Assembly (NCBI GenBank): GCA_038087875.1
Contig: JAXLNO010002386.1
Coordinates: forward strand, 434,001 to 498,000
Origin: Malacoraja senta
Lineage: Eukaryota
Direction of reading: 5' to 3'
DNA length: 64,000 nucleotides
Shown here: one piece after another, positions 1 through 64,000 of the stretch
Numbering within the stretch: the first letter of the stretch is position 1
Layout: each line of letters opens with the position of its first letter
The notes under the pieces: model-generated
The model's input: the letters and a program-made list of their open reading frames with translations, nothing else
The model's database searches: none
Told to the model about the DNA's origin: nothing
Program-made: the position numbers and the translations under genes

Positions 1-67
1 TTTTGTTAGGATGCAAATTCTATGGGAACGCTTTCTCAAAGAGATAGATAATGATGCAGATACAACA

Positions 68-343
68 AACTGCAGATGCTGGTTTGTACCAAAGAGAGTC
101 ACAAAGTGCTGGAGTAACTCAACGGGTCAGAGGTGTTCTACAGCATCTCTGTAGAAAAAGGATGGGTAATGCTGGGTGAAGCTTCAGGTTGGGATCCTTC
201 TTCAGACTGATGTATCGGGTTGGGACCCTTCTTCAGACTAACCCTGCTTGAGACTGAAGTAGGGTCCCGACCCAAAGTGTCATCCAGCCTTTTTCTCCAG
301 AGATGCTGCCAGTCTCGCTGAGTTACTTTAGCACTCTGTGTCT
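68..343. mobile_element. Penelope-derived inverted terminal (palindromic) element
   Basis: AACTGCAGATGCTGG...GTGCTGGAGTAACTC...GACCCTTCTTCAGACT, followed by its degenerate reverse complement. The same module ends the GIY-YIG-bearing fragment at 18480-19370. Confidence 0.7.
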
Positions 344-865
344 AAGGTTGATAATGAGTTGTTCAATCCTGATTTTTTGTGATGTTAATTTCTGCATGTT
401 CACAGGGCAGACTGTGAGAGTAAATAGTTGAAAAACTAGTCTAGCAGGAAATGTGTGGTATTTGAGTAAGTGTGAATGTGGGGCCTCTCCAGTGAGATGA
501 TTGGGGAACTCCCTGACAAAGGGGGATGTGGTGAACAAGTCACCAGGAGGTCATATCAAAGCAGAAGTTAAATGTTACATTGATATTTTTAGTCTGCTCT
601 TGATGTACTGGCATGGTGCAATCCGATTTGGACAACTTACTGAATATTGCAGCTGAAGATGGTATAGATATATAGCATTGGAACAGGCTCTTCAGCCCAC
701 CAAGTCCACGCTGAACAGCTATCACCATACAGTAGCAATATCCTATAGACTAGCAACAATTTATAATTTACCAAACCCTATTAAACTACAAACTGATCTT
801 AGGAGTGTGGGAGGAAGCTGGAGCACCCAGGGAAAACCCACAGGTAGAATGTAAAAACTCCATAT

Positions 866-1342
866 AGACTGATTCCTGGGATAGCAGGACTTTCATATGA
901 AGAAAGACTGGATAGACTTGGCTTGTACTCGCTAGAATTTAGAAGATTGAGGGGGAATCTTATAGAAACTTACAAGATTCTTAAGGGGTTGGACAGGCTA
1001 GATGCAGGAAGATTGTTCCCGATGTTGGGGAAGTCCAGAATAAGGGGTCACAGTTTAAGTATAAGAGGGAAGTCTTTTAGGACCGAGATGAGAAAATCAT
1101 TTTTCACACAGAGAGTGGTGAATCTGTGGAATTCTCTGCCACAGAATGTAGTTGAGGCCAGTTCATTGGCTATATTTAAGAGGGAGTTAGATGTGGCCCT
1201 TGTGGCTAAAGGGATCAGGGGGTATGGAGAGAAGGCAGGTACAGGATACTGAATTGGATGATCAGCCATGATCATATTGAATGGCGGTGCAGGCTCAAAG
1301 GGGCGAATGGCCTACTCCTGCACCTATTTTCTATGTTTCTAT
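866..1342 (+). mobile_element. CR1 (HER1-like) LINE 3' end
   Basis: ORF 923-1252 (YSLEFRRLRGNLIETYKIL...FFTQRVVNLWNSLP) is the CR1 ORF2 C-terminus; CTATGTTT-type tail; very similar to 7650-8112. Confidence 0.9.
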
Positions 1343-1883
1343 GACAGCACCCATGGTCAGGATTGAACCTGGCGGTCTCTTGAGCTGTAAGGCAGTAACT
1401 CTACCGCTGTTCCACCGTGTCACCCTTTTATGGGGGATCATGCAGAAGCCTCCTCGTGGCGATCCACGGAACCGACGACACGATGCACTCTGAGACGCGT
1501 CGGGTGACCAATTCTGTCAACATGTTGGACGACGACAGAAGCCAACAGTGAGCTACACCTTGTCTGACACACGAGCGAATGAACCCTTGTTAGACTAATC
1601 AACTGAAGGTTACGACTTATAAATATGATGTGATGCAACTAATTGAGAGTGCAGTATAGAGAGTGCAGCACAGAAACAAGCCCTTTGACCCATCAAGTCC
1701 ATACTAACTATTTTGGGACCTGATCTCTTTTTATCTTCCTGATATTTCCAATACCTACCCCTCGATTTTACTCTTTAACGACACACGGAGCAATAAATGG
1801 TGGCCTGTGAACCAAATAACTGCCGTGACTTCCCTTTGTGGGCGGAATATCTGAATATCATATTTCCAAATGTTGATCAGTAA

Positions 1884-2180
1884 GGGCGGCACGGTGGGGC
1901 AGCGATAGAGTTGCTGCCTTAAAGTGTCAGAGCCCCGGGTCCGATCCTGACTATGGCTGCTGTCTGTGCGGAGTTTGTACATTCTCCCCATGACCAGTGG
2001 GTTTTCGCCAAGATCTTTGGTTTCCTCCCACACTCCAAAGACGTACAGGTTTGTAGGTTAATAGGCTTGATATAAATGTAAATTGTCCTTCGTGTGTAGG
2101 ATAGTGTTAATGTGCGGGGATCTGTGCGGACTCGTGCTGAAGGGCCTGTTTCCACACTGTATCTCTAAACTAAACTAAAA
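1884..2180 (+). mobile_element. HE1/V-SINE-type tRNA-derived SINE, near full length
   Basis: GGGCGGCACGGTGG head, central GGTTTCCTCCCACACTCCAAAGAC domain, GAAGGGCCTGTTTCC CR1-like tail ending (CTAAA)n. Other copies or fragments: about 672-870(-), 2880-3060(+), 3690-3905(+), 5540-5760(+), 13305-13515(+), 23005-23292(-), 50248-50545(-), 62640-62945(-). Confidence 0.85.
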
Positions 2181-2548
2181 TAATCTAAGTAAGCTTGACA
2201 TTTAGAATCATATACAGCATAGAAACAGGCCCTTCAGCCCAGCTTATCTATGCCAGCCAAGATGCCTCATCTACCCTTGACCCACCTATCTATATTTTAG
2301 CTTAGTTTAATTTATTATTAATGTCACGTGTACTGTTTTGCAGTGAAAATGTTTCTTGTGTGCTATCCAGTCAGTGAAAAAACTACATTACAATGAAGCC
2401 GTTCACAATCTATAGATACACGGTAAATGATATCATGTTTAGTGCAATGTAAATCCAATTGGTGTTTTGCTGATTTCCCTCCAAACCTTTCCTATCCATA
2501 GAAATGTCTATTACTTGACAATAATTGTATTATTTTATTTGTGTCTAG

Positions 2549-2807
2549 GGCCTCACACACTCCTATTACTACACCCTGAACCACGGGAGTACTCATCTAC
2601 CAGAATATAGTGTCGTGGGTGTTCTGGACGGTTGTGAGATACAGTATTATGACAAAAACATGGTCATTACAGTTCCAAGACAGAAATGGATGGCGGCTGC
2701 ATTTGACAGGAATTACTGGGTAACAAATACGGTCTCTGAAACTGGTTTCCATGGAATCATCAAAGGGCAAGTCGATGAATGGATGCGGCGGCAGAACGAA
2801 ACAGCAA
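2549..2807 (+). CDS. MHC class I-like alpha1-domain exon (nonclassical; appears frameshifted near its 5' end)
   Basis: AG acceptor at 2547-2548, GTTAGT donor at 2808 (phase 1). Reads YYYTLNHGSTHLPEYSVVGVLDGCEIQYYDKNM...VPRQKWM...NYWVTNT...MRRQNETA, with the class I G-x-LDG, PRxxWM, YW and N86-type glycosylation motifs. Exon is 259 bp, not a multiple of 3. Confidence 0.85.
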
Positions 2808-4934
2808 GTTAGTTCATTCATTTCTATACATTTGGAGTGTGATCAATGTTCATAAAAAAACATCTCAAAGAAATTTCTCGCTGTGCCAGAAACCCAGGTT
2901 TGATCCTGACTACACGTTCTCCCTGTGACCACAGATATTTCCTCCAGGTGCTCCGGTTTCGTCCCATATCTTGAAAACGAGAGAGTTTGTAGGTTAATTG
3001 GGCTCTGTAAATTACTCTTGTGTGCTGAGAATGGGTGAGAAAGTGGGATTACATAGATGTGTAGGAAGGAACTGAAGATGCTGGTTTACAGCAAAGATAG
3101 GCACAATGTGCTGGAGTAACTCAGCGGGACAGGCAGCATCTCTGGATACAAGGAATGGATGACTTTTCAGGTCAAGACCCTTCCTCAGACAGAGTGTTTC
3201 CCCTGGCTTACTCCAGCATTTTGTGTCCATTTTGGGATAACATAGAACTAGTGTGAAAGATCATCGATGGTTGGCATGGAATTGGTGGGCAGAATGGCCC
3301 ATTTCCATGCTGAGTCACTAATCTAAGAACTGCAGATGCTGCAAATGTGAAATAAAAACCAAAAATGCCATTGTCTGATGGCTTCATTGTCAGTTTATCA
3401 CCATGGAAACCTGTCATTACCTTATCAGTGATACCCGCTATGTCCAACCATGCCTCCCACTCCTGTCTGTAACTTACACATTCTCACAATTCTGAAGCAT
3501 TAATTTTGTTTCTCTTTCCATAGGTTCTGTTGAACCTGCTATGCTTCCAGCATTTTACAAATCATTGAAATGTTGGCGGCTTTTTGAATGGTTAAAATCC
3601 CTTGCGTACCTCACCAATTGTTTTTACTTTTATTGACAAATGTTGAAAGAAAAGTAGTGTGAAATATTTAAAGGATAACCTAAATGGCATTGTGGTTCAG
3701 CCGTAGTGATGCTGCCGTAGTGCCAGAGACCCAGGGTTGATCCTGGCCTCAGGTGCTGTCTGTACAGAGTTTGTACGTACTCCCCGTGACGTGCGTGGGC
3801 TTTTCCCGGGTGCCCCGGTTTCCTCCCACACTCCAAGCCTGTATGCCAAAGCGGATCACTGGTCACTGTGGACTCTAAGGGCTGTTTTCGTGCTATATCT
3901 CTAAATTATCTTGGGCACCAATTGTAAAGTAGGCTGTCCAAATCCGTCTGCACCACACTTGTATATTCATATAATTTGCAATTGGACTTGTTTTATATTG
4001 TAAATCAATAAGTCCTATCACCATTACTGTGTTAATTCAATGACATTCGTAGTGTACCATTGAACAAAGCAGGACTAGGCATGGGGGAACCATCGTGAGG
4101 TGGGGGACAAAGGAGGACCTGGTGTGGGAGACTTTCTAACTTTGTCGGTGCCCTTTATGTGAAGAATCTTGACATACGTTGGGTTTACAAAACAAAGAAT
4201 TTTACTGTGACTTGTCACATGTCACAATAAAGTATCATTCATTCATGATTAATCATTTCTGAAAACATTGCTTTTTGTTACCTCTTTGGTTACACATTAA
4301 ACAAATTATATTATTAATCTTTAACTGGACTAAAACAGGGTGAGGGTACAAACAGGGAACAATACATCAAAATATTATGCACTGGGCATAATTTCTATCA
4401 ATTTCCACATCTTGCAATATTTATTATTATTTTCAAATTATATGTGAATACATGTGAATGACGTTTATTAGATTATCATCTGATTCATAGAACCATGTTT
4501 ATTGAATCATATTGCCTTCAAAAATAAGTTTTTTAATTTGCATTATTTATGGTGCACATATTATCTGCAACATTGTTATGTTTATGAGATTTATGAACAT
4601 ATTGTCGGGGCTCAAGGGTGTGAACAAGAGGGAGAGATTGGGCAAGTCAGGGCTTTATTCCATGGAGCACAAGAGGCTGAGGGGTGTCATATAGGGGTGC
4701 TTAAAATCATGAGGGGAATTGATAGACTGTATGCCCAGAGCCTTTTACCCAGAGAAGGGGAATAAAATAACCAGAGGACATGGGTTTAATGTGAGAGGGG
4801 AAAGATTTAATTGGAACTTGGGACAATCTTTGTGCTCAGAGAGTGGTCAGCATATGGAATGACCTGCCAGAGAATGGAGTTGCGGCAGGAACAATAACAA
4901 TATTTAATAGACACATGGACAGGAACATGCAAAG

Positions 4935-5400
4935 GTAGATAAAAGTGCTGGAGAAACTCAGCGGGTGAGGCAGCATCTATGGAGCGAAGGAAATGGGCAA
5001 CGTTTCGGGCCGAAACCCTTCTTCAGACTGATGTGGGGGTGGGGGTGGGGGGCGCAGGAAGAAGAAAGGAAAAGGTGGAGCCAGTGGGCTGAGGGAGAGC
5101 TGAGAAGGGGAGGAGAATGTAAGGGCTACCTGAAATTAGGGAAGTCAATGTTCATACCGCTGGGGTGTAAACTGCCCAAGCGAAATATGAGGTGCTGCTC
5201 CTCCAATTTACGGTGGTCCTCACTCTGGCCTTGGAGGAGACCGAGGGCAGAAAGGTCGGATTTGGAATGGGAGGGGGGAGTTGAAGTGCTGATCCACCGG
5301 GAGATGAGGTTGGTTGTTGCGAACCGAGCGGAGGCGTTCGGCGAAACGATCGCCAAGCGTGCGCTTGGTCTCACCGATGTAGAGCAGCTGACATCTAGAG
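4935..5400 (-). mobile_element. Penelope-like element 3' fragment (GIY-YIG C-terminus plus terminal module) inserted in a CR1 3' remnant
   Basis: ORF 5126-5428(-) contains DLSALGLLQGQSEDHRKLEEQHLIFRLGSLHPSGMNIDF; terminal CTGAAGAAGGGTTTCGGCCCGAAAC motif at 4995-5030(-). Confidence 0.85.
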
Positions 5401-6309
5401 AGAAACGTTTTGAATGATGTCCACCCATTGCAGGGTAAATGGGACTAGCTTAAATGGGGTATCTTGATTAGCATGGACAAGTTGGGCCAAAGGGCTTGTT
5501 TCCCTGCTGTGTGACTCTCTATGACTGCTTTATAGCAAAGAGCGCTGTTGCCTCACAGCTCCAGTGATCCGGGTTCAATCATCTCCAGTGCAGTCTGTGT
5601 GGAGTATAAGCATTCTCCCTATGACAATGTTTGTTCTCCAGTTTCCTCCCACATACCAAAATGTGCTGAATCAGTAGATTAAGCCACCGCTGCAAATAGG
5701 TGGATTTGTGGCATTGATAGAAATGAGAAAGATCCGTTTTGGGGAAAATTAATGTTGGAATAATTTTGTTCTCTGGGCTAGAGTGGGCTCAGGAGGCTGA
5801 AAGGCCTCTTTCTCTGTCACATGGATTTATGGGCAGTTATTTATCCTTGAATTGCCTTCTTTCTCATTTTAGTCAACAATGTAAAATTGAACTAACTGTC
5901 TGGATTGAACTATTTAACAATTGTAGATGAAAGGAAGAGCAGAGGCTGCTTTCCTCCACACACAAAGTGCTAAGGAACTCAACGGGTCAAGCGGCATCTT
6001 TGGGGAACATGGGAAGGCAGATATTTCGGGTGAGGATCCTACTTCAGACTGAAATTGGGTAACGTTAGAACATGCTTTGTACTCACACTCGCAGTCCAGT
6101 CTTAGTTTTCAAGGATTTTTTGCTATTCACAGCTTGTAGTTGTTACATATTCAGCAGAGAGAAGATGAGACAAACTAAAGCACCTGCAAAGCACAACTAA
6201 AAGACCGCAGAAAGAAGCTTGAAAAGAAGGCTCTTATCTAAACAACGTACTTTCAAGAGAGAGTTAGATTTAGCTCTTAAGGCTAAAGGAATCAAGGGAT
6301 ATGGGGGAA

Positions 6310-8112
6310 AAGATTAGTTAAAACAAATGTAGGTCCCTTGCAGTCAGAAACAGGTGAATTGATCATGGGGAACGAGGACATGGCAGACCAATTGAATAAC
6401 TACTTTGGTTCTGTCTTCACTAAGGAAGACTTAATTAACTACCGGAAATAGCAGGGGACCGGGGGTCAAATGAGATGGAGGAACCGAGTGAAATCCAGGT
6501 TAGCCGGGAAGTGGTGTTAGGTAAATTGAATGGATTAAAGGCCGATAAATCCCCAGGGCCAGATAGACTGCATCTAAGAGTACTTAAGGAAGTAGCCCCA
6601 GAAATAGTGGATGCATTAGTGATAATTTTTCAAAACTCTTTAGATTCTGGAGTAGTTCCTGAGTATTGGAGGGTAGCAAACGTAACCCCACTTTTTAAAA
6701 AGGGAGGGAGAGAGAAAACGGGGAATTACAGACCAGTTAGTCTAACATCAGTAGTGGGGAAACTGCTAGAGTCAGTTATTAAAGATGGGATAGCAGCACA
6801 TTTGGAAAAGGGTGAAATCATTGGACTAAGTCAGCATGGATTTATGAAAGGTAAATCATGTCTGACGAATCTTATAGAATTTTTCGAGGATGTAATTAGC
6901 AGAGTGGATAAGGGAGAACCAGCGGATGTGTTATATCTGGACTTTCAGAAGGCTTTCGACAAGGTCCCACATAAGAGATTAATATACAAACTTAAAGCAC
7001 ATGGTATTGGGGGTTCAGTATTGATGTGGATAGAGAACTGGCTGGCAGACAGGAAGCAAAGAGTAGGAGTAAACGGGTCCTTTTCAGAATGGCAGGCAGT
7101 GACTAGTGGGGTACCGCAAGGCTCAGTGCTGGGACCCCACCTATTTACAATATATATTAATGATTTGGACGAGGGAATTGAATGCAACATCTCCAAGTTT
7201 GCGGATGACACAAAGCTGGGGGGCAGTGTTAGCTGTGAGGAGGGTGCTAGGAGGCTGCAAGGTGACTTGGATAGGCTGGGTGAGTGGGCAAATGCATGGC
7301 AGATGCAGTATAATGTGGATACATGTGAGGTTATCCACTTTGGTGGCAAAAACAGGAAAGTAGACTATTACCTGAATGGTGGCCGATTAGGAAAAGGGGA
7401 GATGCAACGAGACCTGGGTGCCTTGGTACACCAGTCATTGAAAGTAGGCATGCAGGTGCAGCAGGCAGTGAAGAAAGCGAATGGTATGTTAGCATTCATA
7501 GCAAAAGGATTTGAGTATAGGAGCAGGGAGGTTCTACTGCAGTTGTACAGGGTCTTGGTGAGACTACACCTGGAGTATTGTGTACAGTTTTGGTCTCCTA
7601 ATCTGAGGAAGGACATTCTTGCCATAGAGGGAGTACAGAGAAGGTTCACCAGACTGATTCCTGGGATGTCAGGACTTTCATATGAAGAAAGACTGGATAG
7701 ACTCTGCTTGTACTCGCTAGAATTTAGAAGATTGAGGGGGGATCTTATAGAAACTTACAAAATTCTCAAGGGGTTAGACAGGCTAGATGCAGAAAGATTG
7801 TTCCCGATGTTGGGGGAAGTCCAGAACAAGGGGTCAAAGTTTAAGGATAAAGGGGAAATCTTTTAGGACTGAGATGAGAAAAACATTTTTCACACAGAGA
7901 GTGGTGAATCTGTGGAACTCTCTGCCACAGAATGTAGTTGAGGCCCGTTCATTGGCTATATTTAAGAGGGAGTTAGATGTGGCCCTTGTGGCTAAAGGGA
8001 TCAGGGGGTATGGAGAGAAGGCAGGTACAAGATACTGAGTTGGATGATCAGCCATGATCTGGCTCGAATGGCCGAATGGCCTACTCCTGTGACTATGTTT
8101 CTATGTTTCTAT
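6310..8112 (+). mobile_element. 5'-truncated CR1 LINE with RT domain
   Basis: ORF 6475-7866 has [45 protein letters not shown] and [11 protein letters not shown]; frameshifted C-terminus (ORF 7787-8038); (CTATGTTT)n tail. Confidence 0.95.
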
Positions 8113-8812
8113 AATTCAGATTCAGATTCAGATTCAGAAAACTTTATTGTCTGTCGTACAGAAAATCTTCTTTGACGTGGCTCAACATACAAACAGGACA
8201 ATGTACTGATAAGCAGTCATACAACACAGATTTCTGCGAGCACACACCGTGTGTATAGATCTTAAAAGCAAGTATAAACATTAAAAACTGTAAAAATAGA
8301 TAAGATGAAAGTTGTGGATACGTGTAAAGTGACAGTGCGTCAGGGTTAATTTGTCCATTGTTCATTTTTTATTTATGCTGTTTATGGCAATGGGTATGAA
8401 TGAGTTTTTGTGGATGTTTTTCTTAGATAGGGGGACTTTATATTGGCGGCCTGATGGCAGAAGTTGGAAGGACTTGTGCAGGGGGTGGGTGGGATCCTGT
8501 GTAATGAGGTTGGCTTTCCTTTTAACTGCCTGGGTGTGGAGTACTGAGAATTGATTTTGAGTTTTGCCAGTTATTTTGCTTGCTTGATTGATGATCCGGG
8601 AAAGCTTTGATTTGTCTTTGACAGAGGTGAGGGTGAACCAGGATGTGATGTTAAAGGTGAGTACAGATTCTGTAAGTGATTTATAGACAGCTGTTAAAAT
8701 GTCCTGTCTGACATCAAAGCTCCTGAGTTTCCTCAGCAGGAACAGGCGTTGCTGTGCCTTCTTGTACACAGAGTCTGTGTGCTGGGAGAAGGACAGGCGG
8801 TTAGTATACAAT
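8113..8812 (-). mobile_element. Rex1/Babar-like (L2/CR1 group) LINE 3' fragment
   Basis: ORF 8362-8811(-) has KKAQQRLFLLRKLRSF...ESVLTFNITSWF...DPTHPLH...LLPSGRQY; (TCAGAT)n tail at 8113-8137. Confidence 0.8.
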
Positions 8813-9318
8813 TAGTATATAATTAGCTAATTAGTATACAAATTAGCTATTTGTGGTGTTTCTTGAAAACACGAAGACGAGAGAATGTAAAGGATCTGCA
8901 GAACAACTAAATGACTGCAGAAAGCAGCTTGAAAAGAAGGCTCTTCATCTATACAACATCATTATTTTTTATTCAGCTATCATTGTTTGTAGAGTTTCTT
9001 ATTGGAATGAAAACATCATCCAAGTTTTGACCCTTCCTTATTACGCCTGGTCCCAGGGGCATGGTTGGCATTAGCTCATTACCTTCATCGTAATAAAGAG
9101 TTGTTGTTCACAGTTGTGCCTAGGTTTTTATCAATTATAACCTTGAGTTCACAAACTGTTCTTTGTCTCTGGGCTTAAGTTCACAGACTCTCCTTTTCAA
9201 GGAGTGAGCAGTTTTAAGCAAACTGACTTCAGCAAATCTTTACAAATTCCATCAACCCCCCCCCCCCCCCCACTTTGATTCATCAATCAATGCCAGAGGG
9301 AATGAATCATCTAAGTAA

Positions 9319-12300
9319 AGGGGCCTGTCCCACTTGCGTGTTCTTGCGTGTTCTTGGAACGCAAATTACGCGTTGAGCCACGATGGTCCGGCGAAGGTCG
9401 GGCGCGATTACATGCGTACGCACAGCCGTCTGGAGCGCGTGACGTTATTTGCAGATGGACACGAAGCTGGAGTAACTCAGCGGGACCGGCAGCATCTCTG
9501 GAGAGAAGCAATGGGTGATGTTTCGTGTCGAGACTCTTCTTCAGTCTGAAAAGAAGGGTCTTGACCCGAAACATCACCCATTGCTTCTCTCCAGAGATGC
9601 TGCCGGTCCCACTGAGTGACTCCAGCATTTTGTGTCTATCTTCAATTTTCTTGGCCCCGCTCTTTTTTTTTTTTTTTCCGTAAATGTTTTTTTTATTAGA
9701 TTTTTAAACAAATGTACAATTTACAAGGAAGGGTAGAAAGCTCACACAATTTAAAAAACATTTACACAAAACTATCAAATTAAAATATTAACATTTTTAT
9801 CTATAATATATTCAACCTGCGGTGACCAGCGTTCACAGAAGGCCTCCACAGTCCCCGTGGACACCGCGTGTTCCCTCTCTAGGGACACGCGGGCACGGAC
9901 GTAACCCTGGAACCCTGGAAAAGGGGCAGGCAGCCGACCACTGTGCAGCCATCGACCGCCCGCTGCCTGGACCCGCGAATGGCCATCTTGGCCAGGCCCA
10001 GGAGCAGTCCGACAGGGAGACCCCCTCCTCCCTCCCGACCCTCCCCCCTCTGTACCGGGTGCCCATAGATTAATAGCGTTGGACTAAAATGTAGCCAAAA
10101 CTTGAGGAGCAGCCCTTTCAGATACTCGAACAGGGGCTGCAACCTCTCGCACTCTATATACACGTGGAACACGGTCTCTTCCTCACCGCAGAAATGACAC
10201 GCAGGGGAAGAGTCCGTGAACCGGCTCAAGTACCTATTACAGGCCACGGCTTTGTGCAAAACTCTCCACCCCAGGTCCCCGATGTAAAGGGGGAGGACTC
10301 CCTTGTAGAGAAACCTCCACTGGGGACCGCTCCCCTCGTCAGGTGGTAACACGGACCGCCAGGGTGTGTCTGGACGGAAGACGAGAGCGAGGAAGTGGAG
10401 AGTGTGCAAGAGCAGCCTGTACAGTACACGCCTCTCCGCGCCACGGAATGGCACACTGGGCATCTCAGAAAGGCGGCTCATGTTGCATGGGGCCGGCTCT
10501 CGGGGAGGGTCCCGGGCCATGGGCCCTATGAACAATTCCGACTGAGCGGGGGTAAGCTCGTCCGGAATCGCTCCATGCACACGCCTCTCCTCGACACCCA
10601 CCGTCACAGCCACGACACCCCCCTCCCCCTGAGGAGCAGGGCCCTGGCTGAAGTTGACCAAATTCCTAGCCTTCAGGAGTTCACGGTAAAAGCCAGGCAA
10701 CTCCCGCCTAGCGCGTCGACTCATGCCCGCTACCGGGAGCCGGGAGCCGGGAGCCCTCCTAAAGGCACCTCCCCTGACGGAAAAAGTACGTCGCCAGCAC
10801 GTGCCATTTAGGAGGGTAGTCCGAGTAGACGTACCTCCGCAGGGTCCTGAGTCGGAGAGCCGCCACCTGGGTACGAATACAGACCAGCGCCTGACCACCC
10901 TCCTCCAACGGGAGACTCAGAACCCCAGCAGAGACCCAGTGGTTCCTCTCCCCCCAGAAGAAGTTGACCAATCTCCTCTGTAACATGGTTATAAAATAAG
11001 AGGATGGGACCATAGTGGCCATCCGGTACCACAGCAGAGAGGCCACCAGCTGATTTATAACTACAGCCCTTCCCCGGTAAGAGAGCACACCAAGTAGGCC
11101 TGACCAACGTCCAAGCCGGGCGACCACTTTCGCCTCCAGCTCCTGCCAGTTCGCCGGCCACCCCTCCTCAGCGGGACTCAGGTAGACCCCCAGATAGAGG
11201 AGGTGCGTGGTACTCCACGCAAAACCTGCCATCTCCTCCGGCAGGGAGCCCACCTGCCACCCACCCACCAAGAGACCAGAACACTTCCCCCAGTTGATCC
11301 TGGCGGAAGATGCAGCTGAGAAAACCTGCTGGCACTCACACATCCTCCGCAGGTCAACAGGGTCGGTGAACATCAGAAGGACATCATCGGCGTAGGCCGA
11401 GAGAACCACCTCCATCCCTGGCCCCGGTAAAGCCAGGCCTGTCAACCTCCTCCGGAGAAGGCACAGGAAAGGCTCGACACAGATGGAATACAGCTGGCCG
11501 GACATGGGACATCCCTGACGAACCCCCCTCCCAAAGGGAATGGGGGCCAACAAAGAGCCGTTGACCTTAACAAGGCATTCTGCAGCAGTATATAACAGTC
11601 GGACCCAGGCCACAAAATGCGGTCCAAATCCGAACACCTGCAGAGTCCCAAGAAGGTAGTCGTGCTCCACCCTGTCAAACGCCTTCTCCTGGTCGAGGGG
11701 GAGAAAGGCGACCGACTGACCAGCCCCCTGGGACAGATGGATCAGGTCCTGGAGCAGATGGATATTGTCCTGGATGGACCGGCCCGGGACTGTGTACGAC
11801 TGGTCAGGGTGGATCACCTGGGACAGCACGGGACCCAGGCGATTCGCCAATGCCCGTGCAAAGACTTTATAGTCCGTGCTGAGGAGAGAGACCGGGCGCC
11901 AGTTCTTCAAAAGGCGAAGATCACCCTTCTTGGGCAGCAGCACAACAACTGCCCTGCGCCAAGAGAAAGGCATCTCCCCGGTCGCCAGGCTCTCCCCCAG
12001 GACCTTCATATAGTCGCCCCCCAGGAGGATGGGACCATAGTGGCCATCCGGTACCACAACTCCCTAATCAGTAGTTTATATCCAAAGCAGTCTTTCTGCT
12101 GTTGCTGCACCTCCACTCTTTTCCAGCAGTTAAATAGTCTTGTGAAGGCTTTCTTGGTAAGCAACAGAAGCAGTCTCCTCCTGATAAGATAGGAATGTCC
12201 GTGCCAATCCTCCCCGTCGTCAAAAATGGAGCTTCCTTATGCTTCTTCCCCGGCTTCAACGAAATCCAAGGCACTGTTGCCGTTCTTACCCAGCCCACCT

Positions 12301-12959
12301 GGACCGGGCAAGTCGGTGTAGGAGGGAGCTTTCCGATGTTACTGACCACAAACACCACTCTAGACTCAGCTCCCACTCGTTCAAGTGTAACTTGGCCTTC
12401 CGCCAGCCACTGCCGCTCCTACGACTTTACAGATACACGGACAAATCCTCCCTAATTAGAGGAATCTTTGAACAAAGAAAGTCTCTGCAGATCGACAAAG
12501 CTCTGAACTGCAAAGTCTGACTGCTTTTGTTTCTCCCTGCCAAACAAAACCTTCCGAAAAGTTCATCCAATCCTCCCCGCCAGCAGAACAGCTCCTCACC
12601 TGGCCCTGCTCTGGGAGTAGAAGTGGGGGCGGATCCGGACCACAACGGCCGTGAGCCCCAGGCCGTGTCCGGCGATCGTTTGCCCACTTCTGCTGCTGTT
12701 GAAAGTGAGACGTTGCGTCGCGCCAGGGTCTTGGGCCTGACCCACTTTGGCCGTCAGTTCCGCGACAGGCCGTTGGCGCACGAAGATTTCATTCACTACA
12801 AAATTTTCGGAGCCCCGCGCAATGTCGCGCACAACTACATACCCCTCCACACTTCCAAGTGCGACTGGCCCCGTGCGGCCATACAATGCCCGTACGCCTC
12901 AACGCGACCACAAGGTCGCATAATTTGTGTGCCAAGGACACGTAAGTGGGACAGGCCCT
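9319..12959. mobile_element. PIF/Harbinger-type non-autonomous element (MITE) carrying nested insertions
   Basis: TIRs AGG(G)GCCTGTCCCACTT / AAGTGGGACAGGCCCT, imperfectly extending about 45 bp; TAA on both sides (9316-9318, 12960-12962) fits a 3-bp TWA TSD. Confidence 0.8.
9664..12600 (-). mobile_element. Tx1-clade (L1 group) non-LTR retrotransposon, internally deleted
   Basis: ORF 10759-12057(-) is the RT (KNWRPVSLLSTDYK, DQEKAFDRVEH, GVRQGCPMSG, AYADDV). ORF 9879-10898(-) is the C-terminal Zn knuckle (CHFCGEEETVFHVYIEC). Poly(A) reads as poly-T at 9663-9678. Flanking TGGCCC(C/T)GCTCT at 9652-9663 and 12601-12612. Confidence 0.85.
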
Positions 12960-13919
12960 TAAAAATACCAAGGAAAGGTAGCGCAGCTACACATCACTGG
13001 ATACCTTTAACCTGTTCAATGCCATCGCCAAGTACACTAGGGGTCATGGCCAATAGTGAAAAATAAACTTGGCAGTGAACAGCTTAATGGTCTCCATATT
13101 TTAGAGAAAGCCTTCAATGCCCATGATGGGTGAGCCTTATTATATCTATGTTTCTCTAAATATAGGAAGCACTTTTGTGGTAAAAGATGGGGCAGCTCGG
13201 GCCTCGAAAAGATCCAACCTTATGTGCAGCTTTACATTTGTTTATATGCAATAAGCAAAAAGAACACAATAGAAGATAAAACATGATAATAATTATAAGC
13301 AAAGCCAAGAGATCGTGGCCTTACACGAGATGCTGCCTTGCAGCACCAGAGACCCGGGTTTGAACCCGACTACGAGTGGTGACTGTACGGAGTTTGCATG
13401 TTCTCCCCGTAACCTGCGTGGCTTTTCTCTGAGATGTAGGTAAATTGGCTTGGTGTAAATGTAAATTGTCCCTACTATGGGCTGAAGGGCCTGTTTCAGC
13501 ACTGTATCTCCAAAGCAGTGGTTCTTAACCTGGGGGTCGTTTGTGGTTTATCTGGGGGGTCATGAATGGGTTGAAAAGAACATCAATTTGTTGAGCCTAT
13601 TTTTAGGAACCTAACAAAGGTACATACCACACACAATATTTTTTTCACGAATGCGCGTACGTATAAACAGGGCCTATGAGAGGGGGGTGCAGGGGGTACA
13701 TCGTACCCGGGAGCTGAAGGAGGGGGAACGGGAATTTCCTGAAATCTCAGAAAATGTTTGCATATATTTTGTGAAGACTAGCATTCACTATTTGTGTGAG
13801 CCGACAGAGTTTTATATATCGTAATTCGTAGAAATTGTGATCCGTAATAAAGCAGGGAATTTTAACTGGCGAGTGTGTGGTCGGAGTAACCTTATTAAAA
13901 GAGGGGGAAGGGGAAGAAC

Positions 13920-14150
13920 CATCACTACTGATGGATCTTCCCTGCAGGAGGGGGGGGGGGGGTGCAGCATTAGGACCCAACAGAGTCATCACTACTGATG
14001 GATCTTCCCTGTAGGAGGAGGGAGAACATGAGGACCCCACAGAGTCATCACTACTGATGGGTCTTCCCTGTAGGAGAAGGAGGGGGAGAGCATGAGGACC
14101 CCACAGAATCATCACTACTGATGGGTCTTCCATGTAGGAGGGGGGGAGCA
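13920..14150. repeat. Minisatellite, 4 units of about 59-67 bp
   Basis: CATCACTACTGATGG(A/G)TCTTCC recurs at 13920, 13987, 14046 and 14110 with G-rich linkers. Confidence 0.9.
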
Positions 14151-14454
14151 CTAGGAGCCAGCAATCAGACCATGTGCTGTCTGCATGGTTTAGGTTGTGG
14201 GCCTGGTGCTATGCCGGGAACTCTGGTGAGGTGACGGCTCTGGCCCGCTGGTGGCCGGTGGAGAGGCAAGGGTCGGCAGAGTCGCTGGTGGGGAGCTGGA
14301 GTAGAGATATGGGCAGCAGCATCGGTGGCTTTCTGAAGACAGTGAAGGTCGGCGACAGTGGCTGCTGTGGCCCTGCCCGGGGAGGTGGTGAGAGTCAGGA
14401 GCCGCGGCTGTTTCAGTGGTCCGGACCTGGGTTTGGATCAGTATGTGGATGGGT

Positions 14455-14545
14455 GGGTGTGAGTGAGGGTGTGTGTGTGTGTGTGTGTGGATGTGTGTGG
14501 GTGTATGTGAGTAGGTGAGTGTGTGTCTGCGTGTATGTGTGTGTT
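14455..14545. repeat. (GT)n-rich microsatellite
   Basis: Direct inspection. Confidence 0.9.
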
Positions 14546-16136
14546 AGTGGGAGGGTGAATTTTATAAATGAAGTTAAAACCATTAGATCTGTTGAACTTG
14601 TTAACAGACTATTGACTTGGTAACCTGTTTCCAAATGTTTGTGTTGGCTTCAGAATACCATTAACAATTCCAGCAACAGTAGCTTCTGCAGAGGTCATTT
14701 AGCAAACTCAAGCTGATTAAGAATTATTTAAGGTCGACAATGTCTCATGAACGTCTTGTGGATTTGGCCAGGCTAAGTATTCAAAGTCAGTTTTATTCAT
14801 CACATACACCCGAAGGTGCAGTGCAGTGAATTTGCCAGCAGTGATACACGTAAAAAGAACACACAATACACAATAAAATTGAACACAAACATCCACTACA
14901 GCATTTTTCACTGTGGTGGAAGGCAACAAGTTTCAGCAAGTCCTCCTCCTTTGTTCACCCGTGTTCGGGGCCATAACCCCTCCGTAGTCGCAACTAGGGA
15001 CGGCCCGATGTACAAGGCCCTCTCGTTGGGATGATCCAAACTCCGATGTTGGGACGGACAAACACACTCTGTGCGGCTTGGAGGTCCCGACTCGGCACTT
15101 TCCTACTGGAGACCGCAGCTTCAGGATGTTATAGGCCGCAGGCCAGCAGTTCTGCGGTTAAATATTAAAGGATGTTTCAATGTGAATTCTTTCTCCTTAT
15201 CTGTATTGTAGCATAAACAAAGATGTTCAAAACAAAGGTAGATAAAATGCTGGAGAAACTCAACGGGTGAGGCAGCATCTATAGAGTGAAGGAAAACAAA
15301 TGTGCTTTCTGATCCTTTTATTTTATTTATACTTATTTATATTTATCATGGCGGGAGTATAGGGACATAAGGCCTCAAATGCAGAAAATCAACAGAGCGC
15401 CCCATCCCACCCCTCTCTCATCTTCCATACCCCTTTTTGCCGTGCAGGCTACAGCTCATGGCATAAAACTGTAGCATAGTGGATAAAAACAGGATGACTA
15501 TTGGAGAAGGGAAGGGGGCCCAAAAGATACTTTGTACCCACTGATAAAATTCCTCTGAGGCCCTGCGTATACACGCACAAACAGTGTGTGTTGTGAACCA
15601 TGTCTTCCAAGATGCGCATGTATCGTGAGGCATTTCCCAAGTTGGGCTTCACAAGCATTGTTCAAAATCCGTGGTCAAGCTGCAATGTGTTCTCTGTGCC
15701 AAGGTGTTGAGTCACGAGAGCATGAAGCCCAGCAAATTGAAGATCCATTTGGAGTCTTGTCACAGCAACCTGCCGGGGAAGAGCGTGGACTGTTCAAACG
15801 AAAAGAAACCGTACTCAAGGGTTCAACGGGGCACTGTGCTCATCAAAATGAAGCAGCTTTGGAGGCTTCATACCGGATTGCTTATCGAATCACACAGACT
15901 AAGAAACCTCACAGCATCGGTGAAGAGCTTATCAAGCCATGCCTTCTCGAAGCAGCAAAGTTGGTGCTGGGGGAAGAGCAGTCAAACAAGTTCAGGCAGA
16001 TTTCCCTTTTGAATGACAGTCAAAAGTTGAATCTCGGATATGAGTAATGATATTCTGCTGCAAGTAGTGAGGGCTGTGACGAGCAGTCCAGTGTATTCAC
16101 TGCAACTGGACAAGGCAACAGATGTTGCCTCATGTT

Positions 16137-16260
16137 GTTAAAGAAGGAACTGCAGATGCTGGAAAATCGAAGGTACACAAAAATGCTGGAGAAACTCAGC
16201 GGGTGCAGCAGCATCTATGGAGCGAAGGAAATAGGCAACGTTTCGGGCCGAAACCCTTCT
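16137..16260 (-). mobile_element. Short Penelope terminal fragment with 14-bp flanking direct repeat
   Basis: TGTTGCCTCATGTT at 16123-16136 and 16261-16274 flanks an AACTGCAGATGCTGG...CGTTTCGGGCCGAAACCCTTCT module inside the hAT transposase. Confidence 0.75.
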
Positions 16261-16296
16261 TGTTGCCTCATGTTCCCAACTACTAGTCTACGTTTG

Positions 16297-16873
16297 TTAG
16301 AGATTAGAGATTAGAGATTCCTTTATTTGTCATTCAGACCTTTCGGTCTGAACGAAATTTCGTTGCCTGCAGTCATACATATAATAATAAATAACAAAAC
16401 ACGGACGCAGCTGTAGTTGCGGGAGCTCCAGAAAAACAGGTCACCCACCTGTGACCTGCGAGCTCCCGACGATGTCGTCCACCGGGCCCGCGGCCGAGCC
16501 TCCGGATTCAGGTCGCCACCAGTGTCCTCGGTCGCCACCGCCGGAATGCCACCGCAGCCCCGAAGTTGGCCAGCCCCGCGCTGGTAAGTCCTCACTCTGC
16601 CTCCGGAGCCTCGAGGTCGGTCGGTCGCAGTTGGAGTTGGAGGCCGGCAGCTCCGCCATTAGGCCTCAGCGCAGACGGAGGCAGAGAAGGGGGATACGAC
16701 AAGAAAAAGTCGCACTCCCCCGAAGGAAGAGACAAAAATCATGTTTCACCCCCCCACCCCACACATAGACAACCCAATAAACAAAAATTTAAACTAAAAG
16801 AAAACAACAAAAAAAGTAAAAACAGACGGACTGCAGGCGAGCCGCTGCTGTTCGACAGCGCCGCCACTTCCGG
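16297..16873 (-). mobile_element. Non-autonomous retroelement with Rex1/L2-type 3' tail, inside the hAT transposase
   Basis: Minus-strand ATGACAAATAAAG followed by an (AATCTCT)n tail; GC-rich non-coding body; hAT reading resumes after about 16893. Confidence 0.55.
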
Positions 16874-17205
16874 AGTGGCAGCGCTGTCGAACCTCGATGG
16901 AGTAGCCATGACGGAGGAGTACCTGTTCTCGGAGCCATTGGCTACTACCACTCGGGGAGAAGATGTGTTCAGAATGCTGGAAGCCTTCCTCATCAAACAT
17001 GAGCTTGGCTGGGAACGCCTTGTCGGGATGTGTACAGATGGGGCACCTTCCATGGTCGGTTGCAGATCCAGTTTCCAAGCCTTCGTGAAGGTTGTCGCTC
17101 CCCATGTCTCCTTCACCCACTGCATGATACATCGCCATGCTTTAGCAATGAAGACTCTCGCTCTTGGTCTTCGAGAAGTGCTTTCAGATGTGGTGAAGAT
17201 TGTGA

Positions 17206-17346
<141 letters not shown>

Positions 17347-18479
17347 TGAGAGGAAATAGCGCTGTTCTTGGAGAGAAGGTGTACTGAGAAGGAGAATCAG
17401 CTTCATGAAAAGAGGCAGGATGAACTGTTCGTGATGAAGGTTGCTTACTTGGCTGACTTCTTCGCCGAGATGAATTCCTTGAACCTGTCACTTCAAGGAA
17501 ACCTCCCAATGGCAAAGTGGCAGCATTCAGGAGGAACCTTTACCAGAGAAGAGTCCAGGACGGTGACTCGACTATCTTCCCTGAGATGACAACTCTCCTG
17601 GATGCTATGCCTGATGCTGAATGCCACTTCCACGAGGAGATCTCAACCCACCTTCTGGCAATTAGTGAAGCCATCGAACGTTATTTCCCCAGACTGGACG
17701 ACTGCTCTCATGATGAGTGGATCATCCGACCCTTTTCCGTTGAAGACGGTGGCATCAGTGATACTGACGTGACTGCGAAGGTTGAATTTTACCGAATTCG
17801 TGGAGATGCGCAACTCAAGAGTGACTTCATGGAACAAGGGCTCGCCACGTTTTGGCTGGAAGTGAAGGACTGTCCTGTTCTTTCAAAGAGGGCCTTGACC
17901 CTATTGGTCCAGTCCCCCTCAACCTCTCACTGTGAGGGTGGATTTTCAACTATGGTAACTCTGAAAACGAAGGTACGCAATAGGCTTGTGATCGACACTG
18001 ACATGAGATGCTGCCTGTCGAGCATTCGTCCATGTTTTGATTGCCTGATGACTGCGAAGCAATTTCAGCCATCCCATTGACTGAGCATTGGCCGCGATGT
18101 TAAAGTCTTGCAGGCTCTCACAGTTGGAGCCCTAAAGTCGATCCCTGACAAGGATTGCGAGCTCCATGATGGTAAGTCCACAAGCTCCTGCGATGGATCT
18201 CCCGGTCGATCTCTAGCAAAGGCCGCCATTCCTCAATGTTAGGCCGCATTGTGGACGGAGATACGATACAGAAAATATCGCATCAACGTCGAGGTAAGAG
18301 AATAGGAAAAGTTCCACACAACTCCCCCAACCCCCCCTCCGCCCAAAAAACAAGCTTAAGAACACTAAAGAATATACATTTAACACGTACAAAACGGACA
18401 CAAAGAAGGAAGGGACAGACATACCGTTGGCGAGGCAACCATTGCAGCAAAAGGTGGATTGCTTAAGGATATAGAAGGG

Positions 18480-19370
18480 AATATGTGCTTGGAGTTTGTG
18501 GATATAGGCGAGGTTTGGTTTCACCAAGGAAGACATGTAGAATAGTAAGGACCATTAATAGTAAGTACATCATAAAATCCTCCAACATTTCTGCCACCTC
18601 CAACTGGATCCCACTACTGGTCACATCTTCCCATCTCCACCCCTTTCTGCTTTCCGCAGAGACCTTTCCCTCCGAAACTCCCTGGTCAACTCGTCCCTTC
18701 ACACCCAAACCACCCGCTCCCCGGATACTTTCCCCTGCAACCGCAGGAGATGCAACACCTGTCCCTTTACGTCCCCCCTCGACTCTGTCCAAGGACCTAA
18801 AGTCTTTCCAGGTGAGGCAGAAGTTCACTTGCACCTCTTCCAACCTCATCTACTGTATCCGCTGTTTCAGTTGTCAACTTCTCTACATCATGTGAGACCA
18901 AGTGCAGGCGCGGCGATCGTTTTGCTGAACACTTCCGCTCAGTCCGTCTTACCCTACCCGATCTCCCGGTGGCTCAGCACTTCAACTCCCCCTCCCATTC
19001 CGAATCTGACCTTTCTGTCCTGGGCCTCCTCCATTGTCAGAGTGAGGCCCAGCCCAAATTGGAGGAACAGCACCTCATATTTCGCTTGGATAGTCTATAT
19101 TCCAGCGGTATGAGCATTGACTTCTAATACTTTCGATAGCCCTTGATTTCTCTCTCCATCCCCTCCCCCTTCCCAATTCTGCCACCAGTCTTACTGTCTC
19201 CGCCGACATTCTATCTTTGTCCCTCCCCTGACATCAGTCTGAAGAAGGGTCTCGACCCAAAACAATGCCCATTCCATCTCTCCAGGGAAGCTGCCTGACC
19301 CACTGAGTTACGCCAGCATTTTGTGTCTCTCTTCGATTTTAACATCTGCAGCATCTGCAGTTCTTTCTTA
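18480..19370 (+). mobile_element. Penelope-like element 3' part (GIY-YIG endonuclease, degraded)
   Basis: QVRQKFTCTSSNLIYCIRC...LLYI, DRFAEH, PVAQHFNSPSH, KLEEQHLIFRL; followed by the terminal CTGAAGAAGGGTCTCGACCC module at 19239. Confidence 0.9.
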
Positions 19371-19499
19371 CACATGGAGAATCAATGTGGAGAATGCTAA
19401 CATGCAGGGACACTTTGAAGTTAAGCAAGAAGGAGATGTTGGATCACTTGAAGAGAAATGTGGATAAATCCCCAGGACAGAGGGGTGTAGTGGATGATA

Positions 19500-19950
19500 A
19501 TAATAAGCGTTGAAAACATTAGTGCCGTGCTGGTTTCCGATGGGCACGGTGACGGACGCACCACACATCTCTGTCCTCCATGCAGCTGGCAGGCGCCTCG
19601 TTTATCTCTACACATGCGTCTTCCATCAACGTCTTCACCATCGTCTTGATTGGCCATCCTGGGTCAAGTCTTCCATGGGTGGGTTCCCACAGCACAACCT
19701 TGTTTGCTGGCATTTCTGGGTGGCGGAGCCAGAGACCTGCGAGCCTCATCCTTCTCAACGTGATCTTCTCGGTCAGAGGTGGATTCTCCCCATAGAGCTG
19801 GGCGTTGGTGATGTGGTCCCTCCATCTGACATTTTGAACTTTTCCGAGCATTCGGGTGTAGGTACCATCGAGAGTCTAGGACAGTGCTGGAGTGAGAGTC
19901 CATGCCTCACACCCATACAATAATATGGTCTCTACAGTTGCACGGAAAGA
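19500..19950 (-). mobile_element. RTE-clade LINE 3' fragment
   Basis: ORF 19519-19851(-): VRWRDHITNAQLYG...RRMRLAG...HPEMPANKVVLWEPTHGR...MEDRDVW. Confidence 0.75.
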
Positions 19951-20109
19951 CAAATATTCAGGCTGTAGTTCAGTGACAAGTAGAGTTCTGCAGGGATCCG
20001 TGCTGTGACCCTTGCTACTTGTGACATATATAAATGACTTGGACCCTGGTGTTCAGAAATTACCCATTCATAACAATGAATCAAATAATGATTTTTATTT
20101 TTATTTCAG

Positions 20110-20385
20110 ATTATCACTACGTTCAAGGACAGTTTGGTTGTGAGGTGAACGATCACAGTCCCACTGCAGGGATATTGAAGTTGGCTTTTGATGGAAGTTA
20201 TGCATTTAGTTTTGATAAGGACAAATTAAAGTGGACGGTGCATGATCCAATAGCTGAGCCCTTCAAAGAGAAATGGGACAAGAATGAAAAAATGAACCGT
20301 TATTTTAAGAGCTTGTTAGAACATGACTGTGTGGATCTATGGCTTACATACTATGCAATTGGAAAGACATACCTGACCAGAAAAG
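20110..20385 (+). CDS. MHC class I-like alpha2-domain exon (intact, 276 bp)
   Basis: TTTATTTCAG acceptor, AG/GTGAGT donor, phase 1-1. Reads YHYVQGQFGCEVNDHSPTAGILKLAFDGSYAFSFDKDKLKWTVHDPIAEPFKEKWDKNEKMNRYFKSLLEHDCVDLWLTYYAIGKTYLTRK, with both alpha2 cysteines, FDG, FD...W and KW. Confidence 0.95.
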
Positions 20386-20702
20386 GTGAGTTCAGAACAA
20401 AGGATGTTGTTTTGTGATGGTAGGCAATGAGTAATATTTCACTCTGAGGCAATGAGTAATATTATCTCTGACCCAATCATGACAGAGGGAAAGGTCATTC
20501 GGCCCATTGCTTCTATGCTAGTTTTCTATGCAATGTCGACAAACTGTTCCACAGCTCTCTCTCGCAACTTGCACTCGGCTCCCTTGGATTCTCCTTGGAT
20601 TCAGCTCCACGACAGATAATTTGCAATGTCCAACTAACTCACTGGCACGTCTTTGGTATATGGGACAAAACTGGAGCACATGGAGGAAGCCAACTGAGTC
20701 AT

Positions 20703-22700
20703 AAGGTCATAAGTGATGGCTGCAGCATTAGAACATTCGGCCCATCAAGTCGACTTCGCCAGTCAATCATGGCTGATCTATCTCTCCCTCCTAACCCCAT
20801 TCTCCTGCCTTCTCCCCATAACCTCTGACCTGCATACTAATCAAGAATTAAAAATACCCATTGACGGACTCCACAGCCTTCTGTGGCAAATAATTCCACA
20901 GAATCACCATCCTCTGACAAAATAAATTCCTCCTCATCTCTTTCCTAAGGGAATGTCCTTTAATATTGAGACTATGACCTCTCGTCGTAGACTCTCCCAC
21001 CATTGGAGACATCCTCTCCACATCCACATCTATCCAAGCCTTTCACTATTTGTTTAAAAAAATATATATATTTTTATTAGAAGCATGTGCATATCATAAT
21101 ACAAACATTTCTTATATATCAATCCTACTTTGCTAATAGGTGGGAATCCAGCTATCAAAATAATAGTGGTCCTCCTTTATCAATTGTATATTAAATCTGC
21201 TTCTATTTAGTTTTGTTTTATAGATAGAAAGTGAGAAATTTAAAAAAAGGCATGATAAAGAAGAATGGAATAATTTACCAATAATACAAATTTGGAGATA
21301 AGTCCGTAGGTTATAAAGCATAAACTATTCATCTAATCCTGAGCTTGGATTTCAGTCAGATTCCTGTGCTGAACCAATTTACCCTTTCAAAAAATCAATA
21401 AATAGAAACCTTATTCTATTAAATAATTCAAGTTTGTCAATTAAGACAAGTCTAGTTCTTTCCAAATGTAAGGTCTCTGACATTTCCATAATCCACATTT
21501 TAATTGTGGGGGTTATAGGACCTTTCCAAAATTTTAATATTAATTTTTTCCCAATTATTATACTATAATCAAGAAAGTTTCTTTGGTTTATTGTAAGTCT
21601 TAGGCTTTGTTCTGACGTTCCTAATATTATTAGTTTTGAGTCGGGATCCAATTGGGTATTGACTACTTCAGAAATTATTCTGAAAATGTCCTTCCAGAAA
21701 TTTTTGGTTTTTATACAATTTACAAAGGTATGAGTTAAATTAGCCTCTAAATGCTGGCATTTATCACAAATAGGAGAGATATGTGGGAAGATTCTATTTA
21801 ATTTTGTTTAAGAATAATGTAATCTATGTAATACTTTAAATTGTATTAAGGCATGTCTGGCATTTAACGAGCATTGATGTATATATTGTAGACTTTCGTC
21901 CCAAATATCTTTCGTTATGGGTTGGCCTAATTCATTTTCCCATGTGTGTCTATATAAATCCGTCGGCGAGACCTCACTATCTAAGAGGGTATTATAAATA
22001 TGAGATATTAATTTTTCTGTATTAGGATGTTTATTCAAACATCAAGGATTTCTGGTTCCCTAGTTCTGTAATCTTGTGTATTTGATTTAATGTAATCTTT
22101 AAGTTGTAAATATCTGAAAAAGTTATTTGAGTGTAGTCCGTAAATCTGTTGTAACTCCTGAAATGAAAGAAAAGTGCTTTTCCTATAAAGATGACCAATC
22201 TTTTTAATTCCATAATTTTTCCATTGTGTAAAGCCTTTATCCAACATGGAGGGTTTGAATAAAGGGTTGTTTATAATGGGGAGACAGAGTGATAAATTAT
22301 CCAATTTTAAAGTCTTTTTTAATTGTTTCCAAATTCGTATACCACTATATATTATAGGATTTTCACTATAGGTTTTTTAATGCAATTTTGTGGGAGAAAA
22401 CATAATCAAACCAATTTCAAAAGGCAAACAGACTTTCACTATTTTGTATGATTCAATGAGGTCCCCCCTTTATTCGTCTAAACTCCAGCAAGTACAGGCC
22501 CACTGTCATCAAATGGTCATCATATGTTAACCCATTCATTCCTGGGATCATTCTTGTACACCTCCTCTGGACCCTCTCTAGAGCCAGCACCTCCTTCCTC
22601 AGATATGGTGCCCAAAATTGCTCACAATGCTCCAAATGTGGTTTGACTGGCGCCTTATAGAACCTCAGCATTACATCCCTGTTTGACAGGGAGAAAGTGT
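20703..22700 (-). mobile_element. CR1 3' fragment split by an L1 insertion
   Basis: CR1 tail at 20703-21051 and ORF 22453-22716(-) (FYKAPVKPHLEHCEQFWAPYLRK) are collinear once the L1 is removed. Confidence 0.75.
21052..22432 (-). mobile_element. AT-rich L1-clade LINE 3' fragment with 12-bp TSD
   Basis: SLNARHALIQFKVLHRLHYS, KKLILKFWKGPITPTIKMW, FRYLQLKDYI; CTTTCACTATTT at 21040-21051 and 22433-22444. Confidence 0.8.
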
Positions 22701-23319
22701 AATTGATGTCTTTCATAGTAGTTAACCATGGATTTTATTGACCACAGTTGACAGCCCCTAATGGGATTGCATGTCTATCACACATTTCAAAAGAGCACAG
22801 CGTTAAGCTTCGAAGGGCAAAATTTACACGAGATCTGCAGGTCAAGTGTTTTTTTTCACAGAGAGAGATTGATACCTAGAATGCGCTACCAGGAGTGGTG
22901 GTAGAGGAGGACATGATAATGGTGCTCAAGAAGGTTTTGGACAGGCTTGTGGGTATGCAGGGAATACAAGGATATGGATCACATGCAGGCAGTGGAGATT
23001 AGTTTTGGTTTAGTTTAGAGATAGAGTATGGAAACAGGAACTTTGGGCCACTGAGTCCACACGGGCCAGCAATTGTCCATTCACTATTTCTGTCCTTCAA
23101 GCTAGGGACAATTTACAGAAGCCAATTAACCTACAAACCTGCACGTCTTTTGTATTTGGGAGGAAACCGGAGCCCCCAGAGAAAACCCACAGGGTGACAG
23201 AGAGAACGTACAAACTCCATCCAGACAGCACTCTAGTCAGGATCGAACCCGGGTCTCTAATGCTGTAAGACAGCCACTCTATCACAGTGCCTCTGTGTTG
23301 CCTTAGTTTAACTTGGTAT

Positions 23320-24740
23320 CCTGTTGCTCTTACTTCAACTGTTGCTCTTACTTCAACTGTGATGAAGTGTTTTGAGAGGCTGGTCCTGGCCCACATTAAA
23401 TCCTCACTCCCATCCACCCTGGATCAGCATCAGTTTGCATACAGAGCTAACAGGTCAACAGAGGACGCCATCAACATAGCTCTACATTCTGCACTGACTC
23501 ACCTGGAGCGCCCCAGCTCATATGTGAGGATGTTGTTTGTAGATTTTAGTTCTGCATTCAATACCATCATCCCCAGCAGAATGGTGGACAAACTGGGTGT
23601 AAATGCCAACACATGCAGATGGATCAAGGACTTCTTAACAGATCGCCCACTGACTGTCAGGATGGGGTCCAATCACTCCCCAGTCCTGCCGCTCAGCACA
23701 GGAGCGCCACAAGGTTGTGTGCTGAGTCCCATTCTCTACACAATATACACCCATGACTACACACCTACACACAGCACAAACCGGATCATTAAGTTTGCAG
23801 ATGACACGACTGTGGTGGGGCTGATAAATAACAACGACGAGTCTGCCTACAGAGATGAAGTCCAAAAACTGACTGTCTGGTGCACTAACAATAACCTGGT
23901 ACTCAACTCAACCAAAACAAAAGAACTGGTTATTGACTTCAGGAGGAGGAGAGAGGAACCTGCTCCTCTCTAGATCAAAGGAGACATGGTGGAGAGAGTC
24001 ACTGACTTTAAGTTCCTGGGCACATACATCTCCCAGGACCTCACATGGACAGTGAACACCATCACTCTTGTAAAGAAGTCACAGCAGCGGCTATATTTCC
24101 TGAGGTCTCTGCGGAGAGCAAATGTCTCACAGCAGCTGCTGCTGTCCTTCTACCGGTGCGCCGTGGAAAGCATCCTCTCCTATGGCATCCTGGTATGGTT
24201 TGCTTGCTGCACTGTGGCTGAAAGGAAGCCACTACAGAGAGTTATTAAAGCAGCACAGAGCATCACAAACGCTCAACTACAACGCTCAAACCCTGAAAGA
24301 CATTTACAGGGCCCGATGTTTGCGTCGGGCCACAAACATCACACAGGACTCATCCCACCCTGCCAACCACCTTTTCACTCTGCTGCCTTCTGGGAAGCGA
24401 TACAGGTGTCTGAAGGCCCACACTTGAAGACTAATTAACAGTTTCTACCCGTGTGCCATTAAAGAACTAAACTCAAATAGATAACACTGGGGGCAACACA
24501 ACACAATTCGTGGTGCAATATAAAAAATTGTCTGCTGGAGTGTGCAATATAATGTGCAGTATTTCTACTATCTATTTATTTATTTTATTCATTGATCTTG
24601 CTGGTAATATGAGAGTTAATGTGTTTTTGTACTTTTAAATCTTTTTATCCTGTCTTTTATTGTATACAACTGAAGGAGATGCATTCAAATTTCGTTGTAC
24701 AGTTGCTGTGCAATGACAATAAAACGTATTGTATTCGATT
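23320..24740 (+). mobile_element. Rex1/Babar-like LINE, 5'-truncated
   Basis: ORFs 23287-23973 (PVALTSTVMKCFERLV, FVDFSSAFNTI, GAPQGCVLSP, KFADDTTVVGLI) and 23986-24438; TGACAATAAA 3' end with GTATT-type tail. Confidence 0.9.
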
Positions 24741-26516
24741 CTGCTGATTTGCATTTGTTGTATTTATAGGTGTATCTATCATTGCCATTTCCTGCTTGCT
24801 GTGTAAACTTCATCTGAATAAGGAAATGAATTGCAACCTATATATATAACCATAAACTAATCTGAATTTGACATTTATTATTTTGACATAAAATGGCATA
24901 ACCTCTGTACTCTCTTACACAACTAGATATCTTTTAACTGTATCATTAAGTCTGGCGCTGATCCCAGCAATCACTTGAAAGAGATTGTGGCCATCTTTAA
25001 GGGTGATCAATCCATTGTGCAGCCCCTTTCAAGATGTTCTTTGGGAAAGAGACTTTTAAAATTGGTTTCTTTTTTTTTTCAATTCCAATGAAGAGTCCTT
25101 GACCTGAAAAGTCAATTTTGTCTCACTCTCTGATCACCTTAAACTTTCTTTGGTTTAAAGAGATTCAGCATAATATACTGAGAAAGCACCTTGACTGATG
25201 GCGTAATTGTATTGTGTGGCAATTCCAACACAGGAGGCTGCAGAGGGTGGTGACCTCATCCCGATCTATCAGGGGAACAACACATCTCACCATAGAAAGT
25301 ATCTATATGAATCATCTCAAGTATGTGCCATCGTCCATGCCCACTTCTTACTGCTTCCCCCAGGCTGAAGGCTCACACAACCAGCTTCAAACCAGCTACT
25401 TTCCCACAACTTTCAGGTGTTTGAACCAACCTGCATAACCCAAATCCTGACTTGGCAACGGAACATTTCGGACCACTTCTTGCACTACCATGAATTCGTT
25501 TTTCTCATTGTGAACACTGATGTCCTGCTTTTCATATATTTTTTATTATTGTTCTTGCCTTTCACCTCTTGAGGAGGAAGTCAGAAATGTTCTCACAGAA
25601 GTTCAAGACACAGTTTTACTCCGTGCTGTTCATGATGTCAATGGCCAAACAAAATAACTTTTACTGAATACTTTAATTTTTATAAAAATAAGTGTAAAGT
25701 TTATTTTGTCTGATGCAGGGTCTGATTACTTGTTGCACACGGAACAGGAGTGCGTGTAGAATGAATGGGTGTGGCATTGCATAAGGACAAATATGCAAAA
25801 GGACAGCGAAACTGGGAGGTGACGACTTCTCAATCAATGTTTGAAGCATTCATTCGTGCTAAATGTGACCGGGTAATATCAACAGCAATCTGTCTCCTGC
25901 AGATAATGTCAAAGCTTCTCGACATCAATGAAAAGAAAATAATTGCAAATCGCAGGTAATTCAACGCCGTCGCGAACTGGTTTATGTTATTATGTTTTAG
26001 AATCAAATAAACTGTTCGTGCCTGAGAAAACTACCTCGCGATAAAAGCAGATACAGGGAACCACAGATGCTGGTTGACAAAGAAAAAGACACGAAGTGCT
26101 GGAGTAACTCAGCGGGTCAGGCAGCATCTCTGGAGAACTTGGATAGGCGATGAATCTGGTCGGGACCCTTCTACAGACTGAGTGTGGCGTGGAGGTTTTT
26201 TTTTAGGGGTAGATATTAGTATCTTTGGTAGATATTGGTGCCCCTAGAAACAGTATATCCGACCAACCATCACCACAACCTCTCCAACCACCACAATCAG
26301 TGTGAAGAAGGGACGCGACGACAAACTCCATCTTATCGATGTTCTCCAGAGATGCCGCCAGATAACTTTGAACTCTCGGAAGTAAACTGTTCGATGGAGG
26401 GCTGATTCATAGAACTATTATTTCATGTGTTTCCGACAAATATATTTAAAGCACGGGGCAGATCATAGATTGACTTGTAGTTGTAGATGTACACGGGAGT
26501 GCGGGGGAACTCCAAC

Positions 26517-26618
26517 ATGGACAAACAAGCTACAAAAATAAACACTAATGTCGGACGATTCCTGATTGTGGCGTTGCTGGCACTGGCAATGGTGTTTCTA
26601 AACTTGCGGCATATAAAG
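26517..26618 (+). CDS. NXPE3: NXPE3-like coding exon 1 (type II membrane anchor)
   Basis: CCAACATGG Kozak context (alternative in-frame ATG at 26487); MDKQATKINTNVGRFLIVALLALAMVFLNLRHIK; donor AAG/GTGAGT, phase 0. Confidence 0.8.
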
Positions 26619-26732
26619 GTGAGTAGAAAGATAAAACTAAAGGGCCCGTCCCACCAGCATGCGTCTGCACGCATCTAGCGTGACCTAACGTGGTGACTTG
26701 AGGCGTACGGCCACGCGGGGCCGGTCCCACTT

Positions 26733-27060
26733 CCAACCGCGGGGCCGTGTGGAGTTGTGCGGGGCCGGTCCCACTACCAACCGCGGGGCCGTGTGGAGTT
26801 GTGTGGGGCCGCGTGGAGTTGTGCGGGGCTGGTCCCACTTCCAACCGCGGGGCTGTGTGGAGTTGTGCGGGGCTGTGTGGAGTTGTGCGGGGCCATGTGG
26901 AGTTGTGCGGGGCTGCGTGGAGTTGTGCGGGGCCACGTGGAGTTGTGCGGGGCCGCGTGGAGTTGTGCGGGTCCGCGTGGAGTTGTGCAGTGCGGGGCCG
27001 CGTGGAGTTGTGCAGGGCCGCGTGAAGTTGTGCGGGGCCGCGTGGAGTTGTGCGGGGCCG
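26733..27060. repeat. GC-rich minisatellite, about 14 x 20 bp (GCGTGGAGTTGTGCGGGGCC)
   Basis: Direct inspection; accounts for the repetitive ORFs at 26545-27268. Confidence 0.95.
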
Positions 27061-27178
27061 GTCCGGTCCCAACATCAAACTCACCAATCAGCTGGGCAGG
27101 AGGCGGGCCGACTGAATCTGGACGTCGCACGGTTTCGGGCTGTGATGTCAAGACGCTGCGTTCGGCGTCAAGACGCTG

Positions 27179-28733
27179 CGTACATAGAAACATAGACAAT
27201 AGATGCAGGAGTAGGCCATTCGGCCCTTCGAGCCTGCACCGCCATTCAATATGATCATGGCTGATCATGCAACTCAGTGTCCTGTACCTGCCTTCTCTCC
27301 ATACCCCCTGATCCCTTTAGCCACAAGGGCCACATCTAACTCCCTCTTGAATATAGCCAATGAACTGGCCTCAACTACATTCTGTGGCAGAGAGTTCCAC
27401 AGATTCACCACTCTCTGTGTAAATAATGATTTCCTAAAAGATTTCCCCCTTATCCTTAACTGTGACCCCTTGTTCAGGACTTCCCCAACATCGGGGACAA
27501 TTTTCCTACATCTAGCCTGTCCAACCCCTTAAGAATTTTGTACGTTTCTATAAGATCCCCCCTCAATCTTCTAAATTCTAGCGAGTACAAGCCGAGTCTA
27601 TCCAGTCTTTCTTCATATGAAAGTCCTGACATCCCAGGAATCAGTCTGGTGAACCTTCTCTCTACTCCCTCTATGGCAAGAATGTCTTTCCTCAGATTAG
27701 GAGACTAAAACTGTACACAATACCCCAGGTGTGCTCTCATCAAGGCCCTGTACAACTGCAGTAGAACCTCCCTGCTCCTATACTCAAATCCTTTTGCTAT
27801 GAATGCTAACATACCATTTGCTTTCTTCACTGCCTGCTGCACCTGCATGCCTACTTTCAATGACTGGTGTACCATGACACACAGGTGTTGTTGCATCTCC
27901 CCTTTTCCTAATTGGCCACCATTTAGATAATAGTCTTCTTTCCTGTTTTTGCCACCAAAGTGGATAACCTCACATTTATCCACATTATACTGCATCTGCC
28001 ATGCATTTGCCCACTCACCCAGCCCATCCAAGTCACCTTGCAGCCTCCTAGCATCCTCCTCACAGCTAACACTGCCCCCCCAGCTTTGTGTCATCCGCAA
28101 ACTTGGAGATGTTGCAATCAATTCCCTCATCCAAATCAATAATATATATTGTAAATAGCTGGGGTCCCAGCACTGAGCCTTGCGGAACCCCACTAGTAGA
28201 GCCTGCCATTCTGAAAAGGACCCGTTTACTCCTACTCTTTGCTTCCTGTCTGCCAGCCAGTTCTCTATCCAAATAAATACTGAACCCCCAATACCGTGTG
28301 CTTTAAGTTTGTATACTAATCTCTTATGTGGGACCTTGTCGAAAGCCTTCTGAAAGTCCAGATATAACACATCCACTGGTTCTCCCTTATCCACTCTACC
28401 AGTTACATCCTCGAAAAATTCTACAAGATTCACCACTTTCCAAATGTGCTGCTATCCCATCTTTAATAACTGACTCTAGCAGTTTCCCCACTACCGATGT
28501 TAGACTAACTGGTCTGTAATTCCCCGCTTTCTCTCTCCCTCCCTTTTTAAAAAGGGGGGTTACATTAGCTACCCTCCAATTCTCAGGGACTACTGCAGAA
28601 TCTAAAGAGTTTAGAAAAATTATCACTAATGCATCCACTATTTCGGGGGCTACTTCCTTAAGCACTCTGGGATGCAGCCTATCTGGCCCTGGGGATTTAT
28701 CGGCCTTTAATCCATTCAATTTACCTAACACCA
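27179..28733 (-). mobile_element. 5'-truncated CR1 LINE inside the MITE
   Basis: ORFs 27705-28436(-) and 28396-29076(-) carry the RT motifs; tail AGAAACATAG at 27185; CGGCGTCAAGACGCTG at 27163-27178 and 28734-28749 may be a TSD; about 53-bp internal deletion near 28430. Confidence 0.9.
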
Positions 28734-28749
28734 CGGCGTCAAGACGCTG

Positions 28750-28981
28750 GCGTGCGGCGTCGAGGTTGTGCGTGCGGCGTCGAGGCGGTGCGTGTGGCGT
28801 CGAGGCGGTGCGTGTGGCGTCGAGGCGGTGCTTGTGGCGTCGAGGCGGTGCTTGTGGCGTCGAGGCGGTGCTTGTGGCGTGGTGGTGGTGCGTGCGGCGT
28901 TGAGGCGGTGCGTGTGGCGTCGAGGCGGTGCTTGTGGCGTCGTGGTGGTGCGTGCGGCGTTGAGGCGGTGCGTGCGGCCTC
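28750..28981. repeat. GC-rich minisatellite, about 11 x 20 bp (GCGTGTGGCGTCGAGGCGGT)
   Basis: Direct inspection. Confidence 0.95.
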
Positions 28982-29269
28982 AATGCAGCAGCGGGCCGGC
29001 AGGCCGTTGACGCGCGGAATTTTTGAACACTGTCAGTTTTACGGAGCCCCGTGCGATGTCGGGACCAGCTCCGCACAACTCCATACGGCTCCGGCGATCG
29101 AAGTAGGAACGGCCCCGCGAGGCCGCACGGCTAGCGTGACCACGTTAGGTCGCGCTAGCTGCATGCAGTCGCATGCTCGTGGGACAGGCCCTTAACGCCC
29201 ATGCCACCACGCATTAAATTGATAACTGTGAAAAATAGAAAGATTAAATGAGAACTTAGCGTTTGAAGT

Positions 29270-29510
29270 TTGATCTTGAAGTACCAGATGGGCATCAGCC
29301 TGGGGTGGGATGTAGACCGCGGTCAGGATGATAGAGGTGAATTCCCTCAGTTGGTAGAAGGAATGGCCCTTCACAGCCAGGTGTTCCAGGTGTGGAGAGC
29401 AGGAGTTGGACAGGACTGCCACGTCTGAGCACCAGACAGAGTTGTAGTACGATAGTAGGGAGAGGGGATCGAAGTCCCTTGCGCTTCAGTCTGACCTGAA
29501 ATCCTGCCCG
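29270..29510 (-). mobile_element. Rex1-like LINE endonuclease fragment
   Basis: SPHLEHLAVK...REFTSIILTAVYIPPQADA. Confidence 0.65.
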
Positions 29511-30677
29511 TCAGCCACGTTTCCGGACACAATTTAGCAATGTTACAAAATTTTGAGATTTTAAAAATAAAGTCTGCAATTTATCCCATCAGATAACACA
29601 TAAAAAGAAATTTAATTTGACACCTAATTCACCTTCATATCTTCAGTATTAAAAAGGTTATGGCCATTTTCATACTGGGAAATTACCATCTTGTTCCCTA
29701 TTGCTTTTGCATTGACAACACAAAAGCTGTGATCGAGGACAGTCAAAAGCCCATAACTTTCTTGAAAATTAAGAGAACTGAATGCAATTTTCAGTTATTA
29801 TAGATTGAAGCATTCTGAAACAAATGAAAACATCTTACTTGGATGACCTGAAATTAAGGCATATAATTAGTTAATTACCTAATTGTAGTCAATTACAAAA
29901 TTGACCGTTGTGACGGAAATTGTAATAAACACCCAGACTGCCTTGAAAATTCAAAAATGTGATATTCTCAAGATCAGAACTTTAATATTATTGTATTATA
30001 TGCTGTAAGTCCGTAACAGATAGGTAAATATATTACAATTTCTAGCAATAGACCAAGTCTTTATGAAGAAGATCAGTTGCTAGCTGGTACATTGGCATAT
30101 CATAATCAGTAGCATCATCATACTCCTCAGACTGTAACTCTGTACACCTTGTTTTTCCTCAACTTTTCAATTTTGGCATTGTAAACTACAAGTTTTTGCT
30201 CTTCAAACCACGCATGACATGCCTTTCTGCCCACTACTCTCCCATTAAGAATGTCCTGTAGATTCCATTTCTTAAGAAAAGGATATTTTTTTTAAATAGC
30301 CTAAGTATCCAAATAACAAACTAATCCCAGTCACACAAGAATTCACAATATAACATGATTTTTAAATCTCACTGTCATGAATTCATATGCCAGATGGAAG
30401 GAATTTGAAGTTTAATTCCCATTAATTAATCTAGAAACATCCACTCAATATAATCAAAAAAAATATTTTTTTGCACAATACATGGGACTAAAACTGATAT
30501 TTAGTATAAAAATATTGACTATGGGTAGACAACACAAAATATAGACGATTTAGATTGTCCATTACGGCACTGATTTCTGCTGTTTCTCTGATCCAGGTGA
30601 GTTGATTGAAGCTATAAATAATTCTCTTCTGTTGAGCTGCTGGCAAAATGTCGCCACAGGCAGGCGCCATCTTTTAC

Positions 30678-31647
30678 GGGTACCTTTCAGAATGGCAGGC
30701 AGTGACTAGTGGGGTACCGCAAGGCTCGGTGCTGGGACCGCAGCTATTTAAAATATATATTAATGATTTGGATGAAGGGATTAAAAGTAACATTAGCAAA
30801 TTTGCAGATGACAAAAAGCTGGGTGTGAACTGTGAGGAGGATGCTATGAGGATGCAGGGTGATTTGGACAGGTTGGGTGAGTGGGCAAATGCAGTTTAAT
30901 GTGGATAAATATGAGGTTATCCACTTTGGTGGCAAAAACAGGGAGGCAGATTATTATCTAAATGGTGCCAAGTTGGGAAAAGGGGAAGTACAACGACATC
31001 TGGGGGTCCTTGTTCATCACTCACTGGAAGTAAGCATGCAGGTACAGCAGGAAGAGAAGAAAACGAATGGCATGTTGGTCTTCATAACAAGAGGAGTTGA
31101 GTATAGGAGCAAAGAGGTCCTCCTGCAGTTGTACAGGGCCATAGTGAGACCAGACCTGTAGTATTGTGTGCAGTTTTGGTCTCCAAACTTGAGGAAGGAC
31201 ATTCTTGCTATTGAGGGAGTGCAGTGTAGGTTCACAAGGTTAATTCCCGAGATGGCAGGACTGTCATATGTTGATAGATTGGAGCGGCTGGGCTTGTATA
31301 CTCTGGAATTTAGAAGGATGAGAGGGTATCTTATTGAAACATATAAGATAATATGGGTTTGGACACATTGGAGGCAGGAAACATGTTCCAAATGTTTGGG
31401 GAGTCCAGAACCAGGGGCCATAGTTTAAGAATAAGTGGTAAGCCATTTAGAACGGAGATGAGAAAAAACTTTTTCACACAGTGAGTTGTTAATGTGTGGA
31501 ATTCTCTGCCTCAGAGGCGGTGGAGGCTGGTTCTCCGGATGCTTTCAAGAAAGAGTTAGATAGAGCTCTTAGGGATAGCGAAATTAAGGGATATGGAGAG
31601 AAGGCAGGAACGGGGTACTGATTGCAGATGATTAGCCATGGTCACAT
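30678..31647 (+). mobile_element. CR1 LINE 3' fragment (degraded)
   Basis: [31 protein letters not shown]; 3' UTR GATTAGCCATG. Confidence 0.9.
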
Positions 31648-31974
31648 TAATAATAATAATAATAATAATTCATTTTATTTACTGGTGCCTTTCTAAAACC
31701 CAAGGACACCTTACAAGGCATAGAATCACAAAAATACAAAACACATAATCGGAGTAAATTAAATATAAAAACACCACAGTACACAAATCAAGGACAGAAT
31801 TCAAGTACAAAAGCACAAAAAGAAAATAAGAAACACAATTTGAGGAGAGAGCAGCGGCAGCCAATTCGCGCCAGCGTCCACTCTCCCCTCCGACCGCCAT
31901 CTTGCACACAGACTAACAGGCACAGCACACAAAAATCATCCCCCCACAAGTAGATTTTCAAAGTCTACAGAGAG

Positions 31975-32750
31975 ATTTAGGCCATTTGGAAGAGTGGGCT
32001 GAAAGATGGCAGATGGAGTTTAATGCTGACAAATGTGAGGTGCTACATCTCGGCAGGACAAATCAAAATAGGACGTACACGGTAAATGGTAGCGAATTGA
32101 GGAATGCAGTTGAACAGAGGGATCTAGGAATAACTGTGCATAGTTCCCTGAAGGTGGAATCTCATGTAGATAGGGTGGTAAAGAAAGCTTTTGGTGTGCT
32201 GGCCTTTATAAATCAGAGCTTTGAATATAGAAGTTGGGATGTAATGTTAAAATTGTACAAGGCATTGGTGAGGCCAATTCTGGAGTATGGAGTACAATTT
32301 TGGTCGCCTAATTATAGGAAGGATGTCAACAAAATAGAGAGAGTACAGAGGAGATTTACTAGAATGTTGCCTGGGTTTCAGCAACTAAGTTACAGAGAAA
32401 GGTTGAACAAGTTAGGTCTTTATTCTTTGGAGCGCAGAAGGTTAACAGGGGACTTGATAGAGGTCTTTAAAATTATGAGCGGGTTAGACAGAGTGGACGT
32501 GGATAAGCTTTTCCCATTGAGAGTAGGGAAGATTCAAACAAGGGGACATGACTTGAGAATTAAGGGACAGAAGTTTAGGGGGAACATTAGGGGGAACTTC
32601 TTTACTCAGAGAGTGGTAGCTGTGTGGAATGAGCTTCCAGTGGAAGTGGTAGAGGCAGGTTCGATGTTATCCTTTAAAAATAGATTGGATGGGTATATGG
32701 ACGGGAAAGGAATGGAGGGTTATGGTCTGAGTGCAGGTAGATGGGACTAG
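31975..32750 (+). mobile_element. CR1 LINE 3' fragment (second subfamily)
   Basis: ORF 31986-32750: EEWAERWQMEFNADKCEVLHLG...QFWSPNYRKD...FFTQRVVAVWNELP. Confidence 0.9.
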
Positions 32751-33232
32751 GGGTAAGTATTTATTTTCAATTAATTTTTTATTTTTTTTTAATGTTCGGC
32801 ACGGACTTGAAGGGCCGAGATGGCCTGTTTCCATGCTGTTATGGTTATATTATATGGTTATATGACCACCACTGTGGGGGAAGGCACAATGTCCAGTCCC
32901 CAACCCCATTGAATGGCGGTGATGGCTGGAAGGGCCGAATGGCCTACTCCTGCGCCTATTGTCTATTGTCTATCTTTTTTTGTTTGTTTATGATTTAATC
33001 TATTGAGTACTGTGTTACAAACCTGTTGTGCTGCTGCTGCATGTAAGAATGTAATTGTTCCGTTCTAATACACATGACAAGAAAATATTCTTGAATCTTG
33101 AATAATAATATTATAATCATGTTGTAAAAATTCTGTGATTGAAACTAAAATTTTTAATTTTTAGTCTTGATGATTATAAATGGTGTAAAACTATTTTAAA
33201 AAAAAATTCATTGAATTTGCTGTTTTCCATAG

Positions 33233-34020
33233 TTCCCGCAATTTTCAATTTCCGGAGCAAAGTCAGTGTGGATCAGATACCCAGCTCGGAAGAATCATTC
33301 CACACTACAGCAGGAAGTAAAAATGCCAAAGACTGATTGGATCCACAAGCTGGTGAAGTATGGCTATCAGAATCATAGCTTCACCCTTGAAGAAAGAACA
33401 GAGGGTACAGTACTGATGAAAATGATTGAATGGCCAATGCCTCCTGATCCCAGTGTGCCCTTTAGGAAAAGCAGCGACCCATTCCATACTTGCTTTATCA
33501 TTTTTAATTCTGAGAAGACTTTCCACGTTGGAGATCAATTGCAGGTGATGCTGCGAATGTTTGACTTTGACGGAAATCCAAAACAATATGGAGGTGACTA
33601 TCTGCAAGCGCGGATTCACACCCCAGAGTTAAAGGCTGGTTCAGCAGGAACAGTTATAGATAACCAAAATGGATATTATTACATTAATTTTACTTTATCC
33701 TGGCCGGGAAAAGTCCAAGTGTCTGTTTCCCTAGTTCATCCCAGTGAAGGGATCAAAGTACTAAAGCGGCTGCGTGAAGAACGATCAGGTCGAGTTTATA
33801 TGAAAAGCACTTTCAAGGCTGGAGCAATTTCAAAGACTACTGTTTGCAATCTGTTTTTAACTCCAACTAAACCACTATGTAACTTTACTGATCTCAGAAC
33901 AGGAGAGCCTTGGTTCTGTTACAAACCAGAAAATCTTCCGTGTTCTACTCGAATCAATCAAGATCTAGTTGGATTTTTGACAAATAATTTAATTGGAGAA
34001 GAGAGGCTGTTTTTACAAAG
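33233..34020 (+). CDS. NXPE3: NXPE3-like coding exon 2
   Basis: TTTTCCATAG acceptor in frame with ORF 33266-34054; GDQLQV...DFDGNPKQYGGDYLQARIHTPELKAGSAG, VSLVHPSEG, GEPWFCYKP; donor AAG/GTATTC, phase 2. Confidence 0.95.
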
Positions 34021-34157
34021 GTATTCCACCTACATTTTATCTTTTATATTTTGATATTTCCATTTAGTGTTTTCTGTTTTTATTTCAGATATCTAGCATC
34101 TGCAGCTTTTTGCTTTTAAGTTACAATACATTTTGGTTCTTTATTTATGGAGTTCTT

Positions 34158-34437
34158 TGTAGCGGCACCAAACGTGGTGAATAAGGCCAGACGTCAGGCA
34201 GGTTCAAACGATAGTTTATTCAGGCGTTACATTGGTCCGCTAACATAATATTCATTGCTGCTGTAGCTGAGCGAGGTTGTTCTCTCGGGTTCAGCTACCT
34301 GTTGACTGCTAAGGTCTCGAGGTGAGATAACCTTAAATAGCAGGACACTCCCCCTAGCCCATGACGTCACGTGCCCGCCCTCATACCTACTGACGAGGGT
34401 TCGACCATAGGTGGTCTGTGTATTAGCTGACGCCACA
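34158..34437 (-). mobile_element. Solo LTR (Gypsy-type, 280 bp) in NXPE intron 2
   Basis: TG...CA ends (TGTAGCGG...GACGCCACA); 4-bp TSD TCTT at 34154-34157 and 34438-34441; minus-strand AATAAA and TATTTAA; termini resemble the LTRs at 54876 and 59201. Confidence 0.8.
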
Positions 34438-35121
34438 TCTTATTGATTTATAGTATTTATTAATTTATTAATAAAAATTGAGGTAGTCCAGTTTCCTCTC
34501 GTATCCCAAGTACACGCTGGTTGGTAGGTCAGTTGCTTATTATTAAGGCTGCCTTTAAACACATAAAGGTGGATAGATACCTGGAGCCTGACCGAGTGTA
34601 TCCTAGAACATTGTGGGATGGGAGGAAATAAATTGCAGGGGTTCGGGCAGAGATATTTAATTCATCGTTAACCATAGGTAAGGTATCGGAAGACAGAAGG
34701 TTGGCTAAAGTTGTGCCTTTATTTAAGGAGAGGATAGGCTAGGGAACTATAGCCTGGAGAGCCTAACATCAGTGGTGGGAGAGTTACTGAAGGGAATTCT
34801 GAGAGATTGGATCCACCAGCATTCGGAAAGGCAAGGACTGATTTATGGATAGCCAGCATGGCTTTATGCATGGGAAATCGCATCTCCTAAATTTGATTGA
34901 GCTTTTTCAAGAGGTGCTAGAGGATTGACAAGGGCAGGTTAGTAGACATTGACTGCACGGTATTTAGTGAGATCTTTGATAAGCTCCCACATGGTAGGCT
35001 GGTCTTGAAGGTTAGATCACATAGGATCCAGGGTGAGCTAGCAAAATTGAATACAAAATTGGCTTGGTGGTAGAAGTCAGAGAGTGATAGTGGAGAGTTG
35101 TTGATCAAATTGGCGGCCTGT

Positions 35122-35727
35122 AATATTAGAATTAAATCAAACATTTAGAACAACACAAAGAAACTTTATTGATTATAGTTTAATAACAGGAAAAAAATTA
35201 ATTCTAAAATTTTGGAAAGGCCCTACGACCCCCACAATCAAAATGTGGATTATAGAAATGACGGAGACCTTAAACGTGGAAAGAATCAGATTCTCCCTGT
35301 TGGACAAACAGGAATTATTCGTTGGAACATGGTCTCCTTTTATTGATTACTTAAAGGGTCAGAACAGTTCAGCACAGGAACCTGACTAGCACCCAGGCTA
35401 AAGAATGGATGAAATGCTATATTTAGAAATGTACGAATATATCTCGAATGAAGTTTTCTATTTTAATAAATTTTTCCATTCTTCTTTAACTATCTTTTTT
35501 CCTTTTTTTTTTTTTGTTTTGTTTTTTTGTTTTTCTTCTCTTTCTTTTCTTTCTTTACTTCATCTTTCTCTTTAGTTCTATTTAGTTTTTTTTTAAAAAG
35601 GCAAAAGGTATTGGAGACAATGTAATAATAATTGACAATATTATCAATTTAAAAATGTAAGACTGTAATGATGTAACTAGGCTGTGTACATATCTCCAAT
35701 AAAAAAATATTAAAAAAAAAAAAAAAA
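35122..35727 (+). mobile_element. L1 3' end with poly(A), inserted into a CR1 fragment (about 34545-35945)
   Basis: Same family as 21052-22432; poly(A) at about 35712-35730; TSD AAATTGGCGGCCTGT at 35107-35121 and 35728-35742. Confidence 0.85.
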
Positions 35728-36349
35728 AAATTGGCGGCCTGTGACCAGCGGTATGCCACAGGGATCTCTTGTTTCTCAACTATATGATTTAGCTGAACGT
35801 GTAGGTGGCATGGTTACTAAGATTATGGATGAGACCAAAATATTTGGTATAGTGAACAGTGAAGAAGGTTATCTAAGATTACAACAGGATGTGTATTAGC
35901 TTGGGCTGGGGACTGACAGATGGAATTTAAGTCAGACAAGTGCTAAGTATCTCACTCTGGAAAAAAGATTCTGATAATCTGGCCTATCATTATCTCTCAT
36001 AAATTAACATAATTCTATCTTTTTCTTGCGTATGGCGTGTACAGCTTAAAGTTGTAAGACAACTTGTTCTGTTTGATCTGTTTGTGCATGCTGGGTTGAT
36101 TGCATTCGTCAAAACAGGGTGGACCACGCGAAGGTTGCAATCTCCCACCCCACATAATTCTCTCAGGTAGCCCGTCAGCTTCTGACATTCCAGAGAAAAC
36201 AATCCAAGTTTGTCCAACCTCTTCTTATAACCAATGGTCTTTATTTTTAAATGATACTGTTTATTTATATTTATGCTACCAATGTGATGATATTATAATG
36301 AATGCTTCATGGGTTCAGGTAAAATGTATTTTTATTTTGTCTGTTTACC

Positions 36350-38200
36350 ATTTTTCTCTACTCTCTATTTGGAGGGTACTTTTTACGTGCAGGGGTTCTG
36401 ATCCATCCTGACAACAGTGGTCTTATTACACATTTGTTACCTTGCACAACCATCTTGTAATTTGTCTTTGGTTTTCTAAATGGTTCCTCAGTTGAACCCC
36501 CACTACCTTGGTCCACTCCTTGAAGTATTATAGGGAGATATTTTATTTTCCAGCACAAAGTTAAGTATGCCTATCCATGTGGAACTGGTTCCTTCTCCTT
36601 AGGTGTTTACAGCAATTAATATGCAGCCTGCATTTCCCCCACAGTGGCACACAAGCCATGGATCTATCCGATGTGTTCACAAACAGAAGTAATCTCCATA
36701 GAGAGCGATGTCCAAACAAGGCCATATTGTTGCTCCAAAACTTTTCATAGTCTTTCTCACCACAATGTTGCACCTTATCACCAACAGACATCCAGTTGGA
36801 ATGCAGCAAATCTAGTCTTTGCAGGGACAAGTTTATACTGGCAAACCCTTTTGACTGTTAATCACAGCCTTACTTTATTAACTTTGTTATCTGATCCCTC
36901 TGTCAAAGCAGGGAAGGTATACTAGGCACTGCTTGAGGCTGACTTGCAGAGTTTATGCTAACTCATCCAGCTTACCCTAACTTAACCCAACTAACAAGTT
37001 CTCTGCAACTCCTTTTTGTTGTTAAGACATATGCGTTGTAATGATGAGATGATCACTTGACATTGTCCATCCAAGGATGCCGACTGAAACCTCTGCAATG
37101 TGGGGGCTCAATTGATGTGGTGACAAAGATGGCACTGACACAACTCAATCTTTATTAATATTCATATCAGTTTTAAATGAGTTAAACTGTTATAATGATA
37201 GTTAGATCTAGCTCTTAGGGCTAAAGGAATCAAGGGATATGGGGAAAAAGCAGCAAAGGGGTAGTGATTTTGGATGATCAGCCATGATCATATTGAATGG
37301 TGGTGCTGGCTCGAAGGACCGAATGGCCTCCTCCTGCACCTATTTTCTATGTTTTCTATGTTCTATGTTTCTAAATTTACAGGCATTTAACTAAACCATT
37401 CAACAAGAGCTTTGTAACTCTTAATCACCTAATTTACTGATATAGCTTTTCCTATCTTGCTGCCCAATAATTGAAACAATACTTGGACTTGGATTCCAGA
37501 TGTAAGATGAACTGGTTGGGATTCCTTCAATGGGTTGTAATCTTCTCTGAGTTAAGAAGTTAGGGTTCGCCTTCTGTGTCAGTTGTCCTCGAGTAATATC
37601 ACTCCTGGTGTACTTGATGTTTCTTTGATGTTTTCACATCAATCTTCTAGAAGGCTGGGGGTCCTCAAATCTCAAATGAGACAATTGGAAATTCGAGCTT
37701 GGTTTTGATTGCTCCTGACAATATTCTCACATGGGTATCATAAACTAAGTCTTCCTACATTGCTATTTCATCGTTATTCCTTATTGCCATGGTGATAGCC
37801 ATTTTCCCGAGTTTGATGCCTTCATTACTATCGGATTTTCTTGCCTTAATACAACTAAATGGTCACTGTTGTGTTTTCACTTCATTTTGCCTCTGAGCCT
37901 GGAAACCCTCTGAGAATGATGTGAATATCTGCTTACTGAATAGACTGTTACTTGCTTCTTCTTTTCCTTCTATCATGAAGATCTGATTACAGTCTGTCCC
38001 ACATAGTTTAATCGCCATCGATGGCCTTTTGCAACAGTTCCTGATTCTCTATTCTGTGTCAATATTCTTTCAGTTAAATTGTTGTTAATTATTTTGGTCT
38101 TCTCGGTAAACTTTGTCGACCATGAGCTGAGCATGTGTGAAGTAATCAAATGGAAAATAATGTCCAGTCTATGTTTCACGTTTGAGACCCTGCATCAGTT
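36350..38200 (-). mobile_element. Possible highly degraded L1 ORF2 remnants
   Basis: Scattered motif-like peptides (WRLN, CGEK) and many stops; interrupted by a CR1 tail at about 37200-37370. Confidence 0.3.
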
Positions 38201-39402
38201 TCAATCTGAGACGACTATCCCTTTAGCGCCACAGATGCTGCTTGACCTGCTGAGTTCTTCCAGCAGTTTATTTTTTGTTCAAAATTCCAGCATCTACCAT
38301 CTACCCTCTGTTCTGGAAAGATTATTTTCAACAATTGTCTCACAATAACTTGCTTTGTAGAAGTTTAGTTGCTAGCCATGTGGTTACAATAGAGACATAC
38401 AGCTGATCATACTTAACTACATTAAACTCCATTAGCAAGCCCTGGGCACATTTGCTCAGCTGATCAAGACCCTCCCATAGTTCTTGATAATCATCTTCAT
38501 TGTTTATGAAACTACCTATTTTAGTATCATTTGCAAACGCGTTTATAATGCCTTGTACATTCTCATCCAAATCTCAAGCAGATGACAAACTGCGATGGAC
38601 CCCATACTGATCCCTGAGGCACACCACTATTCACAGACCAACAGTCCAAAAAACAACCTTGTACCACCATTTACTTCCTACCATGAAGCCAATTTTGTTT
38701 CCAGTTAGCTATCTCTCCCTGGATCCCGAGCGGTCTACTCTTCCAGAGCAGACGACCATTGGTGAACCTGCTACAAAGGCCTTGATAAAGTCTATATATT
38801 CTACATCTACAACCCTGCCCTCATTAACCTTCATAGTTGCTTCTTCAAAAAACTAATCAAATTCAGTTGTTTCCATGGAACAGGAAACTGAGGGGTGATT
38901 TATTTGAGGTGGATTAAATTATGAAGGCCCTGGAGAAGGAAATAGAAAGAGACTCTTCTCTTAGCAGACCATAAAAATTAAAATGAGTTACTGGAACAAT
39001 TATTGGATATGAGTAGTTTCGTCACCCACATGCGCATGAAAAGCTGTGACCTGCCAGGCTTCGGACCTTGTTCTAGAAAAGTAGTTTTGCTTGAATTGTG
39101 AATAATCTCTGATTATCCTCTAACCTGATGTTTTAGTTGTTAGTTACAGAGTCTGATATTTTAATAAAATCAATTGTTACCAGTAGAAATGTAACATAGA
39201 TCAATTTGGATTTAGATGGATTTGCTAAATTACAGGTTCCATACTATTCAGAAGATGACATTTGAAGCTAAAATTGTGGAAGCTACGTCAATTGCGTTGG
39301 GCTAGGTTGGATAAGTAGATTATTTGACGACTTTCTTGGACTGTCCTTTGTATGCATTTTATATTGACACAGTGACTTAATGGATGGTATTAACATTTGC
39401 AG

Positions 39403-39476
39403 TAAAGTCAACGTCAACATGCCCATATTACCCTGTGCCATGGGTTATATAATCGTTGAGCCGTCACCTCAACCAA
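39403..39476 (+). CDS. NXPE3: NXPE3-like coding exon 3 (74 bp, absent from the ORF track)
   Basis: CATTTGCAG acceptor, A/GTAAGA donor; phase 2 to 1, exactly as needed; reads SKVNVNMPILPCAMGYIIVEPSPQP, resembling the NXPE3 linker. Confidence 0.85.
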
Positions 39477-41369
39477 GTAAGATCATTTTCAATCATGTCT
39501 AAAAAAATTATAGTCTAGTGTATTGGAGGAAATAATAATAGAATAGTGAAGCAGTTCCTCGCTATAAATATGCAGACCTTACAAACTAAATATAACTTTA
39601 CAGCACATGTAGTTCTTTCTTGAAATTGAAGAACATTTAAGTTATAATTTATTCAGCAAAATGTATTATTTTCCAGGGCTAGTATTGATTCAATATTATG
39701 CACCTGTCACTTCTCAACCAATACAATCCATTTATTCTTATACGAGATATGATTGCCAATTGTATTTTTATAATTTTAATAGATGGTTGAAAATATAATC
39801 TAAGATAAAACTGCATTTTTCTGGGACTGAACCCTCTTTCCTGGTGTGGACCTTCAGTAGTGGAGGCAGATCATCACCCAACATACATCTAGTCAGTGCA
39901 GCTCTTCCATTGAGTTCACCGAGCCAGATCTCAACAGCAACTGTACCAATAAATGTAGGTGTTAACTATTTGAACAGAAAAGGTATGGGCTTGAAGTACT
40001 ATTGGTTAACCTGCTACTAATCACTTTGGTGATATGAAATTTTAAAGTAGCAATTCTGTGACCACCTCCGGCAGTTCATTCCAGAGTGAAAAATATGCCT
40101 GAGATCTTTCTTACCCTATGCTCTCTAACTTTAGAATCCTCTAAGTTGGGATAAATACTGGGTGTTCACTTTATTGCTGCCTCTCATAATTTGATATACT
40201 TTATTAAAGTAACTCCATCTGCAACATTTTACAAGGTTCTACTATTTACTGTGCTACTATTTTACAAGGTTCTACTATTTCCTGCCCTGGTTGACATACC
40301 AAAATGCAATGTATCACACTTATCAGTTAAATTCCATTGGCCAGTCCTTAGCTCATCTCCCCAACTGATCTATTCTGTTATGTACTTCAATATTACAGTG
40401 AGGATTGAGAGAGTATAGGGTAAGAAGGATCTTAGGCATCATTTTCACTCTGGAATGAGCTGCCAGATAAGGCTACAGAAGAAGATACAATTGCTACTTT
40501 AATAAGATAGAAATTGATAAGAACGGTTTTGACAGTTATAGGCTAAATGTGGGCAAATTTGACTAGCTCAGAATCCCAGAATGATCAACATGGACAAAGT
40601 AGTCCGAAGAATCTGTTTCCATGCTCTATAGCTGTGATTCAGTAGAATATAGAGAAAATGAGCGCTGTTGTGCAAGTATTACTCACTGTCCACCATATCA
40701 GCAATTTAGGAATAAATTTACTAACAATGTTAACTAACAGCAGTGGACCCACACTGACCCCGGCCATACACAACTGGTCACAGGCCGTCAATCAGAAAAA
40801 CAACCTCCACAACTACCCTTTGTCCTCCAAACCAATTTTGAATCCAATGTCTAGCATACCTTGTAATCCATATGATCTGATCTTGCAAACAAGCTTACCA
40901 ATGTGTGATCTTGTTAAAGGCTTTGCTAAAATCCATAAAGAGAATATTCACTGCCCTTACCTCATCAGTCATTTGTTAACATTGAAAAAAACTTGACAGA
41001 TTCATGAGACACGATTTCCCACAACCAAAGCCTTGATGATTATTCTCACCAATTCTGTCCCTTAGAATCCCTTCCAACAACTCTCCCACCACTGGCAGCT
41101 GGCTCGCTGGCCTGTAGTTCCCTGATTTGTCCAAGAGCCTTTCTCAAATAATGGTGCAACATTAGTCACCCTCCCAGCTTACAGAAATTCATTTCTGGCT
41201 AATGGATCTTAACAAAGGAACCATCCACCTAGCTGGCCTGGTGCCAACCTCATTGACAGAACATTGTTCACGTACTGCTCAGATTAGTTTACTTTGTACA
41301 TTCTGTCCATTCCACTCAAAAATGTATTGATAGCCAAAGGCAAAATGTTTCTCTTTAGATATGTTAAGG

Positions 41370-43420
<2,051 letters not shown>

Positions 43421-43751
43421 TAGTGTGATTCATCACTCTAAACAGATTTGTCTGGCTTATTTGCCTATCCGTTTTATATCTAAGTACAAAACTGAAATAA
43501 GGAAAAGAGTTAAATGAGAAAGGAATTGAGAAATTTCAGCAGTGTGAGTAGCCAGTCTTAAATGTGGTACTAAAAGAGAGCAAGTGGATCAGTTAAATGA
43601 ACCAAAGTAATTGTAGACAATCATCTTACTGAAATAGTGTGGAACAGGGCGGAGATCGGTGCAGAAGTGATTTCGAGAAGTGCAATGCCAAGGATCCTGA
43701 CGCAATGGTGCAGAAAGTTATATGACCTCAGGAGCATAATCAAGGTCAGAT

Positions 43752-44130
43752 AGACAATAGACAACAGGTGCAGGAGGAGGCCATTCGGCCCTTCGAGTCA
43801 GTACCGCCATTCAATGTGATCATGGCTGATCATCCCCAATCAGTACCCCGTTTCTGCCTTCTCCCCATATCCCCTGACTCTGCTATCTTTAAGAGCCCTA
43901 TCAAGCTCTCTCTTGAAAGTATCCAGAGAACTGCCCTCTGAGGCAGAGAATTGCACAGACTCACAAGTGTTTCCTCATCTCCGTTCTAAATGCTTTACCC
44001 CTTATTCTTAAACTGTGGCCCTTGGTTCAGGACTCCCCCAACATCGGGAACATGTTTCCTGCCTCTCGCGTGTCCAAGCCGCTCCATTCCCTCAGCATAT
44101 GACAGCCCCGCCATCCCAGGAATTAACCTG
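43752..44130 (-). mobile_element. CR1 3' fragment
   Basis: Reverse-complement 3' UTR (GGCCATTCGGCCCTTCGAG) and ORF2 C-terminus. Confidence 0.8.
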
Positions 44131-44499
44131 GTGATAGTGTATCCTCATCTGTAATGTCCCACTCGCCTTCTAATTCTTAATCATGTCATTCCTAATTCTT
44201 CAGTTCACATCCCACTTGATCCTCAACCTACAACTTCTTTTAATTTACAATGGTATAGATGGTTCCCCAGTACAAACCTCCTTTTTCTCTTATTGGACAG
44301 CTAAGAAGTCAAAGCTAGCCAAGGCTAGACAGCTGAGAAGAATTCACACCGCCACTTGATCTTTCATTCACTGTCACCAGTTTAAATACCGTAGAAGTGT
44401 GCGTTAGATGTGGTATTTGCATCTAGCAAGTCACCAGGCATACAGTATGTAGTTTGTAGCCAGACAGGGAGAAATGGTAGCCAGGAGACAGCTTACTGC

Positions 44500-45210
44500 A
44501 GAGGACTTTACTGAAGACAACAGTTGGGCAGCTTGTAGAAGTGCAGAAGACGATAGACACAAAGTGCTGGCGTAACTCAGTGGCCAGGCAACATCTCTGG
44601 TGAAAAGGGGTGAGTGACATTCCGAGTGGGACCCTTCTTCAGACTGAGAGTAGGGGTAGGTGTTATGAAGACCTGGAGCCAAGAAAGGACCAGGACCGAT
44701 CAGGGCTGGCCACAAATGACCCTCAGACAGGGAGGTACCCTGGTAGGCCCATTGTTGGCTGGGGAAGGTGTGATCTCAAGAGGGAAGCAATGTGGAGACT
44801 GGGGAACTGGTTAAATGACTAGGTTGAGGAAGCAGGGGAGAGGGGAGTGGAGTGAAGTATGTATAAGTTACTTAAAATTAGCGAATCATCAATCATACCA
44901 CTGGGATGTAAGCTACCCAAGTGAAATATGAGGTGCTGTTCCTCCAATTTGCGAGTGGCCTCACTCTGGCAATGGAGGAGGCCCAGGATGGAAAGGTCAG
45001 TGTGGGAATGGGAGGGGTGTTGAAATGGTTGGCAATCAGGATATCCTGTCGGTCTCAGTGCACCGAGCGTAAGTATTCAGCAAAATAAGTCTACGTTTCG
45101 TCAAGTATAACAAGTATGTTAAGTCGCCAAGTCTACGTTTGCTTTCACTGATGTACATTGGAGCTCACATTGGGAACACCAGATGTAGTAGGTGGGGGTA
45201 GAAGAAGTAC
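44500..45210 (-). mobile_element. Penelope-like fragment (terminal module plus GIY-YIG C-terminus)
   Basis: GAAATATGAGGTGCTGTTCCTCCAATTTGC matches 5185-5210; GACCCTTCTTCAGACT terminal module at about 44630. A plus-strand fragment also lies at about 48790-48990. Confidence 0.75.
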
Positions 45211-46055
45211 ATGTGAAATTCCGTCTCAGATGAAAGGACTGTCAGGGTCCCTGGACAAAGCCAAGGTTGGAGATGCAAGGACATTTGAGGAGATATATAT
45301 TAGCTATAGGCAGTTGGGATCAAGCAAATCCCTCAGTGAGTATAAGAAGCGCAGGAGTATACTGAAATCAATCAGAAAGGCAAAAAGAGGACATGATCTG
45401 GCAGGCAAGATAAAGGCAAATTTAAGAAATTCTACAGGTGTATTAAGAGGAAAAGGGAGGCTAGAGAATAGGTCCCCTTAGGTATTAGCATAGCCAACTT
45501 TGTGTAGTGCCACAAGAGTTGAGGTAGGTATTAAATGAAAATGTCTAATCAGTTTTTTTTACTGAGGAGAAGGTTGTGGAAGCTAAGGAATTGGGACATG
45601 GATGTTGATGTCTTGGACCATATATGATTTATCAAAGAGATGGTATTGATGGTTTTAAAGCACTTAAAGGTGGATAATTCCCAATAGCCTGACCAAGTAC
45701 ATCCTCTATGGAGCCTAGGTGGAATATAGATGCCTCTGGTACAATGGCAGTGTTAGATGGGGAGCATAAAGATGGTTGCATCACTTTTTAGTTTGGTACT
45801 TCAAACGCTCAAGAACGAAGGAGGATGCAGTAAGTGGTGGACATTGTTTAGTCCATTACAGATACTGTCCTCCCCACCATCCCCACTGTGAAACTTCTCT
45901 CCCTTTGTTCAACCTTTACCTTGGGTGGCAGGTAAATTGACAGCTCCCTTTGGTGTGATGTTGTTGGATTGAAGTGCCCATCCCAGTTTCTTCAATATTA
46001 ACATTACCAATATTGTGACTTATCAATTTAAGTGTTTAGGTATTTTTCTGTTTAG

Positions 46056-46609
46056 GTATTAGAAGGTTGGACCTTGGTAATCCAATAATGGTTGGCCCTC
46101 TGTGTGCCTTCGACGTGCAAAACAACATCATGCTGGAATATTTTACTCATGGCCCGCCAATCCAATTCGGCTCCATTTCAAGCCAGCATCTGTACTACAT
46201 TTCAAATAAACTGAATGAAAATGAAGGAGGGAAAGACACAGTTATTAGCATTGGTATCTGTGCCCATTTCACCACTTTCCCAGTGGAAGGATACATCAGA
46301 AGGCTGCAGCATATTCGAAGATCGATTCTACATCTGCTCAGCAGGAATCCAGATACGGTGGTCGTTATAAAGACTGCGAATGTACGGGCCCTTACACAAG
46401 ATGTAATTCTTAACTACAGTGACTGGTTCTCTTTTCAACTTGATTTACTGATGAGAAAGATGTTTGCCGGCATCAACGTAGCATTTGTGGATGCATGGGA
46501 AATGACCATAGCCCACTACCTGCCCCATAACCTACACCCTCCGCAAATCATAATAAAGAATGAAATAGATGTGTTTCTTTCACACGTGTGCCCTTCCAAA
46601 ATGAGGTAA
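46056..46609 (+). CDS. NXPE3: NXPE3-like final coding exon
   Basis: TTTTCTGTTTAG acceptor, phase 1; HGPPIQF, AHFTTFPVEGYIRRL, DAWEMTIAHYLPHNLHPP...FLSHVCP, stop TAA at 46607-46609. Joined CDS 102+788+74+210+554 = 1728 nt = 575 aa plus stop. Confidence 0.95.
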
Positions 46610-46929
46610 CGACATCTGCTTACCATGCATCACCACAATTACATTGCACATCATAGATCTATCTGTCTAAAACTGAATGTAATTTTAAATATTTTGAAAA
46701 TTTTGATTTCTAAGTTTTGAATTCATCTTTGTCACTGTATCGTTTAATTGATTCTGTTATTTTAATTAGTTATAATTCTTACCTATTACCTAACATTAAT
46801 CATGTTAGCTTTGATATTAAATCTTTGTTTGTGTGGAAGAAATTAATTTGGAGGGACATTAAAGGAAAACTAGACTACGATGGACCAGTTGGGTTCCAGT
46901 CACATGGGAGCCTGGTCCCCCAACGCAAA

Positions 46930-47180
46930 CCATTCCCCAACGGGGGGCGGGGTATGTGGGGGGTGCAGGGGACAGGGGGTGTGGGGGAGGTGTGTGTGTG
47001 TGTGTGGGGGAGGGGGGTATGGGGAGGGGGTGTGTGTGGGGGAGGGGGTATGGGGGAGGGGATATGTGTGGGGGAGGGGGGGCATGTGGGAGAGAGCGGA
47101 GGGGAGGGGGTTGTGGGGGAGGGGAGGGGGTTGTGGGGGAGGGGGGCGTGTGGGAGAAGGGGGGGGCATGTGGGAGAGAG
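46930..47180. repeat. G/T-rich low-complexity tract
   Basis: Runs of GGGG, GT and GGGA; G-quadruplex-prone. Confidence 0.9.
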
Positions 47181-49229
47181 ACCTAATGATCAAAGACCTT
47201 TCGCACCCAAGCCATTCATTCTTATCCTCACTCGGGCAGAAGATACAGAAGGTTGAAAGCGCTCACCACCATTCTCAGGAACAGCTTCTTCTCCTTTGGT
47301 ATCAGGAAAAACCTTCCATAGGCTAGGGTACTGTCTAATTCCTGTCTACCTCGTTGCAAACATTGGACCTTGTCTCTGGAACGGGCGCACTACAATGCTG
47401 AAAACTATATTCTGCACTCGGGATTTTTCCCTTCACTTTACCTATTGTACTTGAGTTTGGTTTGATGGTATTGACATGTAATATTATCTGATTTAATTGG
47501 ACAGCGTGCAAAATAAAGCTACTGTGGTGTACTGCTTAATGACTGCACTCTACCCCAGTGCCATAAAGATTTTCTCCAGGCCTCTGAGCATTTCTTCTGT
47601 AGTTCCTCAAAATGACACACGACTCATTGAAATCACCTTTTAATGTGTAATCTCCATTCATACCCAGTCGTAACCCTGATGAGTCTTTCATCCCATTTAT
47701 TTCAGATGTAGAATTAAATTGTAGCTCATAAGGAGCGGGACGGCATGATGCCAACCAATAAACATTTAACAGGGTGGTTCTCAAAGTGGCAGCTGCATCC
47801 CTGGCAGGCAGGATACAAGTGGGAGTAAAAGAGGAGGGGGAGTTGTTTTATTGATTGAGAAGAACGTCAAGGCAGTTGTCCAAAGCAACATTACCGTGAG
47901 GCTTTCTGGGTGGAGCTGAGAAATAAGAAGGGAATGATCACCTTGCTGGGAATTGTACTTTTGACACCCGAATAGTCAACAGGAATTAGAGGGATAAATG
48001 TGCAGGAGAGATGGCATGGTTAGTATGTTTGCAGATGACACTAAAGCAGGTGGTCTTAGAGTACTTGAAAGAAATCCATATGGTCGTGTGGAGTATGTTC
48101 AAACTCTAACCAGAGATGAGGTGTGGATTGCTGGAACAGTGAGACAACTGCATTATCTTGGTAGTTGGCAGCTATTCCACCAGCTGGCTAGCGTGGTGAG
48201 CTGGAGATACATGGGTACTTTTGGTTTGTACGCGCAACATGAGCAGATGTTCTTGGAAACAAAAATTACACTGGGATCCTGGGAGGAGACGCAAGCTAGA
48301 GCTATATGGCCAAATGTGATCAGTGAAAAACAAGACTATCACAATCAGTAAGACTGGAGATGTGTATCGTGCTGGTGAGTCTATTAATACCACAGACTAA
48401 GAGCAAGGCCTTTTTATAAGAATCTTGCAAAACCTTTGAAGTGAGATTTAATTCAATACCCTCAGAGATTTTCATGAGTTTCACATCTGACATTCACTAC
48501 CAGAACTTAAAGAAATGGTTAGTGACTCGAAGGTCATGCTGAAAACTCTGGTTAAAGGGTGCAACTTCAAGTTGTTTTCTTTTCATTGGGCGCTGAGGAA
48601 TCAGTTAAGGTTTAGTTTTTTAGAGTTTAGAGATACAGTGTGGAAACAGACCCTTCAGCCCACTTAGTCCGTGCCTTGCTCCAATATAATAATGTTTTAA
48701 AAGCAATTATGCTGAGAACAGAAGGTCATTCTTAACAGAATAGATTCATAGATTCATAGCATGGACTTGACAACCTCTTTACCGAATATTTACGCCTCCA
48801 AGGCTTGATGGATCTCCCAGTTGCTCTACATTTCAACTCTCCCATTCCCACACTGACCTTTCTTTCCAGGCCTCTTCCACTGCTAGAGTGAGGCCACATG
48901 CAAACTGGAGAAACGACACCTCATATTCCGCCTGGGCAGGTCGAAAAACAATGGTATGAATATTAAATTCACCAATTTGAGGTAACTAACCCACAAAGCC
49001 CCCTTCCCCTTCTCCATTTCCCCCCTCCCCACACTACCCACACTCCTTCCCCTGAACCCTGGCTATCCTTGTTTCTCCCCTTTCCCTGTCCATTTCTTTG
49101 CATCCCTTCTGGCTACACAATTAAAAATGTTTCTATCCCCAAGCTTCACAATTCACAACCATTCATCCCTTTAGAGCTCACATTTGTCTTCATTCTGGCC
49201 TTTGTCCAACAATCTGCCTATCAAAGAAA

Positions 49230-50175
49230 ACCATCATCTGTGATAGAACAATCCCCTGAGCCTGAAGATACATATCCAAGGACACTGTGGGAAGCTAGAG
49301 CGGAAATTACAGGAGCCCTCTCAGGGATTTCTGAGTCATTGTTAAATAAAGGTGAGGTGCCAGAAGACTGGAGGGTGGCAAATGTTGTGCCTCTATTCAA
49401 GAAGGGTTGCAGGGAAAATGCTGGAAACTATAGGCCAGTGAGCTTAACATCTGTGGTTGGAAAGTTACTAGAGAGCATTCTGAGGGACAGGATATACAGG
49501 CATTTCGATGGACAAGGGCTGATTGGGGATAGTCAGCATGGTTTTGTACGTGGGAGGTCGTGTCTCACAAATCTGATTGAGTTTAGAAACATAGAAAATA
49601 GGTGCAGGAGTAGGCCATTCGGCCCTTCAAGCCAGCACCAACATTCAATATGATCATGGCTGATCATCTAGAATCAGTACCCCGTTCCTGCTTTCTCGAC
49701 ATATCCCTTGATTACATTTTTTGAAGACGTGACCAAAAAGGTTGATGAGGGCAGAGCTGTGGATGTTGTATACACGGACTTCAGCAAAGCATTTGACAAG
49801 GTTCTGCATGGTAGGCTGCTCTGGAAGATTAGATCCCATGGGATTCAAGGAGAGATGGCAGAATGGATAGAAAATTGGCTTCATGGAAAGAAGCAGAGGA
49901 TGATGGCGGAAGGTTGCTTTATGGACAGGAGGCCTGTGACTAGTGGTGTACCTCAGGGTTTGGTGCTGGGCCCATTACTGTTTGTCATATATAGCAGTGA
50001 TTTGGATGAGAACGTACAAGGCATGTTAGCAAGTTTGCAGATGACACAAAAGTGGGTGGTATTGTGGATAATGAAGAAGGATGGCAAAAATTGCCACTGG
50101 ATCTTGATCAGTTCAGCTGGTGGGCTGAGGAATGGTTGATGGAATTTAATACAGAGAAATGTGAGGTGTTACACT
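49230..50175 (+). mobile_element. CR1 RT fragment interrupted by an inverted CR1 3' tail (about 49585-49712)
   Basis: ORFs 49069-49653 and 49708-50139 join at CLTNLIEF / FFEDVT across a reverse-oriented CR1 tail. Confidence 0.8.
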
Positions 50176-52599
50176 TTGTTCAGAAACTGCCTGTAGTTAT
50201 TATCAGACTCATATCATCCATTCTGGAATATTATAGTGTTAATGTTTAGTTTAGTTTAGAGATACAGCGCGGAAACAGGCCCTTTGGCCCACTGATTCCG
50301 CACCGACCAGCGATCCCCGCAAATTAACACTATCCTACACATAATCGGCACAATTTATTATTTTACCAAGCCAATTAACCTATATACCTGTATGTCTTTG
50401 GAGTGTGGGAGGAAACCGAAGATCCCGGAGAAAACCCACCGGGAGAACGTGCAAAACTCTGTACAGACAGCACCCGTAGTCGGGATCGAACCTGGGTCTC
50501 CAATGTTGCAAGAGTTGTAAGCCAAAAACTCTACCGCTGCGCCACTGGGCTGGCTTGAGTGGAAATTACTGAGCCAGCCTGTGAGAATTGCATTGATTGA
50601 ACGGGCTGTAAAGTGCATTCATTTCTCTGAAGTTATTTAATTTGTTAGAATGAGCAGTGCTAAAGATTTCATCCAGTTGCTCTTCTGTGTGGAAACTGGG
50701 ATTGGATCGGTTTGCACCATCTTGTATTAATTCATAGTTCTAACAGCAAAGCAAATTGAAAATCCCAGAAACAAAGTGAAAGGAAACTCCCAGCTCATAT
50801 TTCCAGTAATTGATCCAAAATTAATGTAAGTGTTTCTGCGATTCCGACAGTTCTGAACAAGTGACCCGAATTGAAACGTCACCTATCCGTTCCATCCAGA
50901 GATGCTGTCTCACCCGCTGAGTTATTCTAGCAATTTGTGTTTTGCTTATGATTCCAGCATCTGCAGTTCCTTGTTTCTCCATTCCAGCAGTTTGAAATTA
51001 CCTTTGACAATGCCTGAATAAACATTTAGAATGGGATATAGGTATCTGGACTATTGTTTGTGTTTATTTATGTGGAGTGTTAGCTTTGGAGGGTCATGTT
51101 ATTTGGAGGGTTCTGTTATTTATATGTTATTAATGAAACAGATTAGTGTAAAAACATTTATTTTGTACTGTGTTTTCTTTGAGATGGTTTGTGGTGATAT
51201 AATGTTCCCCTAAAACGTTGAAAACTACATTTTCAATTAAAACAAATCATTAGAAAAAGATTACTAAAGTTTTTAAATTATATATTTAAAATTAAATGAG
51301 GCAATCAGGCCCTTAAACAGCTTTAACAGCAAGTAACGCCACCTGGTTCTGTACCTTTTTGTAAAAAAAAAGCACTGATTTCATCCCGTTTCTTCTCATA
51401 GTGATAAAATGAATGCTATCCAAGACTGTTCGAGGAACTATTTGGCTATTGGGGATTTCTGTGTTTTTCTTGGAAATATCTAAACATTTCCTAATATTCC
51501 AGTCAACGTGCTGTTCAATTGCCAATTGCAAATTTCCCATCTTCATTAAACTGGCATTAACAAAGTTCTGTGGTGAAATCACTTCCAGGTGCTATGATGA
51601 CCGGAAGATTTCAGTGAAATCTTCCGGTCATCATAAAACTGTTATTAATAATGGTCTGTGGTTGCAGTTGCAGTGGTGTGTTTCCAGCTCACAGGGAAAA
51701 ATTGTGAAGTAATTTCCAGATTTGCAAAGTCATCTAACTGGGAATCATTTTGGTACCATTCTTGTTCGTCCTCCTCTCATGTAAACTGTACCAGAAAGCT
51801 GGAAGGTTGTGAATGAGGAACACAGTAATTCTTAATGGTCTACCCAAACTACCTATAGAGTCATGATCAACACAGGTGTGCCTGGATTGACTTCAAATTG
51901 ATGGAGAAAACAAAGAGGGAATGACAGCGAAATATTGTCGGAAGGACCTGCAGATGCTGGTTTAGATTGAGGATAGACTCAAAATGCTGGAGTAACTCAG
52001 CAGGACAGGTAGCATCTCCAGATAGAAGAAATGGGTAACGTTTCAGGTAGAGCCGAAACGTCACCCATTCAACAGACCCATGTTGACTGACCCACTGAGT
52101 TACTACTGCATTTTGTCTTTTTCCTTGGGCACACAATCCACCAGTTTCCTTAGTTGATTCTCACCATTTTGATCTAGAAATGCACTTTGTGTACATTCCA
52201 TTAATTCATCTTCCGCCATGTTACAGCAAATTTGTTTTGTCCAGTCCATGTAAAGGTTAACGTCTCCCATAATTACTGTATTTCACACATCACATTTGCC
52301 ATATCGACTATATATATGCCATATATTTGCCATATCATCTATATCTCTCGTTTCCCTTTTCCCTAACTAGTCTGAAGAAGGGTCGCGACCCGAATCGTTA
52401 CCCATTCCTTCTCTCCAGAGATGCTGCCTGTCCCGCTGAGTTACTCCAGCTCTTTGTGTCTATTCAGTTTAAACCAGCATCTGCAGTTGCTTCCTACACA
52501 GAGCAACTTGGTTATGGTGTTCCTTTTAACAGAAACCAAGTTTTATTGCTGGGTTTTATTGACTTTTTAAAAGGGGTCTGGTTGGTCTGCTCTGTGATG

Positions 52600-53200
52600 C
52601 TTTTGGCAGCTTCAGGCTGAACTAGATGAACATCTAAAAGAAAACAGTGGAAGGGTGTTCTACCTCTCTGCTGCACTGGCAATGATTTGGTCAACAGTGG
52701 TGGCATTGATGAATTTGCAGAAGGCATTGGAGATGTTGACTTATGGAGTCCAATGAGCTAACTTTCCCTACACAGATGCCAAGTGTCTGTTCTCATTTAT
52801 CGGTTTACAGAGACATCAATTTTCCATTGCAGACAATCGGTTTGTTCACAAATTCACAGCTGGTATGGATAGTCTATTCTGCATTGTCTTAAAGGCTACA
52901 GTTTTTTGGTTCAGATTCTTCTTTTAAGCTTTAAGATCTGCCACCGAGAATGGAATTAAATTTGCTGCAGAAAGCTGCACACTGGCTCCTTCTATGGGTT
53001 GTCTGCAGATGCAGTTAACGTCTTTACAGGGGCTGCTGGAGTGTTGGAGGGTCAGCAATCGAAAGTCAATGACAGCACTGCGATGTGTTAAGGCATTGCA
53101 GTACCTTGCCAAAGTCAAAGCAGATGTGACTTTTCTACAAGAGTATCAGGCTCGTATGAAGCTTTTCAACAAGGGCGGTGGCATGACAGGATTACAAAAA
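52600..53200 (+). mobile_element. Degraded L1 ORF1-end / ORF2 endonuclease-start fragment
   Basis: ENGIKF (ORF1 C-terminus-like), CWSVGG (like SWNVRG), ALQYLAKVKADVTFLQE (like the EN motif KADxxFLQE). Confidence 0.45.
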
Positions 53201-53751
53201 ATTTAATGTGAAATAATGTGTGTGTTGTGCACATCACGAGTGCGAAGTGTGAAGTATCTCGATTCTGGGGTTTTAGATGCTCTCTGATGCATTCTGAGCC
53301 TTATTTTGGAGAATTTTTGCACAAAATTTATGACCAATATTTCAGAAATTAACAGGAATCTGAGAGGTAGCTTCTTCACACAAAGGGTGGTGGGTGTATG
53401 GAACGAGCTGCCAGAGGAGGTAGTTAAGGCTGGGACTATCCTAAAGTTTAAGAGACATTTGGACACGTACATGGATAGGACAGATTTAGATGGATATGGG
53501 CCAAACGTGTGTGAGTGGGACTAGTGTAGATGGGACATGTTTGTCGGTGTGGGCAATTTGAGCTGAAGGGCCTGTTTCCACACTACATCATTCTATGACT
53601 AAAAAGTTAAGAAGATAAATGCATGTAGATAAGTAGAGCAGATTTGAAAGAGGAGTGAAATGTAAAGGCAGAGAGAGGTTTATGGGTGGAAAGGAACATA
53701 GGAAAGGAGGGGGGAGAGTGGGCTTGGGCAGATGGGTGAAGGGAAAATAGA

Positions 53752-53970
53752 CACAAAGTGCTGGAGTAACTCAGTGGGTCTGGCAGCATCTGCAGAGAAC
53801 ATGAATAGGTGACGTTTCACAAAGTGCTGGAGTAACTCAGCGGGTCAGGCAGCATCTGTGGAGAACATGGATAGGTGACATGTCACAGAGTGCTGGAGTA
53901 ACTCAGTGGGTCAGGCAGCATCTCTGGAGAAAAGGTATAGATTATATTTCGGGTCAAGACCATTCTTCAG
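53752..53970 (-). repeat. Three tandem about 66-bp copies of the Penelope terminal module
   Basis: ACA(A/G)AGTGCTGGAGTAACTCAG...GCAGCATCT...ATAG repeated three times. Confidence 0.8.
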
Positions 53971-54875
53971 TATTATTGATGATGTGACATGCATAGACAT
54001 TCCTGAATGTTACCCAAACCATCGTGAGCTACTTTGTGACGGTGCTTACCCTCTCCTATAACGTATCTGCTGCCTGGGTGATGCAGGACAGGACACAAGG
54101 TTTGGGACACGTGTGAAGCTGTTGCCGTCTGTCCCAGCCTGGTAAAAACCTGGATGGAGTGGATGTGGAGAGGATGTTTCCACTAGTGGGAGAGTCTAGG
54201 ACCAGTGGCCACAGCCTCAGAATTAAAGGACGTTCCTTTAGGAAGGAGATGGGCAGGAATTTCTTAAGTCAGAGGGTGGTGAACTGTGGAATTCATTGCC
54301 ACAGACAGCTGTGGAAGTCAAGTCAATGGACATTTTTCAGGAGATTGATAGATTCCTGATTGATACAGGTGTCAGAGGTAATGGGGAGAAGGCAGGAGAA
54401 TGGGTTTGAGAGGGAAAGATAGATAGTCATAGAGTGATACAGTATGGAAACAGGCCCTTCGGCCCAGCATGTCCTATCTGCACTAGTCCCACCTGCCCAC
54501 GTTTGATCCATATCCCTCCAAACCTGTCCTATCCATGTATCTGTCTAACTGTTTCTTAAATGTTGCGATAGTCCCTGCCTCAACTACCTCCTCTGGCAGC
54601 TTGTTCCATGCACATACCACCCTTTGTGTGAAAAACATACCCCTCAGATTCCTATTAAATCTTTTGCCCTTCACCTTAAACTTATGTCCTCTGCTCCTCG
54701 ATTCACCTACTCTGGGCAAAAGACTCAACCATATCTATTCAAATCATGATTTTATACACCTCTATTAGATCATCCCTCATCCTCGTGTGCTCCATGAAAT
54801 AGAGTCCCAGCCTACTCAACCTCCCTATAGCTCTGGCCCTCTAGTCCTGGCAACATCCTCGTAAATCTTCACTGT

Positions 54876-55090
54876 TGTAGTGCGTGGGTCTCGGAATTAA
54901 GCACGAAGTCGTGTTTTGAGAAGCACTTTTTATTAATATCCTCCCAGTTCTAGGGAAGACCAAACGAGAGGAAGATGGCACCCAAAACCCCTGCCTTTAA
55001 AGCCTCCGGCTAAGGGCCGCCTCCGGACTGAACCACTCCTGTGCCGAGGGGTTCGACACTATGATGGCACGACCCTTGGGAGCCGCCACA
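54876..55090 (-). repeat. 3' LTR
   Basis: Direct repeat of 59201-59415; G-run polypurine tract immediately upstream on the minus strand (about 55091-55105). Confidence 0.97.
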
Positions 55091-58000
55091 GGACCCCCCC
55101 CCAGAACCAGAGGCACGAAACGCACCGGCGGGCGAACGACCCGGCCGGCCCGCGTGCGGAAGTTAGCCGCTAGTGGGGCTTGCGGAGGTATAGGTGGAGG
55201 GACAGGACGAGGGACCGGCGGTAGGACAGGTGGAGTGACAGGCGGAGGGAGCCGTGAAGGGGGGCGCCCTCGAGGCCGAGGTTGGGCAACCAGCACCGGC
55301 TGGTCAATGTCCAGGTGTGCCGGCTTCAAATGGTCAATCGACACTGCCTCCGGCCGGCCCCCCATGTCCAGGACAAAAGTCGACTGCCCGTGTTCCAGCA
55401 CTCGGAACGGGCCCTCGTACGGCCTCTGGAGTGGCGTCCGGTGGGCATCACGGCGCAGGAAGACGTACGGGCAGTCCCTGAGGGCTGATGGCACGTGTGG
55501 GCGAAATGTCCCATGGCGGGACGTCGGGACGGGTGCGAGCCTGCCAACTTGCTCGCGAAGGCGCTTTAGGGTGGATGAGGGCGTTCCCTGCTGCCCCGGC
55601 GCCGACGGCACGAACTCCCCGGGCACCGTGAGTGGCGACCCGTAAACGAGCTCCGCCGATGATGAGGCCAAGTCCTCTTTGGGAGCGGTCCGGATGCCCA
55701 GCATCACCCACGGCAACTCGTCCATCCAGTCTGGGCCGGAGAGTCGTGCCTTCAGTGCTGCCTTCAGCTGCCGGTGGAATCTCTCCACCAGACCGTTAGC
55801 TTGAGGGTGGTAAGCCGTGGTGTGGTGTAGCCGCACCCCCAGCAAGTGAGCCATGGCTGACCACAGCTCGGAGGTGAACTGTGGCCCCCGGTCTGAGGAG
55901 ATGTGCGCTGGCACCCCGAAGCGAGCAATCCAGTGCGCGGACAACGCACGAGCACACATAACCGTTGAGGTATCGGTCAACGGAATGGCCTCCGGCCACC
56001 GCGTGAAGCGGTCCACCATTGTCAGAAGGTGGGTGATGCCCCGGGATGGCGGGAGAGGGCCTACGATGTCTATGTGGAGATGGTCGAACCGCCGGTGAGG
56101 TAGACCAAACTCCTGGAGAGGCGCACGGACATGGCGCTGGATCTTTGCCGTCTGGCACGGAATGCAGGTGCGAGCCCAATGGCCAACCTGCTTGCGCAGA
56201 CCGTGCCACATGAAACGAGCGGCCACTAGTGCCGTTGTCGCCCGGATTGATGGGTGAGACAGTCCGTGGATCATCTCGAACACCCTCCGGCGCCAGGTGG
56301 CAGGGACGATGGGGCGCGGCTGACCGGACGACACATCGCACAGGATTGTCACTCCCCCAGGGCCGAGAGGGACATCCTCAAGGCGGAGGCCGGAGATGGC
56401 AGTCCGGTAGGCGGGCACCTCATCGTCCGTGAGCTGTGCCGCCGCCAGAGCAGAATAGTCCATTCCGGGCGCCACCTCGAACACGGCGTTGATAGCGGGC
56501 CGGGACAATGCGTCGGCCACCAGGTTCTCTTTCACCTTGATGTAGCAGATAGATGTCGTGTACTCCGATATGTAGGCCAATTGCCGCTGCTGTCGTGCGG
56601 ACCAGGGATCGGAAACCTTCTGCAGGGCGAAAGTGAGCGGCTTATGGTCGGTGTAGGCGGTGAACGGGCGGCCCTCCAAGAAGTAACGAAAATGGCGCAC
56701 AGCCAAGTACAGAGCCAGGAGCTCACGATCGAACGCGCTGTACTTGGTCTGCGCACGGTTGAGGTGCCGACTGAAGAAGGCCAGGGGCCGCCAACCTCCG
56801 TCCGTCAGCTGCTCCAGCACAGCACCAACTGCCGACTCCGAGGCCTCCACCGTGAGAGCAGTCGGGGCATCTCCCCGCGGGTGTACCAGCAGTATGGCCC
56901 GAGCAAGGGCCTCCTTCGCGCCGTCAAAAGCTGCCTCCGCCTCGTGGGTCCATTCCACGCTCTTGTGCTGCCCACCCGCCAGAAGTTGATACAGGGGCCG
57001 CATGATGTGGGCCGCGGATGGCACGAAACGATGGTAAAATGCCACCATGCCGACAAATTCCTGCAGGCCACGCACCGTGCGTGGGCGGGGAAACCGACGG
57101 ATGGCGTCGACCCTGTCAGGCAGGGGAACCGCGCCTTGCGCAGTCACGCGGTGGCCGAGGAAGTCAATTTCGCTCACCGCAAAACGGCACTTGTCCAGGT
57201 TGATGGCCAAACCATGCTCGCTGAGCCGCTGACAGAGCTGCCGAAGGTGAGCGCAGTGTTCCTGTTGCGAGCGGCTGGCCACCAGGATGTCGTCCAGGTA
57301 CACAAACACGAAATTGAGGCCGCGACAAACCCCGTCCATGAGGCGCTGAAAGGCCTGTGCAGCGTTTTTGAGGCCGAACGGCATGCGAGTAAACTCGTAA
57401 AGCCCGAATGGCGTGATGATCGCCGTCTTCGGCATGTCATCCGGGTGAACCGGGATCTGATTATAACCCCGTACCAGATCCACTTTGGAAAATATTGTGG
57501 CCCCAGCCAAATGGGCCGTGAAGTCCTGGATGTGGGGTACGGGGTATCGATCCGCTGTTGTTGCAGCGTTCAGCCATCGGTAATCCCCACAAGGTCGCCA
57601 GCCCCCGCTTGACTTGGGGACCATGTGGAGTGGGGACGCCCAAGGGCTGCTTGAAGGGCGGACGATCCCTAAGGCCTCCATCGTGCGGAATTCCCGCCGT
57701 GCCAGACACAGTTTATCTGGCGGCAGTCGCCGTGCTCGTGCATGGAGTGGTGGGCCGGTAGTGGGGATATAATGCAATACCCCGTGGCTGGGGGTTGTTG
57801 ATTGAAACTGCGCATGGAGAATGTCCGGGAACGCAGCCAAGATCCGTGAGAATCGGGAGTCCACGGACGCCAGTGGCCGTCCCACCGGTTGATCCACACG
57901 CAACGTGATCGGCTCCATCGTGGTGGCGTTGAACAAACGCTGACGCCCGACGTCCACCATGAGGGAATGCGCCCGGAGGAAATCGGCCCCGAGCAATGGT

Positions 58001-58281
58001 TGGGAGACATCGGCGATAGTGAACCGCCACGAGAAATGACAGGAGCCGAGCACGATGGGGACCATGCGCAGTCCATATGTGCGGATGGGGCTGCCGTTTG
58101 CCGCGGTGAGGACGGGCCCCTGCTTACCGGAACGAATGTCGGCCAGCGAAGGGGGCAGGACGCTGAGCTCCGCTCCAGTATCCACGAGGAAGCGGGTCCC
58201 GGAGCGCCGATCCCAGGCGAAAAGGCGGTGAATTTGGCCGGCCGCCGTGGGGACTATTGGCAGCCGGCCCAGGAGTTTCCC
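54997..58281 (-). CDS. pol: Gypsy Pol (PR-RT-RNaseH-IN), in the -1 frame relative to gag
   Basis: [10 protein letters not shown] protease, [16 protein letters not shown] RNaseH, HGLSH...CIPC and HIDIVGP...DRG...ERFH integrase, PYEGPF; no internal stop; the stop lies inside the 3' LTR. Confidence 0.95.
58236..58281 (-). promoter_or_regulatory. Programmed -1 ribosomal frameshift signal
   Basis: G GGA AAC heptamer in the gag frame (58275-58281), 5-nt spacer, then an 11-bp stem GGCCGGCUGCC / GGCGGCCGGCC with a 12-nt loop. Confidence 0.85.
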
Positions 58282-59171
58282 GGGAACATGCACGGCTGGC
58301 GGCATTGTCGTGCTGCAGCACCCCAGAGCTGATGGTAGTAGCACCAGTTCTTCGTGTTGGTGCTACTTGGAGCTTGCCTGCTCCTGCTGGTGGTGCCTGC
58401 AGCCTGCTGACACGGGACTGCAGGTGCAGTACGCCTCACTGCCGCTGGGGGTGATCGTACGGGCCGTCGGGCTGGAGCTGTCACTCCTTCCACCGCTCCC
58501 CTGCCCCACCGGAGAAAATCGGGAGCTGCTGGGGTGACGTCATCGGCGTGCCTGCTGACGGCCAGCGCGTTGACGTCATCAGGGCGCGTCGACCTCAGCG
58601 CGACCCCGTCTCTGCTGACGCCCAGCGCGCTGATGTCATCAGGGCGCGCCATCCACAGGGCGTCGGCGCGCCTCCCGAGGGCCCGAAGGTCGGCAAACGA
58701 GACGTCGGTGAGCTGCAACCGAATGTAGGCCGGCAGCAGATGCAGGTAAGTATACTCGAACAACAGGCACGGCGTGTGCCCGTCTAGTAAGGCCACCATC
58801 TCCTTTAGGAGCGTAGATGGCCGTCGGTCGCCCAGGCCCCCCATATGCAGGATCCTACTTGCCCGCTCCATCCTACTCAGTCCGTAAATCTGGAGCAGGA
58901 GCTCTTTCAGGCCGAGGTATTTATCATCGTTCGGGGGGTCTGCGAGGAAGTCCGTTACCTCTTCAACCGCATCCTGGTCGAGGGCTCCCACCAGGTAATA
59001 GAAGCGGGTGGCATCGACCGTGATGCCCCGCAGGTTGAACTGGGCCTCCGCCTGCTGGAACCAGATGAGCGGCCGGGTGGTCCAGAAGTTGGGCAGTTTT
59101 ACGGAGACCGCGTCCAGAGACAGGGCCGGGCCAGCCTGTGAGGAGGTAGGGCTTTGTCGTCTCTCCATCAT
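58254..59171 (-). CDS. gag: Gypsy Gag (305 aa from ATG at 59171)
   Basis: VKLPNFW...[10 protein letters not shown]-terminus; C-terminal [18 protein letters not shown] (CHCC) knuckle. The ORF-track start at 59306 lies inside the LTR. Confidence 0.9.
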
Positions 59172-59184
59172 GACGCCAATGGAG

Positions 59185-59199
59185 CGTCGGGGGTCACCA
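59185..59199 (-). promoter_or_regulatory. Primer-binding site, tRNA-Trp-like
   Basis: TGGTGACCCCCGACG one base inside the 5' LTR; the known tRNA-Trp PBS TGGTGACCCCGACG plus one extra C. Confidence 0.8.
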
Positions 59200-59200
59200 A

Positions 59201-59415
59201 TGTAGTGCGTGGGTCTCGGAATTAAGCACGAAGTCGTGTTTTGAGAAGCACTTTTTATTAATATCCTCCCAGTTCTAGGGAAGACCAAACGAGAGGAAGA
59301 TGGCACCCAAAACCCCTGCCTTTAAAGCCTCCGGCTAAGGGCCGCCTCCGGACTGAACCACTCCTGTGCCGAGGGGTTCGACACTATGATGGCACGACCC
59401 TTGGGAGCCGCCACA
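59201..59415 (-). repeat. 5' LTR
   Basis: Direct repeat of 54876-55090; followed on the minus strand by the PBS. Confidence 0.97.
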
Positions 59416-59929
59416 CTGTACCCTTTCCAGTTTGATGACATCTTTCCTATAACATGGTGCCCAGAACTGAATACAATACTCTGAATGTGGCCTCACCACC
59501 TTCTTATGCAACTGCAACCTCTGTACTCAGCCTGACCCGCTGAGTTACTCCAGCACTCTGTGAAACATCACAGAACAGGGCAAGATTAGCAAGTTTGCTG
59601 ATGATACAGAAGTGAGTGGTTTTGCAGAAAGTGAAGATGGTTGTGAAAGATTGCAGCAGGATCTGGATCAATTAGCCATTTGGGAAGAGGAATGGTTGAT
59701 GGTTGCATGGTTCCTTGAATGTCAAGTCGCAGGTACATCAGGTGGTCAAAACATATTTTGGCACTTTGGCCCACATCAGTCAGAGTATTGAGTATAGAAG
59801 TTGTGAGGTCATGTTGCAGTTGTATAAGACGTTGGTGAGACCGCATTTAGAATATTGTGTTCAGTTCTGGGCACCTTGTTATAGGAAAGATGTCAAACTG
59901 AAAAGAGTACAGAGATCCCCATCCCCATC

Positions 59930-60890
59930 AGTCCAATCAGGGTTGTGTTGTCTGCAAACTTGAGAAGCTTGACATAGGTGTCTGTGGAGGTACAGTCATT
60001 GGTGTGGCGAGAGTAGAGGAGAGGGGAGAGTACGCATCTTGCGGTGCTCCTATGCTGAGCGTTTGCGGGTCCGAGATATGCTTTCCCGTCTCACAAGCTG
60101 CTTCCTGTCTGTCAGAAAGCTGGTGATCGACCGACAGAGGGGTTCAGGCACAGTCAACTCAGAAAGTTTGGAGCTTAGTAGCTCTGGCACAATGGTGTTG
60201 AATGCAGAGCTAAAATCAACAAACAAAATCCTCGCATAGGTCTCCTGGCGGTCTAGGTGCTGGAGGATGAAGTGCAGGCCCAGATTGACTGCGTCATCCA
60301 CAGATCTATTGGCCCAATATGCAAAATGCAGAGGGTCCAGCAGGGGATTGTGATATTTTTCAGCTTGCCCAGCACAAGCCTTTCAACGGTCTTCATGACT
60401 ACAGAGGTCAGTGCGCAAGCCTGTAGTCATTAAGACCAGTAATCCTTACCTTTTTGGGTACAGGGACAATAGTGGAGACTTTGAAGCAGGCAGGGACAGT
60501 ACATCTTTGCAGGGACTGGTTAAAAATGAGTAATTAGGTGTGAAGTGTTGGTTGGGGTGGGAAAGGGTCCACTCTTTTCATACTGGAGTCTTCCCTTAAG
60601 TAGGTGTGAAGTGGTGAATGGGAAGGAGAGGGTGCAGGGTCCATTCTTTGCAGACTGGAGTCTGGCTGTGTTTGTTGGGGAGGGGGTACCAGGGTTATGT
60701 TTCTGATTTTCAAACCTGCAGTAAAACATATTCAGGTTGTTCGTCAGCTGACGATTGTCCAAAGAGTGGGGGGGCTTTCCTCTTATAGCTGGTTATTTCT
60801 TGCATGCCCTTCCAAACTGAAGAAGAGTCACTAGCTGAGAACTTGCTCCTCAACTTCTCAGAGTACCTTTCCTTGGCAGCTCTGATTCCA
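59930..60890 (-). mobile_element. Rex1/Babar-like LINE RT fragment
   Basis: GIRAAKERYSEKL, DDAVNLGLHFILQHLD, FVDFSSAFNTIVP, with deletions. Confidence 0.8.
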
Positions 60891-61559
60891 AGGAAAGGGA
60901 TGGCGGGGGTCCAGCGGGTGTGGCGTGCGGGGAAGATGGCTTGGGCCCCGGCAGCGGGGGAAGGCGAGGGGAGCAGGCCCCGCCGCAGCGGCATCTGGTG
61001 TTGGGGTATACAGACGCTGGGTTCAGATTCAGCCACTCCTGCCCGGCAACGGTTGCCAGGCTGGCCGTTGGTGAGGCTCCGACACCGCGGATGGAGATGC
61101 TGGACTGGGTGGGCAGACACCGCACCCCGCCCCCCCCTCCCCCACCCGGGCCCGGAGAAATGGGCACTCCCTTATCCCGCGGGCCAGATTAGACCCCCTC
61201 ATGGGTAGTTTGAACCGAGGATAAAAAACAGACTCCCCCTCCTGCAACGCAATATTCCACTACTTACCTGGAGTAGACGACACGAGGCATCGAGCTCAAT
61301 GTGTGGAATGCAAATGGCAGTCTGATCCCGCCCGGGCCCACTGCGCACGCGCGCAGAGACGGCTTCCCCAACTGCGCAGGCGCGGATGGTCGCATTTTTT
61401 TCTCCCAAATCATCCAGAATTTCGGGCGCTTTTCCGACAAAGTGGAAACGCTGATTTTTTTATGATTTTTTATCCTCAGGATTTTTTCTTACTCTTGCGG
61501 GGAGGGAAGGGGAGTGCGGTCGCACCCAACGCACCCTCCCCACCCTTCGGACGGCCATG

Positions 61560-62110
61560 AGTATGGGCTGTTATTTCTCTGCAGGTGTTGGAGGTGATCG
61601 TGATGGTGTCCACATGGATCGGCGGTATGGTCGGGAGCCAATAACTTTCTTGCTTCCGCCCTGGGGATCCTGCAATTTCTCAATCACAAAATCGGGGAGG
61701 TGGTTGGGGGGATGTCTACTTGTGATGGATGTAGTGCACTGTGACTCTCCGCTGGGGCTGATCAATGTGCACACCTTGCCCGTGCGGGGCGAGCAGCTGG
61801 CCATCCTCCAGCAGCTCTCACTGCTGTTGGCGACATCCCAGTCACTCGTTCCACCCAGTGACTTCACCTGCACCGTCGATGCGATGGATGATCCGCTGGT
61901 GCCCACAACAGATTGGACAGCACCTCCAGGCTCCTGATGGAGACGATCAAAGACGCAAAGCTGTGTGATGCTTTCAGCAACCCCTGCAGGCAGACCATGG
62001 CTGCAATTCACCTGGTTGGGACCGGACAGACTTCCACTTCATGTCGAAGGCCGTCATGGTCAGACATACCAACACCACGCCATTGGTCATCTCTTACCAC
62101 CACTTCCATT
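61560..62110 (+). mobile_element. Tx1-clade endonuclease fragment (degraded)
   Basis: GGCLLVMDV...LINVH, LQQLSLLLATS, SDFTCTVD (like GGDFNC), TSRLLMETIKDAKLCDAFSNP. Confidence 0.65.
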
Positions 62111-63184
62111 GGGCTTCCAGTCACCTACAGCAGAACCACAGGGTTTGGAGGGAGAGATTGATCAGCCATAATTGAACGACGGAGTAGGCTTTATGGGCCA
62201 AATGGCCTAATTCTGCTCCTGTCACATAAGACATTATAACCTGAGGGCAGGCAGGGTGATGTGGAAGTTAAATGTCAAACCGCTGACCCTATAGAATGTG
62301 GAGGAACAAAAGAGGGACGACACAGGTTGGAGAGCACTGAAGCCCTTTTTGACTGCCCGATACACTAGTGGGAAGCACTGAGGTGAACATCAAGGTGTTC
62401 TCCTTTCTCTAGGAAAGTATGATGGGGTCAGAGGAAATTGTACCAACTCCAGACAAACTTGCAGCAACTCCACCTTCTGCAGTCGAGGGGAAGGTAAATG
62501 TGAGGAACAGAGAGCCGATAAGCAACAGATTTTGCCTCAGAATTCTCCAAAATCATCTTACGACCCAAAGTCAACTCCACATCGTAATTTACTAGTAATT
62601 AGCCCTCACTATTCTTTCCCTGCCAACATATGCATTTGCACATCCCATCCCATTAGTTTAGAGATACATCACGGAAACAGGTCCTTCAGCCCACTGAGTC
62701 CATGCCGACCAGCGATCCCAGAACACTAACACCATCCTACACACACTAGGGACAATTACAATTTTTACCAAGCCAATTACCCAACAAACCTTTGGAGTGT
62801 GGGAGGAAACCGAGGCACCCAGAGAAAATCCACACAGGTCACAGGGATAATGTACAAACAAAATGTACAGACAGTACCCACCATCAGGATTTAACCCAGG
62901 TCTCTGGCACTGTAAGGCTACAACTCTACCACTGCGCCACCGTGCTGCAAAAGTCTTTCAATGTTCGGTTGGACATTCAGCCTGCAAAGGTTTCACCCTA
63001 GCTAGATATTCATTCTATAACTAGACTGAAATATTCAAGGAATATTAAGTTTCAATCATGTATACTTTGATTTTCTGTGACATAATTACTAATGGAAGCA
63101 CAATAAACTAAATCAATGAAAATCAATTTACTCTTCGTAAACTCTGCTGACCCATACTCCTTAATCTCATCATAAATTAATTCA

Positions 63185-64000
63185 GATACAGATTCAATCT
63201 TTATTGTCATTGTGCACTGTACAAGTACAGAGACAACGAAATGCAGTTAACATCTCACCACAAGAGCGAACATAGAATAATGGAACAGTAAAGTATATAT
63301 ATGTACAAACATTAGCAGTAGTGCAATTTTTCTGGGGAAGGAGTGTCCGAGGGGGGGGGGGGGGGTTGACTAGCAATCACCAAGGAGCAGAATTCAGTAG
63401 TGTAACAGCCGCAGGGAAAAAGCTGTCCTGAACCTGCTGGTCCAGCAACGGAGAGACCTGTAGCGCCTCCCAAGATGGGAGGAGGGTAAACAGTCTGTGG
63501 CTGAGGTGAGAGCAGTCCTTGATGATGCTGCGCGCCCCTTCGCAGACATCGCTTGCTTTCGAGAGACTCAATGGAGGGGAGTGAGGAACCGGTGATGCGT
63601 TGGGCGGTTTTCACCCCCCTCTGCAGTGCTTTCCGGTCGGAGACAGAACAGTTGCCATACCATACTGTGATAAGGATGCTCTCGATGGTGCAGCGGTAGA
63701 TGTTCACCAGAATCTGAGGAGACAGATGGACCTTCTTTAGTCTCTTCAGGAAGAAGAGACGCTCGTGAGCCTTCTTGACCAGAGTTGAGGTATTGTGGGT
63801 CCAAGAGAGGTCATCAGAGATGTTGACCCCCAGAAACCTGAAGCTGGAAACATGTTGCACCTCCGTCCCGTTAATTATGGATGGGGTGTGCGTGCCGCCC
63901 CGAGACCTTCTGTAGTCCACAATGAGCTCCTTGGTCTTCTTGGAGTTAAGGGCCAGGTTGTTGTCAGCGCATCATGCTGCTAGGAGCTGGACCTCCTCCC
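63185..64000 (-). mobile_element. Rex1/Babar-like LINE 3' part (runs off the window)
   Basis: ORF 63312-63920(-): FRFLGVNISDDLSWT...KKAHERLFFLKRLKK...ESIL; ATGACAATAAAG tail. Confidence 0.85.

Follow-up and report, generated by a model that had tools for sequence, protein, structure and literature searches.

A 64-kb window of Malacoraja senta DNA (the whole stretch of 64,000 nucleotides analyzed here, with every feature below on the forward strand) very probably contains the 5′ half of one gene copy from a known non-classical MHC class I lineage of elasmobranchs, a copy that was recently inactivated and most likely yields no class I protein. Only the alpha1 and alpha2 exons are present, and this two-domain appearance traces to a mapped rearrangement in intron 3 and a frameshift in alpha1.

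The alpha1 and alpha2 exons and their lineage

The alpha1 exon lies at 2549–2807 (259 nt) and the alpha2 exon at 20110–20385 (276 nt, intact, in phase 1 at both ends), both on the forward strand and with conserved AG/GT splice sites. Searches against PDB 9CH4_A gave E-values of 5e-36 for alpha1 and 2e-34 for alpha2, and alpha2 also matched Pfam MHC_I (E 3e-13). Together, the two domains are ~92% identical to Amblyraja radiata XP_032898133 and ~70% identical to 9CH4 chain A; taken singly, alpha1 shares 85–93% amino-acid identity with its skate orthologues and alpha2 shares 88–92%. Alpha2 has the Cys101–Cys164 disulfide pair and the 276-nt exon size of the orthologues, the N-glycosylation site is intact, and the window copy groups within the skate clade. 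ULBP2 and ULBP3 were among the weak matches to alpha2. Judged by sequence, alpha1 and alpha2 are genuine exons of a non-classical class I gene already known from elasmobranchs. The original prediction of two well-spliced exons held for the exons themselves and for their splice sites, but not for the length of alpha1, 2 nt below the 261 nt of three orthologues. As transcript evidence, we looked for short protein fragments that match the window's alpha2 exactly and found none.

Sharks, rays, and skates all have members of the lineage. Two skate members, XP_032898133 and Leucoraja erinacea XP_055521885, carry the annotation “class I histocompatibility antigen, F10 alpha chain-like,” and the window copy shares exon phases, splice sites, and collinear introns with the lineage of these two proteins and 9CH4_A. 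It differs from that lineage in having no alpha3, transmembrane (TM), or Y-x-x-I exon, in the 2-bp frameshift in alpha1, and in being joined to an NXPE3-like region. A two-domain architecture is not common to the orthologues: every annotated member found comprises a leader, alpha1, alpha2, alpha3 (C1-set), a TM segment, and a Y-x-x-I tail; all lineage members found across sharks and rays (17 of 17) have a C1-set domain or a length of 320–350 aa; and the orthologous loci in Amblyraja (L001) and Leucoraja (L002 and L003) have a normal alpha3, located 8.5–20 kb past alpha2, as well as exons for TM and tail. An apparent second alpha3 in Amblyraja (L001, 80478–80861) proved to be the TM exon, whose BLAST alignment runs on through stop codons, and was rejected. 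Chain 9CH4_A aligns across alpha1–alpha3 of the skate protein, and the orthologue proteins end in DYQNI..., a Y-x-x-I tail. The lineage is not alpha3-less: its intact members are ordinary heavy chains of three domains, anchored in the membrane and ending in a Y-x-x-I tail. Two origins had been proposed for the missing alpha3, an alpha3-less elasmobranch lineage or a truncated relic, and a normal alpha3 in orthologous loci had been named as what would overturn the former. The Amblyraja and Leucoraja loci do overturn it; with the loss of collinearity at 23316/23317, they support the relic.

The groove residues were aligned with HMMER to the classical chain 5H5Z. The window copy has F at position 143, L at 159, L at 167, and A at 123, and it keeps the equivalents of Y7, Y59, R84, K146, W147, and Y171. 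In HLA-A2 numbering, six of the eight invariant residues of the classical peptide-terminus set (Y7, Y59, Y/R84, T143, K146, W147, Y159, Y171) are kept, the departures being F143 and L159. The alignment thus reproduced the anchor pattern read earlier by eye, in which the same four positions were replaced and Y59, R84, K146, W147, and Y171 were retained. Classical class I chains (grass carp 5H5Z and shark 6LUP) have the fold-defining residues and Y7, Y59, R84, K146, W147, and Y171 in common with the window copy, whereas they carry T143 and Y159 in place of its F143 and L159, to which L167 and A123 are added. All four replacements also occur in the intact orthologues. The label “nonclassical” is correct, but it describes the lineage, for which annotated genes and a solved structure already exist, rather than this copy in particular.

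The 9CH4/XP_032898133 lineage probably corresponds to one of the “CD1-like” UFA/UGA lineages to which PMC12562908 and PMC10751288 refer. A literature search on 9CH4 and UFA/UGA yielded only one review and a passing mention in an MBE paper; no primary account turned up. Lipid binding has been reported second-hand for UFA/UGA (PMC12562908). Among solved structures, sequence comparison ranks MR1 and classical chains, not CD1, next after 9CH4. CD1-like lipid presenters have a deep hydrophobic groove, lipid ligands, and an endosomal Y-x-x-hydrophobic tail; the tail motif is seen here in the orthologues only.

The alpha1 frameshift and the break in intron 3

Relative to the 261-nt alpha1 of the three skate orthologues, alignment places a 2-bp deletion between 2561 and 2562. 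The leader exon of the orthologues ends in phase 1, and we took the leader phase from them, the window copy's own leader exon being upstream, outside the window. Read in that phase, the window's alpha1 gives PHTLLLLHPEPREYSSTRI and then a premature TAG at 2608–2610 (forward strand), 20 codons into the domain; the orthologue alpha1 is open throughout in the same reading. The frame of the window copy is therefore not continuous from a phase-1 leader into alpha1. An in-frame TAG at 2546–2548, directly before the exon, blocks alternative upstream acceptors. The indel could be an assembly error, but the deletion is a complex change of GAT to C, not in a homopolymer, which speaks against this.

The introns follow the orthologous loci up to a single nucleotide. 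Positions 1–2548 are the 3′ part of intron 1, collinear with intron 1 of the Amblyraja locus and both Leucoraja loci (84–89% identity across 1–869 and 1434–2548); the leader-to-alpha1 introns of the orthologues span 18–32 kb, and introns of the orthologous skate class I gene in general span 9–32 kb. Intron 2 (2808–20109, 17.3 kb) is mostly transposon-derived, containing ORFs with RVT_1 matches and scattered collinear blocks. The first 2.9 kb of intron 3 (20386–23316) is collinear with the orthologues, apart from a lineage-specific insertion at 21053–22433, and runs up to the 3′ boundary of a SINE-like repeat. There, at 23316/23317, collinearity with all three loci stops. Intron collinearity with the orthologous loci is confined to 1–23316, and no orthologous intron-3 sequence distal to the break was found in the remaining 40.7 kb of the window.

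On the other side of the break is a 5′-truncated LINE (23317–24780, 3′ end approximate; Pfam RVT_1, E 7e-24), the reverse-transcriptase ORF of which begins exactly at the breakpoint and has one internal stop in ~375 codons. The join is a clean boundary between the end of a SINE and the start of a truncated LINE, not a point inside a long shared repeat. The class I half of the window matches Amblyraja CM021389.1. From ~30 kb on, the Amblyraja counterpart is on a different chromosome and has an NXPE3-like gene, with window positions 29985–36550 collinear with CM021380.1 at 90–96% identity. In the window, the Neurexophilin-domain exon of this gene lies in an ORF at 33266–34054 (Pfam PF06312, E 2e-34) that is 87% identical to the Amblyraja NXPE3-like protein, and two further ORFs, at 43133–43423 and 46067–46609, contain exons of the NXPE C-terminal domain (Pfam PF24536, E 8e-15 and 1e-62). 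We infer coding exon 1 at 26518–26609 from its ATG, signal-anchor, and phase-0 GT donor; no orthologue sequence extends this far upstream. With these Pfam matches and the Amblyraja protein, the NXPE gene predicted downstream of the class I exons is identified as NXPE3-like. The orthologous class I loci have no NXPE nearby, and GPR139, the downstream neighbor in Leucoraja, is absent from the window.

Neither alpha3 nor TM was found anywhere in the 64 kb, on either strand, by tblastn at word size 2 with orthologue queries that are 85–92% identical. A profile HMM of alpha3 built from 127 aligned matches was run on all 2031 six-frame ORFs, and its sole match (47497–47640, 22 residues, E 0.016) was dismissed as chance, having no second Cys or Trp and lying in a low-identity repeat. 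The TM exon and the cytoplasmic Y-x-x-I tail exon likewise had no match in the window, which contains no N runs and so no assembly gap to hide exons. The window stops 43.6 kb after alpha2; past it, an alpha3 might in principle follow a very large insertion. The earlier reading that no alpha3 or TM precedes NXPE is confirmed and extended to the full 64 kb by the tblastn and HMM searches.

Two short terminal exons had been put forward in place of the missing ones. Both strings exist in the sequence, but they are unconserved, neither has homology to any class I exon or any further support, and they fall in a LINE tail or in unmatched DNA. The candidate at 24770–24849 (forward strand) has an AG acceptor and sits near the LINE's estimated 3′ end; it has no similarity to the TM exon of the orthologues, and its hydrophobic run is just 11 residues, followed by charged residues. 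That at 25903–25931 (forward strand) lies in sequence with no match in class I loci, and a 9-codon open frame is expected by chance. After alpha2, neither a membrane anchor (GPI or TM) nor a defined C-terminal exon was identified.

Alternative readings of the locus

In one alternative, an intact but very long gene would have a >40-kb insertion in intron 3, made up of the NXPE3-like gene, the LINE, and other elements; alpha3, TM, and tail would then lie past the 3′ end of the window, and the 2-bp deletion would reflect faulty assembly or be bypassed. The 9–32 kb introns of this skate gene, a window that stops 43.6 kb after alpha2, and exons that look constrained all fit such a gene. It would nonetheless have to accommodate, inside a single intron, an entire gene on the same strand that presumably has a terminator of its own; the distal part of the orthologous intron 3 is missing from the remaining 40.7 kb, and the alpha1 frameshift is independent of any insertion. 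We regard this as very unlikely. Slightly less likely still is that the join at 23316/23317 is an assembly misjoin of two chromosomes and that the true locus has an ordinary class I gene. The two sides do match different Amblyraja chromosomes and meet between two repeats, but the boundary is clean and between two different elements, not within a long shared repeat, and the frameshift remains either way.

The alpha1–alpha2 exons might instead encode a functional alpha3-less class I-like protein, a soluble or short-tailed platform comparable to ULBP/RAET1 or EPCR that ends in one of the proposed terminal exons or by intron read-through. Both exons are otherwise open with conserved splice sites, dN/dS is ~0.3, and read-through past the alpha2 donor would add ~10 residues before a stop (ORF 20034–20417). 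Like ULBP/RAET1 and EPCR/PROCR, the window locus has alpha1 and alpha2 only. In those families, however, the two domains are common to orthologues and end in a GPI or TM signal, whereas the orthologues of the window copy are three-domain and the loss coincides with a rearrangement breakpoint. The three orthologous loci have alpha3, all 17 relatives have a C1-set domain or 320–350 aa, and platforms of this lineage pair with their own Ig-like domain in the solved chain. A phase-1 leader runs into the alpha1 stop while the TAG at 2546–2548 blocks upstream acceptors, and the proposed terminal exons fall within or beside the tail of the LINE, or else in DNA that has no match. This reading appears highly improbable. 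We give practically no credence to a read-through or chimeric MHC(alpha1–alpha2)-NXPE protein, even though class I and NXPE share one strand, NXPE exon 1 comes 6.1 kb after alpha2, and the Leucoraja annotation holds class I/GPR139 read-through models. Alpha2 ends in phase 1 and NXPE exon 1 in phase 0, so that splicing to NXPE exon 2 would be out of frame; no other long forward-strand ORF overlaps NXPE exon 1, an AG just before 26487 meets a stop when read in phase 1, and alpha1 is frameshifted.

Constraint and probable history of the copy

The exons differ from Amblyraja by ~4–5% and the flanking introns by ~11%, indicating that the copy was constrained for most of its history. The dN/dS against orthologues (~0.3) is no higher than among the intact orthologues, which suggests that inactivation was recent. 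As an observation counted against a dead copy, dN/dS remains at ~0.3, and the splice sites, the alpha2 cysteines, and the N-glycosylation site are all intact.

In the history we favor, that of a recently inactivated 5′ half, the class I gene breaks off within intron 3 at 23316/23317, at the start of a young 5′-truncated LINE. The DNA past the LINE has its Amblyraja counterpart on the other chromosome, with the NXPE3-like gene, and the join presumably formed by LINE-associated rearrangement or duplication. The 2-bp deletion in alpha1 places a stop 20 codons into the domain. Class I pseudogene fragments in expanded MHC-Ib families, such as the multicopy shark UBA/UEA clusters (PMC10751288), are likewise partial copies that carry disabling mutations and sit in repeat-rich DNA. 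That paper reports every elasmobranch class I gene inside the MHC, whereas the Amblyraja counterparts of the window's two halves are on different chromosomes.

There is a slim chance that the skate genome contains several copies of a unit made up of the class I front half plus the NXPE3-like gene, with alpha1–alpha2 possibly kept by purifying selection after the loss of alpha3, as soluble platforms or, through gene conversion, as a store of groove variants for the intact genes. In that case, the window copy would be one member that recently gained a frameshift.

As a discovery, the locus matters little. Attributing the two-domain look to a mapped rearrangement and a frameshift, in a copy of a lineage with known annotated genes and a solved structure, removes the tempting false lead of a ULBP/EPCR-like class I lineage in sharks and rays. 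The breakpoint at 23316/23317 and the diagnostic 2-bp deletion could help to sort the many copies of this gene family in the skate genome. They could also show whether a single class I/NXPE join formed and was later duplicated.

Class I exons and their lineage

The class I part of the window comprises an alpha1 exon at 2549-2807 (conserved acceptor …tctag/GG, conserved donor CAA/gttagt) and an intact alpha2 exon at 20110-20385 (acceptor …tttcag/, donor AAAG/gtgagt). The alpha2 piece matched Pfam MHC_I (E 3e-13), and chain A of PDB 9CH4 (268 aa) was by far the best solved chain for both pieces (alpha1 E 5e-36, alpha2 E 2e-34, ~70% identity). Taken together, the splice sites and these matches establish both as real class I exons, as the original prediction had claimed. 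Two further elements lie between them. A block at 9879-12057 (-), in intron 2, is sharply unlike its surroundings in composition (60% vs ~43% GC) and has an ORF of 432 aa that encodes a reverse transcriptase (Pfam RVT_1, E 1e-39). An ORF run at 15586-18080 (+), broken by GC-rich low-complexity sequence at ~16.0-16.8 kb, resembles by eye a hAT-type transposase or domesticated relative; two pieces of it gave no Pfam match at E 0.001.

A HMMER scan with the window alpha2 returned one 398-aa protein at 92% identity and two others at 70%; by cluster look-up they belong to Leucoraja erinacea and Amblyraja radiata, under the annotation "class I histocompatibility antigen, F10 alpha chain-like". The canonical skate forms (XP_055521885, XP_032898133) are 341 aa, with a leader, alpha1, alpha2, Ig-like alpha3, transmembrane segment, and short tail with terminal DYQNI…, and the 9CH4_A alignment to the skate protein spans alpha1-alpha3. 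Searching with the Amblyraja protein recovered the lineage from the skate Rhinoraja, from sawfish, from the rays Mobula and Hemitrygon, and from the sharks Heptranchias, Heterodontus, Pristiophorus, Stegostoma, Scyliorhinus, Cetorhinus, and Mustelus; all members found had a C1-set domain or a length of 320-350 aa. In a maximum-likelihood tree of alpha1 plus alpha2, the window copy fell within the skate clade (100/99), on a short end branch sister to Amblyraja plus Leucoraja. According to review articles, elasmobranchs have two "CD1-like" lineages, named UFA and UGA, for which lipid ligands and crystal structures are reported (PMC12562908; PMC10751288).

Tool alignments to classical chain 5H5Z bore out the peptide-anchor substitutions predicted earlier (143 F, 159 L, 167 L, 123 A), with Y7, Y59, R84, K146, W147, and Y171 retained. 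The intact skate proteins share this pattern, as does 9CH4_A except for I at position 123. The pattern is a trait of the lineage, not of the window copy.

Several observations concern copy number and annotation in relatives. Three diverged members in Pristis pectinata (protein models P0212, P0218, and P0221) are on contigs each listed at 19,913,265 bp, probably one contig, in which case sawfish would have more than one copy of the lineage. Leucoraja erinacea has near-identical gene copies on two contigs (loci L002 and L003, ~95% over 22 kb) that differ in intron sizes, one contig stopping 3 kb past alpha3; these may be haplotigs or recent paralogues. On L003 (JAMYXN010000161.1, 10001-108607), NCBI models join class I to a GPR139-like receptor gene ~35 kb downstream as a 663-aa "isoform X1", likely a read-through annotation; more GPR139-like copies lie on both sides.

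Alpha3 and the break in intron 3

We compared the window with three orthologous loci, one from Amblyraja (L001) and the two from Leucoraja. The Amblyraja gene spans 78 kb, with its leader at 10001, alpha1 at 41881, alpha2 at 53460, alpha3 at 74155-74436, transmembrane exon near 80.8 kb, and tail at 87.7 kb. The distance from alpha2 to alpha3 is 8.5 kb in L003 and 9.7 kb in L002, and leader introns of the orthologues measure 18-32 kb. On both strands of the window, tblastn with orthologue proteins of 85-92% identity found no exon beyond alpha1 and alpha2. An alpha3 HMM run against all six-frame ORFs gave a sole match of 22 residues, attributable to chance, and the window has no assembly gaps. 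The predicted lack of an alpha3 or transmembrane exon before NXPE thus holds across the 64 kb.

Positions 1-23316 are collinear with all three loci, and similarity ends at the identical nucleotide, 23316, in every comparison. Shared sequence runs out with a SINE-like repeat that occupies the orthologous place in each species; in the window, a 5'-truncated LINE follows directly on the end of this repeat. Nothing in the window corresponds to the rest of the orthologues' intron 3. The reverse-transcriptase frame of the LINE is open from its first base with one stop in ~375 codons, which marks the insertion as young.

The class I half matches Amblyraja CM021389.1 near 0.43-0.52 Mb, and 29985-36550 is collinear (90-96%) with CM021380.1 near 54.16 Mb, the site of an NXPE3-like gene. 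As the halves match different chromosome records, a junction lies between 23317 and 29985, and before ~26.4 kb if the inferred exon 1 (26518-26609) belongs to NXPE. The NXPE gene looks complete, with a signal-anchor exon, Neurexophilin domain, and NXPE C-terminal domain. Just downstream of its exon 1, GC-rich tandem-repeat blocks (26690-27180 and 28750-29100) flank a CR1-like insertion; the second is similar to the repetitive N-terminus, probably a mis-annotation, of Pristiophorus class I model P0002. Further on, at 54997-59306 (-), is an apparently very young LTR retrotransposon whose pol ORF (1115 aa) has no interruptions and is accompanied by a gag ORF of 350 aa.

Neither terminal exon proposed for a short product was upheld. 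That at 24770-24849 sits near the estimated LINE 3' end and has a hydrophobic run of just 11 residues, that at 25903-25931 lies in sequence without a match in class I loci, and neither resembles the orthologues' transmembrane exon. A class I-NXPE fusion would not keep the reading frame, since the alpha2 donor is phase 1 and that of NXPE exon 1 is phase 0.

Frameshift, timing, and status of the copy

The window alpha1 is 2 bp shorter than in all three orthologues (259 vs 261 nt), reading CACACT--CC where they have CACACTGATC. The orthologues' leader exon ends …GCA G/gtaagt, in phase 1. In that frame, orthologue alpha1 reads PHTLIYYYTLNH…, and the window reads PHTLLLLHPEPREYSSTRI followed by a stop at 2608-2610. 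The alpha1 frame originally proposed needs phase-0 entry, and alternative upstream acceptors are excluded by an in-frame TAG at 2546-2548.

The dN/dS of the window copy against the orthologues is ~0.3, not above values among intact orthologues, and divergence from Amblyraja is ~4-5% in exons vs ~11% in adjacent unique intron blocks. Together with the nearly open LINE frame, this suggests that both the frameshift and the truncation are recent. Identity to Amblyraja is 88.9% on the class I side, lower than on the NXPE side (~94%) or between Amblyraja and Leucoraja for the class I gene (94.5%), a hint that the window copy is a paralogue, not a strict orthologue, of the annotated Amblyraja gene.

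The original prediction had left two options, an alpha3-less elasmobranch lineage or a truncated relic. Alpha3 is normal in the orthologous loci and missing here, which refutes the former, and the break of class I synteny within intron 3, with alpha3 absent from the window, supports the latter. In principle, a giant insertion could have placed alpha3 further downstream, past the 64 kb, though the alpha1 frameshift argues against function wherever alpha3 may lie. We therefore read the window copy as truncated and frameshifted, and as belonging to a non-classical class I lineage that is already known and has three domains, not to an alpha3-less one.
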